A DNA stretch of 64,000 nucleotides from a virus. A program made the position numbers and the translations under genes. Every line of letters begins with the position of its first letter. Positions within the stretch are counted from its first letter, which is position 1. Where the stretch lies: IMG/VR virus record IMGVR_UViG_3300032245_001163; one strand, given 5' to 3'. The notes below the pieces were generated by a model. The model saw only the letters and a list, made by a program, of their open reading frames with translations. It did no database searches and was not told the DNA's origin. Below, piece by piece: positions 1 to 64,000 of the stretch.

Positions 1-98
1 GGGTTGTAGATGTTCTGAACACGCACATAACTCTGTGCATCTTCCAACATCATTTCTAAAAATAATCGCTGAACGTCAACGCTGTAATCTTTTAACAA
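1..98 (-). CDS. 5' end of probable replicative helicase (gp41/DnaB-like), runs off the window
   Basis: Hand translation from TTG at 98 gives MLKDYSVDVQRLFLEMMLEDAQSYVRVQNIYN, open to the edge. It overlaps the primase 3' end. The helicase call rests on position after primase; no catalytic motifs lie in the window. Confidence 0.5.
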   Translation of the reverse strand, partial: MLKDYSVDVQRLFLEMMLEDAQSYVRVQNIYN

Positions 99-1065
99 GT
101 GCTTTCTTCCTTAACTCAATTTTAATTCTACTGGTCTCTCTTGATTGCATTATAGTTAGCAAGGCACCTAGTCTGCCCAACTTTATCACTGCGTCATTGA
201 CATCTTTGCAGCCCTCGGGCCAGTCAGGTATGCTCACTGCCCAGCCCAGTTCCAACGCACGATCAATTAGTGCGATACCTGCTGTGTCTTGATCTGGTAC
301 CACAATTATGTTACGTCCTAGACTGCGAATCAGTCTTGCTTGTTGATCACTTATGGTATTGTGCATCACAGCAAGGCCACCAATACTGAGTGCATCAAAT
401 ATGCCTTCTGTGACAATCACTGACTGCCAATCCGCATGCTGTAAATCTGTGCCAAACACATAACCGGGTTGAGCATGACTGATAAACTTGGGCTGTTTTC
501 CATCTAGCATCCTAGCAGTCCACCCAACCATGACGTTGTTGTAGGTAAATGGAATGATTACTTGTTCACGTGTCCAATGAACGCCATCATTTTGTATGGC
601 TGTGAGCACAGGAAAGTCCGCAGGTACCTTTCTTGAACGCAAGTAGTTCCAATGAGATTCATGTTCAGGTGTGACTAGTTCTGCGTAAGGCGGCAAGTCG
701 TCAAACTCTTCAAATTTGATATCACTTATAGCGTTCCAGACCTGCTGACGTTCGCTGAGTATGCCGTGTATGTTCTTGTGTCGTAGACTTTCAAGATTCA
801 GCATCTCAATTTCATTGTCTGGCACACCCATCCAGCCTAAGAGTTTTCGAGCCTTATAACTTACACTGCGTCCCAGTATAAAACTGGCTGTGTATGAGCA
901 GTTGAAACAGTGATAACTCCATCCTGCCTCAGTGGCTTTGAGTCCACCTCGTCCACGTCGATCCTGTGTTGATCCATTGTGTTGACAGCATACCGCATTG
1001 AAACTCAACCAACCACTGGGCGTTTGTTTCTTTTTTGCAGGCAGATAAGCAAGGATGTCAAGCAT
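76..1065 (-). CDS. DNA primase (T4 gp61-like)
   Basis: Zn-binding CCQH...CFNC at the N-terminus; TOPRIM motifs VTEGIFDA and VPDQD; KDVND. Confidence 0.9.
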   Translation of the reverse strand: MLDILAYLPAKKKQTPSGWLSFNAVCCQHNGSTQDRRGRGGLKATEAGWSYHCFNCSYTASFILGRSVSYKARKLLGWMGVPDNEIEMLNLESLRHKNIHGILSERQQVWNAISDIKFEEFDDLPPYAELVTPEHESHWNYLRSRKVPADFPVLTAIQNDGVHWTREQVIIPFTYNNVMVGWTARMLDGKQPKFISHAQPGYVFGTDLQHADWQSVIVTEGIFDALSIGGLAVMHNTISDQQARLIRSLGRNIIVVPDQDTAGIALIDRALELGWAVSIPDWPEGCKDVNDAVIKLGRLGALLTIMQSRETSRIKIELRKKALVKRLQR

Positions 1066-1071
1066 CTGTAC

Positions 1072-1100
1072 AGTATAGCAGAGTTTGTGCTATAAAGCAA
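1072..1100 (-). promoter_or_regulatory. sigma70-type promoter of primase, probably leaderless
   Basis: TTGCTT-N17-TATACT with TG extension; ATG 6 nt after the -10 box; no SD. Confidence 0.65.
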
Positions 1101-1103
1101 CAA

Positions 1104-2183
1104 TTAACGATAAAAGATATTGGTAACGTAGCCAGTAGTAATCAACACAGTCACTGCCTGTGCTTCGGTGCCGCCAAAGTTCAAAGGAAGGTATCCTGAT
1201 CCGCCATTGGTCACAGTAATTGCACCAATGCCGCTTGGGCCTGTAAACGGTTCACCAATAGCAGTTGCACCAGCACCATTGCCCAGAATTTGAACACAAG
1301 GTGCAGCCATGTACCCTGTGCCAGCGTTGTTTACTGCAATACCAGTTACTACACCATCTACCACAGTGGCTGTAGCACTGGCACCATAACCTTGGCTGTT
1401 GTTGATTCCCAAGCGCAACAGTGGATGGAAGCCTACAACATTGATGTAAAAAGTGCCCGTTTCGTCAAAATATTCGCGGCTTTCAGTAACATCTACCCAA
1501 ACGGCTTCGTAGTCCTGTGCTGCCTGTACTTTGAGTGTGCCAGTGTAATGCACCAGATCATACTTGATTGTAGTCAAGCTGGCGCCGGTGGTGTTGATGT
1601 GACTTGAGTAATATTCAGTAAGATAATGGTTGCTCAATGGTTGCGGATTCAGTGCCCAGTCCGGCCACGAACTTGGTCCTGTCTGTGGCCAAGAGTTTTT
1701 ACCATTTATGGTAGGAATCGTTACAGGTTGGCTGGGCATAAACTGTGGTAATACTGAATCCACAATATTGCAGTCTGCTCTTGCACCAGCATTGTCATCA
1801 GTAAATGCTGCTTGTATGTAGTTGCCTTGTGTGCGTTCAATGCTGTAGCTGCCCGGTTGTGCTAGTATGTCAATGGTATCAGCAGTGTCCAAAACAACTT
1901 TGACTCGGCCTAAACTGGCACTAAGTACAGTCATGTCTTTTTCAAGCAATAATTCATCGCCAGTTTGGTTCAGCAATCTAAAGCGGAATGTGCTGCCTGT
2001 GATGTTCACCGGTTTTTGGTCTTGGTTGATGAATTCAAACAATAGTACGTTGTCCACGCCTTTGTTGACAGTTAAAGTTTTTGCATACACTGGGTCATAC
2101 CTCGCAGTAAAGTATCCACCACTGGTGTCAATCAATAATACCCGAATGATTTGTTGATATAAGTAAATGGTGGTTGAATACAT
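1104..2183 (-). CDS. probable virion structural protein (baseplate/tail associated)
   Basis: Beta-rich; C-terminal V-x-N-x-G-x-G-Y repeats typical of tail/baseplate proteins; late TAAATA box at 2199-2204. Confidence 0.6.
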   Translation of the reverse strand: MYSTTIYLYQQIIRVLLIDTSGGYFTARYDPVYAKTLTVNKGVDNVLLFEFINQDQKPVNITGSTFRFRLLNQTGDELLLEKDMTVLSASLGRVKVVLDTADTIDILAQPGSYSIERTQGNYIQAAFTDDNAGARADCNIVDSVLPQFMPSQPVTIPTINGKNSWPQTGPSSWPDWALNPQPLSNHYLTEYYSSHINTTGASLTTIKYDLVHYTGTLKVQAAQDYEAVWVDVTESREYFDETGTFYINVVGFHPLLRLGINNSQGYGASATATVVDGVVTGIAVNNAGTGYMAAPCVQILGNGAGATAIGEPFTGPSGIGAITVTNGGSGYLPLNFGGTEAQAVTVLITTGYVTNIFYR

Positions 2184-2203
2184 AGGATCCTCAAAACGTA
2201 TTT

Positions 2204-2581
2204 ATGGGTAATAACATCTTTGAAAAACTGGCGGAAAAATACCCCTTTATAACTCTTTGCGTTTATGCCAGCAACGAGTACATTGGAGTAGTTCAAAACA
2301 GAGACGATGCTGTTACCACCATCTACGACTTTGGTGCTGTACTAACTCAAGAAGACAAACTGGAGTTTTTGGAATTAGCTAACACTTGGTGGTGGGAAAG
2401 CAATAGGAGCATACCTATCAACATATTCCTGCGTGGGGACTGGGAAAAGTTCCGTTTTACCCTGCGCACATTCAGCAACAAAGACTTGGAAATCCTACAC
2501 GGGCCTGTGTGCAGCCTAGTAGATATTGCTCGCAAAAAGAGCAAGCGCAAATCAATCACACTAGTTCGTCGTATTGAGTAA
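2204..2581 (+). CDS. hypothetical protein
   Basis: 125-aa ORF filling the gap; WWWESNRSIPINIFL motif; overlaps the 3' end of the DnaE-like gene convergently. Confidence 0.7.
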   Translation: MGNNIFEKLAEKYPFITLCVYASNEYIGVVQNRDDAVTTIYDFGAVLTQEDKLEFLELANTWWWESNRSIPINIFLRGDWEKFRFTLRTFSNKDLEILHGPVCSLVDIARKKSKRKSITLVRRIE

Positions 2582-3130
2582 GTTCATGTGCAGGGCCACC
2601 AAGGCCGCATAGCTTACAGCGTGTGATTTCTTAAACGTATATCCACGCGATTCATCCCCATCCCATACACTGGCAAACACTTCATCCCAGGGTTTGCGTT
2701 GCAAGTGTGCTTTGCCCGGTCTAATAATTGATATAAAAGCAGCCATCCTGGGTATCGAGTCAGGTTGCATTGCCACCATCAAATCCACGTAGTTGCCCAC
2801 GTGAACCAACTGAGAGGCCCAGGGTCTGTTGGTCCACAGTCTAGACCATGGAGGTGTTGCTGACAACATGGTTTCGTAGTGTGCAGGATCTTGGATCAAC
2901 TGATACACACTCATGTTCAACAAGTCAATTTTGAAATAACCACGCTGTTCTGCAGTCTCATAGTCTATGGCTGCACAACCGTGCTCGAGATCTTGGGGTA
3001 TGTCTGTGATGTAGATGCCCGAGTTGTGCCGGCGTGGCCGACCATCCACCACTTGTCTAGCAGGTGTGTGTTGTATCAGTCCCAGTATCTTTGCACGATC
3101 TGGAACGTCAATGTCAATGTCTGCGCTCAT
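2561..3130 (-). CDS. minimal DNA polymerase III alpha (DnaE)-like catalytic-core protein
   Basis: DnaE motifs in order: ADIDID, RHNSG, FKIDLL, IRPG, YTFKKSHAVSY; only 189 aa. Confidence 0.8.
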   Translation of the reverse strand: MSADIDIDVPDRAKILGLIQHTPARQVVDGRPRRHNSGIYITDIPQDLEHGCAAIDYETAEQRGYFKIDLLNMSVYQLIQDPAHYETMLSATPPWSRLWTNRPWASQLVHVGNYVDLMVAMQPDSIPRMAAFISIIRPGKAHLQRKPWDEVFASVWDGDESRGYTFKKSHAVSYAALVALHMNLLNTTN

Positions 3131-4035
3131 TTAAAATAGTCCCATCCCAGTTTGGCATTGATATATGCTTCTTCAAGCAAGTCTACTTTTGGCATTTGTA
3201 AGAGATTATTATTTTTCAGTTCCATGATGATATTGTCGCATTTGGCTTTGGATTTTTTATATGGTTGATTTTGTAAAAACTCATCATGCAGTTGTTCAAT
3301 ATCTTGCCATTGATTATACTGAAATCCTGTCCAGTCAACAATGTTTTTGATGTCTTGTAAAAATTTATTTTTATCGTAAAAGTGTTTGAATTCAAATTGA
3401 TAAACTTGCTTTGATGCATCATATTTTACTTGATTTTGTCTAACAATAAAATCATGCTGATCAGGATGTTCAAACCCGATTTGAAAGAATTCACGTAATA
3501 TATATCTTGGACAATTGGGATGAGCCGGTGATAATTCTAACAGTATTAATTTATGTAATTCAATGCATTCTTGTTTGATTGATTCTGGTAAATTGTGGAA
3601 ATCAGCCAAGGTGTTCACATCAGGCCATGCTGGGTCTCGTACTGCGTCATAACTATCACGAATTTGATTTGTAAAAAATGCTTTTAGAAGAGTGTCTAAA
3701 CCTTGTTGATAATGTATATTGTTGAATTTATTGTAAGTATCGATTTCCAACAAATCATTATCATACCCATACTCCCCGGATCTGAGAAAAGCAATTTGTT
3801 GAAATGGCAATAAATCATCAACATTGATTCGAATACTGATTATCTTATCAAATTTTAAACGCCTATTCCACCGAGAGTAATGGTCTGCATAAAAAATCTT
3901 TTTTTTTGTATATGTTTTTGCATGTGCTGTGCCATTGACCCTAAAAGGTGTACCAACAGTGATTCCTGCTATTTTATTGCACACAAACTCTAGATAGTTT
4001 CCGTGTGCCCCACCTTGGTAATCAATGTGTATCAT
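3127..4035 (-). CDS. hypothetical protein (possibly sulfotransferase/P-loop-like accessory enzyme)
   Basis: 302-aa AT-rich ORF with ATGA overlaps at both ends; N-terminal DYQGGAHGNYL; internal YDAVRDPAWPD. Confidence 0.6.
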   Translation of the reverse strand: MIHIDYQGGAHGNYLEFVCNKIAGITVGTPFRVNGTAHAKTYTKKKIFYADHYSRWNRRLKFDKIISIRINVDDLLPFQQIAFLRSGEYGYDNDLLEIDTYNKFNNIHYQQGLDTLLKAFFTNQIRDSYDAVRDPAWPDVNTLADFHNLPESIKQECIELHKLILLELSPAHPNCPRYILREFFQIGFEHPDQHDFIVRQNQVKYDASKQVYQFEFKHFYDKNKFLQDIKNIVDWTGFQYNQWQDIEQLHDEFLQNQPYKKSKAKCDNIIMELKNNNLLQMPKVDLLEEAYINAKLGWDYFK

Positions 4036-4388
4036 ACTACTCTACACAAGGCCACTACAGTTTTCAATTGCTGTTCAGCTTCACGCACAGCACCCATGGC
4101 ATCAGCCACAGCAGGATACTGTTCAGCCAGTCGTCGGGCTTCTGCTTCTTCGTCACGCCGTTTACTCACCCAGTCAAGTAAAAGTTCAGCGTCAGGAGTC
4201 AGTCCAACATAGTACTGACCTAGATTAATTGGTTGCCAACTAGTACCGTTGTACAGTTCCAGTCGTTGAGTGTTGGTGTTGTATTGTAATTGTCCAACAC
4301 TCATGTAATTACTGTTGTTGACATAGTTACTACCGGGCCCGCCGGTGACTGAGACATACTTACCAGTTCCATTAATATTACCTATCAT
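4032..4388 (-). CDS. hypothetical protein
   Basis: 118-aa ORF tightly packed in the minus-strand operon. Confidence 0.7.
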   Translation of the reverse strand: MIGNINGTGKYVSVTGGPGSNYVNNSNYMSVGQLQYNTNTQRLELYNGTSWQPINLGQYYVGLTPDAELLLDWVSKRRDEEAEARRLAEQYPAVADAMGAVREAEQQLKTVVALCRVV

Positions 4389-4389
4389 A

Positions 4390-5079
4390 TTACCATCCTG
4401 CTTGTTTCAATATTAGTTTTGCGTATTCAGCATCTGCGGCATAGTCTGCAAATTTCTTTTGCCACACGTCTGAGTCTATGTAAGGCCATATCATGGCCAC
4501 TTGGTCGGCTGTGAGTTCGCCCAGGAACTTCTGTCCTGATTCACAGTTGTATATCACCCAAGGACTGATGCGTCCTGTTGTTACAGCATAGCACATAGCA
4601 TGAGTGCTGCCGTAGCGCAAACAATCATTTGCCGGTGCTGAGTGCTTCTCACTCCAGTCTATGCCAAACTCCACTGCTCGTGCCAGTGCATCTGCCACTG
4701 CTTCTACTTTCAAATAGTCTAATAGATATTCAGTGTAGATTTTATCACTGCCCCAATTGTCAATCTTTTTGTTGTGTTTCAACAACCACTCTGTGAATTG
4801 TCTGGGATTGATGGCCCAAGTGGCCACACAGTATCTGCCAAATTTTACAAATGCTCGGTAGTAAGGAGAGTCTGCAAAGTCATCAAACGTCTTGAGTCTA
4901 GCACTACCTTGTACAATCTCATAAAATCTCAAGTAAGATTGAAAGCCCAGTTCTACGCCACGCTCTGCACGTTCTGATCTGCGGCGTTTGGGCTCACACA
5001 GATGCACCACGAGACTTTCTGCACGTCGAAATGTTTTCTTGCAGTAGCCGCAAGTGAGTTCACTTAGTGTCTCTGCCAT
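4390..5079 (-). CDS. hypothetical protein with N-terminal zinc finger
   Basis: CGYCKKTF...LVVHLC (C2HC). Start probably MAETL at 5079; the ORF track starts at 5100. Confidence 0.7.
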   Translation of the reverse strand: MAETLSELTCGYCKKTFRRAESLVVHLCEPKRRRSERAERGVELGFQSYLRFYEIVQGSARLKTFDDFADSPYYRAFVKFGRYCVATWAINPRQFTEWLLKHNKKIDNWGSDKIYTEYLLDYLKVEAVADALARAVEFGIDWSEKHSAPANDCLRYGSTHAMCYAVTTGRISPWVIYNCESGQKFLGELTADQVAMIWPYIDSDVWQKKFADYAADAEYAKLILKQAGW

Positions 5080-5512
5080 GGTCTCGAATGTATTGATCAA
5101 GTTCTTTCTTTGTGGTCATTGCGGCCAGCATGGCTATTTCATCTTCTTTGTAGGTGGGAAATAACTCTGCCAGTTGCTTTTTGATACTGCTGGCTCCTGC
5201 ACCTGTTTCTTTTTTCTTGGGTGAGATCCAGTTGTGTCTGGGTGTGCCCATGTCTGGACTCACTGTGGTAGCACATAACCACTGCAATTCAGGATGCTTG
5301 TTAATATTAAAAAAGTGTTTGTTCAATCGCTCGTTGGTAGAAATCAAATAAAACTCTTGCAGTTCACGCGAACCTTCCACACAGCTGGCCCAACGAATCA
5401 TGAGATAGTTTGAAAACTTTTTGCGTTCCTCTTCTGTGAGTTCGCGATAAAAGTTTCTGTTCTTGCGATCCAGTTGTCGCATCTCATTGGCAATGTTTAG
5501 TTTGTCGCTCAT
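5060..5512 (-). CDS. clamp loader small subunit (gp62-like)
   Basis: FSNYLMIRWAS...TNERLN...LQW...RHNWISPKKK pattern resembles T4-like gp62; replication operon context. Confidence 0.55.
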   Translation of the reverse strand: MSDKLNIANEMRQLDRKNRNFYRELTEEERKKFSNYLMIRWASCVEGSRELQEFYLISTNERLNKHFFNINKHPELQWLCATTVSPDMGTPRHNWISPKKKETGAGASSIKKQLAELFPTYKEDEIAMLAAMTTKKELDQYIRDHGRDTK

Positions 5513-6204
5513 TTTTCAAACACCAGTCTAATATTTCCATCCAACCATTCATCCATGATGCTTAAATTTACATCAAATATCAAATATTCACAAGGCAGAT
5601 CAGCCAATTGAGTTCTTACATACAAATCGTAATTTATATTGTTATCCTTAGGTAGAAGATTTTTTTCTGATTCTATCATACGTTGTATGTTTACACTTAG
5701 GAACCCCCGTCCCCCGGGTGCTACCATACTGATAAATTCCTCGTAGACCAACCGCAGCTCACTCAATGGTCTAAAGTGCAAGGCATTGATTGAAAAAACT
5801 GATTCAAAATAATTTTGATGAGTTTTAATATATTCAGGATTCACTCGATCTTCTATATCAGGATAGCACAGCTGATGATTGCTTTCGTGATCTGCACCAA
5901 CGCTTTTGTCTACGCCAATGATATTAGGAATGTATTTTTTAAACAGATTGGCTCCACATCCTAAGTCGTATATTGAAGTTGGATTTTTTTCCAACAACCT
6001 TTGCAAATAATAAAATGGTATCATAGAAAACCCTCTAGTTTGCAAAGATACCGCATGTCTAGGAGTAAGACTATCAAAGAATTTATTTTTTTGATCCCAC
6101 CATAAATTGTCAAAGTCCTTGGCTACATTGCGATAAATTTCTGTGGATTCAAATTGTTTTTTAAATTCAACAGGATTGTATGCATTGATGTTTTGTTTCA
6201 TCAC
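5509..6204 (-). CDS. class I SAM-dependent methyltransferase
   Basis: YDLGCGAN motif I, FSINALHF, MVAPGGRG. Confidence 0.8.
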   Translation of the reverse strand: MMKQNINAYNPVEFKKQFESTEIYRNVAKDFDNLWWDQKNKFFDSLTPRHAVSLQTRGFSMIPFYYLQRLLEKNPTSIYDLGCGANLFKKYIPNIIGVDKSVGADHESNHQLCYPDIEDRVNPEYIKTHQNYFESVFSINALHFRPLSELRLVYEEFISMVAPGGRGFLSVNIQRMIESEKNLLPKDNNINYDLYVRTQLADLPCEYLIFDVNLSIMDEWLDGNIRLVFEK

Positions 6205-6500
6205 TCATCTACTTTGATCAACTTGTATATCATTATAACACGTTCCAAGGCATCTTGCAAAGCAGGATTGGTCCGGGCCATGCGGTGAATTTCTGCCCAC
6301 AGTTTGGTTTCACGGAGATGATCAACCAAGGGTCTACCATCTGATGTTCTACTGTCATAGTCAACGTGATGTCCCGACACAGGATCGTATCCGTAGCCTA
6401 TGAGTTGTCTGGTACTGGGATCAGCGCCCACTTCACGTGCATACACTTCATTGCCCACACGCTCGTAGACGTAGGTAGCGTCAGGTTTAAGGGTTCCCAT
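6201..6500 (-). CDS. hypothetical protein
   Basis: MGTLKPDATYVYER...; start probably 6500 (track 6512). Confidence 0.7.
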   Translation of the reverse strand: MGTLKPDATYVYERVGNEVYAREVGADPSTRQLIGYGYDPVSGHHVDYDSRTSDGRPLVDHLRETKLWAEIHRMARTNPALQDALERVIMIYKLIKVDE

Positions 6501-6633
6501 ACCGGTAGCCATATTGAGTGTGTGCCCAGCGCAGGAATCTTTCTAGTTGTTCCTGGTCGTCCGGATAACTCTCTAGGTAAATCTTTACCAGACGATTTAG
6601 TGTTTCAAACATTTGTGGTTCAGTATAAGGCAT
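6487..6633 (-). CDS. small hypothetical protein (48 aa, not in ORF track)
   Basis: ATG 1 nt after the upstream stop; MPYTEPQMFETLNRLVKIYLESYPDDQEQLERFLRWAHTQYGYRYGNP; fills the gap. Confidence 0.65.
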   Translation of the reverse strand: MPYTEPQMFETLNRLVKIYLESYPDDQEQLERFLRWAHTQYGYRYGNP

Positions 6634-6634
6634 A

Positions 6635-7135
6635 TTACCAACTCTTGTTGTAGTCTACTATTTCACAGTTGCGACTGATATCTTTGACAAAATATACACA
6701 GTCAGGATCAGGGTCATCGTTGAGTGGCACTGCTAACAGTTGCCCGTTCTTGAGTTTGGGTGCATACCAACTCACTTCATGATACACATCTAGTATTTCA
6801 ATGTCTGGAAATGACGGACGAAAACTGGTCAGTGGGTTAAACTGGAACACTCTAAAGCCACGATCATTAATTGAAGTCAGTGGCAACACTTCCAAGTCGC
6901 CTATTTCAGGTTCACCAATTAGGATCTGCCAGTCCATGGGCATTTTGATAGTATTCTCGCCAATACGTAGCACAAGTGCAGGTGCATTGAAACTCTCTAA
7001 AAAGATCAAGGGAATGAAATGATAATCTGGCTCTTGCGGATTTGAGTTATCTAAAATAGCAAACCGCATGTCATCTACTTCTTCAGGCAAGTGATCTAAA
7101 TCGTAATGTTGATTTTCTAATGTTAATATTCGCAT
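6635..7135 (-). CDS. hypothetical protein
   Basis: 166-aa acidic ORF with its own promoter. Confidence 0.75.
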   Translation of the reverse strand: MRILTLENQHYDLDHLPEEVDDMRFAILDNSNPQEPDYHFIPLIFLESFNAPALVLRIGENTIKMPMDWQILIGEPEIGDLEVLPLTSINDRGFRVFQFNPLTSFRPSFPDIEILDVYHEVSWYAPKLKNGQLLAVPLNDDPDPDCVYFVKDISRNCEIVDYNKSW

Positions 7136-7141
7136 GTTTAC

Positions 7142-7170
7142 AGTTTACATTGTTTTTGTTGATTTGTCAA
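7142..7170 (-). promoter_or_regulatory. sigma70-type promoter, probably leaderless
   Basis: TTGACA-N17-TAAACT; ATG (7135) 6 nt downstream. Confidence 0.65.
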
Positions 7171-7843
7171 CTGATTGTTCGATAATTTTTTGTATATTAT
7201 CAGCAATGACTTGTTGTGTGGCTCGGTCAGTATGGAATGGGCAGTCAATTATTCGTTTGCCCATGTCATAAAAATCATATGCCACCTTGCCCACAGATTC
7301 ATCATTGAATCGTATTGGTACAATGTTATTTTTGATTATCTGATCATGCCAATATTCAAACATCCAAGTATCAACTTCAGTTGCCAGCCCGTCGTGATAT
7401 AAATGTTTGAGATACAAGTTTACTGCCAGCACTTGCTCATCGGATATATGCACAAATGGATTATCCTTTAATCCTTGCCATACGGTACTGAATACACTGC
7501 TTTGTAAATCTCCTACGTATGTTGTACCAGTGCTGTCATAGTGAGGATTTGAGTACACAAAATTCTTCAACCCTCGTTTGATATGAAAATTATGTTTGTT
7601 AACCATGAGTTCAACTCGGGACGACCATGTTTGGTTATACACAATAAATTGTGGTTTTAATGCAATCGCTTCGCGTATTTGAAACCATATACCCACATTG
7701 CTCATGCCACCATGTGCTAGACTAACAATTTCATGTCTGTATTGATCTTCTAGCATTTGACTGAAATGCGCACGTTCACCCACCGCTAAAATTGGAATAT
7801 TTGGTGCGGCACAAAAACTATCACCACATACTATTATTTTCAT
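7145..7843 (-). CDS. SGNH/GDSL-like hydrolase-fold protein
   Basis: KIIVCGDSF, SLAHGGMSN, C-terminal PFH; ATGA overlap with uvsW gives a start at 7843. Confidence 0.55.
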   Translation of the reverse strand: MKIIVCGDSFCAAPNIPILAVGERAHFSQMLEDQYRHEIVSLAHGGMSNVGIWFQIREAIALKPQFIVYNQTWSSRVELMVNKHNFHIKRGLKNFVYSNPHYDSTGTTYVGDLQSSVFSTVWQGLKDNPFVHISDEQVLAVNLYLKHLYHDGLATEVDTWMFEYWHDQIIKNNIVPIRFNDESVGKVAYDFYDMGKRIIDCPFHTDRATQQVIADNIQKIIEQSVDKSTKTM

Positions 7844-9309
7844 CCTAGTTTCATCCAATCAAGTTTTTCCTGTGTAAAAGGATAATTGGCTTCTCGATAA
7901 AACTGTTTGCGCTTGGTCAAATGACGCTTGGCAAATTTGCAAGTTGAAGTTATGTCCCAAATTTGGACGTGGTCTTTGTCTTCTGCTTTGCGTATGCCAC
8001 GACCGATTGACTGAATGACACGCACAAAACTCTTACCAGGTTCAACAAGCACAAGATTAAAAATCCTAGGAATATTAATACCAACGGCAGCAACACCATA
8101 AGTCGCCACAATGATTTTATCAACTGCATCTGCTACCTCATCATATTCTGCTTGTCGTTTTGTTCCTTTGGTTGCTCCGGACACAAACACTGCCTTGTCT
8201 CCCAGCCGTGCAACCAATTGCCTACCGCACTCGGTACGATCCACCAACACCAATGTGTTGCCTGTTTCATTTACTTGCCGCACAAGATCTGCCATGGTGT
8301 CTAGTCGTCCTGACTCTTCCAGCAAGTATTTGAGTTCGCTTTGATAGTCCTTGTATTCCACATGGTCAATCAACTGCACAATATTCACATGGCAATTGGC
8401 AAGCACACCTTGTTGTTGCAGTTCATTGGCGCTGAGCTTGCCGATTACAGGACCAAGACTGACCAATAGTGCTTGGCTTTCAAACTTCTCTTTGGGCACA
8501 GTTCCTGTCAATCCCCAGCGAATTGGCACTCGGGCCATGACACCTGTTAACAAGGTTTTGAGTGCGTCTGCTTTGGCCATGTGTACTTCGTCTACAATAA
8601 CGCACACAACATCTTCAAGAAACTCGCCAATGGTACAGTCGCCTACTCCAGCCTTGGTATTCTTCAACAGGTTGTTTAGACTTTGCCATGTGCAAATTGT
8701 GTGCTGGCGTCCGTATTCTTTTCTGTCGCCAAAGTACACACCAACATCTTGTTGCATGTTGATATAGTCTGCTTCGGTTTGTGTAACCAAGCTCTTGTTG
8801 GGCACAATAACAATGCTACGTCCATAAGGAGCCACAGCATTGCTTAGTGCCGCTGTCATGATTGTTTTACCTGCACCTGTTGCTACTTCTTGTATGCATT
8901 GTGGATTGGCCAAAAAGTTGTTGATGATTTCCACTTGGTAGTCTCGCAACATAATGGATTGACCTGCGGCAGGATGTGTCTTGGGCCATTGAACATGTGA
9001 AAAGGATGTTTCTGAGACCTGTTCAAAGTTGAATGTGTTTGAATAGTCACGTTGATCATCCAATTCAACATCATAATCAAACTTTTCCAAGATGGGCATG
9101 ATCTCAGGCAACAAGTTCACATAAGTTGACCCACCCAGTTGAAAGTATGCTACCTTGCCGTCCCAGCGTCCCAGTCGTACAGCAGGCAAATAACGTGCGG
9201 CAGGGTTTTCATATTTGAAAGCATTGACCAGAGTCTTGCGAGCATCCAAGTCCAGGCCTTCGATCTTGATGTTTACTTCATCACGTATTTGTATGGTGCA
9301 TCGTTTCAT
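7840..9309 (-). CDS. uvsW: SF2 DNA helicase, UvsW-like
   Basis: LRDYQ Q-motif, ATGAGKT, DEVH, GLTGT, QSIGRGIR. Confidence 0.88.
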   Translation of the reverse strand: MKRCTIQIRDEVNIKIEGLDLDARKTLVNAFKYENPAARYLPAVRLGRWDGKVAYFQLGGSTYVNLLPEIMPILEKFDYDVELDDQRDYSNTFNFEQVSETSFSHVQWPKTHPAAGQSIMLRDYQVEIINNFLANPQCIQEVATGAGKTIMTAALSNAVAPYGRSIVIVPNKSLVTQTEADYINMQQDVGVYFGDRKEYGRQHTICTWQSLNNLLKNTKAGVGDCTIGEFLEDVVCVIVDEVHMAKADALKTLLTGVMARVPIRWGLTGTVPKEKFESQALLVSLGPVIGKLSANELQQQGVLANCHVNIVQLIDHVEYKDYQSELKYLLEESGRLDTMADLVRQVNETGNTLVLVDRTECGRQLVARLGDKAVFVSGATKGTKRQAEYDEVADAVDKIIVATYGVAAVGINIPRIFNLVLVEPGKSFVRVIQSIGRGIRKAEDKDHVQIWDITSTCKFAKRHLTKRKQFYREANYPFTQEKLDWMKLG

Positions 9310-10430
9310 ATGTATTGGGCCAGTTCTGGGAATATCTGTTTAAAATTTAGTTCACGATACCGATCGTGCTCGTGCAAGTAGTGTTTAAAGTTGCCAAAAT
9401 GTTCACTGTCATCTGTGTTTTCGACCAGCCCTGCCCAGGTCTGTACATCAGGATGTTGGCTGGTTTTTAATTTATCTACAATCTGTTGCCGAGCATGTTT
9501 GGTCCACACTGTGGGTCTCATATGTGCAGGAGTATGTACTCTACCCACCCATGGTCTAGGCAGTCCTGCATTATAACACCATGTAAAAAATTCGTCAAGG
9601 TAATAGATATTGTAGGCACTCACAGTATGACTCACGCTGAGCCGAAAGTTTGGTAAATTTTGGCACTCCAAATACCTGGCCAAATTGGGTTGTATTTGAT
9701 TCCAGTCTCCAGGATAGCGAATATAATTGTACTGTTTGTCTATTCCGTCTATGCTCAATTGCATGTCGATCTCTTTGAAGTGCTGCCATAACTTCCACCA
9801 TTCTTGATCGGGCCATACTGTGATATTGGTAGTATAATGCAAAACAATGTTGGCAGCCTGGCCAGTGTCAACGTAATGTTGCAACAAGGCTTTTTGCTCT
9901 GCAACACCACTGAGAAAAGGTTCGCCGCCCGGGATATCAATGTGTACCAGTTGCGGAGCCACACCTACAAAGTCTTGTACAAAGTTGTTCTTGTAAAAAC
10001 GAAAATTCTTTATGTCTTTGAGATAAATGGTTTGATATTCTTGTTGCCACCTACTGCTGTTATACGGAGTACATGTGATGCAAGCAAGATTGCAAGTGTT
10101 GCCAAATGCTATACTTGCTGTAATAAAATTATGCTGTTCAAAATCATAGTCAGTGTAATGCTGTTGCCATCGTGTAAAATCTAACTGTCTCTTGCTTTCA
10201 ATATTGTTTTTTTCTTCAATTTGGCATCGAGTACATCCACTAGGCCACTGACCTTCTTGAAATTGTTGTTGTATAGATTTTAAAAAGGCACTATCACGAT
10301 ATTGTTGTATAGTGTGATTGCCAATGTTAAATTTTTCATCGTACGTATTGGTAAGAAATTTGCAACAAGGAGACATATCGCCTACTGGGCTGATATCAAT
10401 GTTGGTCCAAGGAGAAAAACAAAAAGGCAT
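9306..10430 (-). CDS. radical SAM protein with N-terminal twitch-like Cys cluster
   Basis: FCFSPW...PCC, CTRC, CNLACITC, GGEP; start at MPFC (10430) just after a promoter. Confidence 0.88.
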   Translation of the reverse strand: MPFCFSPWTNIDISPVGDMSPCCKFLTNTYDEKFNIGNHTIQQYRDSAFLKSIQQQFQEGQWPSGCTRCQIEEKNNIESKRQLDFTRWQQHYTDYDFEQHNFITASIAFGNTCNLACITCTPYNSSRWQQEYQTIYLKDIKNFRFYKNNFVQDFVGVAPQLVHIDIPGGEPFLSGVAEQKALLQHYVDTGQAANIVLHYTTNITVWPDQEWWKLWQHFKEIDMQLSIDGIDKQYNYIRYPGDWNQIQPNLARYLECQNLPNFRLSVSHTVSAYNIYYLDEFFTWCYNAGLPRPWVGRVHTPAHMRPTVWTKHARQQIVDKLKTSQHPDVQTWAGLVENTDDSEHFGNFKHYLHEHDRYRELNFKQIFPELAQYI

Positions 10431-10437
10431 ATTGTAT

Positions 10438-10466
10438 ATAGTAGCACATACACAAACGCAAGTCAA
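10438..10466 (-). promoter_or_regulatory. sigma70-type promoter, probably leaderless
   Basis: TTGACT-N17-TACTAT with TG extension; ATG 7 nt downstream. Confidence 0.6.
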
Positions 10467-10490
10467 AAAAACAGGCTCCGAAGAGCCTGT
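10465..10490 (-). terminator. Rho-independent terminator of the early transcript
   Basis: ACAGGCTC-TTCG-GAGCCTGT followed by a T run; cUUCGg tetraloop. Confidence 0.9.
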
Positions 10491-10497
10491 GTAAAAA

Positions 10498-10525
10498 CCC
10501 GGGGCGGAGCCAACCAATCCCCGGG
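10498..10525 (-). ncRNA. candidate structured RNA element: GC hairpin with anti-RBS loop
   Basis: CCCGGGG-ATTGGTTGGCTCCG-CCCCGGG; loop complementary to GGAGCCAAC at the early RBS. Confidence 0.5.
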
Positions 10526-10532
10526 GTAAATC

Positions 10533-10622
10533 TTATTCAAGTATCAGAATAACAAACGCTAACAAAAATGCTAAAAAGGGCTCACCTACTATTAGAAACA
10601 GTAGCACAATGAGCCACGCCAC
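10533..10622 (-). CDS. small hydrophobic membrane peptide (29 aa, not in ORF track)
   Basis: GTG 1 nt after the ATPase stop; MAWLIVLLFLIVGEPFLAFLLAFVILILE. Confidence 0.5.
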   Translation of the reverse strand: MAWLIVLLFLIVGEPFLAFLLAFVILILE

Positions 10623-10623
10623 G

Positions 10624-11652
10624 TTAGGCTGCCTTCATACATGTAGTTTCTGCAAGACGCTTCCAGTTGCCGGAAAAGCTCTTGCGCAAGTCTGCAATCT
10701 TCAGCGCCATACGCAAACTCATCTCACGCAAACGATTCTGATTTGCTTCCATGAACTCGATGATCTCGTCTTGCACACACTCTTCAAAATCATAGTCTGC
10801 AAACAACACACCATCTTTGGCAATTTGTTTGATACGCAATACTTTATCACGCATAGTATCCAGTGTCAAATCAAGATAATGACAGCGTGATTGCAATGCA
10901 TCCAAGTGATCACGCAACTTTTGGCTCTTCATTTGATCAAACTTCAAGTTGGTAATAAAGATCACTGAGCCTTTGAACTCGAAACGATCTGGGATGCCTT
11001 CACGGCGCAGAGTTGAAGACTCTGACAACCATGAAATGGTACGCTTCTTGCCGGAGTCCAGGGCACCCTTGAGCAAGTTCAAGGCCACGTCATCAAGCAA
11101 AATGCTGTCACAGTCATCAAACACCAACACACAGTTGTCGTCTGAGTATTTGTACAGGGCTTGATACAAACCAATGGGGGTCGCACTACCTTTGACAACT
11201 TCGGCACGGAGGCGCTTGCCTGCCAGTTTGTCAAACAGTGTAGCCTTTTCAATCTCTTGCTCAACGCCAAACGATTTGCCAACTCCGGGAGGACCTGACA
11301 CAATCATAGCACGGATGTCGCCGTTGACACAGGCTTTTGTCATCTCATGCAAGATGTCAAAACGCTCACGAATACGTGTCATAATTTGTTCTTCTGTTTC
11401 AGCCTCTACTTGGGGCTTGGCAAATGCCACTGTATTTTCTTTGCTCACTGCATCTCCATTGACATACTCGATGTCGCTAATGTTGTTGACTTTGATACGG
11501 ATGGTGTCGGGGCAGTTGGGAAATGCACCGTTGTTTTCTACTGTCACGAAATTCCCTTTGGCGCCAGATTGAAAGCCTGACACAAGATTGAAAGCGATGT
11601 TGCGCACGGGTTTGTTGCGATACTCACCACTAATAACACGAATTGCACTCAT
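10624..11652 (-). CDS. AAA+/P-loop ATPase (early gene)
   Basis: Walker A GPPGVGKS, Walker B LVFDD, IFITN sensor, SRC arginine finger; AAAGGAGCC RBS. Confidence 0.85.
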   Translation of the reverse strand: MSAIRVISGEYRNKPVRNIAFNLVSGFQSGAKGNFVTVENNGAFPNCPDTIRIKVNNISDIEYVNGDAVSKENTVAFAKPQVEAETEEQIMTRIRERFDILHEMTKACVNGDIRAMIVSGPPGVGKSFGVEQEIEKATLFDKLAGKRLRAEVVKGSATPIGLYQALYKYSDDNCVLVFDDCDSILLDDVALNLLKGALDSGKKRTISWLSESSTLRREGIPDRFEFKGSVIFITNLKFDQMKSQKLRDHLDALQSRCHYLDLTLDTMRDKVLRIKQIAKDGVLFADYDFEECVQDEIIEFMEANQNRLREMSLRMALKIADLRKSFSGNWKRLAETTCMKAA

Positions 11653-11695
11653 TGTTGGCTCCTTTGAAATGCGGTTGTTTACTGTTTATGTCTCT

Positions 11696-11724
11696 ATTAT
11701 AGCAAATAACGGATTATTGGTCAA
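11696..11724 (-). promoter_or_regulatory. early sigma70-type promoter
   Basis: TTGACC-N17-TATAAT. Confidence 0.85.
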
Positions 11725-11896
11725 CCGGGGCAAACAACTGTTGACCTTGTTGCATAAAAACAACAAACGCTTCCATTGTGCGTTCACTGTACATCATGCG
11801 ACCATTTTTTTGAATGTCTTGCAGTGTTTCCAACAGGCCCATGCCCTGGAAATCTGCTTCTTTTTGGATTTGTTTGATTGCTGTGGTGATCTGCAT
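11714..11896 (-). CDS. small early hypothetical protein
   Basis: 60 aa; own promoter and AAAAAGGAGCC RBS. Confidence 0.75.
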   Translation of the reverse strand: MQITTAIKQIQKEADFQGMGLLETLQDIQKNGRMMYSERTMEAFVVFMQQGQQLFAPVDQ

Positions 11897-11899
11897 TGT

Positions 11900-11931
11900 G
11901 GCTCCTTTTTGCTTTGTATGCCATTATTATA
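11900..11931. repeat. 32-nt promoter/leader direct repeat, copy 1
   Basis: ggctcctttttgctttgtatgccattattata, identical to 12194-12225. Confidence 0.9.
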
Positions 11932-11954
11932 GCATTTTGGGGATTATTGGTCAA
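11926..11954 (-). promoter_or_regulatory. early sigma70-type promoter
   Basis: TTGACC-N17-TATAAT. Confidence 0.85.
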
Positions 11955-11965
11955 CCAAAAAAGTA

Positions 11966-11983
11966 GTACTACCTAAGTATTAC
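11966..11983. promoter_or_regulatory. candidate operator GTANTAC-N4-GTANTAC
   Basis: gtactacctaagtattac, identical to 12249-12266; upstream of the -35 box. Confidence 0.55.
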
Positions 11984-12189
11984 TTTTTGAACTGTTCAAA
12001 GAAACGGGTGTTGATCTCGTCCATTTCTGCCTGCTCCACATAGAAGTCAGTAGTAGGATCGTAGTACTGGCCTGCCTTGTTGTCATAATACAACACACGA
12101 CCTGAGAAGTTGAATGGGCCTTCCAGTCCTTTGCGAGGACCATATTTGTTGCGCATCACGTCTATGGTGTCAACTACACGATATCCCAT
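11980..12189 (-). CDS. small early hypothetical protein
   Basis: 69 aa; LYYD...QYYDP aromatic repeats; own promoter and GGAGCC RBS. Confidence 0.75.
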   Translation of the reverse strand: MGYRVVDTIDVMRNKYGPRKGLEGPFNFSGRVLYYDNKAGQYYDPTTDFYVEQAEMDEINTRFFEQFKK

Positions 12190-12193
12190 GTCT

Positions 12194-12225
12194 GGCTCCT
12201 TTTTGCTTTGTATGCCATTATTATA
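12194..12225. repeat. 32-nt promoter/leader direct repeat, copy 2
   Basis: Identical to 11900-11931. Confidence 0.9.
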
Positions 12226-12248
12226 ACAAAAAGGTAAATTCTGGTCAA
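12220..12248 (-). promoter_or_regulatory. early sigma70-type promoter
   Basis: TTGACC-N17-TATAAT. Confidence 0.85.
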
Positions 12249-12266
12249 GTACTACCTAAGTATTAC
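12249..12266. promoter_or_regulatory. candidate operator GTANTAC-N4-GTANTAC
   Basis: Abuts the -35 box; identical to 11966-11983. Confidence 0.55.
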
Positions 12267-12267
12267 C

Positions 12268-13017
12268 TTAGCACCAGTTGTTTGCAATCACAGGGTCTGA
12301 TGTACATTCATGCGGCTTGGGACGGCCGTGAAATACCAAGATGCTGGTGTCGCCACCAATGTAGGCATTTGCTCCGGCACCGGGTGCATTGGGTTTTTTT
12401 GTGGCAAAGTTGTACCCGCCGTCTTGCACTTGCCAACGCCAACTTTGTAAGTGTTGTTGATCAAAATATCTGCGCTGGTTGGGATCAATTGCTATGCCTA
12501 AGTAATCTTGATCGCCGGGGTACTTAACCACAGTTCGATTGATATCCAGTTGATCAAACTCATTCCACACATGCGCATACCGGGCAACATTCCACCACAT
12601 CACACTGGAGTTCATGCCTGAATAACTTTTGCGTTGGAGATATCTAAAGTCTCTAATGGTCCAAAAACATTCTGTGCTCAGTGCTGGTATCCAACTTAGA
12701 TCATTTATGATCACACAATCAAGATCAAAATACAATAGATTACCTGCGTGATGTTCAGGATTGAACAACTGCATTTTGTACCACCACTCACGTTTGGGTC
12801 CACCAATCCCAGGCCATTCTTTTAGCGAGTGTTTGATCATGTGTGGCGGCACAGGTCTATCATGCTCGGTATACACATGAAAACGTATGCCATGTTGTAA
12901 ATTTCTCGACAGCATGTTATACAGTTTTTCTACATACACCCATTCATAACCAGTGCCATGTATCACACATGCACAATCAGTTATTGAGTCAGTGCGGGCT
13001 CGATTCTTTTTAGCCAT
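12268..13017 (-). CDS. GT-A glycosyltransferase (GT8-like)
   Basis: LYFDLD (DxD), NSSVM, GDQDY, VFHGRPKP. Confidence 0.8.
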   Translation of the reverse strand: MAKKNRARTDSITDCACVIHGTGYEWVYVEKLYNMLSRNLQHGIRFHVYTEHDRPVPPHMIKHSLKEWPGIGGPKREWWYKMQLFNPEHHAGNLLYFDLDCVIINDLSWIPALSTECFWTIRDFRYLQRKSYSGMNSSVMWWNVARYAHVWNEFDQLDINRTVVKYPGDQDYLGIAIDPNQRRYFDQQHLQSWRWQVQDGGYNFATKKPNAPGAGANAYIGGDTSILVFHGRPKPHECTSDPVIANNWC

Positions 13018-13832
13018 AGTCCTTGTCTCAATTCTTCCACAGTGTATTCAGTGTGGCATATCTGCACCAACCACAATTCCCTGTCTATGTCATAGGGTTG
13101 TTCAATATCAGGCATACCCACTGCCACAGGATATGCAAGACTGCTGTGTGCCACAATGGGTCTGCAACCTGCAATGCCTGCTTGTATGCCCGGTCCTGAG
13201 TTGTGATTTACCACAGCATGGCAGTTAAAGTGCATGTCAAAACTGTCGTAAGTGTTGACCACTGGCCGCGCAACTTCCATTGTGGTATTCTCAGGCATGT
13301 ATGGCATGCGCAAGGGTGAGCGTGGGTGCGCACGTATGCGTATAGGGCGATCAGTAGAGTTGCGTAGTTGTTGAATTTGCATCAGTACCCACGATTCCAT
13401 GCTACCAAGCCCGGCTACTTGTAAACTGTTACGATGTTGTGCGGCAACAATAATTTCAGGACCAGGATTGACTTGTGTGGCCAAACTTATCTGCAACTTT
13501 CGAGGACGATCCCAATCCAAATTGTCATAATGCCCGTAGTAGCCATCTCTGGTGATATGGTTTACAGCCAGTTTCCAAGTCTGTCCACGATACAGCGCAC
13601 CAATGTCTATCACAATCACCGGTCGGTTTTGCTTGCGGTAATGCTCGTAGACCCCTTGGTTGGTCTTCATCCTGCCATGCCACAACACTGACCATATCAC
13701 TGCGGCATCAGCAGTCATGGAATTCTCTTGTGTTTGTATGCCCGCGGCTTGACAGCAGTCTAAAAACGCTGACATCACAGGCTTGCTGTTCAATGCACAT
13801 TGGGCAGGAAAATAGGCTATGGATTTTATCAC
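12981..13832 (-). CDS. GT-B / capsule-biosynthesis-like transferase, paralog 1
   Basis: IRAHP, NHNSGPGIQAGIAG, DRELWL; probable GTG start at 13832 (track 13868). Confidence 0.6.
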   Translation of the reverse strand: MIKSIAYFPAQCALNSKPVMSAFLDCCQAAGIQTQENSMTADAAVIWSVLWHGRMKTNQGVYEHYRKQNRPVIVIDIGALYRGQTWKLAVNHITRDGYYGHYDNLDWDRPRKLQISLATQVNPGPEIIVAAQHRNSLQVAGLGSMESWVLMQIQQLRNSTDRPIRIRAHPRSPLRMPYMPENTTMEVARPVVNTYDSFDMHFNCHAVVNHNSGPGIQAGIAGCRPIVAHSSLAYPVAVGMPDIEQPYDIDRELWLVQICHTEYTVEELRQGLWLKRIEPALTQ

Positions 13833-13834
13833 TG

Positions 13835-13840
13835 TAAATA
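13835..13840 (+). promoter_or_regulatory. late promoter core TAAATA
   Basis: T4-like late -10 element 5 nt before ATG 13846. Confidence 0.65.
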
Positions 13841-13845
13841 CGCTT

Positions 13846-14628
13846 ATGAAATACACTGTATGTACCACTTTTAATGCCGAAGGCTACAAGACTTACGGCC
13901 AGCGAATGATTCAGACTTTTTTGCAGACATGGCCTCGAGATATCATGCTCAAAGTCTACGCCGAAGGCTGCCAAATAACTGAATCTGCACCCAATTTGCA
14001 AGTATTGGATTTGGAAGGTGTCAGTGCAGACCTTGTGGCATTCAAAAACAAATGGCGCAATGTGCCCAAAGCCAATGGCAACATTGGTCCTGGCAGCGAA
14101 CGCAAAGCATTCAAATGGCAAGCAGTGCGTTTTGCTCACAAAGTATATGCCATATTTCATGCTGCCAAAAACTGCAATACAGATTGGTTGATTTGGATGG
14201 ATGCTGACATGGTATGCCATAGCCCAATCACTGTGCCGCGTATTGCACAGTTCTTTCCAGATGATAGAGAATTGTGTTATGCAGGCCGTAGCAACAAGTT
14301 TACCGAATGTGGACTGTATGGCATGAACTTGCGGCGTGAACCTGTACAAAAGTTCCTCACAGAGTTCCAACGCATGTATGACGATGCTGAAAATGGTATC
14401 TTTACCTTGAGTGAATGGCACGATAGTTATGTTTTTGATGATGTTAAAAATCGCAGTGGCCTAGCAGAACTCAATTGGTCAGCAGGCTTGATCAATGGCG
14501 AAGGTCATCCCTTGATCAACTGCGAATGGGGTGCCTACATTGACCACCTCAAAGGCAAGCGCAAAGGCGATGGACGCAGTAAATTAAAAGACCTTGTGGT
14601 TCGACGCACTGAAAAATACTGGCAATGA
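13846..14628 (+). CDS. GT-A nucleotide-diphospho-sugar transferase
   Basis: RFAHKVYA, LIWMDAD (DxD), ECG, WHDSYVFD, HLKG. Confidence 0.75.
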   Translation: MKYTVCTTFNAEGYKTYGQRMIQTFLQTWPRDIMLKVYAEGCQITESAPNLQVLDLEGVSADLVAFKNKWRNVPKANGNIGPGSERKAFKWQAVRFAHKVYAIFHAAKNCNTDWLIWMDADMVCHSPITVPRIAQFFPDDRELCYAGRSNKFTECGLYGMNLRREPVQKFLTEFQRMYDDAENGIFTLSEWHDSYVFDDVKNRSGLAELNWSAGLINGEGHPLINCEWGAYIDHLKGKRKGDGRSKLKDLVVRRTEKYWQ

Positions 14629-15428
14629 TATTTTTAAGCAAGAACGGTGATGATGAATACATCGACATGTATGCACATGGGCTCGGGCTTGAGAGTACAC
14701 CACTAGAGTCATGGCGCTATGAGGACAGCACAGAGCCATTGATGCTGCGTGGTATAATGAAACACAAGATCATCAAGCAGTGCTGGGAGGACAAGCGTCC
14801 ATTTAGATACATGGACTCTGGATATCTAGGCAATCGCCCTGGTTATCAAAATCCTCACGGTTGGAAACATTGGCATAGAATAGTGCCCAACAATTTACAA
14901 CATGATCAGGTCATTCCGCGTCCCAGTGATCGGTGGAATCAACTAGGATTGGAAGTGGCCAATCGCCGTCGTGGCAGCACAATATTGATTGTTGCTCCTG
15001 ATGAAAAGCCTTGCAAATTCTACGACATAGAACTGGATGCATGGCTGTCAGAAACCGTTGCCACTATCAAACAACACACTGATAGGCCCATTGTGATACG
15101 TGAACGCAACAAGAGTCGCACAGATAGAAAAAACAATCGTGTGGAAAAAGCTCTAGATGATGTGCATGCTGTGGTAACATTTAATTCAATAGCAGGCACA
15201 GAAGCCATCTTGGCAGGTGTACCTGTATTTGCCTTGGCACCCAGCAATGCTGCTAGACCAGTGAGCAACACAGACTTGACTCGCATAGATAATCCGTGGT
15301 TTCCGGATAGAGATGAGATACTGGCTTGGGCATATCATTTGGCCTATGCTCAGTTTCACATAGACGAATTCAAGAACGGACGAGCAGAACGCATACTTAA
15401 ACAAACAGAGGAGATACTAAGTGCATGA
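14625..15428 (+). CDS. GT-B / capsule-biosynthesis-like transferase, paralog 2
   Basis: YMDSGYLG, VVTFNSIAGTEAILAGVP, LAYAQF. Confidence 0.6.
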   Translation: MIFLSKNGDDEYIDMYAHGLGLESTPLESWRYEDSTEPLMLRGIMKHKIIKQCWEDKRPFRYMDSGYLGNRPGYQNPHGWKHWHRIVPNNLQHDQVIPRPSDRWNQLGLEVANRRRGSTILIVAPDEKPCKFYDIELDAWLSETVATIKQHTDRPIVIRERNKSRTDRKNNRVEKALDDVHAVVTFNSIAGTEAILAGVPVFALAPSNAARPVSNTDLTRIDNPWFPDRDEILAWAYHLAYAQFHIDEFKNGRAERILKQTEEILSA

Positions 15429-16071
15429 ATACCAAGGGTGGTGGTTCCCAGATGCTGAATCACATTTTCCAAAGATGCTGAAGAAAAGCATAGACAAAGG
15501 CGGACCTGCTGAATATCAATACCAAGTGCGAGATCGTAGCATGACACATACCAAGCGGCGCGGTGTTGCACTAGATATTGGCGCTAATGTAGGTCTATGG
15601 AGTCGTAGTCTTTGCCGGAACTTCCGCACTGTGTTGGCTTTTGAGCCTGTGGCCATGTTTAGAGAATGTTTGATCAAGAACGTATCTGCAGACAATTTGC
15701 AAGTAAAAGACTTTGCACTAGGAGACAAGCAGACCCGCGCCACAATGATCATCACCGAAGGCAATACTGGCCATACACACATTGATCCTGCTACCTTGGG
15801 CACAGGTGAAACTCAAGTATATAGATTAGATGATTTAGAGTTGGATGAAGTAGACTATATCAAAATGGACTGTGAAGGCTACGAGTATCGCATACTACAA
15901 GGTGCCGAAGAGACTATCAAGAGATGCCGGCCTGTTGTAGTAGTAGAACAGAAGCCACACGATGCTTACAGTGATCAGTACGGACAACATGCTGCCATTG
16001 AACTCATGAAGTCATGGGGCATGGTCAGATTGGACCAAGTCAAAGATGATTGGATCATGGGTTGGAAGTAA
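15421..16071 (+). CDS. FkbM-family methyltransferase
   Basis: LDIGANVG, AFEP, IKMDCEGYE...LQGA, RPVVVVE. Confidence 0.9.
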   Translation: MHEYQGWWFPDAESHFPKMLKKSIDKGGPAEYQYQVRDRSMTHTKRRGVALDIGANVGLWSRSLCRNFRTVLAFEPVAMFRECLIKNVSADNLQVKDFALGDKQTRATMIITEGNTGHTHIDPATLGTGETQVYRLDDLELDEVDYIKMDCEGYEYRILQGAEETIKRCRPVVVVEQKPHDAYSDQYGQHAAIELMKSWGMVRLDQVKDDWIMGWK

Positions 16072-16859
16072 AGTACGCATGGTCGCCAGCAGTCAAAGGT
16101 GACTATGAAAAATGGTCTTTGGAACCCTGGCGGCTCAAAGGATTAGAAACATTTGATCTAATAGAGGACATTCCTGAAGATTATGTACTGGTTGTCAGCC
16201 ATTTTGCTCCGTGGTGGAGCCCACTTAAAGAATGGATTGCTGCCGGACGTGCTTGGATTGAAATAGAGTTTGGCTACTGGGGCGACAACGAGCCCAGGCG
16301 CAACACTCGTCGAGTTACATACTGCGGACATCACAATCTCAACATGCGCACTAGACCTTGGCCAAGGTCTCAATTGTTTGATGAGCCACGTGCCTTGCAG
16401 TCCTGGCGCACCATGCCTGGCAAATATGTTGTAATTCCCAAACCCATAAAAGAAATACTACAGCAACGTACCGGAGAAGATATTGTGGAATGGTGTGAAA
16501 AAATGGAAAGCATTGTTCGCACACACTGGGATGGCGAGATTGTATGGCGTAGCAAAGGCAGTAGCAAACCAGGGCGCTGGAACAGTTTTGTACGACTATT
16601 AGACGATGCACATGCTGTGGTAGGTGATCGAACCATGGCCTGTGTAGAAGCAGTGCTGTTAGGTGTACCAGCTTACACTATCGATGACAGTATGACCACC
16701 TTGCTCATGGGCGGAGTTGAAAACTTGGGCAACATTCAACATCCAGATAGATCTGACTGGTGGGATCACATTTGCTGGAGTCAATTTAATATTTGGGAAT
16801 TCACTGATTGCGCTGAATCTGTGGCTGACTTAGTAGAATCCTATCAAATTTACAAATAA
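16050..16859 (+). CDS. GT-B / capsule-biosynthesis-like transferase, paralog 3
   Basis: IEFGYWG, ACVEAVLLGVP, DRSDWW..ICWSQF; start uncertain. Confidence 0.55.
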   Translation: MDHGLEVKYAWSPAVKGDYEKWSLEPWRLKGLETFDLIEDIPEDYVLVVSHFAPWWSPLKEWIAAGRAWIEIEFGYWGDNEPRRNTRRVTYCGHHNLNMRTRPWPRSQLFDEPRALQSWRTMPGKYVVIPKPIKEILQQRTGEDIVEWCEKMESIVRTHWDGEIVWRSKGSSKPGRWNSFVRLLDDAHAVVGDRTMACVEAVLLGVPAYTIDDSMTTLLMGGVENLGNIQHPDRSDWWDHICWSQFNIWEFTDCAESVADLVESYQIYK

Positions 16860-17773
16860 GGCAAAAACTTTTGATAGATGCGACCTGCACGAGCATCTTC
16901 ATCACTCCAGTGTGCAGCCGCCAAGTCATATGCCCATTGTTCTCTTGAAAAAGTGTCTGGGGTCTCAATTTTAGAGACATCTTTGTTGGCTACACCCCAG
17001 GCCACACAACTACTATCATCTGCAAACACAGGAATACCTTCGCACACTGCTGCCACACTGGCTGAGCTGTTGAAAAACACTGCTGAATGTGCTCCTTGCA
17101 AGTTGTCAACTAATCTACTGTGTGTGGGTTCAAGTATGACCACGTTTTGTCTCTTGCCCATTTTGCTGGTATATGCAGCAAAATCTGTCATGTTGTACTG
17201 CCCTGGATGTGGGCGAACATATATTTGTCTACTGCTTACTGCTCTGATTTGATGAATTTTTTCGTGCAACCAAGTTATTGGATCCAGGGTTTTCATTGCA
17301 AATCCACCATCTCGTTGCATACAGATCAAAATGTGTCCTGCAGCATTAGTCCGTGCTGGTTTTAACTGCACTCCCAAGTTGCGACTTATCTCCAACCATT
17401 TTGATGCATCGCTATTTTTGTTAGCATACTCAGCACGATCATAAAATGGCCCGTTAAGGCTATATCTCAAATAACTGCCATGATCATCAAGATACTTCCA
17501 GCAGCTGGCATCTATGCACATGGTTTGAAACCCCAGTCTGCGCTGTTCAGGTATGATTTGTTTTCGCAAGGTGATGTTGCGTCCACCTGTGTTGGTAGTG
17601 GCCCAGCCCAGAATCACCGCCAACTTACTGGGTGTGTACTTGTGTTCCCATTCTACTCGAACTGTGTGTCCAGTTGCTCTTACTCCGTCGGCAAAACTTT
17701 CCAGGCATTGTATTTTCCTAGAATGTTTCTGTGGATTGGCCACTGAACTGATGTAAACAACTACATCAACCAC
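16850..17773 (-). CDS. GT-B / capsule-biosynthesis-like transferase, paralog 4
   Basis: VRPHP, FFNSSASVAAVCEGIP, REQWAYDLAAAHW; probable GTG start at 17773 (track 17800). Confidence 0.62.
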   Translation of the reverse strand: MVDVVVYISSVANPQKHSRKIQCLESFADGVRATGHTVRVEWEHKYTPSKLAVILGWATTNTGGRNITLRKQIIPEQRRLGFQTMCIDASCWKYLDDHGSYLRYSLNGPFYDRAEYANKNSDASKWLEISRNLGVQLKPARTNAAGHILICMQRDGGFAMKTLDPITWLHEKIHQIRAVSSRQIYVRPHPGQYNMTDFAAYTSKMGKRQNVVILEPTHSRLVDNLQGAHSAVFFNSSASVAAVCEGIPVFADDSSCVAWGVANKDVSKIETPDTFSREQWAYDLAAAHWSDEDARAGRIYQKFLPYL

Positions 17774-18728
17774 CCTGCAAAATTCTCCATGATGTGCCAT
17801 CGCGCATTTCAGGCTCGGTGAATTGGCAATAGGCCATGTGTGCTGCCCAACGTTCCACTTCGTCTAGTGTGGGCACGTAAGGATTGTTGATGTCATCCAG
17901 TGATTGACTACACAATGGTGCGGCTGCATTGGGACCAAGTGTAATGGCAGGTTTACCGTTGAGCAAGGCTTCGCCGGCAGCAATGCTTGAAAATGTAACC
18001 AAGCAGTGTATGTCTTGTTCCAGTGCATGTGCCATGCTATCATCGCTGGTTCTGGCAGTGCGCCCAGGTTTGCGGCGTACAATAACTTCACGGTCAGTCC
18101 GACCAGCAAGTTCTTTTAAAACATTGTCCAGCCACTGCTCTAACTCAATGTCATAGAGATTCAACAGCTTTTGACTAGGCGGTGCCAACAGTATCTTGCT
18201 GCCACGATAGAATTTGCGCGGTTGAAATCCTGTGGCAGCCAAGCGGTCTCTTGGTCGATCTATAATAGGACCAAAGTTTTGCACATCGTTTCGGGTTACC
18301 CGATGGAACGTTTTCTTTTTGCCGTTGCCAAAATATCCTGTGTCAATGTAATAAAAATCTCTACCGGCTTCTTTGCAAGCTCGCATTTCTTTGCGTTTAG
18401 TGATACCGCGCAAGATAACTGGTGTCATTGACTGCTCACTCTTGCTCCAGGTGGTTATTTGGCCACCAGCACCTATGGTAAAACTCTGTAATATAGGATC
18501 AAACATTTTTCCCTTTTCTGCATATCTAAATTCACTGTCAATGGCATGCACAGCTTGATTGTCTAGAGCCCGAATCTTTTCAGTCAATGCCTCTATGCTT
18601 AATCCGTAGTATTCACCTGCCGGGTCTACACGATATTTGATAAGGTCTCTAAACAGTTGCGCCAATTCTGGAGGCACCATGTCCAGTTCATGTTGAGGTA
18701 GCGGTGCTAGTTCTTGTTCTTCGTCCAT
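17766..18728 (-). CDS. GT-B / capsule-biosynthesis-like transferase, paralog 5
   Basis: YIDTGYFG, LVTFSSIAAGEALLNGKP, MAYCQF; closest to the 14625 ORF. Confidence 0.6.
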   Translation of the reverse strand: MDEEQELAPLPQHELDMVPPELAQLFRDLIKYRVDPAGEYYGLSIEALTEKIRALDNQAVHAIDSEFRYAEKGKMFDPILQSFTIGAGGQITTWSKSEQSMTPVILRGITKRKEMRACKEAGRDFYYIDTGYFGNGKKKTFHRVTRNDVQNFGPIIDRPRDRLAATGFQPRKFYRGSKILLAPPSQKLLNLYDIELEQWLDNVLKELAGRTDREVIVRRKPGRTARTSDDSMAHALEQDIHCLVTFSSIAAGEALLNGKPAITLGPNAAAPLCSQSLDDINNPYVPTLDEVERWAAHMAYCQFTEPEMRDGTSWRILQGG

Positions 18729-18729
18729 A

Positions 18730-19413
18730 TTATGTTCTTTGTTCGCAGTAGTCAGTTAACGATCGTTCCCGGTGCCACTCTTCTGAGAAGTTGCCTGCAT
18801 CTGCAAACTCATTGAAGCAAGGTGTGCCCAAGGTGTAGTGTACAAGTTTAGCATCTGGGTTCCAGTCATACTCAACATCCAACCAGTTCCACTCCGGGGG
18901 CAGTTCACCGATGCGAGTATCATCCAGCCAGGTAAATCTATGCAGTTCAGCACCTGTTGATTTTTGCACAAACTCAGGTGTCAACTTACGATTTGGGAAA
19001 CTGTTGCAGTTCCACAAGATCACACTTGACCAGTTCTTTCTTGGATAGTCTTCGTTTTTGCTGCCAAGGTATTTTTCAGTCATGCGTGTTCGGTAATCAT
19101 GTTTGACCACCATGATGTCTTTTGTAACATCTCGCCGGTTCCATAATTCCACAATGTCTCCACGCAGGATCATGTCGCCATCGATGAAGATAGCCCACCC
19201 TGAATATCCCATCAAGTGTGGCACAAGAAAACGGCTGTAGATAAACTGGTTACTGCCATCGGTATGTGTTTCGCTATAATCTTTGAACAAGTTCAATGCC
19301 ACAGGTATGATAGCCACTGGCTGACTGGCGTTTCTGATAATACTATTCACGCATGTATGATATGCAATGGCTTCTCTAGGATCGTAGCCTACAAATACAG
19401 GTATGGGTTTCAT
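18730..19413 (-). CDS. GT-A glycosyltransferase (GT8/CDI-like)
   Basis: VGYDPRE, FIYSRFLVP, FIDGD, YPRKNWSS, HYTLGTP. Confidence 0.8.
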   Translation of the reverse strand: MKPIPVFVGYDPREAIAYHTCVNSIIRNASQPVAIIPVALNLFKDYSETHTDGSNQFIYSRFLVPHLMGYSGWAIFIDGDMILRGDIVELWNRRDVTKDIMVVKHDYRTRMTEKYLGSKNEDYPRKNWSSVILWNCNSFPNRKLTPEFVQKSTGAELHRFTWLDDTRIGELPPEWNWLDVEYDWNPDAKLVHYTLGTPCFNEFADAGNFSEEWHRERSLTDYCEQRT

Positions 19414-20174
19414 CGGCGTTGGATATCTTCCTCAACACAGCGTTCACCGTATTGTATTTCAATCAATTTCAATGGTTGATCAGTTTCATTGCACAATTGA
19501 TGCCATTCGTTGACAGCAATAAAAGTGTGTTCGTGCATGACAAGACTGCACTTAACTTCTTGATCGGTACTGGCCTCATCAAGTGTGTACACTGTGGCTT
19601 CACCTTGAGCCACAAACCAAAACTCTGCACGACTATCGTGTCGTTGCATGCTCAAGCATGTCTTGGGCATCACCGTGAGTTCTTTTAGTTTGGTGTTGGC
19701 ACCTACTTCATGCAACACACGATAGTATCCCCAGGTACGATCAGTTTTAGGAGTTTTCCACTCAGTGAGAATCCATGAACTTGAATTCATTTTGTTCTCG
19801 CCGCCTACACCAAACTGGAAGTCCACATCATCGAACACCATTTCAGGAATGTTGTCGGCAGTGCGATCACCACCATTGGCAAATATAAATTTAGAATTAG
19901 GCACAGTGTAATGTGCTCGTGCTACACGTATGGCATCTATGGCTGTGCCATCATCATCGTCAAACTCGATTACTTTGTCTACCATGCGTAGATTTTCAAT
20001 GATGGCTCGTCGTTCTGCGGCAGGCATAAAAGGTCGACCTTTTTTGCGTGTGAGCCATGCATCTGAGTTGATGCCAACCACAAGCCTGTCGCCCAAGGCC
20101 CGCGCTGCTTCAAAGTAGGCAATATGCCCTGAGTGCAGTGGGTCAAACCCACCAGTGACAATTACTATTTTCAT
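19410..20174 (-). CDS. cytidylyltransferase-like (HIGH) domain fused to mannose-6-phosphate isomerase-type cupin
   Basis: GGFDPLHSGH, GINSD, GGDR, SSS; C-terminal RTWG...LSMQRH..RAEFW...H...IEIQYG. Confidence 0.85.
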   Translation of the reverse strand: MKIVIVTGGFDPLHSGHIAYFEAARALGDRLVVGINSDAWLTRKKGRPFMPAAERRAIIENLRMVDKVIEFDDDDGTAIDAIRVARAHYTVPNSKFIFANGGDRTADNIPEMVFDDVDFQFGVGGENKMNSSSWILTEWKTPKTDRTWGYYRVLHEVGANTKLKELTVMPKTCLSMQRHDSRAEFWFVAQGEATVYTLDEASTDQEVKCSLVMHEHTFIAVNEWHQLCNETDQPLKLIEIQYGERCVEEDIQRR

Positions 20175-20179
20175 GTTGA

Positions 20180-20185
20180 TATTTA
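20180..20185 (-). promoter_or_regulatory. late promoter core (TA)TAAATA
   Basis: 5 nt before ATG 20174. Confidence 0.7.
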
Positions 20186-20213
20186 TATACGCAGTTTTAT
20201 GGTAAGTAAATCA

Positions 20214-20741
20214 ATGTTCACCAAACAATATCACGACACATTAGCACGTAGCCAAGCATTTCAACAAAACAGCGTAAATTGGGCAGGGTATGGCAGTTAT
20301 CAGTATGTTGATCCGTTGCGAGCAATAGTGCAACAGCATGGCTGCAAAACCATGCTGGATTATGGTTGTGGCAAAGGGCTTCAGTATCCACAGGGTAAAA
20401 ATAACTTTGCTCAACTAATTGGCATTGAACAATATGCATTGCACGATCCGGCCTACAGTCAATATGCTGAATTGCCTCCGGGTACTTGGGATCTAGTGAT
20501 ATGTTTAGATGTGCTACCATTTGTGCCCGAGTCGGATATAGACACTGTGATCGATCTCATGTTGAATCGCTGTGATAAAACGTGTGTGATTGCATTACAA
20601 CAAATAACGCACACCAAAAGCAAAAAGCCCTTGGTATGTGTCAAAGATCATGCATGGTGGCAAGAAAAACTAGCACATGACAAAATACACTTGATTTGGC
20701 GAACAAGCGATAAGCCGTTTGATTATTCAACGTTTCTCTAA
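20214..20741 (+). CDS. class I SAM-dependent methyltransferase
   Basis: LDYGCGKG, HDP, WDLVICLDVL; probable start 20214 (track 20133). Confidence 0.8.
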   Translation: MFTKQYHDTLARSQAFQQNSVNWAGYGSYQYVDPLRAIVQQHGCKTMLDYGCGKGLQYPQGKNNFAQLIGIEQYALHDPAYSQYAELPPGTWDLVICLDVLPFVPESDIDTVIDLMLNRCDKTCVIALQQITHTKSKKPLVCVKDHAWWQEKLAHDKIHLIWRTSDKPFDYSTFL

Positions 20742-21245
20742 TATGAGTCTAAGTTCAGGACTGCCATTGGGATTTTTTACTGGATTGGCTGTAAAGTTCA
20801 CACTCTCTGACCATACAACACGGCATTGATCAAACTGTTGTTTGACACGTTCTAGCCACCAATCAGAATTTTCCACAATTAAGTGTGCATTGCGACCATC
20901 GGGCAATCGCTTTTTTGCAGGATAGCAAGCAATGATTAGGAAGGCTGCACGTTGAAATTTACTTTGCATGAGTTTCAATGACTCGTCCAATTGATCAGGC
21001 TCAAAGTGTTCTATTACATCGCAACTGACCAAACAATCATAGGTGCCAGCAGGCACAACATTGTAATCAGGATTGCCAGGATCATAGCCGGCCAGTTCGC
21101 GAACGCTGGGGAAATCTTGTTCCACACGGTTGAGAAGATTGCCATTTGCACACCCCCAATCTACTAGACTCCAAGGCTGGTACTTGGCAACAAAATCGTG
21201 TACCAAGTTGTACTTGGGTAAAAGTTCTTTATACATGCCTGTCAT
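20727..21245 (-). CDS. class I SAM-dependent methyltransferase
   Basis: VDWGCANG, GYDP, DVIEH, RNAHLIV..WW; start 21245 or 21236. Confidence 0.8.
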   Translation of the reverse strand: MTGMYKELLPKYNLVHDFVAKYQPWSLVDWGCANGNLLNRVEQDFPSVRELAGYDPGNPDYNVVPAGTYDCLVSCDVIEHFEPDQLDESLKLMQSKFQRAAFLIIACYPAKKRLPDGRNAHLIVENSDWWLERVKQQFDQCRVVWSESVNFTANPVKNPNGSPELRLILEKR

Positions 21246-21247
21246 AT

Positions 21248-21700
21248 TTACACCGTGATATCTTCCATGCCTGCTGTGCGCAGTCTGACCACATGCCCCA
21301 TTTGCCACTGCTTGGTGTCCAGGCCCTTCATGATACCCAACCATTTGTTGCGTAGCAGGGCCACTTCATTTATAATAGTTTCAAAGTCCACAACTTCTTC
21401 TTCACCGTCCACGTACTTTTCAGCATCACGTGCTGTGAGGGCACGGGCATAACCTTCCAAGTACTTTTTAAAGTGCTTGGTACGTAGTTTGCGCAGTTGA
21501 ATATTGAGGTAGTTGAGCACTGCTTCAATCTCTTGTAGCTGGTTGAACCTGTGCTCAGTAATACCTGGTAGTGCAGTGATATTCTTTTCCACCAGGCCGC
21601 CGATCTTACAATCACGTTTGGCATCTGTGAGCTCTGACTCAAAGTGTGCAATGAAGTCAGGTATATTACCAAGGTCTGCTACTACTTTACTGTACCACAT
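21248..21700 (-). CDS. uvsY: recombination mediator UvsY-like
   Basis: 150-aa helical protein with KYL..Y...L...D..KYVDG pattern; downstream of uvsX. Confidence 0.7.
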   Translation of the reverse strand: MWYSKVVADLGNIPDFIAHFESELTDAKRDCKIGGLVEKNITALPGITEHRFNQLQEIEAVLNYLNIQLRKLRTKHFKKYLEGYARALTARDAEKYVDGEEEVVDFETIINEVALLRNKWLGIMKGLDTKQWQMGHVVRLRTAGMEDITV

Positions 21701-22868
21701 GGATGTTTAACCATTCTAAAAAACTTGGTGGGTAAATGCTCAAATCAAGATTCCTGCGAGCAGCATATTCTTTTAAAAATTCTGACATTTGTTGTCTTTG
21801 TAATTGTGTTGGGTCGGCTTGTATGGATTGTGCAATTTGAGTTTTATAATTCTCTGGCAATGTTTGAATATCTTGTAGTATAGCATGTTTGCTGTCAGCA
21901 TCCAACACATACGGAGCCATCATGCTGGGTTGATTAACAAACACCAGTCCTATGCGCTGATTGCTAAAATACTTGATAAAACTCGCCAGTCCAAGCACCG
22001 TGAGATTAGATATTGCTGTGCTAAATCTAAACTCAATGTTAGATTTTTGCAACAATTCAATCTTGTTAACAAAATCAGCCCAACGACTCCCATGTCGATT
22101 AAACTCATAAAACTTGTCAGTACATTCTGCACTGACAGATATCATAGCTGTGGGTATTTGTTTTATTTTGTCCAACATGCGTTGAAATCTTTTAACTTCT
22201 ACTCCCAACCCAGTATAAATGTTGATCACGGCTGAACTGTTTGAAACTGCATCCAACACATCAAACAATTGATTATCCAACAAAGGTTCGCCACCAGTGA
22301 CCACAATCTCTCGTAGTCCTGGAGCAAAACTTTTTATTTCAGACATTAACATTTGAAATTGCTTGGTATTTTTAACTTCTTGTTGACTGACTTTCATCAT
22401 TATTTTGTCTCGACTGGTCAATTTATATCTTGCATCACCAGTGTTAACAGCAAAGTTTCCGTTGCTAACCAAATCTCTGCGCCACGTACTGCTGTATTCT
22501 TTACAGCAATACGAACAACTCAAATTGCAGTCGTCGTTTAATTTTATTTCTAATATCTCTGGCTGGGTGTGAATATTAGCATGTGTTTTTACTTTGCCGT
22601 TTTGCCACATTCTTGGGCTGACTGCACCTTTGTCTTCCAAAGGCCAACAAATTTCTTCACAACTGGCATTGCGTTGATTGTTCAACATCATTTGCCGTTC
22701 ATCGACATTTATTTGTGTGTTAAACAGTTGACCGGGATTGGCACTTAGCCATGGAAAATCGATTGCATGAGATTTAGCCGCATGACAATTAAGTGTGTTG
22801 TTCGATACAAGATCAATTTTTAAATATTTAAATTTATATGAACAATAGTAATCCCTGACATCAGACAT
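21687..22868 (-). CDS. radical SAM protein with N-terminal twitch-like cluster
   Basis: YCSYKF...NCH, CEEIC, CNLSCSYC, TGGEPLL. Confidence 0.88.
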   Translation of the reverse strand: MSDVRDYYCSYKFKYLKIDLVSNNTLNCHAAKSHAIDFPWLSANPGQLFNTQINVDERQMMLNNQRNASCEEICWPLEDKGAVSPRMWQNGKVKTHANIHTQPEILEIKLNDDCNLSCSYCCKEYSSTWRRDLVSNGNFAVNTGDARYKLTSRDKIMMKVSQQEVKNTKQFQMLMSEIKSFAPGLREIVVTGGEPLLDNQLFDVLDAVSNSSAVINIYTGLGVEVKRFQRMLDKIKQIPTAMISVSAECTDKFYEFNRHGSRWADFVNKIELLQKSNIEFRFSTAISNLTVLGLASFIKYFSNQRIGLVFVNQPSMMAPYVLDADSKHAILQDIQTLPENYKTQIAQSIQADPTQLQRQQMSEFLKEYAARRNLDLSIYPPSFLEWLNIHVVQ

Positions 22869-23137
22869 TAATAGTCATCTTCTTGATTGTAGTTGTCCTC
22901 GTCATCAAACTCTTCTTCTTCTTCGTCCTCTTCGGCATAATCCTTGTCATTGTCCAAGTATGCAGTCAAGGCCTTCTTGATGTCTGAATCGCCTTTGAAA
23001 GCGTCTCGAATTTCTTCAACGTCATGATCATGATCAATCAATATAGACACAATACTTTCAGCAGCATCTATACGATCCACCACATTGACGTATCTTTTTA
23101 ATTCGCCCCAAATTTCGCTTGCTACTTCTGTTGACAT
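22868..23137 (-). CDS. acidic hypothetical protein
   Basis: 89 aa with a D/E-rich tail; AGGAG RBS. Confidence 0.75.
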   Translation of the reverse strand: MSTEVASEIWGELKRYVNVVDRIDAAESIVSILIDHDHDVEEIRDAFKGDSDIKKALTAYLDNDKDYAEEDEEEEEFDDEDNYNQEDDY

Positions 23138-23151
23138 TTTTATCTCCTAAC

Positions 23152-23466
23152 TTAATTTCTTTTTTTGTTGTTGATCAGATCAGCTGGACAAGTGGTACAC
23201 TGATCTTTGGTACAAACTGTTGGAGTTTGCAATAAACTAAAATCATCATCAAACAAATTACCTAAATTGTCATTGCGACATACCCCTGACCATACTTGAA
23301 AATCACTTTCGACAATTATACTGTCTGTGCCAGCAGTACAAGCCCATCCTTTAAAATGATGAAGGTCTTTGTTAAATAGATCCCATGAATTTACATCAAT
23401 TCTAGTACCGTCTTTGAGAACCACTGTACAATCGGCTGTTTTAGACTCAACTAGTAATACGTTCAT
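23152..23466 (-). CDS. stand-alone SPASM/twitch-like Fe-S domain protein
   Basis: GWACTAG...GVC...LGNL...CTKDQCTTC; AAGGT RBS. Confidence 0.6.
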   Translation of the reverse strand: MNVLLVESKTADCTVVLKDGTRIDVNSWDLFNKDLHHFKGWACTAGTDSIIVESDFQVWSGVCRNDNLGNLFDDDFSLLQTPTVCTKDQCTTCPADLINNKKRN

Positions 23467-24151
23467 AAAAATTTACCTTGTTTGATTTTTTAGGTCCAAG
23501 ACTGGGTTTGATATCCTGCTCTGGCCAATTTGTGTTGGGACGATACACTGGTTCAACTGGAGACAGCCCACACGGTATTTTTTGTTTGGCCAAGTACTTG
23601 ATATAATGCTTGATGCGTGTTTGATTCCACTCTTCATTCATGATAATCACATACGTCCAATAAGGCAAGTTATTCTTGCTTGCATGTTGTTGAGCCTTGC
23701 TGACAGTCGAAAAGAACTTGGCTTCATTCATGAACTCGCTATGAGTGGAAAATACAATATTGGCATGCTCAATCAACGTTTGGTAATATTCCACGGTTGC
23801 AGTACCATTGGAATAAACATTGATGATAGCATTAAGGGGATTGAACTCTTCTTTGACCCATTTTAAAAATGGAATTAAATCAGGATTCATTGTGGGTTCG
23901 CCCCCGAGCACAGATATTGTTATTTGTTTTTCGACTTTTTCCAAACTCTTCATAAGTTTGCGCCAGGCCTGCTGTAATTCATCCAGTGTTTTGTGGGGGC
24001 TGTGTTTATCATGCCAAACATCTGGACAATAACTACAGGCAAAATTGCACCGTGTGCCAATTACCCACATCACAAACAACGATGATTCTTTACCAATTAT
24101 TTCAACAATGGGATTGTCGTCAGTTACATAAGCCTTTGCGACTTTGGTCAT
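23447..24151 (-). CDS. radical SAM core protein (C-terminal domain encoded separately)
   Basis: CNFACSYC, LGGEPT, YSNG, FSTHSE. Confidence 0.85.
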   Translation of the reverse strand: MTKVAKAYVTDDNPIVEIIGKESSLFVMWVIGTRCNFACSYCPDVWHDKHSPHKTLDELQQAWRKLMKSLEKVEKQITISVLGGEPTMNPDLIPFLKWVKEEFNPLNAIINVYSNGTATVEYYQTLIEHANIVFSTHSEFMNEAKFFSTVSKAQQHASKNNLPYWTYVIIMNEEWNQTRIKHYIKYLAKQKIPCGLSPVEPVYRPNTNWPEQDIKPSLGPKKSNKVNFYERITS

Positions 24152-24158
24152 ACTATCT

Positions 24159-25214
24159 TTATTCCTCGGTTGCGTCGGCTGTACTTACCTCTTCTTTGAT
24201 GTTCTTGAAGTCAGCCATGACTTTGTCCAAGCAACCATCATCATTCTTTTCCCATGCTTTGCGGAACTTCTTGATGATCTCGCCTTCGCTGGTGGTAAAC
24301 ACCAGGCTGTTGCCTTCACGCTTGAGCATTTCTTTTTTCTCAATCAAGTCCACCAAGCCTGAGTAAGGGCTCATACCTGTGGTGTAAGGAATCTTGACCT
24401 GCACACCTTCAAACGGCTTGGCATAACGTGTTTTCATAACTTTACAGCCTGCACGAATACCGTTGACGTCTGACACTTTGTTGCCGTCCTCGTCCTCTTT
24501 GAGCTTCATCTTCTTCATAGCCACAACAATTGAGCTGGCGTAAATGAAACCTTGACCGCCGGAGATTTTATCATCGGGGTCAAACATATCCTGTGATGCG
24601 TATGTGTGATTGGTACAAACCAAGCCTACATTGTACGAACCAAACATGTTCACACAGTTACGCACCAAGGCGGTGAGAGCTTTGGGTTTACGACCAAGAT
24701 CGCCCTTCATTTCGCCTGCATCAAATTGGTTGACGTCTGTGGGAGTCAACAACATGCCCAGGCTGTCAATAACAAACATGACCTTGGGACGTTCGCCTTC
24801 GGGCAAGGCCTTGTAGTCGCTCATGAATGTCGAAATAGTTTTTGCCACATCGTCAATCATGGCCATGCTCAACTTCAGCAGTTTGCCTTCGCTGGTGTCC
24901 ACACCCAAGGCCTTGAGCCAGTCTTCGTCCAGTGCGTTCTCTGAATCAATCAACACCACAAAAATGCCTTGTTCTTGTGCGTTCTTGATAATGTTGCCTG
25001 AACAGATGTATGATTTGCCTGCACCAGAGTCGCCGGCAAACACTGTGACCTTGCCCAAGGGAATGCCACGATTGAAGTCGCCAGAGATCAAATAATTCAA
25101 TGCATAGTTGCCTGTGCTGATCCAGTCTGTGGGATCGTTGAATCCAATACTCAAACCGTCAATGCTTTTTGTGATTTCCTTGCGGAACTTGCTTACGTCA
25201 AATGGTTTTCCCAT
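24159..25214 (-). CDS. uvsX: RecA-family recombinase (UvsX-like)
   Basis: ISTGNYALN, GDSGAGKS, IDSE, VIDSLG, SGG. Confidence 0.92.
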   Translation of the reverse strand: MGKPFDVSKFRKEITKSIDGLSIGFNDPTDWISTGNYALNYLISGDFNRGIPLGKVTVFAGDSGAGKSYICSGNIIKNAQEQGIFVVLIDSENALDEDWLKALGVDTSEGKLLKLSMAMIDDVAKTISTFMSDYKALPEGERPKVMFVIDSLGMLLTPTDVNQFDAGEMKGDLGRKPKALTALVRNCVNMFGSYNVGLVCTNHTYASQDMFDPDDKISGGQGFIYASSIVVAMKKMKLKEDEDGNKVSDVNGIRAGCKVMKTRYAKPFEGVQVKIPYTTGMSPYSGLVDLIEKKEMLKREGNSLVFTTSEGEIIKKFRKAWEKNDDGCLDKVMADFKNIKEEVSTADATEE

Positions 25215-26355
25215 GATTTTCTTCCTTGTATAAATCTTTAAAAATTGCTCTACTGTCTAATTTACGCCGTTGATCCATGTTGGCTATTTTTTCAAAGGAC
25301 CCTGATAAGTCTTTTTCAAACGGCTGGTCCAGATGCTTCAGCATGTTTTGATATCCGTTTTCCAACAAATATCCTGGCTGTTCAGCAATTCGATCTGCTA
25401 AAATCTTCTTTACTGAGTTTAACACATTGTCTGACAAATGTCTAATATTTAGGTATGCCGGACCGGTTAGCGCACCAATTATGAAACTGTTGTTGTGAAA
25501 TCCCAAAGCGGACAAGTAATCCACACAATCAAAAATACTTTTATAGTTCAACAAAAAATGCAACATGTTGAATGATATCTTGTGATCAAGTTGTCTGATA
25601 ATCTGTAAGTTGTCCACAAAATCTTGCCATGATCCGCCATGCCGTATGTATTCATATTCGGCTTCTATAGTTTCTGCGCTGACGATCCAATGCACGTTTT
25701 TGAACTCACAGATCAAGTCAAATATGCGTGTGTCAACTTTGCTGAGATTGGTGTTTATTCTTAAATTCACTTTAGGATTGACCTGTTTCAGCAACTGTAA
25801 GAATTCCAAATTTTCTTTCATCAGCAGTGGTTCACCACCTGCCAAGTACACATGTTTCAATTGTGGCGCACGTTTAAAAACATACTGTTTGAACTTGTCC
25901 ACTTGTGAATTTGTTGGGGTCAACATTGTAACACTACGCTCACTGGCCCACTTGCTACTGAATTCTGGTGAGCAGTACACGCAGGCAAAATTACACAAAT
26001 TACTCCAGCGTATGTCCACAGTGTGCAAAGCATGATTTGTTGTGTCATACAATGTATTATCAACCTCACGCAGTTCTTTGAGATAGAACACACGATCACT
26101 TATGATATCAAACTTGTTTTGTTCTTGTTCAAGTTCATAGCAAGGATTGCATCGGTCAAACTTTTGTTCGGTCCGCATGTCTGCCTTGATCATGAGATCA
26201 TTGCTGAGTATTTGTTCTATGGTGTTGTCATTAATATTGCCAATGGGTGCAGAACTTCTTATACAGTTTTTGATTGTACCATCAAAGTTGTACATCAGTC
26301 CAGTCCATGGCACAGGACAAAATGCACGATTGGTCAAATACTCTCGGCTGTTCAT
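25198..26355 (-). CDS. radical SAM protein with N-terminal twitch-like cluster
   Basis: FCPVPW...NC, CNPC, CNFACVYC, AGGEPLL. Confidence 0.9.
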   Translation of the reverse strand: MNSREYLTNRAFCPVPWTGLMYNFDGTIKNCIRSSAPIGNINDNTIEQILSNDLMIKADMRTEQKFDRCNPCYELEQEQNKFDIISDRVFYLKELREVDNTLYDTTNHALHTVDIRWSNLCNFACVYCSPEFSSKWASERSVTMLTPTNSQVDKFKQYVFKRAPQLKHVYLAGGEPLLMKENLEFLQLLKQVNPKVNLRINTNLSKVDTRIFDLICEFKNVHWIVSAETIEAEYEYIRHGGSWQDFVDNLQIIRQLDHKISFNMLHFLLNYKSIFDCVDYLSALGFHNNSFIIGALTGPAYLNIRHLSDNVLNSVKKILADRIAEQPGYLLENGYQNMLKHLDQPFEKDLSGSFEKIANMDQRRKLDSRAIFKDLYKEENHGKTI

Positions 26356-26897
26356 GGATAATTCACACCCAGTGATAATTCACTTACTTCTAAGTCAATG
26401 CCTGTGTCCAGTATTCTGACCAAGGTAGCCGCCCATGCATCAACATCTGCATAAGGTCGTGGACTGACTTGTCCGGATTGTGTGGCAACTGCGCCTGGTC
26501 TTACCAAACAAAGTTTGGGCCAGTCTTGCAAATGTTGCAGTTGACGATGTGCTTCTTCCAAGGCAATCTTTTGATTTCTGTATGCAATCATGTCTATACC
26601 AGGCAAGGTACTCACTGGTTGCGTTGTCATCATTGTGCTGATGTTTATGATGCGTTTACCAACCTTGCCTTTCCAAAGTTTATACACTTCAAACAACAAT
26701 TCTGTTTGAGCAAACCCAGCTTGCGCATTGTTTATAAACATATCGCAAGGTTCAATATGTGCAATAATCTTGGGTATATTTCTAATGTTGTGCCCATCAC
26801 GTTTGCTGAGACCAACCACATCATGTCCTTGCGTCTGGTACACTTGAGCCAGTGCCTGTCCAATGCCTGCTGAGTGTCCAGTTATGGCTATCTTCAT
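26352..26897 (-). CDS. short-chain dehydrogenase/reductase
   Basis: ITGHSAGIG, INNA, NIS, YRNQK (YxxxK), RPG. Confidence 0.85.
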   Translation of the reverse strand: MKIAITGHSAGIGQALAQVYQTQGHDVVGLSKRDGHNIRNIPKIIAHIEPCDMFINNAQAGFAQTELLFEVYKLWKGKVGKRIINISTMMTTQPVSTLPGIDMIAYRNQKIALEEAHRQLQHLQDWPKLCLVRPGAVATQSGQVSPRPYADVDAWAATLVRILDTGIDLEVSELSLGVNYP

Positions 26898-27871
26898 TGA
26901 AAATAATACCAGAGTTTAATGCCACGAAGCTGGTCTTGTGCTGTGGTCCACAACTGCAACTCAACTGTGTTGTCCTCACCTGAAGCCACAATGGATTTCA
27001 GTTCATCTGGAACGTTTGCTGTACGAGTCAAATGATTGCTGTGTTTTACACTCAACACCGAAGGACTTTCTAACAGTGCCCAGGAATTTTTTAAATTGTG
27101 CTGTTGTACATAAGAAAAAATATTCTTCAAGTTGCCAATGTTCAATGCACTCACTGTGGTCCAGGTGTTTAATTCATGCAGTCCCATGTCTTGATATGCC
27201 TGAATATTTTGTTCAACATCCGACCATTTGATAGGCCAACGCACATAGTCATGTCGACGACCAATGCCATCCAAGCTCACTGTCACTGTGACTTTGACGC
27301 CACGGTCAATCAATGCAGGCAATCCAGTGATCAATCTACTACCATTGGTGTTGACTCGCAGATATTTCACATTGGCTGGCAAGTTTTCCAACAATTTTAG
27401 ATAGTTAGGACTGGCACTGGGTTCCCCGCCATTGATGTCCATTTGCACAATACGTTCCACTGGCAGTGTATCAATCAATGCACTGTTGTTGATTTTGGTG
27501 TAGTCTTTTGTGTGTAGGCTACCAATCTTGGTGCTCAACGTTTCGTTGCAAGTCTGGCAGGCGCTGTTGCACACATTGTCCAATACACCACCCAACACAA
27601 GATAATCTGATTTGGCGTCCAGCAGTTGCGCATGTGTGTCCAGCGATTGTTGTCTAATGCTTTTGTTGCCAATGTTCTCAATTTCTTTGCAACGAACACA
27701 TTCATTGGGCCATGAGTCTTGACTCATACTGGTCTGAACATTAGCAAGCCAATCACTAGCATCCATTTGTTGCAGTGATTCAAACCACGGAGCATTGGTC
27801 ATATGGCCACAGCGGCTAACTGTGCCATTGAAATTAAAACGAACAAAATGATCTAGTCTAGGGCAATACAT
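26894..27871 (-). CDS. radical SAM protein with N-terminal twitch-like cluster
   Basis: YCPRL...RCGH, CVRC, CNSACQTC, NGGEP. Confidence 0.88.
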   Translation of the reverse strand: MYCPRLDHFVRFNFNGTVSRCGHMTNAPWFESLQQMDASDWLANVQTSMSQDSWPNECVRCKEIENIGNKSIRQQSLDTHAQLLDAKSDYLVLGGVLDNVCNSACQTCNETLSTKIGSLHTKDYTKINNSALIDTLPVERIVQMDINGGEPSASPNYLKLLENLPANVKYLRVNTNGSRLITGLPALIDRGVKVTVTVSLDGIGRRHDYVRWPIKWSDVEQNIQAYQDMGLHELNTWTTVSALNIGNLKNIFSYVQQHNLKNSWALLESPSVLSVKHSNHLTRTANVPDELKSIVASGEDNTVELQLWTTAQDQLRGIKLWYYFQ

Positions 27872-28478
27872 GTTTTATAATGTCAGGGTGATTGTGTTGA
27901 TAATGATTTAAAATTTGTGCCCAAGTCATTTCTTTGCCTGCTAGATCCAGTAATATTTGATCTAAAAACAACCAAAGCTCAATGTTGGCATCTTCTTCAA
28001 ACAGCATGGTTTCAAACTCTGCAGAAGGAGCAGTTATATAAGCATCAAAATCAATGTCAGTGATCATACCAAAATCACTGAAATTTCTTAGACGTATTTT
28101 TGTATCTTCTCTTAGATACTTGTTGAGATTTGCCAACCAATAGAATTGTGGCAAATAGTGTGTGTTTAAAAATTTATATCGACGTGCAAACCAAAATGCA
28201 GTCAAATAATCTAATTCAGGGTGGTCGCGTTGAAGATGTTGCAAGTAAGTGTTAATGCCACTGACATACCTGGCTCTAGGATCTCGGACGTACACATCTA
28301 CGTAATCGAGAGCACTTATTTCGTCATTGGTGAACACAGCAAGAGAATCTCTTGACTGCTGAATCCGCAAACTGCTGCTTCCGTTTTTCTGAATTAGATA
28401 AACCCATTGACTGTGAAGTGGTAGAGACACCACTTCACATAAGTTTGGAAACAGCTCTGTGTCCAGAGCTGTTCGCAT
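27858..28478 (-). CDS. sulfotransferase-like protein (Sulfotransfer_2 type)
   Basis: IQKNGSSSL (5'-PSB-like), VRDPRARYVSG (3'-PB-like), HYLPQ. Confidence 0.65.
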   Translation of the reverse strand: MRTALDTELFPNLCEVVSLPLHSQWVYLIQKNGSSSLRIQQSRDSLAVFTNDEISALDYVDVYVRDPRARYVSGINTYLQHLQRDHPELDYLTAFWFARRYKFLNTHYLPQFYWLANLNKYLREDTKIRLRNFSDFGMITDIDFDAYITAPSAEFETMLFEEDANIELWLFLDQILLDLAGKEMTWAQILNHYQHNHPDIIKHVLP

Positions 28479-29473
28479 TACTTGGCTTGACGGCTACGGA
28501 TCATGGCCAGGATGTCCTGAGCATTTTGTCCACTGGCTGCAGGCTTGGCCACTGGTGCGGCTGCTGTAGGAGTGTCATCGTCATCAAAACCATTGTCTGC
28601 TGGTGCAGGTGCTGCCACTGATGCTGCTTTGGCTGCTGGTGCAGGTGTATCCTCATCTGCATGTGCGGCTCCAGCACCACCTGGTGCTTGCACACCAGCA
28701 GGACGGAAGTATTGACCCCAACGCTCTGTGTCGTAAGGTTGTCCGTCTACTGAGGCTTCAAACATTTCTTTGATGACCTTGAGTTCAACATCGCCTGGCT
28801 TCTTGGGCAAGAATGTGCTCAAGTCAAACAAACCATGTGTGGCAATAGCGGCTTGTTCGGCTTCTGTAAGTGCTGATTCCTTACGTGCCCACTTTGAAGT
28901 GCTGTAGTCAGCATAGCCACCTTTGGATGTCTTGGTGATACGGAAGTCCAAGCCACGCAAGGTGTCTGTGGGCATTTCTTCCAGCTCAGGATCCATCAAT
29001 GCGCCCTTGATAGTGGCAAAGATTTGTGGGCCGATGATGAAACGTCGGATTGGATTCTCTGGAGTCTTGTCTTCGCTCAGTGGGTTCTCACGCACGAAGC
29101 CTTGGAAAACGTAACTGCGTTTTTTCCAATATTTGCGACCCATTTCTTCAAGGCTCTTGTCCTTGAACCAGGTGCGTACTTCTGCAAGAATAGGACATGC
29201 TTCGCCCCACATTTCCACACAAGGTACTTGCACATACACTTGTTTGGAATCCCCTTCGCCTTTGATGCCAGCGAATGGTAAACGAATCATTGCTCGTTCT
29301 TGCCAGAAAAATGTGTTTTTTGTATTTGCATCGGGAAGGAATCGCAGTGTTGCACTTTGTCCTTCTTCCATGTTCCAATGTGGATAAATCGAATTGTCTC
29401 CACCGGTGGATTGCCCACCTTTGTTACCCTCTGCTGCCTGTAGTCTTGCTCTGATTTCTGCTAATGATGCCAT
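28478..29473 (-). CDS. single-stranded DNA-binding protein (T4 gp32-like)
   Basis: LRFLP, VPCVEMWGEACPI, YWKKRSY, GYADYSTSKW, acidic/Ala-Pro linker. Confidence 0.88.
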   Translation of the reverse strand: MASLAEIRARLQAAEGNKGGQSTGGDNSIYPHWNMEEGQSATLRFLPDANTKNTFFWQERAMIRLPFAGIKGEGDSKQVYVQVPCVEMWGEACPILAEVRTWFKDKSLEEMGRKYWKKRSYVFQGFVRENPLSEDKTPENPIRRFIIGPQIFATIKGALMDPELEEMPTDTLRGLDFRITKTSKGGYADYSTSKWARKESALTEAEQAAIATHGLFDLSTFLPKKPGDVELKVIKEMFEASVDGQPYDTERWGQYFRPAGVQAPGGAGAAHADEDTPAPAAKAASVAAPAPADNGFDDDDTPTAAAPVAKPAASGQNAQDILAMIRSRQAK

Positions 29474-29492
29474 AGTTTTTTCTCCTTAATAA

Positions 29493-29541
29493 GTTGCCTA
29501 TGTTATGTTGCCTATCTAAATGTTTAGATCTTAGTTGCCTG
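29493..29541 (-). repeat. three AGGCAAC repeats and a hairpin in the ssb leader
   Basis: acAGGCAACtaagatctaaacatttagatAGGCAACataacatAGGCAACttattaaggag. Confidence 0.65.
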
Positions 29542-29553
29542 TGATACACAAAC

Positions 29554-29590
29554 AAAAAAGCGCAAACACTGTAGTAGTATATGCGCTCTT
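29554..29590 (-). terminator. probable terminator overlapping the ssb -10 box
   Basis: AGCGCAtATACT-actac-AGTGTtTGCGCT followed by a T run. Confidence 0.55.
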
Positions 29591-29604
29591 TGTCTACGTG
29601 TCAA
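29576..29604 (-). promoter_or_regulatory. sigma70-type promoter of ssb (late TATAAATA also at 29608-29615)
   Basis: TTGACA-N17-TATACT. Confidence 0.8.
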
Positions 29605-29615
29605 GTGTATTTATA

Positions 29616-32450
29616 TCATTTGAGCAAAGCCAGTGATTTTATTCTTGCCAGAAGTGCATCGCCTTCTTGGGTCGGAGTTTCTTTGCCCTCGTAGTATGCA
29701 CCGGTCATTGCGGCATTGTAATTGATTGGATCGTTAACGCCTTCGTCCGCATATTGTCTATCAATTGTGTATTCACCGTCTGTGTTGGTTGTTGTGGTGT
29801 ATCTTTTCTTTCCGCTTGGATTGGTATCTGTTGAAGTTATCTTTTCAGTATAACTGTCTTTTCCATCCTTGTTGGTTACTGTGCGGGATCCAGTTACTTC
29901 ACTATCGTAAGTGTCCCAATCTGAATCAGTCGATTCTGCCATGTTGCCACGGGTTCGGTTTCTCAACTGTGCCAATTGCTGGAACATGGATGATTTTTGA
30001 TTACGAGTATCCAACTGATCAGTTGGTGCTGGAACTTCTGCAGCAGGTTCTGGTCTAAAGTTAGGTAATTTCATGCTTGGGCTTGAACCCAACTTTGCAC
30101 GTGGCAATGAATAATCTGTTCCAGGACTTGCTGATTGGCTGCGCTCAGTATCACCTTGCCGATCTTCTATGTCTGAAAATGGTGGTGCTGTTGGTGCTGT
30201 TGGCGGAATAGGTGAGAGTTGCTGTGTGCGTCTTTTCACAAAAGCCACCGGATCTTGTTGATATTCTAGATCTGTGAGTTTGTCTTGCATGTATTGTTGG
30301 TTGCGCTTTTCTAAATCAGCATCTAATGCAGCCTTACGTGCTATGTAACCTGCTTCTGCATCCTTCTTCAATGCAGGCAACTTGGCCATGTCTGCTGGAG
30401 TGTTGAGTCCGTGCTTGCTGGCCAGGAATCGTTGACGCATCAAGTCATCTTGACTCATTCCTGATTTGCTCAACAAGTCTTCTAATTCATCAAACTCGTT
30501 GTTGTATCCACCTCTGTAGTCTGGGTCATTCACGCCTTCATACATTCCACCACATTCGGCTAGTCCGTGTTCTGGGCAGTAAGAACCTTCGGCAGTCATA
30601 TTGCATGATCCTTCGCTTACTGGCATGATCATTGGGGTGATTAGGTTTTCATTCATGCCAAGATCTTCGGCAAAACGATCACTGATCCATTCAGATGTAT
30701 CTATGTCTTCACCAGTTTTCGCGCCATATGGCATATCGTCATAGTAGTAATCATACAATACTTGCTCCAAATGACGACTCATTTCACCAGTTTGCATGAA
30801 GTCTTTGACATCACGTTTGTATGTGTCTTTGATGTGTTCCAGTGTGCTGCCTGTTGAATCAGTTAGCACACCTTCGTTAACCGGCACACCAGCGTGTTTC
30901 AGCATGCGAGACAATTCATTGCTTTCTACAAATGTGGCCATGTTGTCACCTTCCGCCATGCCTTGCTGTTCACGTTTTAGTGCAACATCCTCTGCCCATG
31001 CCCAACCGCTTTCGCCATCACTCATGTCGTACAAAAATTCTGCCACTTGGCGGCCACCCATGACACCTTTGTTGACCAGTCCTTTACGCATCCATTCTAC
31101 TTCTGGTGTAATCATCTTGTAAAAGTTACGGCTGTTTTTGAAGTGCTTTGCATCCATGTGTTGTTGTGAGCCTTCTTTCACAGCCGGTGCTGTGTCTTGT
31201 GGCACATCGGCAGGTTCTGCTTCGGTGCTCTGAGGAGTTTGCACACCCAGTTCAGCCAGTCTGCGTTGCACATCTGAGTCGTCCCAAATGTTGGCGCGAC
31301 CTTCACTACGGTCAGCCAAGTCGTTTAGAATATCAAACAACTCATCATCGCCTACAATGTCATACAACAACTCAGTGGCATTGGTAGCATCAGGACCAAC
31401 TATGAGTTCGCCGCTCATCAACTGGTTGAGTTTTTCCATTTGCTCAGGAGTTTCTGGTAGTGCCCAAGTGCCTTCACTGAGGTTTTGGATCCAGTTTTCA
31501 AATATTTGTGCTTCTTTCATATTGTTTCCTTGTTGTTGTATCTTGGCCAGTGTGGGCAAGGCAGCTTCAATTCTAGCATCCAGTGTTTGTTCCACAAACA
31601 AGTCGCGTAGATTTTCTACCAGGGCTTCAGCCTCACCTGTTTGGTCAGGAGCCCAGGACTCAAAGTATGCTTGATAACCACGTGGGTTGCCAAGATGCTT
31701 CATTGTTTCTTGTAAGTTTTGATAGTATTGTTTTGCGCTTTCCACAAGATCTTGTGTGATACCTTCAAACACACGATTGTGTTGCGCACGGTTGAAACGG
31801 CTTAACACAGCCATTTCTGATACCATCTCTGTGATGTGATTGCCACGAATATCATACGGGCGTCCACCTTGTCGCACATGTTCTAGCATGGCTCTACCAG
31901 CCGCTAGACTTTTGAATGGTAGTCGAAAGCGTTCTTGGTCAGCAGTTTCAATAAACAAACTTTCCACATAGCGATAACGCTTGTCGTTTTCGCCCAACTG
32001 ACGATTGTGTTTGATCACTAATCTGGCCTGTGTTTGCTCGCCCATGTAGCTGACCTTGCGATTGCCATAATAACCTTCGAACAAGCCTTCTTTGATGGCA
32101 GCGATACCAGCCAAGGTGTGTTTGAGTTTGTTGATTTCTGTAGGACTCCATGTTGCACCATGGCTGGTGGCCTGATTGCTGAGTTGTTCTAAGAAGTCAA
32201 ACCACTCTTGTTTGTCCTCAGGCTCCATGCCCCTGCCTAGATTATCCCCGTAAAAAAGACTGAGCTCTGAATCAGAAATCACGCACACTGCTGTACCATA
32301 ATTTTTTCCCGAGTCAGCAACATAGTCAAATTTTATGGTAGTGGCTTCGCCGGCTTCCGAGGGATCGCCCTTTTTGTTAAAGTATTCTGGGTCAAAATTC
32401 TTTGTAACCAGAAAGTCTGCTAGATCTTGAGGTAATGCTTCCATTGTCAT
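29616..32450 (-). CDS. large acidic virion/head protein, probable polyprotein
   Basis: 944 aa; late TAAATA at 32458-32463; follows terL; many hydrophobic-x-E sites. Confidence 0.6.
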   Translation of the reverse strand: MTMEALPQDLADFLVTKNFDPEYFNKKGDPSEAGEATTIKFDYVADSGKNYGTAVCVISDSELSLFYGDNLGRGMEPEDKQEWFDFLEQLSNQATSHGATWSPTEINKLKHTLAGIAAIKEGLFEGYYGNRKVSYMGEQTQARLVIKHNRQLGENDKRYRYVESLFIETADQERFRLPFKSLAAGRAMLEHVRQGGRPYDIRGNHITEMVSEMAVLSRFNRAQHNRVFEGITQDLVESAKQYYQNLQETMKHLGNPRGYQAYFESWAPDQTGEAEALVENLRDLFVEQTLDARIEAALPTLAKIQQQGNNMKEAQIFENWIQNLSEGTWALPETPEQMEKLNQLMSGELIVGPDATNATELLYDIVGDDELFDILNDLADRSEGRANIWDDSDVQRRLAELGVQTPQSTEAEPADVPQDTAPAVKEGSQQHMDAKHFKNSRNFYKMITPEVEWMRKGLVNKGVMGGRQVAEFLYDMSDGESGWAWAEDVALKREQQGMAEGDNMATFVESNELSRMLKHAGVPVNEGVLTDSTGSTLEHIKDTYKRDVKDFMQTGEMSRHLEQVLYDYYYDDMPYGAKTGEDIDTSEWISDRFAEDLGMNENLITPMIMPVSEGSCNMTAEGSYCPEHGLAECGGMYEGVNDPDYRGGYNNEFDELEDLLSKSGMSQDDLMRQRFLASKHGLNTPADMAKLPALKKDAEAGYIARKAALDADLEKRNQQYMQDKLTDLEYQQDPVAFVKRRTQQLSPIPPTAPTAPPFSDIEDRQGDTERSQSASPGTDYSLPRAKLGSSPSMKLPNFRPEPAAEVPAPTDQLDTRNQKSSMFQQLAQLRNRTRGNMAESTDSDWDTYDSEVTGSRTVTNKDGKDSYTEKITSTDTNPSGKKRYTTTTNTDGEYTIDRQYADEGVNDPINYNAAMTGAYYEGKETPTQEGDALLARIKSLALLK

Positions 32451-32460
32451 AGTTGTGTAT

Positions 32461-34050
32461 TTAGTGTAACATTGATATGAATGGCATTGGTTCTATGATA
32501 TTATCGCTGTGATCTTTCATTTGTGTGTCTAGTTCTGCATGATAAGTCTGCAACATCATCAGCATGCGTACAGCCAACAGCGAGCTCATCACAAGATCGT
32601 CTGTTTCTCCAGGCTTGGCAGCATAACTGCCCCCTGCAGCAACAAATGTTTTGAGTTCTGAGATCAAGGGTCTGCTGTACAGCTTCATACGACCAGATTC
32701 TACCAGCACTTTGAACTTGTTGCAGGCTGTGAGTTTGGCTTTGTTTGTGGTGTTGAACCCTTTGCGGAATCTGCGTCCTGTGGTACCAGTAACTGAATTA
32801 TCACTCAAAAAGTACCCTTTGATGTTTTCTTCGCCGTATTCGCTGATACTGATTAGCGCAGCTTCGCCGATGGTGTTGTTTTCCACTGAATAGTAGATCT
32901 TTTTATCATCTTTGGTGATTTCATACAATTCATTCACAATGTCAGCCAGTAATTTGACTTGTGTGGGAATATCAGTTTTGTTGTGCCTCCATTCGGCCAC
33001 TTGTTCTGTAGTATCTGCTTCAAATACCTGTATGGCACTGGGATCGCCACCAGTGCCCAGGCTGGGATCCAGCGCCACAATGTATATTTTATCCTTGGTG
33101 GGTGTTTTATACCAACGCACTTGTCCTGTACGGCGCTGGGGTTCCACACCTTCCAAGTCCAACAATTTGGTAGGAGCGATTAGTGTTTCGTCATTGATAA
33201 CAAACTCACATTCCATTTCTCGCCGGAATCGATCTTCGCCTAGTTGTGCTAATTGTTCCAATCCCCACTGCTCATCTCTGTCAGGATGTTCACGCCAGTT
33301 GCTTCTAAATGCACGGAATCCGTTGATGCCCAGTTCTGTGGTGTTGCCATGCTCGTCCTGGGTCTTGTTGGCACCTTTCCACAGGTACGCAAATTGATCT
33401 TCGTCTGAGTTTGGAGTTGATGTGATAATGGCCTTACCACCTGTGGCCAGTGTGGGGCTAATAGAAGTCCAGAACTCTCGAGCAATAGTGGGTCGCACAA
33501 ACGCAAATTCGTCAGCGTACAGCAAGGATATACTCATACCCCGTCCAGTTGTTTCTGTAGTTGTCTGCGCCACAATACGTGATCCGTTTTCAAATTCCAA
33601 TGAGTTCTTGTTGTAGCTGGTGGCACCTGCTCGGATATGATTAGGGCACAGTTCATATGCATAACGTATACGTTGCATGATCTCCTGCGCACCTGTGTAT
33701 TTGTGTGCGGCAACTAGAATAGTCGAGTCCGGCACAAACATTGCATACCACAACAGGTAGCCAGCAGCTGAGGTTGACTTGCCTGTTTGTCGGGGCATTA
33801 GCGATATTGAATATCTGTAGTTGTGATATGTTTCAATCAGTCTGGTTTGATACTCAAATGGATGATACAACATCTTGCCGCGTGTGGGATGCTGAATAAA
33901 AAAGAAGTTGTCCATGAAGTACAATGGACCAGTTTTGGGATCAGCGCATCGGGCAAACTCCAGCAGTTCATCTTCAGTGTAGACTTCTTTGCGGTGTGGT
34001 GCCTTGACCAGCACTGTTTCTAAATTTTTACTTGTTGGTGGTGCGATCAT
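32461..34050 (-). CDS. terL: terminase large subunit (gp17-like)
   Basis: YQ motif, PRQTGKS, LYADEFAF, TSTPN, nuclease ALDPS..GGD, DDLVMS. Confidence 0.95.
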   Translation of the reverse strand: MIAPPTSKNLETVLVKAPHRKEVYTEDELLEFARCADPKTGPLYFMDNFFFIQHPTRGKMLYHPFEYQTRLIETYHNYRYSISLMPRQTGKSTSAAGYLLWYAMFVPDSTILVAAHKYTGAQEIMQRIRYAYELCPNHIRAGATSYNKNSLEFENGSRIVAQTTTETTGRGMSISLLYADEFAFVRPTIAREFWTSISPTLATGGKAIITSTPNSDEDQFAYLWKGANKTQDEHGNTTELGINGFRAFRSNWREHPDRDEQWGLEQLAQLGEDRFRREMECEFVINDETLIAPTKLLDLEGVEPQRRTGQVRWYKTPTKDKIYIVALDPSLGTGGDPSAIQVFEADTTEQVAEWRHNKTDIPTQVKLLADIVNELYEITKDDKKIYYSVENNTIGEAALISISEYGEENIKGYFLSDNSVTGTTGRRFRKGFNTTNKAKLTACNKFKVLVESGRMKLYSRPLISELKTFVAAGGSYAAKPGETDDLVMSSLLAVRMLMMLQTYHAELDTQMKDHSDNIIEPMPFISMLH

Positions 34051-34753
34051 TTAAAATTCTTTCTGCTAAAATTTCATGTCCTCTTGGACCAGCATGCATG
34101 TAATCTCTAGCATACTCTAATTTTTCTCTACTGTCAGCCATATAGACGTTGGCATCATATAACTGACATGGAACATTAATTGTGCGACAAAGTTGTTGCA
34201 ACGCCAATTTATTTTTTACAGAATTTAATCTGCTGTTTTCACTATTTAACATCCATTCAGTAATAAACGCATCACTGGCAGTTGGGGGCAAATTTGTAGG
34301 CATGTACACCATGTGTTCTTTTTGTGTTAGCACTTCAATTCTATCCACAGGAGGAGCAAGCATGACAACTAATGCAGGATTTAATCTCGGCAGCCAATAT
34401 TCAGCCAATCTAAAACAACTGTCCGCAGCATAACCTCCCCAGGCCAAGTTAACAACTTGCAACCCCAGTGCTTGTCCTACCAACCAAGGCCAAGTGGTTT
34501 CAACTGGTAATCCTATGCCCGCGGTATAACTGCATCCTAGTGCCACTATGCAAGGATCATTGTTGAATTCTTCGCATCTAAATCCTTCACTGTTGAATCG
34601 ATAAGTTATGGCACCTGGCTGATCCCAACCTTTTTCAGCAAAATATTGTTGATGTTCGGGTTCCTGCATCATTCTTGCAAATGATTCTGGTGTGTCAGAT
34701 GACAGCCATTCAAGAACAGAATTTGCTAATCGTTTTCCAGCATGCCAAGTCAT
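34028..34753 (-). CDS. SGNH-like hypothetical protein
   Basis: YRFNSEGFR, LGCSYTAG, NLAWGG, ARDYMHAG (DxxH). Confidence 0.6.
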   Translation of the reverse strand: MTWHAGKRLANSVLEWLSSDTPESFARMMQEPEHQQYFAEKGWDQPGAITYRFNSEGFRCEEFNNDPCIVALGCSYTAGIGLPVETTWPWLVGQALGLQVVNLAWGGYAADSCFRLAEYWLPRLNPALVVMLAPPVDRIEVLTQKEHMVYMPTNLPPTASDAFITEWMLNSENSRLNSVKNKLALQQLCRTINVPCQLYDANVYMADSREKLEYARDYMHAGPRGHEILAERILNDRTTNK

Positions 34754-34754
34754 G

Positions 34755-35891
34755 TTATAGTTCCTTTGCTATATTGGGCCACAAATCCACAAATTGTGTG
34801 GTCTTCTTTAGCATTGTTTCAATATCTTTATGCCATAATAACAAATCTGGTACAAAATCTTGATTGCCTAAATAACTGTTGTCAATCAATGTAGCACGAT
34901 AACGCAACAACACATCAGTGCTTAATTGTGTTTGATCTTGATATTTGGCCACTACGCGATCAATTTCTTCTACAGCAAGTTGTCGTAATGCAGAGGATTG
35001 ACGTCTTATATCCAGGTCCCAAGGGTTGGTCAATTCACACCAAAAAATATCTAATTGTTGATCAGCACAGAAGTCATAGTATTCCATCAAGTCTAATGCA
35101 CAGTAAACAGAATAAGCTGGATGTGCTTGAACTTTTTGACCGTCTCTTTTCATAATTTGTATGTTGTCAACAAACTGTGTCCATGACGCACCATGTCTGA
35201 CATATTCAAACTTGCTTTTGTCAGCATTGTCAAAACTGATCATCCAACTGACATTGGGCCAAGTCTTGAGTCGTTGATAGACAGCATTGTGTTCAAGATC
35301 CATGCTGAGATTTGTAGTAATCATTACACCGACCTTGTTGGCATCAATATAGTCTAAAAATTGTTCCAGTCCTCGTTGCAACAAAGGTTCGCCACCGCCT
35401 AGGCTCAGTCCTTGTATGTTGTGCCCTTGTGTGCGGGCTAGTTCTATTAGATCTGCATGTTCGTTCTTGACATGGTTGATGGGAATCTTTTTTATGCTTT
35501 GCCATGCTGTGCTGGTTTCGGGATTGCAGTACACGCAGGCAAGATTGCACAAGTTGCTCCAGTTTACAACTAGATGTTCTAGTTTGAAAAAATCAACGTC
35601 TGCATCAATTGCGGCTATGGTTTCTGCACTGGCTCGACGCACAGTTCTACCACTGACTCCTGTGGTTTCTTCCAATCTTTTGCACCATGCACATCCAGGT
35701 GCCCACTCTCCCTGTGCCATGGCCTGTTTCATGCCATTGATCACTGGTCCTGTTATAACTTCTTGAATGGTGTTTTTCTTTATGTTGCCAATCATGTCCA
35801 CACAGTGAAAGCACGGACTGACTTCGCCAGCTTGATCAATGTTGAGGCTGGTCCAAGGTGCTGGACAGAATGTGGGACTTTGACTAATCAT
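34755..35891 (-). CDS. radical SAM protein with N-terminal twitch-like cluster
   Basis: FCPAPW...PCFHC, CAWC, CNLACVYC, GGGEPLL; ATGA-coupled start at 35891. Confidence 0.9.
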   Translation of the reverse strand: MISQSPTFCPAPWTSLNIDQAGEVSPCFHCVDMIGNIKKNTIQEVITGPVINGMKQAMAQGEWAPGCAWCKRLEETTGVSGRTVRRASAETIAAIDADVDFFKLEHLVVNWSNLCNLACVYCNPETSTAWQSIKKIPINHVKNEHADLIELARTQGHNIQGLSLGGGEPLLQRGLEQFLDYIDANKVGVMITTNLSMDLEHNAVYQRLKTWPNVSWMISFDNADKSKFEYVRHGASWTQFVDNIQIMKRDGQKVQAHPAYSVYCALDLMEYYDFCADQQLDIFWCELTNPWDLDIRRQSSALRQLAVEEIDRVVAKYQDQTQLSTDVLLRYRATLIDNSYLGNQDFVPDLLLWHKDIETMLKKTTQFVDLWPNIAKEL

Positions 35892-36427
35892 TGTGGGTGT
35901 ATCCATGTATATGAAGTTATTCTATAACTGTCCGAAGGTGTGAGCATGGCATGCCACAGCAGCGGTCTATATCCTTGTTCATTGGCTTGATTGATCATGA
36001 TATAACCGGCATTAGGCTGCTCAGGTGTTTGATAGCGCAGGGTTGAAGAATCTTTGTGCCAGTAAAATGCTGTGCCAGGACCCTGCCAAGTTAGATGCAT
36101 GCTGCCTGGCATTTCACCGTCAGTGTGCATGCTACAAGTAAATCCTGGTTCATCCAGCCACCAGGCAGTGCCCGAGTAAGCATGTAATTGTTTTCCCACT
36201 TGTTGTTCTATCACAGGCCATTGACTGTTGATTTCTTCATGCCATTGTTTGATCCAAGGGATCGCTGAGTCTATTATGCGTCTACGTGCCCAGTTTTCTT
36301 GTCCTTCTTGGCGTTGCCAGGGTAATGTCAACCAATCAGTTTTTAGAACTTTGGTGGCCAGTTCCGCACTCACTGCATGTTCTATACGGAACAAATTGTT
36401 TTCGCCATCTACAGCAGTCACAAACAT
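35888..36427 (-). CDS. 2OG-Fe(II) oxygenase superfamily protein
   Basis: HTD...GTAF...WH...R-x-T facial triad pattern; start probably 36427. Confidence 0.7.
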   Translation of the reverse strand: MFVTAVDGENNLFRIEHAVSAELATKVLKTDWLTLPWQRQEGQENWARRRIIDSAIPWIKQWHEEINSQWPVIEQQVGKQLHAYSGTAWWLDEPGFTCSMHTDGEMPGSMHLTWQGPGTAFYWHKDSSTLRYQTPEQPNAGYIMINQANEQGYRPLLWHAMLTPSDSYRITSYTWIHPQ

Positions 36428-37542
36428 TGTGCAATCTCCGGCCATAATTTTTTAAACTGCCCTTGTGTGTCCAAGTGATACTGTTGTTCTATTTGTGTTG
36501 TATGCTCACGCAGTTTGGCTCTTAGGTCTTGTTTTGATTGCAAGTTTTGCAACACTGTTTCAAAAAACTGTTGCTCTTCTGGCAAACAAATGTTGTGAGA
36601 CAACAATTTTTTAATTTCATGTTGTGCCAATGCCACAACATCGGCACCTAGATTACTGGGGTCAAGACAGTTGGGTTGATACAGGCTTTGCCAGTGTATG
36701 GTCAGGCCACGATGTCTTGCAAAATCAGTCAGTTCCTGCAAATTAGTAGCATTGTATATGTTGTACACAGCATGTATACCGCCCCAGTGCCCTTGATCAC
36801 GCATGAGTTGTTGTATAGCGTCTAAATTTTTCAACAGCAATGGCCATGAGCCGCCATGTCGTACATATTCAAATCTCTCACCAATATTATCAAAGCTCAG
36901 ACTCCAGCCAACTCGTTGTCGTTGGGATAGTTTTTTAAATATGCGATTGTTTTCCAGTTCAACACTGGCATTGGTTATTAGGGTGACCACACAGTCTGGG
37001 GGTATCACATCCAACAGTCGATCGTTTTCAGGCAACAGCAAAGGTTCACCGCCTACCAAGGCCACTTCACGTATGTGGTCGTGATGCCGAGCAAGATAGT
37101 CGCACACCGCTTCGTAGTAGGGTCGTGCACCTGATGCCACAGGCATGTGCTTCAGTGCGGCCCATTTGCTACTGCATGCTTCGGCACAATAGTTGCAACT
37201 CAAGTTACAAGTAGTATTCCAACGCACATCAATCAGGGTGGGACGATGTTCAGTGTCGTTGGCAGTTTCACAGTCAAACTCTGGACTGACATTGTTGTGC
37301 CAATCTCGTTCACTGCGCCCGTAACGTTCGGCCTGCACACAGTTGTAACAGTAGGCATGCGGTTGCCCTTGGCGTATGCTCTGACGTATTTCTTGCATGA
37401 CAGGACCGTGCAAGATTTGTTCTATTGACTGTGAGTTGAGGTTACCCAGCATGTTGGGGTTGCCAGCACAGCAAGTTTTGACATCACCACGAGGATTGAT
37501 GTGCAGGCCGCGCCAGGGGGCTGCACAGTAGAAATTGCTCAT
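36418..37542 (-). CDS. radical SAM protein with N-terminal twitch-like cluster
   Basis: YCAAPW...TCC, CYNC, CNLSCNYC, VGGEPLL; late TAAATA 4 nt before ATG. Confidence 0.9.
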   Translation of the reverse strand: MSNFYCAAPWRGLHINPRGDVKTCCAGNPNMLGNLNSQSIEQILHGPVMQEIRQSIRQGQPHAYCYNCVQAERYGRSERDWHNNVSPEFDCETANDTEHRPTLIDVRWNTTCNLSCNYCAEACSSKWAALKHMPVASGARPYYEAVCDYLARHHDHIREVALVGGEPLLLPENDRLLDVIPPDCVVTLITNASVELENNRIFKKLSQRQRVGWSLSFDNIGERFEYVRHGGSWPLLLKNLDAIQQLMRDQGHWGGIHAVYNIYNATNLQELTDFARHRGLTIHWQSLYQPNCLDPSNLGADVVALAQHEIKKLLSHNICLPEEQQFFETVLQNLQSKQDLRAKLREHTTQIEQQYHLDTQGQFKKLWPEIAQCL

Positions 37543-37557
37543 ACCGTATTTACGGTG

Positions 37558-38364
37558 TTATTCGCTGCTCTTGCATTTTTGGCGTTTGGCATTGGTAAGT
37601 GCGCCAAAGTCCACAGGCCATTCTTGTCCAATGGGTAGTTCTCGTGCATTGGCAGGATAAGCAAACTTCACACCGGCTTTGTTTTCGATGGCCGAAACAG
37701 CAGCACGGGCTTTTGTCAAGTCATTGCCTTGTCCGCCTTCGTGTCGGAAATACCAGCCAGCCATGGCGCCGGTGGCTTGATTGATAACAATTTTATAAAA
37801 GCCTGTGGGTACTACAACACCGTTGCCAATCTTTTTGTCAGTGGCTGTGTCATACACAGCACCCACATAGATTGTGTAGGTTTGATTTTGTTGCACTGTC
37901 CAACCACGTACTGAAGTTTCTAGTAGTTTCCAAATGCCACGATTGAGTCCACCCAGTTGTGGGTACATGTTGGTCATTAGGAATGACTCGTACTCTACTT
38001 GTCGATCCCAACTCAAGTCGCCATCAGGAGCAGCATGACCTTTGTCGTAGCCGGTGCCAGCGTAGTCATCTGGTCTTGGTCCGTTGGGCACACTTGCATC
38101 TGCCACAAACGCATTGGTTCTTGGCCAGCATCCTAGTGCATTGGGCGGGGTCAGTGTATATGTCACATAGTTGGGAATCTTTGCAGCCGCATCATAGGCC
38201 ACAAAGTATGCTCTGCGGCAGATGGCTGTGACTTGTTTGCTAGTCTGTGCCCAACCATATGGGTTGTGTGCTTGACAGCGAGCAGGATCAAGAGGAGGGG
38301 TTTGATCCCAGGCCTGTGCTAGATTAACGGCTGTGATCAACAGTGCAAATAATAGTGTTTTCAT
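37558..38364 (-). CDS. DNA/RNA non-specific endonuclease (NucA/EndoG family) with signal peptide
   Basis: MKTLLFALLITAVNLAQA signal; YDKGHAAP, SFLMTNMYPQ..LNRGIW..LE, VPTGFYK. Confidence 0.9.
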   Translation of the reverse strand: MKTLLFALLITAVNLAQAWDQTPPLDPARCQAHNPYGWAQTSKQVTAICRRAYFVAYDAAAKIPNYVTYTLTPPNALGCWPRTNAFVADASVPNGPRPDDYAGTGYDKGHAAPDGDLSWDRQVEYESFLMTNMYPQLGGLNRGIWKLLETSVRGWTVQQNQTYTIYVGAVYDTATDKKIGNGVVVPTGFYKIVINQATGAMAGWYFRHEGGQGNDLTKARAAVSAIENKAGVKFAYPANARELPIGQEWPVDFGALTNAKRQKCKSSE

Positions 38365-38397
38365 TCTCTTGCTTTCTAATAGTTCTATATTTATTGG

Positions 38398-38670
38398 TTA
38401 TTCTACGGCTTCTTCCAAATAATAACCACAGTGCGGATTGTTTAAAAAAAACTTGGGCTCTGAAGGATAGATTCGGCAACCTTCGTAACGAGTGTTGTAT
38501 ATGGTGCATTTGAGAGTCACATCTGGATCTTGATTGTAATACTGGCACCATTCCGTAGTATAGGTGGTGGCGTCTGAGTAGACTTTAAACAAACAACAAG
38601 CACTGCCACAGCCGCCTGCAGGATCACAACTGCCACGAACTACAGGGTTGATCCAAACAATCTTGGACAC
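38398..38670 (-). CDS. YkgJ/CxxCxxCC-like cysteine-cluster protein
   Basis: C...CGSACC...C...CTIYNTR..GCRIYP. Confidence 0.7.
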   Translation of the reverse strand: MSKIVWINPVVRGSCDPAGGCGSACCLFKVYSDATTYTTEWCQYYNQDPDVTLKCTIYNTRYEGCRIYPSEPKFFLNNPHCGYYLEEAVE

Positions 38671-38671
38671 A

Positions 38672-40210
38672 TTAGACCCAGGCCAGATAAGTTAGATCAA
38701 ATGCTGAAGTGGTGATGGCACCACCAGTGGTGTTTTGTAATTGTATGCCCAGAGTGTTGGCAGTTGATGGATATGCGGCTGAGACAAAAATACCTGCATT
38801 TAAATTTATAGCAGGAGTAACAATAACTTTGTGACTGGTGGTTAGGCCTGTGACTGTGACTGTGACGTTTACACTTGTGGTATTTTTAGCAATGACCTGA
38901 CTTGGTATGTTTGCTTGGCCTGTTAGGAATGTGCCTGCTGTGGATGAAGTATTGACTGTTAAATTGGATGCTGAACCAACTAGGTTACCGGTAAATTTTG
39001 CGGCTGTGACATTGCCACCAGTGATGTTGCCTGTGGCTGAGACCAAACCACCAGTTAGTATGTTGCCACCCGTGATGTTGGCAGTGACATTTACCAGACC
39101 ACTAGTCAAAACGTTACCGCCTGTTATGTTGCCTGTGGCTGAGACCAAACCACCAGTCAAGACATTGCCACCTGTGATATTGCCAGTGACACTTACCAGA
39201 CCACTAGTCAAAACGTTACCGCCTGTTATGTTGCCTGTGGCAGATATGGTGCCAGCAGTGGTAAATTTAGTTGCATTCACACCATTGGCTGTGGTAATAT
39301 TGGCCACATCCACTCTGGCATTGGCATCACTGCCCACAGGAGTAACTGTAAACACCAATTGACTGCCTTGGGCTGTGGTGGTTTGATTTTCCAATGCAGT
39401 GGCTCGAATCTGTGCAAAAGCAACATTGCCTACTCCTGCATTGGTGGCTGCAGTGGCGTTGAGACGAAAAACATCTTGTCCGGCCAGGACCTGTGTGGGC
39501 ACAGACACATTGCCGTTGAATCTGCGAGTGACCAGGCTCACATAATTGTCATTGCCGTCAAAATACAATCTATTTGGTATGCTCAACTGTCCAGTAACAT
39601 GCAACATGGCACCAGTTTGCCCGGGAGGTATGCTGTTTCCACTTGTGGATCCAATGATTCGTATTGCTCCATCGGCATCGGCGGTTGGAATGTAAAAAGT
39701 TACTTGACCATCTTTATTGAATTCTGCATACCGGTTGGCAGTGTTGGGTGGTAACCCATCAGGCTTGTAAAATCCCACATTACCAATAAGTTGAACTTCG
39801 GCATTGCCACTGGTAATGAGAATCATGTTCTCATCAACGTTGACAATACTCAAAACATTGTTGCTGGCAGTGAAGTTACCAAATGATATTGGCAGGTTGG
39901 CAGAGTTAATGGTCAGCTGTCCAGTGTTGCCAATTACCACTCCTGGGCCAGGAAATATACCACCAACTTTGTTGTTGCCTGCAGGCGAAATATTGCCCAG
40001 CACCACAAGATTGCCTGTGATGGTGGCTGTGTTCAGTGTGACATTGGCAGTGTTTGCAACACTTATGGGCACACCGCCGGCTGTGTTGCCATCGCTGGAG
40101 TAAAATGCATTGGTGTCTGGATTCCACCAGATTCGACCAGTTTGTCCAACATAGGTCACACTGTTGGCGTTGTTGTCTCGGCTGGTGAAAATATTTTGGA
40201 TGAAACTCAT
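38672..40210 (-). CDS. tail fibre/spike-like structural protein
   Basis: Gly/Thr/Asn-rich with 17-aa GNITGGNVLTxGLVSxT repeats. Confidence 0.7.
   Translation of the reverse strand: MSFIQNIFTSRDNNANSVTYVGQTGRIWWNPDTNAFYSSDGNTAGGVPISVANTANVTLNTATITGNLVVLGNISPAGNNKVGGIFPGPGVVIGNTGQLTINSANLPISFGNFTASNNVLSIVNVDENMILITSGNAEVQLIGNVGFYKPDGLPPNTANRYAEFNKDGQVTFYIPTADADGAIRIIGSTSGNSIPPGQTGAMLHVTGQLSIPNRLYFDGNDNYVSLVTRRFNGNVSVPTQVLAGQDVFRLNATAATNAGVGNVAFAQIRATALENQTTTAQGSQLVFTVTPVGSDANARVDVANITTANGVNATKFTTAGTISATGNITGGNVLTSGLVSVTGNITGGNVLTGGLVSATGNITGGNVLTSGLVNVTANITGGNILTGGLVSATGNITGGNVTAAKFTGNLVGSASNLTVNTSSTAGTFLTGQANIPSQVIAKNTTSVNVTVTVTGLTTSHKVIVTPAINLNAGIFVSAAYPSTANTLGIQLQNTTGGAITTSAFDLTYLAWV
39005..39245. 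repeat. 51-nt coding tandem repeat (about 4-5 units)
   Basis: Recurring gttgcctgtggctgagaccaaaccacc and accagaccactagtcaaaacgttaccgcctgttatg. Confidence 0.85.
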
Positions 40211-40219
40211 AGCACCACC

Positions 40220-40555
40220 TTATTCTAGTGGCTCGTCGTCGCTGAGTTCGTGTGTGATCAGTGCATTGACGCCTGCGGCTTTTTTCATGCGTTCAAGAGC
40301 ATCAGTTTCTTCAGGCTCCATGGGTGTCACACGGTAGTTGCTGGCTTCTGGGCTGTTGGCCAGTTTATCAACATTTTCGTCATAGACGTTTTCCACGCCC
40401 ACTGCTTTTTTCAGCAGTTCTAATTTGTTTTGTAGTGGTGGTAGGAATGTATCGTTGGGTTCAGGAATTAATCCCGAAGTCTGCGATTGTTGGGCAGGTT
40501 GTGACTTTGCGTCAATCATGTCGGCCATTTGGCGAAGTATTTCTGCTGCTCTCAT
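40220..40555 (-). CDS. putative internal head protein
   Basis: MRAAEIL N-terminus; two LxxxKKAxGV motifs; late promoter. Confidence 0.55.
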   Translation of the reverse strand: MRAAEILRQMADMIDAKSQPAQQSQTSGLIPEPNDTFLPPLQNKLELLKKAVGVENVYDENVDKLANSPEASNYRVTPMEPEETDALERMKKAAGVNALITHELSDDEPLE

Positions 40556-40561
40556 TGAAGT

Positions 40562-40594
40562 TCCTTGTTCTGCTGTTATTTAGCAGAACAAAGA
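40562..40594 (-). promoter_or_regulatory. late promoter inside an RBS-sequestering hairpin
   Basis: 13-bp stem TCTTTGTTCTGCT/AGCAGAACAAGGA; TAAATA (40577-40582) in the loop. Confidence 0.7.
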
Positions 40595-40596
40595 GG

Positions 40597-40983
40597 TTAA
40601 CGTGGGTAACCTGCAAATGGTTTTACAGGACTTTGTTTCTGCACAGACGCAGGTTCCAGGCTGTTTGGTGTGCTGACTTGTACTTTGGTAGCAGGCAGGT
40701 CAGCCATTTTCAATGCCTGGTCAATTATTGGTTCAATAGTGGCGTTGAAACCACCAATCACTGCCTCTTCTCCAAATGCAGCCTGAGGAGACCAGTCTGG
40801 AAAGTTCTTAGCAATGCCATCTGTGCCGGCATCACTTCTGGCACGGGCCATGGCCACGCCCAGTCGATAGATCATGTATGGATCGCTGGATTTTACTCCG
40901 GGCAACACAAACACATGATTCATAGGGTCTGCTTGCTCAGGAGGTAGCGTTGCTTGTTCAGTAATAAACTCTTTTGCTCTCAT
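40597..40983 (-). CDS. putative internal head protein, paralog of 41477-41848
   Basis: MRAKEFITE N-terminus; SPVKPFAGYPR C-terminus. Confidence 0.6.
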   Translation of the reverse strand: MRAKEFITEQATLPPEQADPMNHVFVLPGVKSSDPYMIYRLGVAMARARSDAGTDGIAKNFPDWSPQAAFGEEAVIGGFNATIEPIIDQALKMADLPATKVQVSTPNSLEPASVQKQSPVKPFAGYPR

Positions 40984-41480
40984 GCTGCTGTCTCCACTGT
41001 TTTATTCCAGTGATTGTCAGGCACAATGGATTCATACGCACATTCTTGCCCCCAATACTCGTCATTGAAAAAAGAGTAGTACTTGGTCTTCAACAAACTT
41101 TCTCTGCCTTTTTCAATTTCTTGTTTGGGCTGGCACATGACCAAATTGTATTTGCAGTTGTTGGTCAATATACCATTGATGTAAGTGCGTTTGGTTTTGT
41201 GATCAGGCAAAAATACGTACTCTGGATGTTGACTGTTCAACTGCAAGCATCGATCAGTCATTTGTTGCTCGGATACGTCATCGGGCAAAATATAAATTAT
41301 CAATTTGAATTCGTAGTCAGGAACACCCAACGTATCCAATTCTGTGTTGATGATTTGATATATTGCTTTTTTAGCAAAAGGGCACACAGGCAAATTGTCT
41401 AATTTTTCCTGTGGTTCACTGACATGTTCTATCCACGATTTAATATGTGCATCGACATCTGTTATAGAAAGTACAGTCAT
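40980..41480 (-). CDS. hypothetical protein (DUF1415-like CPFA motif)
   Basis: WIEHV...LPVCPFAKKA, DH, YYS. Confidence 0.55.
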   Translation of the reverse strand: MTVLSITDVDAHIKSWIEHVSEPQEKLDNLPVCPFAKKAIYQIINTELDTLGVPDYEFKLIIYILPDDVSEQQMTDRCLQLNSQHPEYVFLPDHKTKRTYINGILTNNCKYNLVMCQPKQEIEKGRESLLKTKYYSFFNDEYWGQECAYESIVPDNHWNKTVETAA

Positions 41481-41848
41481 CGAGGGTATCCTGCAAATGC
41501 TTTCACTGGACTGGCTGTGTGTACAGCAGGATGTTCTGCTGATTTCAAGTCGCCGTGATTTAAATCTTCATAATGACTGCCTATGGCTTGATAAGCCTTT
41601 TTCAACATGGCTTGTTCTTCAGGGGTATACGGTGCTGCAATGTTGTTGCGTCCTGCCCATGACTCGCCATCCAGTTCAGGCACAAATGTGCCATCAGTCG
41701 AAGCCACTGCCATCATGATACGGTTGAGTTCATACACACGGTCAGCAAACTGTGCATCACGAAACTTGTTCAGGCCTACTGTGGCCTGGTTGAGTCGTTT
41801 GCCCATTTTACCAACCTTGTCTTCGGCGACAAACTCAGTTGCTCTCAT
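41477..41848 (-). CDS. putative internal head protein, paralog of 40597-40983
   Basis: MRATEFVAE N-terminus; SPVKAFAGYPR C-terminus. Confidence 0.6.
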   Translation of the reverse strand: MRATEFVAEDKVGKMGKRLNQATVGLNKFRDAQFADRVYELNRIMMAVASTDGTFVPELDGESWAGRNNIAAPYTPEEQAMLKKAYQAIGSHYEDLNHGDLKSAEHPAVHTASPVKAFAGYPR

Positions 41849-41849
41849 A

Positions 41850-42197
41850 TTATGATGCCGGAGTTGCTATACCATTGCTGGCTGCTGTGGCCGAGGTTGC
41901 TGTGCCCAAGGCTGTAGCAGTAAAACCACCAGCACCTGTGAGAATGTTCAAGTAGTTGCCTGCACCCACATAGTATTGGGTAACAGTGTTGCCTGGCACC
42001 GCAATAGCGTTGGCATACAAGTTGCCCACAGGAGTGGTCATTGTAGCATTGGCAGTGTTGCCATCCCATGTTTTGTAAGTCAACTGCACAGCACTGACTT
42101 GAAATGTAACATTACTGAGTGTGGTGGCAAATTCCACTTTGTCTGTGGTCCAGAGTGTGTTGCCTATTGCATTTACGACTTGTACTGTGGTTGCCAT
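41850..42197 (-). CDS. probable structural protein
   Basis: 115 aa, Thr/Ala/Gly-rich, in the late operon. Confidence 0.6.
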   Translation of the reverse strand: MATTVQVVNAIGNTLWTTDKVEFATTLSNVTFQVSAVQLTYKTWDGNTANATMTTPVGNLYANAIAVPGNTVTQYYVGAGNYLNILTGAGGFTATALGTATSATAASNGIATPAS

Positions 42198-42385
42198 TAT
42201 TTGTTGCCTTCAGGTTTGGAAACTATGGGTTGAAATAGTTCTCTTGCTTGATACATAACACCTGGGATTTCCACAGGTGTTTGTTTCACGCTTGGTACAG
42301 AGGGTGGCACATAATTGTTAGCATTACGCTGTGCAATTTCTGCTGCCACTTCACTGTAGGGTCTCATCATGTTGTTTGAAGTCAT
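42197..42385 (-). CDS. hypothetical protein
   Basis: 62 aa; TAATG coupling to the next gene. Confidence 0.65.
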   Translation of the reverse strand: MTSNNMMRPYSEVAAEIAQRNANNYVPPSVPSVKQTPVEIPGVMYQARELFQPIVSKPEGNK

Positions 42386-42388
42386 TGT

Positions 42389-45253
42389 TTACCCCTTGTA
42401 TGCTCGCCATTGGTTGGTGAGAGCAAAAATGCTTTCATCAACTTTCTTTTCTGCTTGTGCTTTTTTGATAGCCTTGTCAACTGAACCGGCATGTTCTTCT
42501 GGACCGGATTCAATGTTGCCATCGTTGTCCCAGTCTGTGGTGGCTTTCTTGGCTTCTTTAATGCCAGCCATTTCTTTCATGCGTTGAATGCTGTCTTCGT
42601 ACTGGTTGTCATCTTTGCCAAATTCAGCATTAACTGAATCAGGATTCATGTCAGAAGTATCTGGACTCATACCTGATTTAAATGCAGCATTGACTTCGTC
42701 GTTTGACATAGCAGTAACGTCGGGACTCATACCTAAAGTCAATGCAGCATTGACTTCGTCTTTTGACATCCGAGCCACTTCGGGAGATATTGGCCCTAGA
42801 TCAACTTCAGTTTTGATGCCAGCCATTTCTCTGATTCTGCGTAGATCATCATTGTGTGGATGGGTTGCCACCACAGGCACAGTTGATTGTCCATCACCTG
42901 CTATGTCGGTTTTAGGTCTATTCAACCCGCCAGCATAACCAAAGTTGCTGTCAGCCTGTTCAGTGTTGGTGGGCCAATCAGGAGCATTTTCGTCCACTGC
43001 TTCATGCACATCACCGCAACCGCAATCTGTCATACCGCAGGTATCACATGCTTCTTCGCCATGTGAGTGTGCTTCTCCACCGCCAAGTCCTGCTGATTTC
43101 AGTATCATGGCCAATTTCATCGCATCTTCATCTGTGGCTGTGACTGTCAGGCTCTTGTTGCCTTCTGTTGAATCACTCATATTCACGCTCATTGATTCAG
43201 CAATCATCAGTTCTAGTTCACGATTCATTGAGTCGTAAATGCCTTTGCCAAAACTCATGCCACCAGACTTGGCTGGTTTAACATTGACTTGGCCTTTGTC
43301 CATTGTGGCACTGATTCGGCCAGTGGTTGAACTGGTTGAAGTCTGTCCTGGACCAGTTTGTTTAGTAATCAATCTGCCTTCTTCAGAATTCTCGTCGACT
43401 TCTTCTTTCTTTTTGCTCTTGACTTTTTCAGGCAAGCCTTTGTGCTTGGTGCTGGCAAAATCTTCAGCATCTTTTTTCTTCATGGTCTTAGCAACTTTGC
43501 CCACAGCCTTGCTGGCAGGCTTTTCACCTTTTTGTGCTGCATGTACCATGCCCATGAAACGTTGTTGTTTCTTGCTTACTGCTTTTTCAGCAATGGGTTC
43601 TTCTTCGCCGTCATCACTGGCTTGATTTTGCATGTACTCGTCGATGCTGATCATCATGCCTTCAATCTTGGCCAATTTGGATTGTACCCATTCTGGCAAG
43701 TTGTCGTTGTCGCCTAGAACCTTGCTCAAGGCCTGTGCATGACGCACAATGGTCTTGATGTCATCTTTGGCCATGTCGCCTTCTTGATCGTATTCGCCTT
43801 GGTCAGTGATGTCCTGATCACCTTCTTTGGTCATCAACTTGGACTTTCTTTGAAACACCTTGGCTTTGCTACTAACATTCTTGGTACCTTTTGGTCTACC
43901 ACGTCCACGTGGTCCTGCTTGTGTATCTGAATCATCATCGGCACCAACACTAATACCTTGTGCATCAGTACGGCGTGTTACAGTACGTCCTGTATATCTT
44001 GGATCTGAGGTGCTGTGTTTGATGTCGTGCTTGGCACCACGTTCAGTGCTGCCGGCTTTGGGTGTATCAACTTTTCTTGTGCTCATGTCAAACGCAGTGC
44101 CTTTTGAACGTTCTTCGTCCATCTCGTCCTTGCTGCCGGACTTGGCACCTTTACGCAACATAGCAAAATCGTTGGCATCTAGTTTGCCATTTTTGTTCAT
44201 GTCAATTTTCTTCTGCTTTGGGCTCAATGCATTACGCATGGCTTCGGCTGCCACATCGCCCAGCATCTCATCAACTTCTTTTTTGGCGCCGGCAATCTTG
44301 TCAGCAAAAGTGATTTTGTTTGCAGGAGGTGCTAGTTTGGCAAATGACTTTTGTTTGGCAGTCATTGGAGCACCAGACTCTGGTACGCCTTCGGGGTCGC
44401 CACTGGGTGCTGGAACTCCTCTTTCGCCTGGCTTGGGTGGATCAGCAGTCCATACGCCACCTTTGATGGTGCCCATGTTGTTGCCTTTGGGGGCTGGCTT
44501 GCTGGGCTTGGCAGGCACATATGGTGGAGTACGTCCTGCTGTGGATGCTTGCTTGTCAACCATTGATTTTGCAGGAGCAGGTCCACCACTTTCTTGTGTT
44601 GGCTTGGGATAACGTTTTGCCAAACGTTCTCTTTCGTCTGGTCTAGGACCATATTCTGGATCAGGCATGTCGTAACCAAGTTTGTCTTTGATTTTGTTGA
44701 TCACGCCTGGTGCTGTGCGATCTACATATTTGTTCTGACCTCGAGCATCATTCGACCATGCACCAACGCTTCCATCTGTATTACCATATTTGTCAAAATC
44801 TGGTGTCTTGTAATTTGCACGGTCTGGACTGATTGCACTAGGACCTGCTTGATTTCTATTAGGACCTGCAGTACCTGGACCAAAGTCTTGGTCTTCGTTG
44901 TAATTGTCGTATTTTTTACGGATTGGATCCAGTGCTTTGCCTTCACGTCCGGCTTTTTGTAGTGCTTTCATGCCTTGTTTGCCGTACTTTTCGTAGCCTT
45001 TGGCAGCACGGCTCATGCCTTCTTCTTCTTCCAGTTTGCCAGCCTTGGCCATCTTGGCCTTGACAGCACCAGCCACACGCTCACCAGCAGCCTTGCTGCC
45101 GTATTCTTTGGCTGCTTTGTCAGCCAATGCCTTGAACCCTGTGGTGGCATTGTTGTGCTTGCCCATGTCGCGCTCGTTTAATTGACCATGCGTTTTGCTT
45201 GGTGTTTCGCGAATGGCGTCTAGTTTTTTGTTTAAATCGTAAAAGAAACTCAT
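42389..45253 (-). CDS. large low-complexity head protein, probable protease-processed polyprotein
   Basis: 954 aa, modular, many hydrophobic-x-E sites; AT-hook, EF-hand-like and DUF3008-like segments. Confidence 0.6.
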   Translation of the reverse strand: MSFFYDLNKKLDAIRETPSKTHGQLNERDMGKHNNATTGFKALADKAAKEYGSKAAGERVAGAVKAKMAKAGKLEEEEGMSRAAKGYEKYGKQGMKALQKAGREGKALDPIRKKYDNYNEDQDFGPGTAGPNRNQAGPSAISPDRANYKTPDFDKYGNTDGSVGAWSNDARGQNKYVDRTAPGVINKIKDKLGYDMPDPEYGPRPDERERLAKRYPKPTQESGGPAPAKSMVDKQASTAGRTPPYVPAKPSKPAPKGNNMGTIKGGVWTADPPKPGERGVPAPSGDPEGVPESGAPMTAKQKSFAKLAPPANKITFADKIAGAKKEVDEMLGDVAAEAMRNALSPKQKKIDMNKNGKLDANDFAMLRKGAKSGSKDEMDEERSKGTAFDMSTRKVDTPKAGSTERGAKHDIKHSTSDPRYTGRTVTRRTDAQGISVGADDDSDTQAGPRGRGRPKGTKNVSSKAKVFQRKSKLMTKEGDQDITDQGEYDQEGDMAKDDIKTIVRHAQALSKVLGDNDNLPEWVQSKLAKIEGMMISIDEYMQNQASDDGEEEPIAEKAVSKKQQRFMGMVHAAQKGEKPASKAVGKVAKTMKKKDAEDFASTKHKGLPEKVKSKKKEEVDENSEEGRLITKQTGPGQTSTSSTTGRISATMDKGQVNVKPAKSGGMSFGKGIYDSMNRELELMIAESMSVNMSDSTEGNKSLTVTATDEDAMKLAMILKSAGLGGGEAHSHGEEACDTCGMTDCGCGDVHEAVDENAPDWPTNTEQADSNFGYAGGLNRPKTDIAGDGQSTVPVVATHPHNDDLRRIREMAGIKTEVDLGPISPEVARMSKDEVNAALTLGMSPDVTAMSNDEVNAAFKSGMSPDTSDMNPDSVNAEFGKDDNQYEDSIQRMKEMAGIKEAKKATTDWDNDGNIESGPEEHAGSVDKAIKKAQAEKKVDESIFALTNQWRAYKG

Positions 45254-45257
45254 TGTA

Positions 45258-45866
45258 TTATCCTCTTGGGTTAGCGCCAGTGGCTGGCTTGGGTGGGCGA
45301 TTGATCTTGGTCATTGGGCTTTTATCGCCTTGAGCAATTTCATTTGTGGTCTTGGCTGCGGGTGTTTTACCGCCAGCAATGGTAAAGTCTGAGCGATATG
45401 CGTTTTTCAACACAGCATGGTCATAAGGACCAGTTGCGTAGTCTTTCTTCAATGCCTTTTGTTCTGCGTCAGGCACAGGATAATCTGTTTTGTCCAACAG
45501 GTCTTTGTTTTGACTGTCAATTCGTTCATACTCATCAACAAGCCCATCCACGTGTGGGGTGGTCTGCATGATGATGTGATTGGGGTCAAGGCCCAACAAC
45601 TGTGCCAGTTGTTTGATCTGTGGCTCAATGGCTGGATACTTGAAACTTACATCAAACATTGTTACACTGTCATTTTTGTTGTTGGGGAAGTCAGTGGGAA
45701 TGATCTGTATAGGAGTGGTCCGAGGATCACTCATTTTAACAGGATCAAATTGATCCAACTTTTTCTTCAACTGCGATACCAAATCACCGGACGGTTTGCC
45801 CAGTATTTTGATACGATAGTTGTATGTACGTTCGCTTTCGGCGAGGTAATGGGCAAAATTTTTCAT
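45258..45866 (-). CDS. putative head protein
   Basis: MKNFAHYLAE start after late TAAATA (45884-45889) and AGGA RBS. Confidence 0.6.
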   Translation of the reverse strand: MKNFAHYLAESERTYNYRIKILGKPSGDLVSQLKKKLDQFDPVKMSDPRTTPIQIIPTDFPNNKNDSVTMFDVSFKYPAIEPQIKQLAQLLGLDPNHIIMQTTPHVDGLVDEYERIDSQNKDLLDKTDYPVPDAEQKALKKDYATGPYDHAVLKNAYRSDFTIAGGKTPAAKTTNEIAQGDKSPMTKINRPPKPATGANPRG

Positions 45867-45886
45867 ATCAGGTTCCTGTAACATAT

Positions 45887-46408
45887 TTATTCTTTTTTAT
45901 CTTTTTGATCTTTGCTGGCTAACAAACGTTCCAAAAGATCATTGCGACTCAATACCATGCCCTGTGCAGTTTGCATGGCTTCGCCGCCACCTGCTTCTGC
46001 TGCTTTGGCATCTATTGCCGCTTGTTGTTGATCCAGTCGCATTTTCTTCAACTGTAGATCAATCATTTTCAATTTCTTGTCCATTTTGGCAGTTTTTGCT
46101 GTGATGGCATGCCCCAGCATGTTGCTGGCTACACTGAATATTTCGCTGGCAAATCTTGAATCCACCTGCATGCCTAGATCCATAAGATCGTTGTAACTGC
46201 TTTTGGCCAAGTCGGCTAGGCCGTCCATTTCTTCGTCGTTGGCTTCTAGCCCACGCACACCTGGCAAGGCCTGATCAATTTTGTCTATGTTGTCGTCTAG
46301 TGTTTGCAGTTGACTGCGCAGGTCTTCTGCAGGTGCAGGATTGGCATCAACTGCTGGAGCATGGTCAGATGGGGGTAATTCAAAAAGTTCTTCGAGTTTG
46401 CGGGTCAT
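45887..46408 (-). CDS. terminase small subunit-like (gp16-like)
   Basis: Helical; LMDLGMQVDSRFASEIFSVA pattern and SRNDLL C-terminus; late promoter. Confidence 0.55.
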   Translation of the reverse strand: MTRKLEELFELPPSDHAPAVDANPAPAEDLRSQLQTLDDNIDKIDQALPGVRGLEANDEEMDGLADLAKSSYNDLMDLGMQVDSRFASEIFSVASNMLGHAITAKTAKMDKKLKMIDLQLKKMRLDQQQAAIDAKAAEAGGGEAMQTAQGMVLSRNDLLERLLASKDQKDKKE

Positions 46409-46422
46409 GCCCTATTTAGTGG

Positions 46423-46854
46423 TCAAGCACGACCGTTGTGAAACATATCACTTTCTGTGATAACTCTAAAAGTCAAGCCGTTTTTTCTAGCCCAGCGTGT
46501 GGCAGCGTCCCACTTGGCATAGTTGATGGCTACTACAGCCCGGTCCCGGCTGTTCATTTTTGACTCAATCACGCTTTGACTTTTGGGCTTGATTTCGATC
46601 AACTCGGCTCGCACAGTGTTGTCCCGGTTGCGATAAGTGATCAAGAAGTCCGGAATATACTGGGTCATTTTGCCTGTTATGGGATGGCGGTAAGGTATAG
46701 CGATGCTTTCTGACGCCCATTGCAACACATGATCATTGGTGTCGCAAAACTTCATAAAACTAAGTTCCCATCCTGATCTGTAGCGCGGTGTGCCATTGCC
46801 CGCATACTTTTCACGATTGATTATGACATAGTTGCCTTGTGCCCAACGACTCAT
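46423..46854 (-). CDS. head completion nuclease (T4 gp4-like)
   Basis: KYAG...YRSGWE, WASE, YIPDF, EIKP, NYAKW, ITE. Confidence 0.88.
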   Translation of the reverse strand: MSRWAQGNYVIINREKYAGNGTPRYRSGWELSFMKFCDTNDHVLQWASESIAIPYRHPITGKMTQYIPDFLITYRNRDNTVRAELIEIKPKSQSVIESKMNSRDRAVVAINYAKWDAATRWARKNGLTFRVITESDMFHNGRA

Positions 46855-47210
46855 AGCAGTACGTTTCTGGCCTGATAAAAGTTGGGTACCACTGCACTAC
46901 CCACACCCAACAAGGTAGCGGCACTGCGAATGGCATTGAGATAGTAGGCTAAACTGGCACTGAGATTGATACCGTTTGTACCTTTGAACTCGTCCAACAG
47001 TGTCAAGGGTGGTATGCCAGTGTTTTCTGCCACTCTAAACAAGCTCACTGTAAAATTACCAGCAGCCTGGCGAGTAGTCATTGTACTCAAAAAATAACTG
47101 TACACAATGTCATACTCTGCCGCAGGCACATTGGCTTCGTAGGCATAGAAGTTGTCAAAAACTCTGACAGTTAGATCTAAATTGGGGTTGGTATAATTTA
47201 CAGTGCTCAT
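46851..47210 (-). CDS. hypothetical late protein
   Basis: 119 aa; TAAATA at 47218-47223. Confidence 0.7.
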   Translation of the reverse strand: MSTVNYTNPNLDLTVRVFDNFYAYEANVPAAEYDIVYSYFLSTMTTRQAAGNFTVSLFRVAENTGIPPLTLLDEFKGTNGINLSASLAYYLNAIRSAATLLGVGSAVVPNFYQARNVLL

Positions 47211-47237
47211 GGTGTTGTATTTAATAACCTATTGGTG

Positions 47238-48443
47238 TTAGCCCAATGGATTGTTAACAGGGTTTCTTCTAGCAGCGGTTTGTGTGGGGAAAATCCAACC
47301 ATCAGCTTTGTTGGCCACTGCTCGTGTGGCAGCAGGCAGGCCTTGTTTGAGAGTTTGTGTGCCCAGAGACACTGCTTCACTCTTGGCAATGGCAGCAAGA
47401 TTCTTGCCTTTGAATGTTTGATTGAGTCGCGCTGCTTTTTGTGCAGCGCCAATAAGACCCAGTACACTGCCACTTTGCAAATCGCCAATGATGCCTGCGC
47501 CTGTTTCCAACAAGCCGCCTTGACCAAACACTGTGGCGTTTGAACCTGGTCTAGCAATGGGACTGAGTTCTTTGTCATAGTGTGCATCTGTGGCAAAACC
47601 TTGCACATTGGGGTCTCCGCCTGATTGTGCTCGTCCCACTGCGCCTGAATAGTATTTTACAGTTTCATAAGCAATGCTCATTGAGTTTTGCATGGTGCCA
47701 GCACCGTCATAATAGTTGTACTGGTCATGACTCCAACTGGTAATCAAGGGATTGATCAACACATACTCAGCAAACTTGCGTTGGTCTAATCCGTAGATTC
47801 TTATGTCTCTAAAAAATGCAGGCTTGCCGCCAGCAACGCCAGCAGTGCTTCCGTCATTGAATGCTTCGCCGATAAAGCCCCAGTCGTTGACATTGCCCAC
47901 ACGTTCTTTGGCATAGATGTCTCTGGCGTTGTAGCCAAAGCCTGCTTGGCGTTGTGCGTCAAACCCATTGGCGCCATTGGTATTGTTGGGGTCAAGATAT
48001 CTCTGTGAAGAATCTTTGTAGTAATAATTCATGTAATAATACCACATCTTGCGAATCAAATCACCGCTGGTATCATGAAACACCACATTTATTGGCTCGT
48101 AGTTGAGTTTTTTCTGTATGATTCTTTTGCGATTGTACTGATTTAAAGTTTCGTGTTCAATGCTGTACTTTGGTAAATCAATTTGTTTTACTGCTAAACT
48201 TAAATTGTTCTGATCATCATTGCTAAACGCACCTCGCAAGAAAGGTACCTGATCTGTGTTCAGCGTAAAACTAACATGGAAAAGGAACTTGTATCGAGGC
48301 TTGAGTTCGTAAGCGTTGGTGGTAAATGTACGGCTTGCGTGTTGGTAATCACGCAAGATGTTGTTGCCTAGGAAACCACTTTTTAAATTTCCGCCAAAAT
48401 TTGGATCTATACCTTTAAGGAAGTCTTGTCCAAAAAATGACAT
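47238..48443 (-). CDS. tail-tube-fold protein (tube initiator/baseplate hub-like)
   Basis: IDLPKY..E.LNQYNRK...YEPINVVFHD, SIAYE; follows the tube gene. Confidence 0.65.
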   Translation of the reverse strand: MSFFGQDFLKGIDPNFGGNLKSGFLGNNILRDYQHASRTFTTNAYELKPRYKFLFHVSFTLNTDQVPFLRGAFSNDDQNNLSLAVKQIDLPKYSIEHETLNQYNRKRIIQKKLNYEPINVVFHDTSGDLIRKMWYYYMNYYYKDSSQRYLDPNNTNGANGFDAQRQAGFGYNARDIYAKERVGNVNDWGFIGEAFNDGSTAGVAGGKPAFFRDIRIYGLDQRKFAEYVLINPLITSWSHDQYNYYDGAGTMQNSMSIAYETVKYYSGAVGRAQSGGDPNVQGFATDAHYDKELSPIARPGSNATVFGQGGLLETGAGIIGDLQSGSVLGLIGAAQKAARLNQTFKGKNLAAIAKSEAVSLGTQTLKQGLPAATRAVANKADGWIFPTQTAARRNPVNNPLG

Positions 48444-48445
48444 GT

Positions 48446-49072
48446 TTAGACACCTGCGCCGGTTACCACATCGCCTATAGTTCTACCAATTTCGGTACCA
48501 ACTCCAGTGCCTTCAGGTGTTTGGTTGGCATTATCGTATATGATGGTCATGGTGATTGATACTGGAGCATTTTCACTGTAGTTCAATGCGCCATAATCAG
48601 CACCACTGAGGTAGCAGCCATACAATTCCCAGGTTTCAAGTACCACAGGAGTGTTGGCACCGTTGCCGCCATCAAGAATTTCAACTTTGGTTGTGAACTT
48701 GTAGTCAATACCAGAAGCGGCACTACTCATTTCCAAGAAGTCCATTTGTTTCTGCAACTGTTCACCAATCAACTTGCTCACAGCGCCCGAAGCATCATCA
48801 CGTATCTCGCATGATGTTGGTGCCCATGAGTGCTTGCCAGCCAAGTTCAACTTTGAATTGTAGATTGGAATTTCTATGTTTTCAAATGTCAAATTAGGTC
48901 TAGCAAAACTTATGACTTGCTTGGTTAATTCTGTTCTTGGTGTGCTCACACCAAAATTTTCAAACATCACTCTAAAGCGATATTTGAGTTTGGGCATCAA
49001 CAGACCCTGTGTTGGCGAACTTTGATCGCTGGCCAAGGGTACTGTCATTCTCTGTAATGATGAAACTGCCAT
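48446..49072 (-). CDS. tail tube protein (gp19-like)
   Basis: RFRV, RPNLTF, LAGKHSW, WELYGCY; directly after the sheath. Confidence 0.85.
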   Translation of the reverse strand: MAVSSLQRMTVPLASDQSSPTQGLLMPKLKYRFRVMFENFGVSTPRTELTKQVISFARPNLTFENIEIPIYNSKLNLAGKHSWAPTSCEIRDDASGAVSKLIGEQLQKQMDFLEMSSAASGIDYKFTTKVEILDGGNGANTPVVLETWELYGCYLSGADYGALNYSENAPVSITMTIIYDNANQTPEGTGVGTEIGRTIGDVVTGAGV

Positions 49073-49108
49073 TTGTTATATCTCCTGTTGTGTTTATTTA
49101 CCTAATTC

Positions 49109-49136
49109 AATGACCGGTCGAAACCGGTCATTTTTT
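49109..49136. terminator. 10-bp hairpin between sheath and tube genes
   Basis: AATGACCGGT-cgaa-ACCGGTCATT; T tract on the plus strand, UUCG loop on the minus strand. Confidence 0.7.
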
Positions 49137-49138
49137 CA

Positions 49139-52100
49139 TCAAGCATTGAGTCCTGAAATTTCTCCAGTGTTCTTGATACGCAATGGAATGTAGATAAATT
49201 CAACTGCCTTAACTGGTTCAATAGCAACGTCCACCCACAACTCGTTGCGGTCAATACGTGCAGGAGTGTTATTGCTCAAATCGCAAACAACCAAATAGTC
49301 ATAGATCGCACGTTTAGCAATCAAGTCAATCATCAAACTGTTAACAGTATTGGTGATCTCGTTGCGGGTGATCTGATCATTGGGTTCAAACAAGTACAGT
49401 TTGCCAATTTCTTCTAAGCGTCCGCGCAAGAAGCAGATCAGTCGTGCAACGTTGATACGATCCAGTGCTGTTGTAGCACCTTGACGTGTTTTATTACCAA
49501 AGTTTGTGATACCAATACCGGGGATAAAGGTAATTGGGTTGATATTGTTTTCATACAATATGTCACGCACGCCTTGTCCCACTGCTAACTGTACAAATTC
49601 GCCAGTTTGTGCGTTGATATAACCAATGGCATCAGCGTTGTCTACCACACCACGGCGTGTACCAGCAGGTGCCAACCATGGATAACTCACTGCATCGCTG
49701 CGCAGAATTGTGCGCACCATCATGTGTGTTGGAGGTGCTACCACAGCGTTGCCTGACAAGTCTGTGGTCTGGCATGAAGGATAGAACACAGCAGCATAAG
49801 CACTGCCAATGGTCAAGCCATCATCTGTTGGCACACCAAGTCCGTTGTTGTTGGTAGCATGTGTTACCAGATCAGTACCACTGTTTGACAAGCGCATTGG
49901 TGTATCGCCCACAACAAACAGTGTGTTAGCACGTTCATTGCTGAGTGCAACCAAATTGGTCAACAATTCAGGATAACCAGGAGCAGCAATCAAGTTGAAT
50001 TGATTTTGTTCTTCACGTGCAGCCAGGCTGGTATCAATACCAGACTTCATTGCAGCCACAATCAATTTGCGTTGTGCCAAACGACCAGCATACATTGCAC
50101 CATCGTCTTTGTTGCCTGATGCAGTGAGCCAGGTATTGGTCACCGCAGGCAGTGTGTCGTCAGGGAATGTGGTTGAGTTAAAGTAATTGCTTTGGAAACT
50201 CTTGACATTGTAGCCTGAACGACGTGTGTTCCACAACAACATACCTTGGGGGTACAGTGCAGGATCAGGAGCGTCCAAGTCCAAGTAATCACTGGTCAAC
50301 AAACTTTCAATTGTGGGGAATGGGTCTGCCACTGGATCGGTTGTGCCGTTTGGTGCCCAACGTGCGTCTGCAAACAAAATACCGTTTGAAGTAATCTGGT
50401 CAGTGGTATCCACTGCTACCCATTGATCGGTTCCGCTGACCTGTTCCCAACGATACATCTTGGGATAGTTTTCAAGATCGCTTGAATCAATCCACAAATC
50501 GCCGTATTGCAGTGGACTTTCGGCTGCATCATTTTGTGTTAAAGGTTCGGTGGCAGCAATGATAGGACCTGAAGCATTGGTCAATGTCAAATCAAAACCA
50601 CGTGTGTCGTTGGTAACATTTTGATAACCTTGCCATGTGCCATTGTCTTGGATCATGATGTCCACGTCGCTGATACTGCTGTAGTACCACAAACGACCAT
50701 CAGCTGGATTTTGATCAGGCGCAGTATCACTTGCTGTGTAGGAGAACAAATCAGCAGTGACCCAATTACTCAAAACCAAAAATCCAGCTGCCTGATCTTG
50801 GCGAACTTTTGGTGTAGGAGTTGATCCTGTCAATGTAAATCCTGCAGTGGTAACCGGTGTTCCTGTTATGTTATCCAAATAAATTGCACCGCCCTGACTG
50901 TGTGTGAACACAATGTTTCCGGCACTGTTGACACTGGCGCTTACATATGGAACGTTGGCTGCGCTGATATCGGTGATGAAAGAAGCAACACTGGTACCAC
51001 TCAATGTCACACTGTATGGTCCAGTGGTAGCATCTGATCCAGCTGAAGTAGCATAGATATTAAACTGATTACTTTGAACAAACAAACTGTCTCCATTGCT
51101 TCCAGGAGTAGTGATACCGGTTACAACTGTTGCACCCAATGCCACTCTTTCCAATAACAGGAAAGCAGCATTTTGATTAGGTGTGGTATTGTATGCTTCT
51201 GAATTGTACTGCACATAGGTGCTGCCAACTGGAATATTTTTACCACCTCCAGTGGGATCAAGTCCGTAGTTTGCTGCACCATCATATGAATAAACAGGAC
51301 TGCTTTGTGCAACCCATGTGTCTAATGCAGCACTGTATTGTTTTAATTTCAAACTCATGCCGTTGCTGGCAGTGCTGATATTTTGCCAAACTGATCCAGT
51401 TGGAGCAGGTGCTGTATCTGTGGTTCTCCAGCGTGGTGCTTGATAGCTGTAGCCTGGGAAATAACTTGGAGCACGATATTCAACCGGAGAAATACCTAAT
51501 GCAGTCAACAAAACAGGTTGTGTGCCTGGACTAGTACCAGTTTGGATACTGACAACACCACCATTGTCTGTGGATCCGTCATTGGTTGCAGAGCTGTCTG
51601 CATACAATGTCAATTTGTTGCTGACTGCTGCTGCTGTAATACCTGACGCTGCCAATGCAGAAGTTATGGCTGCGGCAAAAGCTGCCACTGTTGTGAGGGT
51701 GGCAGGTCCAACAGCACTAGGAACAGTAACCAACGTACCATTGATGTACATGTTAGATCCAGGCTGCAATCCAGCTCCTGACACTGAATTTGTACCTTGC
51801 ACTGTGGGCCATGAAGTTTTCCAATCGTCTGAGCCCAACAACACCCAATCATTGTCTGAATTTTTGTAGTAATTCTGATTGTTCAAACTTACAGCACTCA
51901 CAGCATAATCACCAATGCTGCCAATGGTGCTGATAGGAGTATAATCGCCAGTGGCATAATCAACCACATCTGCGGTGTCTGTGATCACAATAGGCACCTG
52001 GTTGGTGAATGTTGCGGCTGTTTGATCCCATTCAAATATGCCCCAGAGACTGGTACTGGTATCTAACCAGTATGTACCATTGTTGGGGTTGCCTGTGGGG

Positions 52101-52474
52101 CGAGTCAAACTTGCAGTTAGTTCTGTCAAGTCAATATCCACACGTTGAACATACGCACGGTTTGTAACACCCAGTGCTGAGTATGCTGCCAACAAGCCAT
52201 ATTCGTTGAGTTCATAACCATTGATAGGTGTGCCAGTTGTGGTGTTGTAAAAGAATGGCACACCAAATGTTGCTGCCAAATCACGTTGACTGGTGATGAG
52301 ATACGTTTTGTTTGCATTGGCAGCGGTTGTACCTGCTGCAACTCCGACTCCAGCAGCATCAGCTTTGTTTTGTGCGGTTGCTACTAAAAAGTAAGGGACT
52401 GTGTTTACAGCGGAAGGGATATACTGACTCTCGTCAATTACTGTTACTTCTACGCCTGGTGATACTAGTGCCAT
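49139..52474 (-). CDS. contractile tail sheath protein (gp18-like)
   Basis: MALVSPGVEV, PWLAPAG..RG, NINPI, DRINVARL, FEPND, IEPVKAVEFIYI. Confidence 0.95.
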   Translation of the reverse strand: MALVSPGVEVTVIDESQYIPSAVNTVPYFLVATAQNKADAAGVGVAAGTTAANANKTYLITSQRDLAATFGVPFFYNTTTGTPINGYELNEYGLLAAYSALGVTNRAYVQRVDIDLTELTASLTRPTGNPNNGTYWLDTSTSLWGIFEWDQTAATFTNQVPIVITDTADVVDYATGDYTPISTIGSIGDYAVSAVSLNNQNYYKNSDNDWVLLGSDDWKTSWPTVQGTNSVSGAGLQPGSNMYINGTLVTVPSAVGPATLTTVAAFAAAITSALAASGITAAAVSNKLTLYADSSATNDGSTDNGGVVSIQTGTSPGTQPVLLTALGISPVEYRAPSYFPGYSYQAPRWRTTDTAPAPTGSVWQNISTASNGMSLKLKQYSAALDTWVAQSSPVYSYDGAANYGLDPTGGGKNIPVGSTYVQYNSEAYNTTPNQNAAFLLLERVALGATVVTGITTPGSNGDSLFVQSNQFNIYATSAGSDATTGPYSVTLSGTSVASFITDISAANVPYVSASVNSAGNIVFTHSQGGAIYLDNITGTPVTTAGFTLTGSTPTPKVRQDQAAGFLVLSNWVTADLFSYTASDTAPDQNPADGRLWYYSSISDVDIMIQDNGTWQGYQNVTNDTRGFDLTLTNASGPIIAATEPLTQNDAAESPLQYGDLWIDSSDLENYPKMYRWEQVSGTDQWVAVDTTDQITSNGILFADARWAPNGTTDPVADPFPTIESLLTSDYLDLDAPDPALYPQGMLLWNTRRSGYNVKSFQSNYFNSTTFPDDTLPAVTNTWLTASGNKDDGAMYAGRLAQRKLIVAAMKSGIDTSLAAREEQNQFNLIAAPGYPELLTNLVALSNERANTLFVVGDTPMRLSNSGTDLVTHATNNNGLGVPTDDGLTIGSAYAAVFYPSCQTTDLSGNAVVAPPTHMMVRTILRSDAVSYPWLAPAGTRRGVVDNADAIGYINAQTGEFVQLAVGQGVRDILYENNINPITFIPGIGITNFGNKTRQGATTALDRINVARLICFLRGRLEEIGKLYLFEPNDQITRNEITNTVNSLMIDLIAKRAIYDYLVVCDLSNNTPARIDRNELWVDVAIEPVKAVEFIYIPLRIKNTGEISGLNA

Positions 52475-52499
52475 GGTTGGTTCCTTTTCAAGTTATTGA

Positions 52500-52507
52500 T
52501 ATTTATA
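52500..52507 (-). promoter_or_regulatory. late promoter TATAAATA of sheath
   Basis: Exact T4 late consensus; divergent TAAATA at 52561-52566 on the plus strand. Confidence 0.8.
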
Positions 52508-52570
52508 GGCATACCCAAAAAAACCCAGTTTATGCTGCCCTTTGGCAAAGGTCCAGCCCATAAATACCCC

Positions 52571-52915
52571 ATGAGACCTATATGTAAAGCCTGCAATCAA
52601 CGCCCTTGTGCTGTGAATTACATCCGAGAAGATATCACACACTATCGCAGCCGATGCGAAACTTGCCAACGCAAGAACAAAGGAATCAAACCTAGAGAGC
52701 CGCGGTGGAAATCCTCAGGCTACAAGAAAAAACCCGCATGTGATAGATGCGGGTTCAAAGCAAGAATTGCCAGTCAGTTGTTAGTGTATCACATTGATGG
52801 TGATCTCAACAATGCCACTGTAAGAAACTTGCGAACAGTTTGTCGTAATTGTGTGGAAGAAATCGCCCGAGTAGAAGTTACTTGGCGGGCGGGTGATCTT
52901 GAACCAGACGCTTGA
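52571..52915 (+). CDS. zinc-binding HNH-like protein
   Basis: Four CxxC pairs; YHIDGDLNN...NLRTVCRNC; ATG 4 nt after TAAATA. Confidence 0.7.
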   Translation: MRPICKACNQRPCAVNYIREDITHYRSRCETCQRKNKGIKPREPRWKSSGYKKKPACDRCGFKARIASQLLVYHIDGDLNNATVRNLRTVCRNCVEEIARVEVTWRAGDLEPDA

Positions 52916-53528
52916 CTTGTTGATACAAGTCATCTAGTGTGCCGTTGTTGTCCAACACTACGTCAAACTTTGTGCCCACCCAGGACGTTTCACTAGCATG
53001 CACACCCAGTTGATCCAGTCGGCGCCCACTCAATGCCCAGGTTGAGTTGCCATTGGGTCCACGATTTACACTCACAGCCGCATCGTACCACTCGGGCTCA
53101 GGACCACGCACCACACGCACCACTATGCCACCTGATTGTTTGATGGCTTGAATTTCGTTGGGAAATCTGCAATCGCTTATGACAACATCGTCCCGGCTGT
53201 TGCGCAGTTTGTTTTCCAAGCTGGCAATCCAGATGTCATCGTGAAAGTTCTTGCGGCATACTTCTGTACCCCACTGCTGTAGTATATAACGGGGAGTTAG
53301 ATGTGGTATGCCCAGGCGTTGAGCCCACCATGGGTCCACTTGCTCACGCCACTCACGGGCCATCTTTGTGCGCCCTTCCAGCATGGTTCTGTCCCAGCCA
53401 AACACCTGTGCCACTGCATCTTTGAGTGTGTTGGCAAAACTTTCACGTCGGAAGTGATGTAAATTTACAAGATAGTCTGCAATAGTGTCTTTGCCTGAAC
53501 CAATAAATCCACAAATTCCAATGATCAT
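52878..53528 (-). CDS. deoxynucleoside monophosphate kinase (T4 gp1-like)
   Basis: IGICGFIGSGKDT, SFANTLK, TPRYILQQWGTE, SDCRFPNE, HASE. Confidence 0.92.
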   Translation of the reverse strand: MIIGICGFIGSGKDTIADYLVNLHHFRRESFANTLKDAVAQVFGWDRTMLEGRTKMAREWREQVDPWWAQRLGIPHLTPRYILQQWGTEVCRKNFHDDIWIASLENKLRNSRDDVVISDCRFPNEIQAIKQSGGIVVRVVRGPEPEWYDAAVSVNRGPNGNSTWALSGRRLDQLGVHASETSWVGTKFDVVLDNNGTLDDLYQQVKRLVQDHPPAK

Positions 53529-54043
53529 GCCAGTTCCTTGATGTTTAAATGTTGCAAGGTTGCTTGTAGCAAGTCGATTTGTCTGCGGCAGTCCTCCAGC
53601 GCATGATGACTGGTGGCTGGCTTGGGCAACCCTGGATACAAACTATATACCGTTCGTGCATCACGTATCTTATAATACTGCCATGGCAGGGGTTTACCAT
53701 AACTCTTGTAGGCATGCTCAAGGATGTTGGCATCGTATGTAGGACCGTTCATCCAGATGCGATTGCACTTCCAGCATAACCGGTGCAGTTCATCCAAGGC
53801 CTGATCCAAGGGTATACGTCCATCTTCTGCAAAGGCTTCGTCCTGTGCGGCTCCTTGGGTGGCCCACCAGTTTATGGTGCCTTGTTCAATGGTGCGATTT
53901 TCTTGGCTTTCAAGATCTATGCGGGCATAGTATTGATGCTGGTAGTAGCCAGAGCCAAGAGGGTCAAATGCCTGAGCCGCAATGGTTAAGATTGTTGATT
54001 CAGGGCCTGTGGCCAAACCTTCGATGTCGATCATTAAGTCCAT
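53525..54043 (-). CDS. DEDDh 3'-5' exonuclease (DexA/Rv2179c-like)
   Basis: MIDIEGL, WMNGPTYD, RDART, HHALEDC. Confidence 0.85.
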   Translation of the reverse strand: MDLMIDIEGLATGPESTILTIAAQAFDPLGSGYYQHQYYARIDLESQENRTIEQGTINWWATQGAAQDEAFAEDGRIPLDQALDELHRLCWKCNRIWMNGPTYDANILEHAYKSYGKPLPWQYYKIRDARTVYSLYPGLPKPATSHHALEDCRRQIDLLQATLQHLNIKELA

Positions 54044-54048
54044 GCTAC

Positions 54049-54077
54049 ATTATAGCAGGATTTTAGAAAAAAGTGTA
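54049..54077 (-). promoter_or_regulatory. extended -10 promoter, probably leaderless
   Basis: TGcTATAAT 5 nt before ATG 54043; weak -35 (TACACT). Confidence 0.6.
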
Positions 54078-54083
54078 TGCAGT

Positions 54084-54854
54084 TTAGCCAATAACGAATG
54101 TAAGAGGCTGCGAACCATCTACATACATTACCAATTGATTGATTAAAAGGTCCATTTCAATTTTGGCTTCTGATTTCATGGCAGTGCCATTTAGGGTGCC
54201 ACCACCTTGTGGTCCTGCAATTTGCCCAAATTTTTCACGAGCTTCACCAATGATCATTTTGCAGTTGGCTACCATGTAGTCCTTGATCCATTGGCTGATT
54301 TGATGATCACTGAGTAGGTTGAACTCAGGTTTCAAGTTATAGGTCCACAACAACACAGTTTCTCCTGACCCTTTGGGATCACGGATCAGTTGCAGTTTCT
54401 TGGTAACAGGATTCCAAGTGTAGTTCATGTACGCACCAAACATACGTCCAGCCAGTTCAATGTATTGAGTATAAAAATCGTAAGTGGCCAGACCGCCCGC
54501 TACATTGAAATTCATCAAGTACACGTTGATTGACGCTTGTGCAAACGGGTCAAAGTTTGATGCAAACGGTCCCGAACTGTCGCCAAATGTTCTACGGAAA
54601 ATTTGACGTACTGAAACTACTTCTTGAGGCAGTTCGTAAATGTTAACGTCAGACACCAACTGCATGAAACTATAACTTTCTTCATAGGCGTTGTTGGCTC
54701 GTTGGCGATAAGTGCCTATGGTTTTTTGATAAGCCGCTTCGTAGTGTGCTGGGTCTAGTTCTAGGTCAATGATATCACCGCCCAACTGAAGTTTAACATA
54801 TTCAATTAAGTTTTGCTTCAGTGTGGGCAGTGATTGTTGTTGCTGTTCTGGCAT
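54084..54854 (-). CDS. neck protein (gp13-like)
   Basis: LGGDIIDLEL, WIKDY, GEAREKF..IAGPQGGGTLNG, FVIG terminus; late TAAATA at 54874-54879. Confidence 0.8.
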   Translation of the reverse strand: MPEQQQQSLPTLKQNLIEYVKLQLGGDIIDLELDPAHYEAAYQKTIGTYRQRANNAYEESYSFMQLVSDVNIYELPQEVVSVRQIFRRTFGDSSGPFASNFDPFAQASINVYLMNFNVAGGLATYDFYTQYIELAGRMFGAYMNYTWNPVTKKLQLIRDPKGSGETVLLWTYNLKPEFNLLSDHQISQWIKDYMVANCKMIIGEAREKFGQIAGPQGGGTLNGTAMKSEAKIEMDLLINQLVMYVDGSQPLTFVIG

Positions 54855-54876
54855 GTGGGACTCCAAGTCCCTGTAT

Positions 54877-56013
54877 TTACCAGGCTTTTAGGATGACCAG
54901 GTTCTCAGTTCCGCGTCCGTTGAACGGGGTTTCTGTTGTAGTAAGGTCTTTGTAGATCTTACGTGCTGCCGGCTTGCCTGCGGCTTGCACTGCTCGGACA
55001 ACATCTGCTGGCTTGCGCACAGTTTTCTGCATGGTCTCAATGGTGCTGAAACCAATGATGCTGTTGCTTTTCACAGTGAATGCCTGTGTGTGGCTGTCAG
55101 CAACAAGGTGGATCAACTTGCGCTTTTTGGTGTCATACAACCAGGCTTCGGCTTTGTCCACAAGACTTGCGGCTGGCAAACCTTTGAGTTTGAGTTCAGC
55201 AAATTCCATTAACACCTTGAACTTGGCCGCACGTTTCTCAGGTGGCACTGACTTGACCTTGCGTGGTTTGCGTTCAACCTTCTTGATCTGCACATACGCA
55301 CCGCAGTCATTGATCACTGCTTCGCAAAACTTCACAATGTTGCGCATTTGAATCTTGGAGAAGTTGCTGTAGCCTTCTGCCAGTTGTGCATCCTTGCCCT
55401 CTATGGCAGTTTCAAACTCTGCAAGTTTGTGCTTCCACAAGTTGGCAATGTCTGAAATCATCTGCGGAGCCACGTTCATGCCACGGATCACTGTAATGGG
55501 TTTGTAGTCCGCACTCATCTTGGCACCGTTCACAACAAACTCATCAAACATGCCGTCCAATTCACCTGCACACTCCGATACCTTTTCACGGAGTCGATCT
55601 TGAATGTTGGGCTTGGCTGCCACAGGCACGGCTTCTACCACTGCCGCTTCGGGCTCACGTGCCTTTAATATTTCCTGGATATACCCTTCTAGCCGAACTG
55701 TTTCAGTGTCTGTGAGTTCCAGCCCCACCATGCTCATGCGGCACAACCATGCAGTGGTCAAGCGAACTGCTGAGTCTGGTACACCTTTCAGCGCACGAAC
55801 ATCTGCTTTGCGTCCGTGATGTTCCAAGTATGCTACCAGCATTTCGCGGGCATCCTTTTTGCCATAAAAGTAATTGTACCATGAAAAGGCAGCACTGAGT
55901 TGGCTGGTGCGATCATCTGTGGGTTGCACACGCCATGTGGGCTCCAGTCCTGTGTATTTGGTATCAGGACTGCGAGGGTTCATTGGCTTGACAGCGGCTC
56001 GTGTTGCGTTCAT
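54877..56013 (-). CDS. early hypothetical protein
   Basis: 378 aa; GGAGCC RBS and early promoter; WLYDTKKRKL, KTVRKP, NGRG C-terminal domain. Confidence 0.75.
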   Translation of the reverse strand: MNATRAAVKPMNPRSPDTKYTGLEPTWRVQPTDDRTSQLSAAFSWYNYFYGKKDAREMLVAYLEHHGRKADVRALKGVPDSAVRLTTAWLCRMSMVGLELTDTETVRLEGYIQEILKAREPEAAVVEAVPVAAKPNIQDRLREKVSECAGELDGMFDEFVVNGAKMSADYKPITVIRGMNVAPQMISDIANLWKHKLAEFETAIEGKDAQLAEGYSNFSKIQMRNIVKFCEAVINDCGAYVQIKKVERKPRKVKSVPPEKRAAKFKVLMEFAELKLKGLPAASLVDKAEAWLYDTKKRKLIHLVADSHTQAFTVKSNSIIGFSTIETMQKTVRKPADVVRAVQAAGKPAARKIYKDLTTTETPFNGRGTENLVILKAW

Positions 56014-56039
56014 ATGGGCTCCTGGTGAATTTATACGTA

Positions 56040-56068
56040 ATTATAGCAGAATTGGCTTTATTGGTCAA
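56040..56068 (-). promoter_or_regulatory. early sigma70-type promoter
   Basis: TTGACC-N17-TATAAT, same family as 11696, 11926 and 12220. Confidence 0.85.
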
Positions 56069-56094
56069 CCCCGGAAAAGGTAAACCCAAAGTAC

Positions 56095-56102
56095 TATAAA
56101 TA
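56095..56102 (+). promoter_or_regulatory. late promoter TATAAATA
   Basis: Exact consensus 4 nt before ATG 56107. Confidence 0.8.
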
Positions 56103-56106
56103 TAAC

Positions 56107-57447
56107 ATGCCACGCTTATCCCTATACCGCCCAAATAGAACCAGAGATTATCAATTTTTGGACCGCACCATCAGTGAAATGTACACTGTGGGCGGCTTGG
56201 ACATTTATGTTCACAAGTACAAAGGACCGCAAGCCGGCGGCAACGACAGTGCATTGAGTGGCAATTTTGATGCCACACAACCCACATATGACACAGTGGA
56301 TGTGCTGAACATTCAAGACTTGCTGTTGCTGGAAAACCGCGACAGAGTGTATGATCCTGATGTGTATGTCATGCGCGGTGTGTATAACACACAGGATGTA
56401 GATTTTGATTTGACACAGTTTGGACTATTCCTAAACAACGACACCATATTCATGACGTTTCACTACAATGACATGATTGACACATTTGGTCGCAAACTCA
56501 TGAACGGTGATGTGATTGAGATTCCCAACTTAAAAGACTATCATCCGCTGAACCAAAACATACCCAAGGCCCTGCCTAGATACTATGTGATACAAGATGC
56601 AGACTTTGCGTCAGAAGGTTTCAGTCAAACATGGTTGCCTCACTTGTGGCGTGTGAAATGCACACCCATGAAGGATCAGCAAGAGTTCAACCAAATTACC
56701 AACAAACCGTTTGTGCAAGAAAACATCTGGGATCCAGGCAACTTCTATCCCACTGGCACTGTTGTAAACTATGGCGACGTCTACTATCAAGCACAAACCA
56801 ATGTGCCCGCGGATACTCCTATTACAAACACTGCATTCTGGCAAGAGTATACACCAGCAACCATTAGTGATGTGCAAGGCACACGCGACAAAGATTACGA
56901 AATCAATGATGCAATTTTGGCACAAGCAGATGCAGAGGTACCACTCAGTGGTTATCAAAACGACATATTCTACATTGAGCCTACCACGCCCACAGGCGAG
57001 CCTGCCAACCCTGCAGGACTTACCACTGACAGTGGCACCACTGTGGATGGCACACAAGGTGGCATGGATACTACACCCACAGGGGAAGGATACACTGCTG
57101 GATATCTCACTGGCGGCGGTACCGCACCCAATGGCATGCCAGTTACACCTGCGGTACAATTCCCGCCTAATCCTGTTACAGGAGATTACGTGCTAAGATT
57201 GGATTACAAACCCAACAGATTGTTCCGCTACAATGGCAAAATGTGGGTTAAAATTGACACCAATGTTCGCACTGACCTCAACAATGGGCCTAATAATAAG
57301 ACCTTGCGTAGCAGTTTTGTAAATAACACAGGCACAGTAAACACCAAAGACTTGGGCAATATTCCAAGTCGCCAAAGTCTCAGCGAAATTCTTCGCCCAC
57401 GTGCAGACAATGGTGATCAAGGTGGCTTCTTACCGCCAGGAACATAA
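56107..57447 (+). CDS. neck/head-closure protein (gp14-like)
   Basis: DLLLLENRDR.Y, LTQFGLF, GDVIEIP; upstream of a gp15-like gene. Confidence 0.7.
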   Translation: MPRLSLYRPNRTRDYQFLDRTISEMYTVGGLDIYVHKYKGPQAGGNDSALSGNFDATQPTYDTVDVLNIQDLLLLENRDRVYDPDVYVMRGVYNTQDVDFDLTQFGLFLNNDTIFMTFHYNDMIDTFGRKLMNGDVIEIPNLKDYHPLNQNIPKALPRYYVIQDADFASEGFSQTWLPHLWRVKCTPMKDQQEFNQITNKPFVQENIWDPGNFYPTGTVVNYGDVYYQAQTNVPADTPITNTAFWQEYTPATISDVQGTRDKDYEINDAILAQADAEVPLSGYQNDIFYIEPTTPTGEPANPAGLTTDSGTTVDGTQGGMDTTPTGEGYTAGYLTGGGTAPNGMPVTPAVQFPPNPVTGDYVLRLDYKPNRLFRYNGKMWVKIDTNVRTDLNNGPNNKTLRSSFVNNTGTVNTKDLGNIPSRQSLSEILRPRADNGDQGGFLPPGT

Positions 57448-58850
57448 TGCAACAATTCTTTTACGACGAACAGATACGCAGGTTCTTACTGCAATTCACC
57501 AGAATCTTTTCAGGATTCCAAATAGAGTACGCCAACGAAAACGACGGAGTAAATGCTGCCGCACTGATTCGTGTTCCTGTGCGGTATGGCGATGCCACAC
57601 GCAATGCTCAAACCATCTTGCAAGAAAACAGTCGCAACAGTTTGCCTAGTACTCCGTTGATGACATTTTATATCACTGGCCTGGACTACGAACAAAGCCG
57701 CATGCAAGATCCTTACTTTGTAAGCAAGATCAATGTGCGTCAACGCACCTATGACACAGTAACAGAAAGTTATGAAACCACACAAGGCAGTGCGTTTACC
57801 ATTGAACGCTTGATGCCTGTGCCGTACAAACTCACTATCAACTTGGACATATGGACATCAAACACCAATCAGAAGTTGCAGATTTTAGAACAAATTCTCA
57901 CACTATTCAATCCCAGTTTAGAAATTCAAAGCACAGACAACTTCATTGACTGGACCAGTTTGAGTGTGATGTATTTGGATCGCACAGTATGGAGCAGTCG
58001 TACAGTGCCCATTGGAACAGAAAATCCCATTGACATTGCCACGTTGACATTTAGTATGCCAATTTGGATATCTCCACCTGCCAAAGTGTTAAAACTGGGT
58101 GTGATTGAACGTGTGATTGCATCAATGTATGATGCACAAGGCGACTTGAACGATGCTGTAACCAACAGCGATTTGCTGATGGGCACTAGACAAGTAATTA
58201 CACCATTTAACTATGCCGCAGTGTTGATTGGCAACAAACTACAATGTCTGCAACAAAAATATCTTGCTGAAGAGCCCGGCAACGACAGTTTGACTCCGAC
58301 TGAAATTGTGCCTGATTCCAATTTGTTGTGGCCAGCAGTGATTGATTTGTATGGTACTTTGCGCCCCGGAGTGAGTCAAATACGATTGATACAGCCTGAC
58401 GAAACAGAAATTGTAGGTACCATTGCACTAGATCCCAACGATGACAGATTTTTGTTGTTTGATGTGGACATTGATACCACACCACAAAACACACTAGCGC
58501 CTATTGATGCTGTTATCAATCCATTGACTTCTGGTCCACAAGATGGGCTAGACAGTGCCATCGATGGACAACGTTATTTGCTCACAGAAGACACAGGATC
58601 TTTAAACAATCCCAATCCAGCATCTGCTTGGGTAGGTGCCAATGGTCGCGGGCTAGTAGCACAGGCCAACGACATTATTCAATACAGCAACAACTACTGG
58701 CGTGTAGTGTTCCGTGCTGCCACAGAAAACAACACCACACAATATGTTACCAATCTTACCACAGGTATCCAATACCGTTGGATTGGCGATGCTTGGGTCA
58801 AGAGTTATCAAGGTGCATACCCAGGAGGCACCTGGAGGATTGTGTTGTGA
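57447..58850 (+). CDS. tail sheath stabilizer/terminator (gp15-like)
   Basis: FFYDEQIRR, VPVRYG, PVPY.L...L.IW, QILEQILTLFNP. Confidence 0.8.
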   Translation: MQQFFYDEQIRRFLLQFTRIFSGFQIEYANENDGVNAAALIRVPVRYGDATRNAQTILQENSRNSLPSTPLMTFYITGLDYEQSRMQDPYFVSKINVRQRTYDTVTESYETTQGSAFTIERLMPVPYKLTINLDIWTSNTNQKLQILEQILTLFNPSLEIQSTDNFIDWTSLSVMYLDRTVWSSRTVPIGTENPIDIATLTFSMPIWISPPAKVLKLGVIERVIASMYDAQGDLNDAVTNSDLLMGTRQVITPFNYAAVLIGNKLQCLQQKYLAEEPGNDSLTPTEIVPDSNLLWPAVIDLYGTLRPGVSQIRLIQPDETEIVGTIALDPNDDRFLLFDVDIDTTPQNTLAPIDAVINPLTSGPQDGLDSAIDGQRYLLTEDTGSLNNPNPASAWVGANGRGLVAQANDIIQYSNNYWRVVFRAATENNTTQYVTNLTTGIQYRWIGDAWVKSYQGAYPGGTWRIVL

Positions 58851-59272
58851 AGGCAGTGGGAGTTTGGTTTCGTAGCAGTGCTACGGGACGTTATCTATAT
58901 CTATTACGTAACGACACGCGACATCCTGGCTCATGGGGACTGCCCGGTGGCAAAGTAGAATCTGGCGAGACTTTGTTGGGTGCCATGGAACGTGAGTGCA
59001 TTGAAGAGCTAGGATCAATGCCTGAATATCAACGACTTGTTCCCTTGGAAAAATTCACATCATCTGATGGACAATTTGAATACAACACCTGGGTGTGTGT
59101 TGTAGCAGATGACTTTGTACCTGTGCTCAATGAAGAACACATGGGCTATGCTTGGATTGATCGTGGTCAATGGCCTAGGCCCATGCATCCTGGCTTGTGG
59201 TCGACTGTGAACATCGAAGCAGTGCAAAGCAAGATAGACACTGTAGAGCGTTATCTTGCTGGCAGTTCTTAA
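58847..59272 (+). CDS. NUDIX hydrolase
   Basis: Nudix box GGKVESGETLLGAMERECIEELG; GTGA-coupled start. Confidence 0.9.
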   Translation: MKAVGVWFRSSATGRYLYLLRNDTRHPGSWGLPGGKVESGETLLGAMERECIEELGSMPEYQRLVPLEKFTSSDGQFEYNTWVCVVADDFVPVLNEEHMGYAWIDRGQWPRPMHPGLWSTVNIEAVQSKIDTVERYLAGSS

Positions 59273-62200
59273 GCCTGGCTTTCCTGGAAACTCAATTGAA
59301 TTTCACCAACTGGTGCTGATTGTGTGCTCAGTGCAGTAATCACCACGGCCAACACTTCTGGTCCATTGGGATAGGTCCCTGTACCCGGAATTGAACTTTG
59401 TCCAATCTGTTTGATCTGTGTTAGATCCAAATTGTTAACACCGGTGGCCTGAATTGGTATGGCAAACAAGCGTTCGCCACCAGTAACGTCTGCTGATACC
59501 GCAGCCACTGTCAGATTCAAGTCATTGGCTGGTGTTGCCCCGCCCAAACTAGTACCAAGAATTTTCACAGTGTCGCCCACAGCATATCCTGATCCAGGAT
59601 TTTGTACCGAAACAGCAGTAGTAGTAGTGGAATACACTGTTTTCAATGCTTGCAACGTGATAGTTACGTTGGCGCCTGACCCAGAACTTGACACGTTGGT
59701 CAGTCCCAAGCCTGAATAAGTTCTAATAGCGCCAGCACTGGTCATAACACCCGAACGCTGGAAACCGCCCACAGTGTTCAATGGCGCGGCTTGGACACCA
59801 CCTGTGGATTCGTTTGAGTAACGCGGAGCCACAGCAAACTGTGTAAAACTGGGTTGGAAACCACCACCAGCATTGTTCAAGCCAGCCCAAGCAGTATTGG
59901 CTGAGTCAATGTTGTTGGGATTCAAAATACCTGTAACCAAGTATCGTCCTGCACTTACGTTCACAGTGAGCGTTTCCAGAGTCAACTGCGCACGATTAAT
60001 CAAGTCACGTTGACCCAAGTCGCCAATCACACTGTTTGAAACACTAGGAGCCAAGCGCATCAAGAACGCAGTTTGGCTGGCACCAGTTGTGGCTGGCAAA
60101 CCATAGTTGCTGCGATTGTATGTGAATGAGAAGCCCTCATCACCGTTGAAGTTACCGTCCATGATAACCGCACTACCCCAGTGACTAACCAAGGGCACAC
60201 AAGTGTTTGAGATCAATATCACACCTGCATTGTCTGCATGAGCAGTGGCTGCACTGCTGGTATAACTGCGGCTTTGTCCTTCGGCCCACTGTGTGAATGT
60301 TGCAGCACGGGTGCAACCAGTTAGATCGTTGCCATTCTTGCCTGAATACTTGATGACCTCACTGTCAATCATCACATACGAAGGATATGTCACTGAAGCC
60401 GGAGGATAGTCTGTAGCATCTCTCAGTGTGATTGTGGTTTGACTGTCTGTAATAGCACCGTTCAATGAGTTCACTGGAGTTTCGTTTATAGCTTCATAAC
60501 GTGCAGGCAAATTACCTGAACGCATGTAGGCTTCATTACTGATGTTGTTGTTGGGACGTCTGTGTGCCCAGTTGAACTTGCCATCTTGTCCACGCAACAT
60601 CCAGATAACTGTACCAGCACCGTACCAGGAATATTCCAACGCATACATCTGCATTTTGCTGGCATCAAGATTGAAGCCTGATGCGCCTGTGCCGTCAAGT
60701 GGATCAATGTTGAAGTCTGCTTGGCGCACACGAATTTCATTGCGCAAGGCCATTTTGACCCGAGTTTGATTGGCCACACCACGGAATGTGGGCACCACGG
60801 TCATTCTGTTGTTGTTGGTGATTGACGCCACACTGTGTGTCATACCTCGGATCACCACAACGTCGCCCACATTCAATTGGTCTTGGAAGCGGCAAGTACC
60901 GTCACCGGTCACAAGGTTGGAGCCAACGCTGACGTTGACCAAGCCTGCTGTTTGGAATGTGCTGGTACGTTGTACTGCATTTACACTAACTCCATTGTTT
61001 TCCCAGAACAAGCCATTTTGATCGTCGAACAGGCCTGCACGAATACATGACCCGCTCCAGCCAGTGACATTGATACGAGGTTGTTGCCCTAATACAGGAG
61101 TAGCACTGCCTAGTACATTTTGCGCCTGTACCACAAATGCAGTATCGCTGGTGATACTTGTGACCACATATCCAGTGTCATCATAGCCTGACGTGGTAAT
61201 ACCACTCAATGCAATAGTAGCACCAGCATTGAGCCCGTGTTCAAGGTCTGTGGTGATTGTGATATTGCTGTTGATAGCAGTGCCACTGGATGTGACTGAG
61301 GACACATCTAATGTGGGTGCCAACACAGTACCTGTGCTGAATAAGATGCCTTTACCAGATTGGTAGCGGAAGTATTTTTTGGTCACACGAGTTGCACTTG
61401 CTCCACGTGTGGGAGTACCTGGTCCCATGAGTACACCACCATCAAACGGTCTTGATTGGAAAACAGCATTGCTTCGCACGTTGACCGTGGCTGCTAGACT
61501 GCCGCTCACAACAGCACCTGCTCTAGCAGTGAACTGGAATGTGGTTGTACTGGGAATGGCGTTTACAATAAACGATCCTTCAGCATAACTGGCATTAGTG
61601 CCTGAGGTCATGTCCACAGTGATCGGGCATCCAGGAAATAGTCCGTGTGCATACTGTGTGGTTATAGTGATGATACTGGGATTGCCGCCATCGCTGGCCA
61701 CGCTCACAACATCAAGGTCGGCACCCGAGTAAGGAAATGCTTGACGCACAGCAGTGTCAGTTTGGTTGATTGGATATCCTGCAGCCACATTAAGAGCGCG
61801 GCGTGGATAGTAAGCAAAGTTGTTGGTTTCGCCCAAGAACACAATGTTGATACCTTCAGCATTGGTTGCTGAAGTATTTTGTAAACTCACGTATTCGTTG
61901 GCATCCAGCGGGGTATCTGTAACGTTGACTGTGACTGTGGGAATGACGTTTGAACCACCATAAAATAAGCCAGTCATGCGAATTAAGGGTGATCCAATGC
62001 CTGCAGTTGTGAGTGCTGTGGTATTGAACTGTGTGCGGCTGATGGTTTGTGTGCCGTTGACTGCGGTACTGGCTGTGGTCATTTTGACCAGTTCCACGTT
62101 GCTGCTCAACTTTTGGAACACGGTACCAGTGGGGAATGTATTGGCTGCTGGAATGTTGTACCAACCACGATTGAGTTGTAGTGTTGTGCCGTCAGTGACT

Positions 62201-63225
62201 TCTTGTACTTGTGCAATTTCAATAGTGCTGGCAACAAATATATTAGCACCAATGTTGATGTTTGCAGCACTGGGATTGGTACCATTGCTTTGACGCACCA
62301 CAGTGAGTGCATTGGTTGACACTGAAGTTACTGCCATGACTTCATAAACGTTGGCCGTAGCAGTTTGAGCAATAACATAAGTACCAGCTACAATACCAGC
62401 GCCTGCTGCTGATGTTACATTGACTGTGGTAGTAGCATTACTGGTAATATTTGCCACTGCAACGGTGGTTCCGCCTGTGGTAGGCAACCCAATCAACATA
62501 ATATTGTCCAGCGCAGATAGACCTGTGGTTGATGCCACTGTAAATGTGCGTTCTGCTGAACTGTTGACGTTGGCAGTGAGATAACTTGACACAAATGGTG
62601 TGACGTTGCCTTGTGTTTGGCTGATCAATAATGCATAATCGTCATTAATAAACGGTGGTGTACCAGCATCTGCGGTGTTGATTGACGTGTCAACGTTGCT
62701 GGTCAGCAAGTTAGTACTACTCAACAATGTGGCATAGCCGTTGGTGTTGTAAACCAAGTCAGCACCAACATCTTCATAGAAACTAGGAATGTTGTTGATG
62801 GTTGATACGTTTTGCCATTTGGTATTTTGCAAGCCATATTCAAAGTCGGCGTCAATCAATGATTCTGGGTTGCTGGTTCTTGCACGACCGATAGCATCTA
62901 ATCCAAACTCCCATGGTTGTGTGCTGATGTTGCGATCTTCCACATAGATGGCCAGTTTGTCATTGGCGCTCAATGTGGATGTGTCCAGGTCCAGGTTCAG
63001 TGTGGTTACCCCTGCATAAGCGTTGGGCAATCCAGGGATGGTACCTGTGCTAAAACTCACTGTGCCACCTTGTGTGGGTGCTCCAAAGTTGTAGATTGAC
63101 GTATTGGTTGTGGTATCGTATATGGCCAAAAAGTCCTCCAGGTTGATACGATCCTGGACTTGTACAGTACCTAGACCTGCTGTGCCTGGTGTGAATACGT
63201 ACTCGTATATTCTTTTTCTTGCCAT
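59269..63225 (-). CDS. large virion structural protein (tail fibre/baseplate)
   Basis: 1318 aa, Thr/Gly/Asn/Ser-rich; DADFEYGLQ, YFRYQSGKG, YSWYGAG, VQNPGSGY. Confidence 0.75.
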   Translation of the reverse strand: MARKRIYEYVFTPGTAGLGTVQVQDRINLEDFLAIYDTTTNTSIYNFGAPTQGGTVSFSTGTIPGLPNAYAGVTTLNLDLDTSTLSANDKLAIYVEDRNISTQPWEFGLDAIGRARTSNPESLIDADFEYGLQNTKWQNVSTINNIPSFYEDVGADLVYNTNGYATLLSSTNLLTSNVDTSINTADAGTPPFINDDYALLISQTQGNVTPFVSSYLTANVNSSAERTFTVASTTGLSALDNIMLIGLPTTGGTTVAVANITSNATTTVNVTSAAGAGIVAGTYVIAQTATANVYEVMAVTSVSTNALTVVRQSNGTNPSAANINIGANIFVASTIEIAQVQEVTDGTTLQLNRGWYNIPAANTFPTGTVFQKLSSNVELVKMTTASTAVNGTQTISRTQFNTTALTTAGIGSPLIRMTGLFYGGSNVIPTVTVNVTDTPLDANEYVSLQNTSATNAEGINIVFLGETNNFAYYPRRALNVAAGYPINQTDTAVRQAFPYSGADLDVVSVASDGGNPSIITITTQYAHGLFPGCPITVDMTSGTNASYAEGSFIVNAIPSTTTFQFTARAGAVVSGSLAATVNVRSNAVFQSRPFDGGVLMGPGTPTRGASATRVTKKYFRYQSGKGILFSTGTVLAPTLDVSSVTSSGTAINSNITITTDLEHGLNAGATIALSGITTSGYDDTGYVVTSITSDTAFVVQAQNVLGSATPVLGQQPRINVTGWSGSCIRAGLFDDQNGLFWENNGVSVNAVQRTSTFQTAGLVNVSVGSNLVTGDGTCRFQDQLNVGDVVVIRGMTHSVASITNNNRMTVVPTFRGVANQTRVKMALRNEIRVRQADFNIDPLDGTGASGFNLDASKMQMYALEYSWYGAGTVIWMLRGQDGKFNWAHRRPNNNISNEAYMRSGNLPARYEAINETPVNSLNGAITDSQTTITLRDATDYPPASVTYPSYVMIDSEVIKYSGKNGNDLTGCTRAATFTQWAEGQSRSYTSSAATAHADNAGVILISNTCVPLVSHWGSAVIMDGNFNGDEGFSFTYNRSNYGLPATTGASQTAFLMRLAPSVSNSVIGDLGQRDLINRAQLTLETLTVNVSAGRYLVTGILNPNNIDSANTAWAGLNNAGGGFQPSFTQFAVAPRYSNESTGGVQAAPLNTVGGFQRSGVMTSAGAIRTYSGLGLTNVSSSGSGANVTITLQALKTVYSTTTTAVSVQNPGSGYAVGDTVKILGTSLGGATPANDLNLTVAAVSADVTGGERLFAIPIQATGVNNLDLTQIKQIGQSSIPGTGTYPNGPEVLAVVITALSTQSAPVGEIQLSFQESQA

Positions 63226-63228
63226 TTC

Positions 63229-63621
63229 TTAAACTCCAAATATGATTTGATTTGCTGTCAACGTTGCTTGAGTGTTGACACTGAACCGGTCGTAATTAAT
63301 TGTACCCGGTGCGATTTTGCTGTTGGTAACAGTGGCATCGCTGGGTGTGCCTGTATATAGCGTGTCTCCAAACAGCAAGCCAAAGAATGGAGTCAGTGCT
63401 GCTGGAGGTGTTGCAAAACTGATCTGTGATCCTGATATGGAAAAGTTAACCCCAGGATTTAATATCACATTGTTCAAACTCACCATCATGGCATAAGCAG
63501 TAGGTGGATTAAATGGCACACCACTGATATTAATGTCAAAGGTCTGTTGGGTGCCATCAAACACCAGGTTGTCCATCTTACGATATTGACCAATCTGCGG
63601 AGTATTACCTAGGTATGCCAT
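63229..63621 (-). CDS. small virion structural protein
   Basis: MAYLGNTP, FDG, ISFATPP; lies between fibre genes. Confidence 0.7.
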   Translation of the reverse strand: MAYLGNTPQIGQYRKMDNLVFDGTQQTFDINISGVPFNPPTAYAMMVSLNNVILNPGVNFSISGSQISFATPPAALTPFFGLLFGDTLYTGTPSDATVTNSKIAPGTINYDRFSVNTQATLTANQIIFGV

Positions 63622-63630
63622 ATGTTATCC

Positions 63631-64000
63631 TTACATTCTTCCAACAACAATTTCAATCACGCCTTGACCACCTGGGTGATCTTGCAAGGCTTTGCCAATC
63701 ACCGATCCCATTTTGGGTTCCGCACAGGCCATTGCTCTACCACCGCCACCGGTGATCATCATATCGCCTTTTTTCACTGTGCCAACTACTAGTGTGGGCA
63801 CACGGCCGGTCAATGCCACGGCTGCTGTGTGAGCTGCTTCAAGTCCGGCATTCATAATGTGTGCAGGATTGGTTGACACTACCCCTGCTACACGAGTATC
63901 GCCAATACGAATGGCTTGAGTAACTTCTCGATCGCCACCAAATATCAACACAGTACCTGGTGCATAATCAGCATCTGCTTCGTACCATTCTGCCAAGTCG
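63631..64000 (-). CDS. 3' end of a tail fibre protein with intramolecular-chaperone-like C-terminal domain (partial)
   Basis: DLAEWY...GVVSTNPA...ALTGRVP...VKKGD...IGKAL; frame open to the window edge. Confidence 0.75.
   Translation of the reverse strand, partial: DLAEWYEADADYAPGTVLIFGGDREVTQAIRIGDTRVAGVVSTNPAHIMNAGLEAAHTAAVALTGRVPTLVVGTVKKGDMMITGGGGRAMACAEPKMGSVIGKALQDHPGGQGVIEIVVGRM

Follow-up and report, generated by a model that had tools for sequence, protein, structure and literature searches.

The window analysed here, a stretch of 64,000 nucleotides from an uncultured giant T4-like lake phage, contains seven intact radical SAM (rSAM) genes, six of which belong to the uncharacterised family NF033640 (N_Twi_rSAM, N-twitch below). 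The rSAM genes are distributed over at least four cassettes in the gaps between core replication, recombination and packaging genes, and we lean towards the view that these cassettes are separate, exchangeable sugar-tailoring modules built on N-twitch rSAMs. The family, the twitch homology, the depth of the paralogs, the turnover of the cassettes and the types of their partners are observed; we infer that the substrate is a sugar, and likewise which reaction is catalysed and what is finally modified. The layout is as follows.

Core landmarks:
7840-9309: UvsW
21248-21700: UvsY
24159..25214, minus strand: UvsX (RecA-like), taken as a core landmark only
28478-29473: gp32
29576..29615, minus strand: putative promoter region of gp32 and its cassette (consensus matches only)
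32461-34050: TerL

Cassette 1 (r1, adjoining UvsW):
9306..10430, minus strand: r1, N-twitch rSAM; NF033640 298 bits, PF13186 (SPASM) at residues 33-99 of the long form

Cassette 2 (r2 with o104 and r3, between UvsY and UvsX):
21687..22868, minus strand: r2, N-twitch rSAM with a variant auxiliary motif; NF033640 179.9 bits, PF04055 37.8 bits
23152..23466, minus strand: o104, small protein with six invariant Cys (C-terminal Cx4CxxC), found together with r3
23447..24151, minus strand: r3, short rSAM (234 aa); PF04055 35.9 bits, Fer4_12 31.1 bits

Cassette 3 (o206, r5, SDR and r4, between gp32 and UvsX):
25198..26355, minus strand: r4, N-twitch rSAM; NF033640 239 bits
26352..26897, minus strand: SDR181, compact short-chain dehydrogenase/reductase (181 aa); adh_short 27.9 bits (cut-off 26.6)
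26894..27871, minus strand: r5, shortened divergent N-twitch rSAM (325 aa); NF033640 142 bits at model positions 12-323
27858..28478, minus strand: o206, minimal sulfotransferase-like protein; AF2 model (pLDDT 90.5) with weak fold matches

Cassette 4 (r7, o185, r6 and the SGNH-like gene, ahead of TerL):
34028..34753, minus strand: o241, GDSL/SGNH-like protein; Lipase_GDSL_2 29.9 bits
34755..35906, minus strand: r6, N-twitch rSAM; NF033640 195.8, PF13186 29.9, PF04055 47.6 bits
35888..36445, minus strand: o185, candidate 2OG-Fe(II)-oxygenase-like protein between r6 and r7, with an HTDGE...H motif
36418..37542, minus strand: r7, N-twitch rSAM, behind the gene of a DNA/RNA non-specific endonuclease; NF033640 206.5, PF13186 45.2 bits

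All seven rSAM open reading frames of the initial annotation hold up: they lie on the minus strand at the positions given above and are rSAM by Pfam (PF04055/PF13186) and NCBIfam. CxxxCxxC and GGEP are present in all seven translations, and CxxxCxxCxxxxS in the six N-twitch proteins and not in r3. An N-terminal cluster, C-x17/18-C ... CxxC, occurs in r1, r4, r5, r6 and r7, its last pair being Cx3C in r2. The motifs initially thought to be shared are common to six proteins for the four N-terminal Cys and to all for GGEP, but CxxPW is restricted to four of the six (r1, r4, r6, r7; r5 reads CPRLD and r2 CSYKF). A tail of the form FxxLWPE[IL] is easily recognised in r6 and r7, whereas r1, r2 and r4 have degenerate versions and the short r5 has almost none left. 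An alignment of 113 family sequences shows no or almost no variation at the four N-terminal and three core Cys, S133, GGEP, S226, R238 and W243 (r4 numbering); the shared motifs are therefore a matter of family conservation and not of chance. Individually, r1 carries CFSPW...CC...CTRC, CNLACITC and GGEP; r5 carries C3, C21, C58xxC61, CNSACQTC and GGEP; and the auxiliary motif of r2 consists of C9, C28 and C70-x3-C74, without PW. Translation of r1 probably starts at the ATG at 10430 (374 aa) rather than at the TTG at 10517 of the listed reading frame, since the match to the family model does not begin until residue 32.

Five of the seven proteins score 180-298 bits over the full length of NF033640, above its curated NCBIfam cut-off of 170 bits. 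With 142 bits and a truncated C-terminal helical region, r5 stays below this cut-off and is a shortened member, while r3 (CNFACSYC and GGEP) lacks the auxiliary Cys domain, and thus the twitch, and has generic best NCBIfam matches far under their cut-offs (viperin 39, NrdG2 34, QueE 28 bits). The rSAMs are not housekeeping enzymes: NCBIfam HMMs for NrdG2, QueE and MoaA give 20-45 bits against cut-offs of 131-284, and identity with NrdG, QueE or MoaA was rejected. The six N-twitch proteins share only 19-24 % pairwise identity and fall into six separate deep clades, and they are old paralogs. NF033640 is abundant in metagenomes (6,380 clusters at 50 % identity, E<=1e-30) and rare in cultured phages, with one weak match among 50,697 records. 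It is an already catalogued family and so far a catalogue entry only; we found no paper characterising it, no substrate or reaction in the literature and no member structure in the PDB.

The architecture common to the window proteins and NF033640 comprises the four-Cys domain, CxxxCxxC, GGEP and a helical C-terminus ending FxxLWPE. The N-terminal domain is labelled 'SPASM' in Pfam. However, SPASM maturases have a seven-Cys SPASM pattern, whereas the window N-twitch proteins have one four-Cys auxiliary motif, at the N-terminus. This domain is homologous to the twitch of BtrN (2-deoxy-scyllo-inosamine dehydrogenase of butirosin biosynthesis; PDB 4M7S/4M7T), the prototype twitch rSAM: the family profile of the domain matches it with an E-value of 5e-9, and the four N-terminal Cys of the six window proteins align to all four of BtrN (CxxP...C...CxxC, residues 166-241). 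The twitch assignment is thereby borne out Cys for Cys, albeit in permuted order, as the twitch follows the core in BtrN and precedes it here. BtrN is also shorter (250-270 residues) and devoid of the C-terminal helical domain. The auxiliary cluster of BtrN takes up the electron of the substrate radical, and the four-Cys ligation suggests a similar electron relay in the N-twitch proteins.

The analogy to BtrN and NeoN drawn in the initial annotation extends to this auxiliary domain but not to the core, which resembles BtrN no more than it does RiPP maturases, BlsE or MoaA. BtrN is absent among the matches to the core region, which aligns to TigE, SkfB, anSME, YydG, SuiB and MoaA. The AF2 model of r4 (pLDDT 94.7), a beta-hairpin and helices followed by a partial TIM barrel, has as best structural matches to its core BlsE (PDB 7VOB, Z 12.8) and MoaA (PDB 1TV7, Z 12.2) over ~220 residues. 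BlsE (cytosylglucuronate decarboxylase) and MoaA act on nucleoside or nucleotide substrates and have C-terminal auxiliary-cluster regions; yet only the core aligns, at 13-16 % identity and with Z scores tied with those of RiPP maturases, and the window proteins reach 20-45 bits in their NCBIfam models against cut-offs of 284-400. The SPASM/twitch maturases SkfB, CteB, anSME, SuiB, TigE and YydG/EpeE are equally similar in core fold and sequence. Since the core neighbours are mostly peptide-modifying and score no differently from BlsE and MoaA, the fold gives no pointer to sugars.

Sugar tailoring is favoured by the partner genes, the neighbouring cluster and one bacterial array. The proposed SDR is confirmed by its adh_short score and by visible motifs (TGHSAGIG for TGxxxGIG, NNAQ, and YRNQK for YxxxK); its N-terminus matches Epimerase with 20.8 bits, and PDB SDR matches are weak. 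The sulfotransferase, 2OG-oxygenase and SGNH partners proposed initially are weak look-alikes. For o206, directly downstream of gp32, no Pfam or PDB sequence match was obtained, but its 17 best VIA matches and most top Foldseek matches are sulfotransferases, all weak (Z 3.5-5.7; Foldseek E 0.2-1), and Sulfotransfer_2 is found in 14 % of the members of one Atlas neighbour cluster; K31, N32, R65, R70 and H107 are invariant. Similarly, o185 has no Pfam, PHROG or PDB sequence match, and the oxygenase assignment is suggested by its motif and by 2OG-FeII_Oxy_3 in 10-43 % of the members of Atlas neighbour clusters (291 homologs, all unnamed). The SGNH match of o241 exists but falls under the Pfam cut-off of 32.9 bits; its stop overlaps the TerL start, and orthologs 50-55 % identical occupy the same place in the relatives L001 and L002. 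All partners that could be identified represent enzyme types frequent in sugar pathways. The glycosyltransferases and methyltransferases announced for the neighbouring cluster are also present, some by weak matches:

12268..21344, both strands: GT/methyltransferase cluster (Pfam and PHROG matches)
12268: PHROG glycosyltransferase
13819: GT2
15421: FkbM methyltransferase
18730: GT8
19410: cytidylyltransferase with a mannose-6-P-isomerase-type cupin
20133 and 20727: two Methyltransf_23-like genes

Five further proteins of the cluster have no family match. A TATAAATA box (20180-20187, minus strand) is found immediately 5' of the cytidylyltransferase-cupin gene. In a bacterial MAG, an NTP_transferase gene (sugar-1-P nucleotidyltransferase family) leads an array of ~10 rSAM genes, with N-twitch fusions and a GDSL-like gene among its members. 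This is a single example, and NF033640 is rare in cells, occurring in 1 of 151 genomes of that phylum. Another phage contig has an NDP-sugar epimerase/dehydratase and a DegT aminotransferase close to an N-twitch rSAM. A further point for sugars is that BlsE, the nearest solved core, has a nucleoside-sugar as its substrate. In a hyperplastic phage region, the company that a gene keeps is weak evidence of its function.

If the cassettes do tailor sugars, the core [4Fe-4S] cluster (CxxxCxxC) would cleave SAM to a 5'-deoxyadenosyl radical, which would take the hydrogen of a C-H bond in a sugar or nucleotide-sugar. The auxiliary [4Fe-4S] cluster in the N-terminal twitch, ligated by Cys throughout, would accept the electron of the substrate radical. 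The product would be a keto-sugar, or a sugar that has been epimerised, rearranged or edited in some other way. The SDR may reduce it and the sulfotransferase-like protein sulfate it, with hydroxylation or (de)acylation by the oxygenase-like and SGNH-like proteins. Such sugars could then feed the GT/methyltransferase cluster. Given their ancient divergence, the six paralogs probably differ from one another in substrate or position.

Several independent tailoring modules are a better description than the single dispersed pathway initially proposed, which finds no support in at least four separate cassettes, their independent exchange and six paralogs in six deep clades. Three of the four cassettes lie away from the GT cluster, in operons with gp32, UvsX and TerL, and the evolution and exchange of one cassette are not tied to those of another or of that cluster. 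Core genes are 93-98 % identical to those of L001 and L002 against 53-87 % for cassette genes, which evolve ~5-10 times faster than the adjoining DNA-metabolism genes. The r2 gene, between UvsY and o89/o104/r3, has a 74 % identical ortholog in L002 and none in L001, where the r2/o104/r3 site holds a different N-twitch rSAM of 518 aa; the r6 ortholog in L002 is 82 % identical. In comparison, cassette 3 is stable in its presence among 80 related IMG/VR loci (r4 in 80, the SDR in 79-80, r5 in 79, o206 in 71), and relatives of r4, its first-listed gene, form >120 clusters at >=72 % identity. Its genes overlap by 1-28 nt, which points to co-translation.

The principal alternative, that N-twitch rSAMs install cross-links, epimerisations or other radical changes on phage or host proteins (those of the virion, for instance) or small peptides, is in our judgement unlikely. 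Most SPASM/twitch enzymes act in this way, and the maturases named above, with ChlB, are among the best core neighbours by sequence and structure; secondary NCBIfam matches are to PapB, MftC, YhhB and XyeB. All these scores, however, are far under the family cut-offs. TPR repeats, which bind proteins, are fused to some members of the family, and both here and in L094 there is a neighbour of 2OG oxygenase-like or Asp/Arg-hydroxylase type, but the partner enzymes are typical of sugar chemistry. The Cys-rich o104 adjoins r3, yet it accompanies only this twitch-less rSAM, in only 5-6 of the 80 relatives, and has no profile similarity to the twitch domain. Moreover, Pfam scans of the cassette genes detected no RRE/PqqD-like domain, leader-type precursor, protease or exporter, and o89 is no variable precursor but an acidic core protein of high conservation.

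We give little credence to a role in nucleotide or DNA hypermodification, by which the cassettes would modify the dNTP pool or phage DNA, possibly with a modified, perhaps sulfated, sugar or side chain, against host restriction. Cassette genes are co-oriented and overlapping with gp32, UvsX, UvsY and UvsW, r1 being directly downstream of UvsW and the r4 stop overlapping the UvsX start. The genes are also placed behind the gp32 promoter region, where TATAAATA lies directly against TTGACA-17-TATACT and is followed by a ~100 nt leader with AAGGAG; these consensus matches would combine sigma-70-like and T4-late-like boxes. However, T4-like phages routinely place accessory genes between core genes, and position alone therefore tells little. 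N-twitch rSAMs near GTP cyclohydrolase I and PTPS/QueD (7-deazaguanine route) in other phage contigs speak for DNA chemistry, as do the rSAM and PLP enzymes that Lee et al. reportedly described in 2018 (PNAS) in thymidine hypermodification of phage M6. Against it, no Pfam match to TGT/DpdA, QueC, a dNMP hydroxymethylase or a DNA glycosyltransferase was found among the window ORFs scanned. The rapid evolution of the cassette genes and their swapping between close relatives would also be unexpected for DNA chemistry, since polymerase and packaging machinery must accept it.

Just as doubtful is a non-glycan small molecule, unrelated to the GT cluster, such as a cofactor, lipid, aminocyclitol-like metabolite or host-reprogramming signal. 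In its favour, the substrate of BtrN is an aminocyclitol, those of the closest cores, MoaA and BlsE, are nucleotide-type small molecules, and in bacterial arrays N-twitch rSAMs stand beside B12-binding ones and an asparagine-synthase-like gene. But no PKS, NRPS, terpene or inositol-type cyclase scaffold enzyme was detected in the window, where glycosyltransferases, methyltransferases and a nucleotidyltransferase are the only abundant partner classes.

A large rSAM complement has been seen before, in an environmental T4-like viral genome of marine origin that has 12 rSAM genes as well as Fe-S assembly genes (Nishimura et al. 2017, PMC5332604). That phage is likewise uncultured and its rSAM genes are linked to phage-encoded A-type Fe-S carrier genes; they were counted as Fe-S proteins only, without family assignment, cassette structure or function, and the phage is marine whereas ours is of a lake lineage. 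A 212-kb relative of the window phage has ~13 rSAM matches and two Fe-S_biosyn genes.

Radical SAM (rSAM) enzymes with auxiliary clusters catalyse some of the hardest reactions in biology. The feature under study is real and well defined: a twitch-type rSAM with permuted domain order, which the phage keeps in putative tailoring cassettes. All seven rSAM open reading frames claimed in the initial annotation were found, and all are intact. Their scores against NF033640, the N_Twi_rSAM family catalogued by NCBIfam, are as follows:

9306-10430, minus strand: r1, 298 bits
21687-22868, minus strand: r2, 179.9 bits
23447-24151, minus strand: r3, 37 bits; 234 aa, rSAM core with the auxiliary domain absent
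25198-26355, minus strand: r4, 239 bits
26894-27871, minus strand: r5, 142 bits
34755-35906, minus strand: r6, 195.8 bits
36418-37542, minus strand: r7, 206.5 bits

For the full-length HMM the curated cut-off is 170 bits; r1, r4, r7, r6 and r2 reach it and belong to the family, and r5 and r3 miss it. The r5 protein (325 aa) aligns to model positions 12-323, its C-terminal part being missing, and the best family scores of r3 are to generic NCBIfam families. PF04055 is above its cut-off for r2 to r6, reaches 26.1 for r7 and is not listed for r1; NF033640 covers the last two. The most likely start of r1 is the ATG at 10430. Assignment to the housekeeping families NrdG, QueE or MoaA had been named beforehand as the outcome that would speak against the proposed biosynthetic system. 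None of r1-r7 belongs to them: the cut-offs are 131-284 bits and the scores 20-45, the best being 38.6 for NrdG2 (cut-off 131), 34.4 for QueE (260) and 45.5 for MoaA (284).

The motifs initially described stand for the most part. The rSAM superfamily is marked by the cluster motif CxxxCxxC, a GGE-type motif for SAM binding and a partial TIM-barrel core. CxxxCxxC and GGEP occur in all seven proteins, and the serine of CxxxCxxCxxxxS lies five residues past the third Cys in all six N-twitch proteins (all but r3). However, CxxPW is present in only four of these six, and in r2 Cx3C replaces CxxC in the N-terminal Cys cluster. In a family alignment of 113 sequences (r4 numbering) the four N-terminal and three core Cys are invariant or nearly so, and S133, W136, GGEP, N203, S226, Y236, R238, W243 and N249 are near-invariant to invariant. 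The family assignment and architecture of the N-twitch rSAMs are solid.

The twitch domain, as defined on the prototype BtrN, spans about 70 residues folded as a beta-hairpin and helices, and its four Cys (C-x~18-C ... CxxC) bind one auxiliary [4Fe-4S] cluster. When searched against the PDB, the family profile matches residues 165-243 of BtrN, its C-terminal twitch (E 5e-9), and the core region of the profile matches TigE, SkfB, anSME, YydG, SuiB and MoaA. A profile of the window's six N-termini has BtrN as its sole PDB match, and all four Cys pair with the CxxP...C...CxxC of BtrN, where they reportedly provide full ligation of the auxiliary [4Fe-4S] cluster (Goldman et al. 2013). These twitch Cys are invariant or more than 90% conserved in the 113 sequences. 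In the AF2 model of r4 (pLDDT 94.7, pTM 0.92) a hairpin (E19-22/E27-29) is followed by helices, the barrel and some 75 C-terminal residues that are again helical. The alignments identify the N-terminal domain as a genuine twitch, predicted to bind an auxiliary cluster.

The domain order is nevertheless the reverse of that in BtrN, and the BtrN match concerns the twitch domain alone. BtrN-type sugar/aminocyclitol dehydrogenases consist of a core followed by a C-terminal twitch and have 2-DOIA dehydrogenase activity; the window proteins differ from them in both domain order and core matches. SPASM enzymes carry a seven-Cys motif (CxxCx5Cx3C plus others) and two auxiliary clusters C-terminal to the core, whereas the N-twitch proteins have only the four conserved N-terminal Cys and no conserved C-terminal Cys; their Pfam 'SPASM' match is N-terminal and spans the first half only. 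Against solved structures, the r4 model aligns through its rSAM core at Z 11-13 (BlsE 12.8, MoaA 12.2; SkfB, CteB, PFL-AE and anSME 11-12; TM about 0.4) and matches nothing beyond the core, the N-twitch architecture having no counterpart among the structures searched. The fold, as modelled, gives no discrimination among sugar, nucleotide and peptide substrates.

Most genes of the window lie on the minus strand. Pfam and PHROG matches identify a primase-like Toprim protein, a tail sheath and a tail tube, as well as the following core genes:

7840-9309: UvsW helicase
21248-21700: UvsY
24159-25214: UvsX
28478-29473: gp32
29616-32450: virion structural protein
32461-34050: large terminase (TerL)

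TerL shares 51% identity with its counterpart in Pseudomonas phage PA5oct and 49-52% with those of the giant Sinorhizobium and Agrobacterium phages, and megablast with 20 kb of the window gave no DNA-level match among cultured phages. Together with the T4-type core genes, this identifies the source of the window as an uncultured giant T4-like phage. A tblastn search of cultured phages with r1 returned a single weak match, in Ralstonia phage RsoM2USA; related contigs number in the hundreds in metagenomes and IMG/VR, the longest being 223 kb. The window has two sheath-type genes: one encodes a very large tail sheath of 1,111 aa (49139-52474, minus strand), the other a 467-aa protein (57447-58850, plus strand) that matches tail sheath and sheath-stabiliser PHROGs. 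A 954-aa protein at 42389-45253 contains a DUF3008 segment.

The initial annotation saw the rSAM genes and their neighbours as one dispersed pathway. Instead, the data show at least four separate accessory cassettes parked between core genes, one of them very stable in content and all of them faster-evolving than the core, as the comparison with two related viral contigs illustrates.

Identity of window proteins to their counterparts in contigs L001 and L002
UvsX, TerL, gp32 and UvsY: 93-98%
r4: 78-81%
r5: 53-87%
SDR: 53-81%
o206: 78-80%
SGNH-like protein (o241): 50-55%
r6 and o185: 82-84% (L002 only)
r2: 74% in L002; absent in L001

In L001 the slot of r2, o104 and r3 is occupied by a different N-twitch rSAM of 518 aa. 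The idea that this protein is a fusion of r3 and o104 was rejected, since it proved to be a further N-twitch rSAM extended at its N-terminus. Of the 80 IMG/VR loci retrieved with r4, all 80 contain the SDR, 79 contain r5 and 71 contain o206; r3 and o104 occur in only 5-6. Junctions inside the cassettes are overlaps of 1-28 nt or single-base gaps, suggesting translational coupling of the cassette genes.

The six N-twitch proteins share only 19-24% mutual identity. In a FastTree phylogeny of 113 family members they fall into six different clades, each beside metagenomic sequences and not beside one another, and the window label requires six changes on the tree, the same number as with shuffled labels. 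They are therefore long-diverged paralogs or were acquired separately, and do not stem from a recent expansion.

Two small proteins lie close to UvsX. The 104-aa o104, always paired with r3 (together 23152-24151, minus strand), has six invariant Cys, including a C-terminal Cx4CxxC. It was tried as a detached twitch domain for r3 and rejected (hhalign probability 0.9%); possible roles are those of an Fe-S or zinc partner protein or of a substrate. Between UvsX and UvsY, o89 (22868-23137, minus strand; 89 aa) has no Cys and a poly-acidic tail. Relatives match it at 97-98% identity over the first 61 residues, a conservation at the level of UvsX, and it looks like a core recombination-module protein.

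The partners of the gp32-linked cassette (o206, r5, SDR and r4) are readable to different degrees. The SDR previously proposed there is borne out by the cofactor motif TGHSAGIG (TGxxxGxG), the NNAG-like NNAQ and the catalytic Ser...YxxxK set (INIST and YRNQK), and by an adh_short score of 27.9 against 26.6; it is unusually short (181 aa), with weak matches to PDB SDRs over residues 66-167. PAPS-dependent (carbohydrate) sulfotransferases are recognised by their fold, by a Lys in the 5'-PSB loop, an Arg or Ser in the 3'-PB and a catalytic base, and by a Pfam Sulfotransfer match. Across 29 homologs of o206 there was no Pfam match, Sulfotransfer families included, and no PDB sequence match was found. 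Its model (pLDDT 90.5) has sulfotransferases as 17 of the 17 best VIA matches and as most of the top Foldseek matches, all of them weak (Z 3.5-5.7, E 0.2-1); heparan-sulfate 3-O-, 2-O- and N-sulfotransferases lead in both aligners. In one language-model neighbour cluster of o206, 14% of members carry Sulfotransfer_2. The invariant K31 (in QKNGSSS), R65, R70 and H107 would fit roles in PAPS binding and catalysis, and o206 can provisionally be called sulfotransferase-like.

In the cassette before TerL (r7, o185, r6 and an SGNH-like gene), o185 is a candidate 2OG-Fe(II) oxygenase, a class defined by a double-stranded beta-helix, an HxD/E...H iron triad and a 2OG-binding Arg/Lys. HTDGE...H is visible in its sequence, and 10-43% of members of its language-model neighbour clusters carry 2OG-FeII_Oxy_3; searches of Pfam, PHROG and PDB sequences gave no match. 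SGNH/GDSL hydrolases are marked by the Ser of block I, GDS(L), and by the Gly, Asn and Asp-x-x-His of blocks II, III and V; the candidate o241 scores 29.9 bits with Lipase_GDSL_2 against a cut-off of 32.9, over profile positions 1-69 only.

A 9-kb cluster between r1 and r2 encodes a GT2, a GT8, a PHROG glycosyltransferase, an FkbM methyltransferase, two weak Methyltransf_23 proteins and a fusion of a cytidylyltransferase with a mannose-6-P-isomerase-type cupin; conservation of this fusion among relatives is 93%. Five proteins of this cluster have no family match. Three GT-cluster proteins of this kind cross-match one and the same gene of related contigs (24-38% identity) and so have the look of diverged paralogs within a single unnamed family:

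12981-13868, minus strand: 295-aa protein
14625-15428, plus strand: 267-aa protein
16050-16859, plus strand: 269-aa protein

Sugar or nucleotide-sugar tailoring is the best-supported reading for the cassettes, and on balance we lean towards it, since every identifiable partner class fits, one bacterial operon of the family opens with a sugar nucleotidyltransferase and the auxiliary domain is homologous to that of BtrN. In such a pathway the 5'-dA radical would abstract H from the substrate, the twitch cluster would take up an electron, and the partners would then reduce, sulfate, acyl-transfer or hydroxylate the product. Modification of a protein or peptide, suggested by the nearest neighbours of the rSAM core and by TPR fusions in the family, seems unlikely. 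The rSAM maturases of RiPPs come with an RRE/PqqD-like domain or an adjacent precursor peptide, and with a protease or exporter, whereas Pfam finds none of these in the cassette genes, although protein substrates may escape RRE detection. The small neighbours there are the acidic, strongly conserved o89 and the Cys-rich o104, which occurs with r3 alone. Less likely again is modification of nucleotides or DNA: the cassettes do sit in the recombination operon, and QueD/FolE neighbours occur in other contigs, but the fast turnover of the cassettes argues against it. Some other small-molecule chemistry is just as improbable. We give least credence to the specific proposal that the gp32-linked and sister cassettes make a radical-edited, possibly sulfated sugar that is attached to the phage's own DNA or to replication-stage nucleotides; if true, a permuted-twitch enzyme family would be producing a novel type of DNA hypermodification in phages.

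Beyond the window, metagenomes hold a very large number of NF033640-type proteins: at 50% identity they form 15,219 clusters for E<=1e-10 and 6,380 for E<=1e-30. Tandem fusions of two modules, about 800 aa long, are frequent, some proteins have three modules and some carry TPR repeats; the fusion partners of long members (two or three rSAM modules) included no sugar- or DNA-specific domain. In a 5,830-aa protein the family profile matches in 23 short stretches. Most of the representatives looked up are on phage-like contigs. On one, an N-twitch rSAM lies beside a family-B DNA polymerase, an NDP-sugar epimerase/dehydratase, a DegT aminotransferase, GTP cyclohydrolase I and PTPS; on another, beside PTPS, HIT and an Fe-S_biosyn gene. 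Two more fusion-protein contexts, both on short contigs, had no informative neighbours.

In pattern searches for cellular contexts, r1 and the family alignments yielded no locus or were too diverged, and P0130 alone pointed to a bacterial genome. This 2.3-Mb bacterial MAG (G004), reached through the TPR-fusion protein P0130 (L086/L093), has seven family copies, four of them in an operon-like row headed by an NTP_transferase gene. About ten rSAM genes follow, including two B12-binding types and the TPR fusion, and then GDSL-like and asparagine-synthase-like genes. This small genome is unusually rich in rSAM, with 44 Radical_SAM matches and rows of 4-11 rSAM genes on contigs C41, C19, C51 and C30. 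Only one of 151 genomes sampled from its phylum has the family, which is therefore patchy in cells.

A 212-kb relative of the phage (IMGVR_UViG_3300023184_004198) has about ten N-twitch matches and 12-13 rSAM matches in all. It also carries two A-type Fe-S carrier (Fe-S_biosyn) genes (89703-90005 and 158681-158983), one of them 0.6 kb downstream of an rSAM gene. The carrier genes suggest that the phage supports its own Fe-S enzyme load, and the whole complement echoes the marine T4-like genome of Nishimura et al. 2017 (PMC5332604), in which 12 rSAM genes and an ATC gene were noted. We found no paper characterising NF033640 and nothing specific on the N-terminal twitch family or on jumbo-phage rSAM arrays with glycosyltransferases; an amoC-phage preprint mentions HpnH alone.

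NF033640 comprises thousands of 50%-identity clusters of reversed domain order, with no reaction, substrate or structure on record. Giant lake and ocean phages retain many anciently diverged copies, six in the window and about ten in the close relative, which adds phage-encoded Fe-S carrier genes; the copies lie in conserved cassettes beside predicted redox, sulfo-, acyl- and glycosyl-transfer partners. So heavy an investment implies a product important for infection. Once found, this product would define a new enzyme chemistry and a new phage strategy, be it an uncommon glycan of the virion or host surface, a nucleotide that has been modified or a modified protein, and the four-gene cassette is small enough for direct expression and assay.

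The window contains four exact T4-late-promoter-like TATAAATA boxes, consensus matches only, where chance would give 1.5. Each of them is intergenic and lies immediately upstream of a gene:

20180-20187, minus strand: before the cytidylyltransferase-cupin/GT operon
29608-29615, minus strand: before gp32
52500-52507, minus strand: before the tail sheath gene
56095-56102, plus strand: before a virion protein gene

The gp32 box adjoins a near-consensus sigma-70-type TTGACA-17-TATACT, followed by a leader of about 100 nt. Should these signals prove genuine, one would expect early as well as late expression of the gp32-linked cassette, and late expression of part of the GT cluster.

Follow-up and report, generated by a model that had tools for sequence, protein, structure and literature searches.

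The question raised by this locus is what a hairpin standing just before the terminator of an early transcript might do, when its loop is complementary to the RBS near the start of the same predicted transcript. The window, i.e., the whole 64,000-nt stretch of viral DNA analyzed here (IMG/VR record IMGVR_UViG_3300032245_001163), carries this module on its minus strand, where the 7-bp all-G/C stem and loop described in an earlier, sequence-only reading are readily confirmed. In hairpin 1 (10498-10525), CCCGGGG (10525-10519) faces CCCCGGG (10504-10498) in seven G/C pairs, which enclose a 14-nt loop, AUUGGUUGGCUCCG (10518-10505). A spacer of 8 nt separates it from hairpin 2, a predicted intrinsic terminator on the same strand (10465-10490), which has an 8-bp stem, a UUCG loop, and a U7 tail (ACAGGCUC-UUCG-GAGCCUGU at 10490-10471, followed by U7 at 10471-10465), displays every hallmark by which intrinsic terminators are recognized, and closes the early transcription unit. 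ViennaRNA predicts both hairpins in the 176-nt 3' region (z = -4.76). A scan of positions 9000-13000 on both strands with the Rfam covariance models gave no match at E values of up to 1, and, among the other terminators of the window, none bears the complement of an upstream RBS. The promoters and terminators discussed throughout are consensus predictions only.

Immediately beyond the terminator lies the next minus-strand promoter (TTGACT-17-TACTAT, 10466-10438), the -35 box of which (TTGACT, 10466-10461) overlaps the terminator U-run. It drives a radical-SAM/SPASM gene (ATG at 10430-10428, minus strand), which is leaderless, since its ATG lies only 7 nt past the -10 box; this gene also lacks a site for the loop, in agreement with the earlier suggestion that leaderless messages would escape any effect of the hairpin. 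The junction as a whole is a conserved arrangement made up of hairpin 1, the terminator, a promoter of the form TTGACT-N17-TA(C/T)(T/A)AT, and, 5-8 nt past its -10 box, a leaderless ATG; its position is kept in relatives even though the downstream gene varies between the radical SAM gene and other ORFs.

The early unit that ends here encodes an AAA+ ATPase of 342 aa (10624-11652, minus strand; phrog_1250), a homologue of nrdC.10 of T4-like phages, for which a PDB sequence search returned no match. Its mRNA is predicted to start from a Sigma70-type promoter (TTGACC-17-TATAAT with an extended -10 TG, 11696-11724, minus strand) that is conserved in relatives, and transcription from two further predicted early promoters on the same strand (11926-11954 and 12220-12248) would end at this terminator as well; the strict terminator met first after the predicted promoters (11724, 11954, and 12248) is the one at 10490-10465. 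A small, strongly hydrophobic ORF of 29 aa (10533-10622, minus strand) takes up most of what appears to be the ATPase 3' UTR; its GTG start codon comes 1 nt behind the stop codon of the ATPase. Its own stop codon precedes stem 1 by 7 nt, so that a terminating ribosome on this ORF would reach into the stem. In many relatives, the interval from the ATPase gene to the hairpin contains an ATG-started homologue of this ORF, often accompanied by further small membrane-like ORFs.

The RBS and start codon of the ATPase, GGAGCCAACAAUG, occupy 11650-11662 on the minus strand, and the core of this antisense target, GGAGCCAAC, lies at 11654-11662. The anti-RBS core of the loop, GUUGGCUCC (10506-10514, minus strand), occupies the 3' portion of the loop, a single nucleotide away from the 3' stem arm. 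GGAGCCAAC and GUUGGCUCC form 9 contiguous Watson-Crick pairs, and, with the loop G at 10515 bulged, AAU and AUU add 3 more, exactly as the earlier reading had counted. In the clade of this window, the 10th pair is an A-G mismatch, which leaves 9 bp. The duplex of RBS and loop has a predicted energy of -18.4 kcal/mol, versus -7.9 kcal/mol when a 16S-type tail takes the place of the loop. A second potential partner of the loop, a GGAGCC within the terminator's 3' arm (10474-10479, minus strand; CGGAGCC with GGCUCCG), was considered and rejected; as relatives have other terminator stems, this match is probably a coincidence of the present clade.

Whether such a match means anything depends on its fate in related genomes. 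A megablast search of positions 9300-12300 against GenBank phages found nothing, and the best protein relative of the ATPase among these phages, from the PA5oct group, is only 46% identical. IMG/VR, in contrast, holds hundreds of relatives with ATPases 75-99% identical, and five scans of it yielded about 200 usable loci, some of which represent one contig fetched twice, the set comprising 135 distinct RBS-plus-module sequences. One relative (G001) is a contig of 349 kb that is rated 97% complete; given relatives of this size and completeness, these are jumbo phages, and they constitute a family of uncultured giant (about 350 kb) freshwater phages.

In the main class of these loci, class A, the two parts of hairpin 1 behave very differently. 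Stem 1 varies freely (CCCGGGG/CCCCGGG, CCUGGGC/GCCCAGG, UCUGGGC/GCCCAGA, and GUUUGGG/CCCAAAC), and an RNAalifold analysis of 33 relatives recovered compensatory double changes at all 7 of its 7 pairs, together with covariation in the terminator stem. In the same alignment, the 10 columns of the loop that read GGUUGGCUCC do not vary. Toward its 5' end, the loop is variable in both length (2-9 nt) and sequence, and the conserved core always lies 0-1 nt from the 3' arm. Likewise, on the target side, the SD plus spacer is invariant in the main class, and the remaining 5' UTR diverges. Most class A phages have GGAGCCAACCAUG as the ATPase RBS, with a perfect complement of 10-11 nt that is better than that of this window. 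The 10-mer GGTTGGCTCC occurs exactly twice in nearly all main-class loci of ~9 kb, once in the loop and once as the complement of the ATPase RBS, and, judged from such counts, the complementarity between the two is far beyond chance. In class A loci L034-L039, we also observed, in addition to the loop element, a second anti-SD stretch directly 5' of hairpin 1, CUCCUUUUU, which is complementary to AAAAAGGAG of the same ATPase leader.

These patterns bear on the simplest account of hairpin 1, namely, that it is the first of two tandem terminators and that its match to the RBS arose by chance. In this window, UUUUU does follow stem 1, and CUCC, the generic anti-SD core, is part of the loop. However, the U-run after stem 1 is not conserved, with relatives showing CUUU, UUUUA, AUUCA, or AUUUC in its place; the 14-nt loop is atypically large for a terminator (11-20 nt overall); the stem of hairpin 1 would suit a terminator, but the hairpin as a whole does not have the hallmarks of one; and the loop core stays invariant while the stem varies. 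Further, the ten matched-complement classes described below exclude a chance match. Hence, we regard this account as exceedingly improbable. Nonetheless, as both partners are invariant within the main class, the case for covariation between loop and RBS rests on switches from one class to another rather than on many small steps within the clade of this window.

Among the relatives, we recognize at least 10 RBS classes, each of which has its own complement directly 5' of the terminator (e.g., the RBS/antisense pair GGAGCCAACC/GGUUGGCUCC). Thus, the RBS GGAGCCAAC(C/A/U) is matched by the antisense GUUGGCUCC in class A, GGGCUAGAAA by UUUCUAGCCC in class B, GGGCUAGUAA by UUACUAGCCC in class C, GGAGUUGGC by GCCAACUCC in class D, (CA)GGAGCUAA(C) by (G)UUAGCUCC(UG) in class E, CAGGAGC by GCUCCUG in class G, GGAGCGAAA by UUUCGCUCC in class H, AGGAGCUA by UAGCUCCU in class I, and GGAGUUAAA by UUUAACUCC in class J; in class F, the RBS GGGAGUAGCAA faces an interrupted complement, UUGC-GAAUUA-UGCUCCC. 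Several classes are separated by a single compensatory pair, i.e., C:G to U:A from A to E, U:A to G:C from E to H, C:G to U:A from E to J, and A:U to U:A from B to C, and four pairs are swapped between A and D. Mixed combinations, with an RBS from one class and an antisense element from a different one, occur in no locus. In the class table, the match is to the element's own class in all 141 of the 141 loci with a detected element, and the first 153 loci gave matched-class counts of 116 for A, 12 for B, 3 for C, 2 for D, and 9 for E, with no cross combinations.

Over all scans, 8 or more contiguous Watson-Crick pairs were found in 184 of the 194 loci (95%) that have an intact ATPase 5' end and the terminator/promoter junction in the flank, with a mode of 9-11 nt, a 19-nt RBS window having been compared with up to 62 nt before the terminator. 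The cross-class control gave contiguous complements of 8-11 nt within a class and of 4-7 nt with other classes, the mean being 9.85 for the RBS and element of the same locus and 5.08 for loci of another class. The duplex energies (-20.1 kcal/mol for the same locus versus -13.2 kcal/mol for another class) separate the two less well than contiguous complementarity does, because duplexfold ignores the folding of the G/C stems themselves. On a tree of the ATPase DNA, at least 8 class changes are required, of which 7 are forced by well-supported branches, and phylogenetically independent pairs all point in the same direction (6/6; sign test P = 0.031). The exceptions include one locus with a complement of 6 nt (L181) and one in which no junction was found in the 4-kb flank (L179). 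The test that the sequence-only reading had named, that the loop should track the RBS in relatives, was therefore passed in about 200 IMG/VR relatives and at least 10 classes, and this co-variation bears out its identification of the loop as an anti-RBS of the ATPase gene.

The structural setting of the element is less constant than its complementarity. In classes A-D, it lies in the hairpin loop of a G/C stem, and in classes E-J, it is single stranded and abuts a small hairpin, so that the complement has been kept across clades despite a changed context. Two other readings of the loop were discarded on the basis of the class comparisons. One, a protein-bound antitermination hairpin of the lambda nut boxB type, is at odds with a loop that changes with the ATPase RBS, always into its complement, and with classes E-J, where the antisense element is not in any loop. 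The other took up a likeness of the loop (GGUUGG..CUCC) to the 3' end of 16S rRNA and was abandoned since classes B, C, and D have no such resemblance.

Co-variation alone would also be compatible with a feature of the DNA, because complementary RNA sites are, on double-stranded DNA, the same sequence in inverted orientation. On such an account, a 10-bp inverted repeat flanking the ATPase gene would be bound by a DNA-binding or recombination protein, and the stem would serve only for termination. The specificity of this protein must, however, have changed at least 8 times, and 10 bp without dyad symmetry would be atypical for a site of this kind; the spacing of the two sites also varies, from 1.1 to 3.1 kb. 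Moreover, one site always lies over the SD and spacer, and the other is always in an unpaired RNA context beside a helix. Finally, changes that keep a G-U wobble are tolerated: several lineages have an RBS ending in AACU (A3-type RBSs) opposite a loop G, and one locus (L140) has a loop U opposite an RBS G, which fits RNA pairing rather than DNA recognition. Taking these findings together, we consider a role at the DNA level very unlikely. The comparisons among relatives instead show the two sites to be complementary and to be kept so by selection, specifically for the ATPase gene. As both sites have changed together many times in evolution, we conclude that the 3' hairpin element and the ATPase RBS almost certainly pair as RNA, probably so as to restrain translation of the ATPase.

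The sequence-only reading went further and proposed a switch that silences early genes in general, noting GGAGCC before four genes with TTGACC promoters. GGAGCC indeed precedes the genes starting at 11652, 11896, 12189, and 56013, but it extends to GGAGCCA in the first three only; the gene at 56013 reads CAGGAGCCCAUAUG, a 6-nt match to the loop. The collateral matches of the loop thus amount to 7 nt at the genes starting at 11896 and 12189 and to 6 nt at 56013. Weak effects on these three genes are possible but are not what selection maintains. In the variant clades, the promoters of the neighboring early genes are of the same TTGACC/TATAAT type, but the RBSs of these neighbors are unrelated (GGAACCC, GGAGUCC, and GGAGCCAC), and in each of these loci, the element finds a match of at least 9 nt at the ATPase RBS alone. 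In class E, some neighbors still use GGAGCCA, although the element has shifted to GUUAGCUCC. The general silencing of early genes is therefore not upheld: since the element followed the ATPase RBS and the neighbors did not, it is better described as a gene-specific brake than as a general early-gene switch. The common occurrence of GGAGCCA in this window is accounted for by a repeated early promoter-leader cassette. In the 349-kb relative, early genes scattered over the genome (sites at 118412, 159258, 159556, 160217, 193111, and 233758) share the near-identical cassette TTGACC..AATATTCCCAA..GCTATAAT..AAAAAGGAGCCA..ATG, and in this window, a unit of the same type, a 32-nt leader repeat, precedes the genes at 11896 and 12189.

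A version of the broader proposal that deserves separate consideration is that the module gives rise to a trans-acting sRNA with a regulon. In this version, an RNase would cut within the A/U-rich stretch that precedes stem 1 and so free hairpin 1, together with the terminator, as a stable RNA of ~65 nt, which would accumulate and shut down all early mRNAs with a GGAGCC(A) RBS. The 3' module does resemble an sRNA body, with its structured seed hairpin, terminator, and U7 tail, and has the conserved single-stranded seed expected of one, the loop core being invariant in the main class; OppZ and CarZ offer a precedent (PMC7398697). GGAGCCA is common to three genes in this window, and the pattern GGAGCCA-N1-7-ATG is enriched in the 349-kb class A relative (17 sites versus 3 for a control pattern), the sites sampled in class A genomes being genuine early promoter-leader cassettes. 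Yet the only target that tracks the seed is the ATPase RBS. The neighboring early genes did not take part in its class changes, those of class E retain a GGAGCCA that the changed element no longer matches, and the matches to the other genes of this window are only 6-7 nt. The extra tag matches in the class B and class E records lie inside coding sequence and have no promoters. The element itself is single copy in five contigs of 215-349 kb, including the 97%-complete relative, where the sites of the 10-mer comprise the RBS, the loop, and 0-3 chance sites, all of the extra ones inside coding sequence. Lastly, a conserved internal promoter before hairpin 1 was not seen in the aligned relatives. 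We therefore consider a regulon-wide sRNA possible but doubtful.

The layout of the transcription unit favors action in cis. In 137 of 142 relative loci, there is no convincing terminator between the ATPase gene and the element, which lies 42-2107 nt downstream of the ATPase stop codon and 1.1 to 3.1 kb from the RBS; as both sites belong to one predicted transcription unit in nearly all genomes, pairing within a single molecule is the favored arrangement. Two class C loci (L050 and L152) differ in that a terminator-like hairpin and a promoter separate the element from the ATPase gene, an arrangement that counts on the side of a trans-acting RNA, as it would require either trans action or read-through. 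In these loci (4633-4700 in L050), the hairpin, of 9 bp, comes directly after the ATPase stop codon and is followed by the new promoter, and the full antisense element lies about 970 nt beyond it; the loop of this hairpin, CUAGC, is complementary to 5 nt of the RBS of the clade (GGGCUAGUAA).

Folding of complete messages is consistent with pairing over this distance. In the pseudoknot-free MFE fold of the whole mRNA of this window, nt 28-36 are paired with nt 1184-1176, and, among mRNAs of 1.1-2.2 kb from classes A-E, the RBS pairs with the element in the MFE folds of 11 of 11 representatives and ceases to do so when the element core is shuffled. Long-range MFE folds are weak evidence when taken alone, and here they confirm only that nothing stronger competes for either site.

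In light of the above, we propose that this terminator-proximal 3' element, by pairing with the ATPase RBS, probably acts as a gene-specific brake that limits synthesis of the ATPase. The ATPase mRNA would start at the promoter at 11724 or at one of the two upstream early promoters and end at 10465-10490, so that its tail would hold a 9- to 11-nt antisense copy of the ATPase SD, the spacer, and, across a 1-nt bulge, part of the start codon. Once transcribed, 1.1-2.2 kb after the RBS, the element would pair with the RBS and block binding of the 30S subunit, either in cis on one molecule, in the manner of icaR, or after the stable 3' end has been cut off as a small RNA, in the manner of OppZ and CarZ. 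Synthesis of the ATPase would thereby be limited following an initial co-transcriptional burst, and the helix between RBS and element may, in addition, render the mRNA a substrate for nucleases. We infer repression as the most likely outcome, since a 30S subunit could not bind where a helix occupies the SD, the spacer, and, in many cases, the start codon. That the antisense core consistently adjoins a helix further suggests, on geometric grounds alone, that the helix formed by RBS and element may stack coaxially on the stem. A more tentative proposal builds on these points: as 1.1-2.2 kb separate the RBS from its downstream antisense partner, the ATPase might be translated only while its transcript is being made, completion of the transcript closing the RBS with a helix stacked on the stem, and the module would then constitute a built-in limiter of a pulse of synthesis.

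Covariation proves pairing but not its sign, and it can be asked if contact between the two ends instead protects the message, by forming a loop that shields its 5' region and the GGAG from endonucleases and stabilizes the transcript. T4-type phages attack GGAG in early mRNAs with RegB. An interaction between the 5' and 3' UTRs that controls ribonuclease action has been documented for hbs of Bacillus subtilis (PMC5737220). A helix that lies over the SD and the spacer, and in many cases over the start codon too, cannot, however, coexist with a bound 30S subunit, and far-downstream anti-SD sequences have been found experimentally to be repressive and destabilizing (PMC12697547). Further, no match to the RegB or RegA families was found in the 97%-complete relative, in a search that lacked a positive control, PF10715 and PF01818 having matched neither this 349-kb genome nor any control genome. 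A protective role is hence unlikely, and a brake on translation remains the reading that we prefer.

Text searches of the literature gave no description of this phage element, but the remark in the sequence-only reading that no description of the mechanism was known to it has to be withdrawn in view of three precedents, namely, icaR (PMC3868564), OppZ and CarZ (PMC7398697), and long-range anti-SD sequences (PMC12697547). In icaR of Staphylococcus aureus, the 3' UTR contains an anti-SD motif that binds the SD on the same mRNA, thereby blocking the initiation complex and creating a substrate for RNase III (Ruiz de los Mozos et al. 2013, PMC3868564). The locus described here shares with icaR an anti-SD in the 3' tail of the target's own (predicted) transcript that is complementary to the SD region. 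It differs in that icaR is a bacterial mRNA with UCCCCUG on the SD, whereas here a double-stranded DNA jumbo phage has a longer pairing, of 9-11 nt, that covers the SD plus the spacer and is private to one gene; in that a dedicated G/C stem directly before the terminator displays the element, and small ORFs can intervene; and in that the support comes from phylogeny, with at least 10 covarying classes, and not from experiment. Autoregulatory sRNAs derived from 3' UTRs, OppZ and CarZ of Vibrio cholerae, repress their own operons (Hoyos et al. 2020, PMC7398697). As in these cases, the RNA at the 3' end of the unit shares its terminator and would pair with the initiation region of its own operon in a negative feedback. 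However, OppZ and CarZ are cut by RNase E, bound by Hfq, and act in trans, with OppZ triggering Rho termination, whereas the present element bears no sequence relationship to them and would target the promoter-proximal ATPase gene. Anti-SD-like sequences hundreds of nucleotides downstream have also been reported to impair initiation and to favor decay of the mRNA (Gill et al. 2025 preprint, PMC12697547), and these parallel our case in that a distant, pyrimidine-rich anti-SD-like sequence pairs with the RBS. Such sequences are generally depleted, whereas here one has been kept, extended beyond the SD, and co-evolves with the RBS.

The presentation of an unpaired anti-SD seed for an RBS by a stable stem is also known from RNAIII and the Rsa sRNAs of S. 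aureus (PMC2790875). These have a generic UCCC seed, many targets, and independent transcription, in contrast to the private seed in the tail of its own target that is found here. In the RNA phages MS2 and Qbeta, pairing of an RBS with a distant segment of the same RNA controls translation. Long-distance masking of an RBS in Qbeta (PMC2978339) concerns a single-stranded RNA genome, as in MS2, where translation of a cistron opens the pairing, whereas the element in question is a dedicated, terminator-adjacent 3' element in the mRNA of a double-stranded DNA phage. On the strength of the sequence comparisons, then, this is a phage-borne, hairpin-displayed, and gene-private anti-RBS whose mechanism has precedents and for which the phylogenetic proof is unusually strong.

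Beyond this family, we looked at more distant homologues of the ATPase. Directly after that of phage PA5oct (L161; MK797984.1, 3640-3690) lies a hairpin, AAAGUAGCA-AGG-AUGCUACUUU, the 5' arm of which repeats 7 nt of the RBS GGAGUAGCAU and the 3' arm of which is an 8-nt complement of the RBS. We rejected this match as evidence, since 88 of 200 trials with shuffled RBSs gave matches of at least 8 nt; by length, it is within chance, and its position may be regarded as suggestive. The PA5oct record has an RNA-seq-based annotation, and RNA-seq data for this phage thus appear to exist. No comparable complement was found at the ATPase loci of Citrobacter phage Ci1 and Aeromonas phage 25.

End-to-end pairing within mRNAs of the bacterial type has been documented experimentally in no more than a handful of cases and is usually hard to prove. 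In these phages, evolution has run the compensatory-mutation experiment many times, which provides an unusually clean instance of an RNA-RNA contact over 1-2 kb under selection. If the element indeed limits translation to a pulse while the transcript is being made, it would be the first covariation-proven 5'-3' pairing of an mRNA in a DNA phage and would come with a natural library of at least 10 orthogonal pairs of RBS and anti-RBS; ten or more such matched natural pairs could become orthogonal parts for translational control. More generally, terminator-proximal phage hairpins with oversized loops merit comparison against upstream RBSs. For the biology of these phages, the contact points to a tight control of the dosage of an AAA+ ATPase that is conserved from T4-like to jumbo phages.
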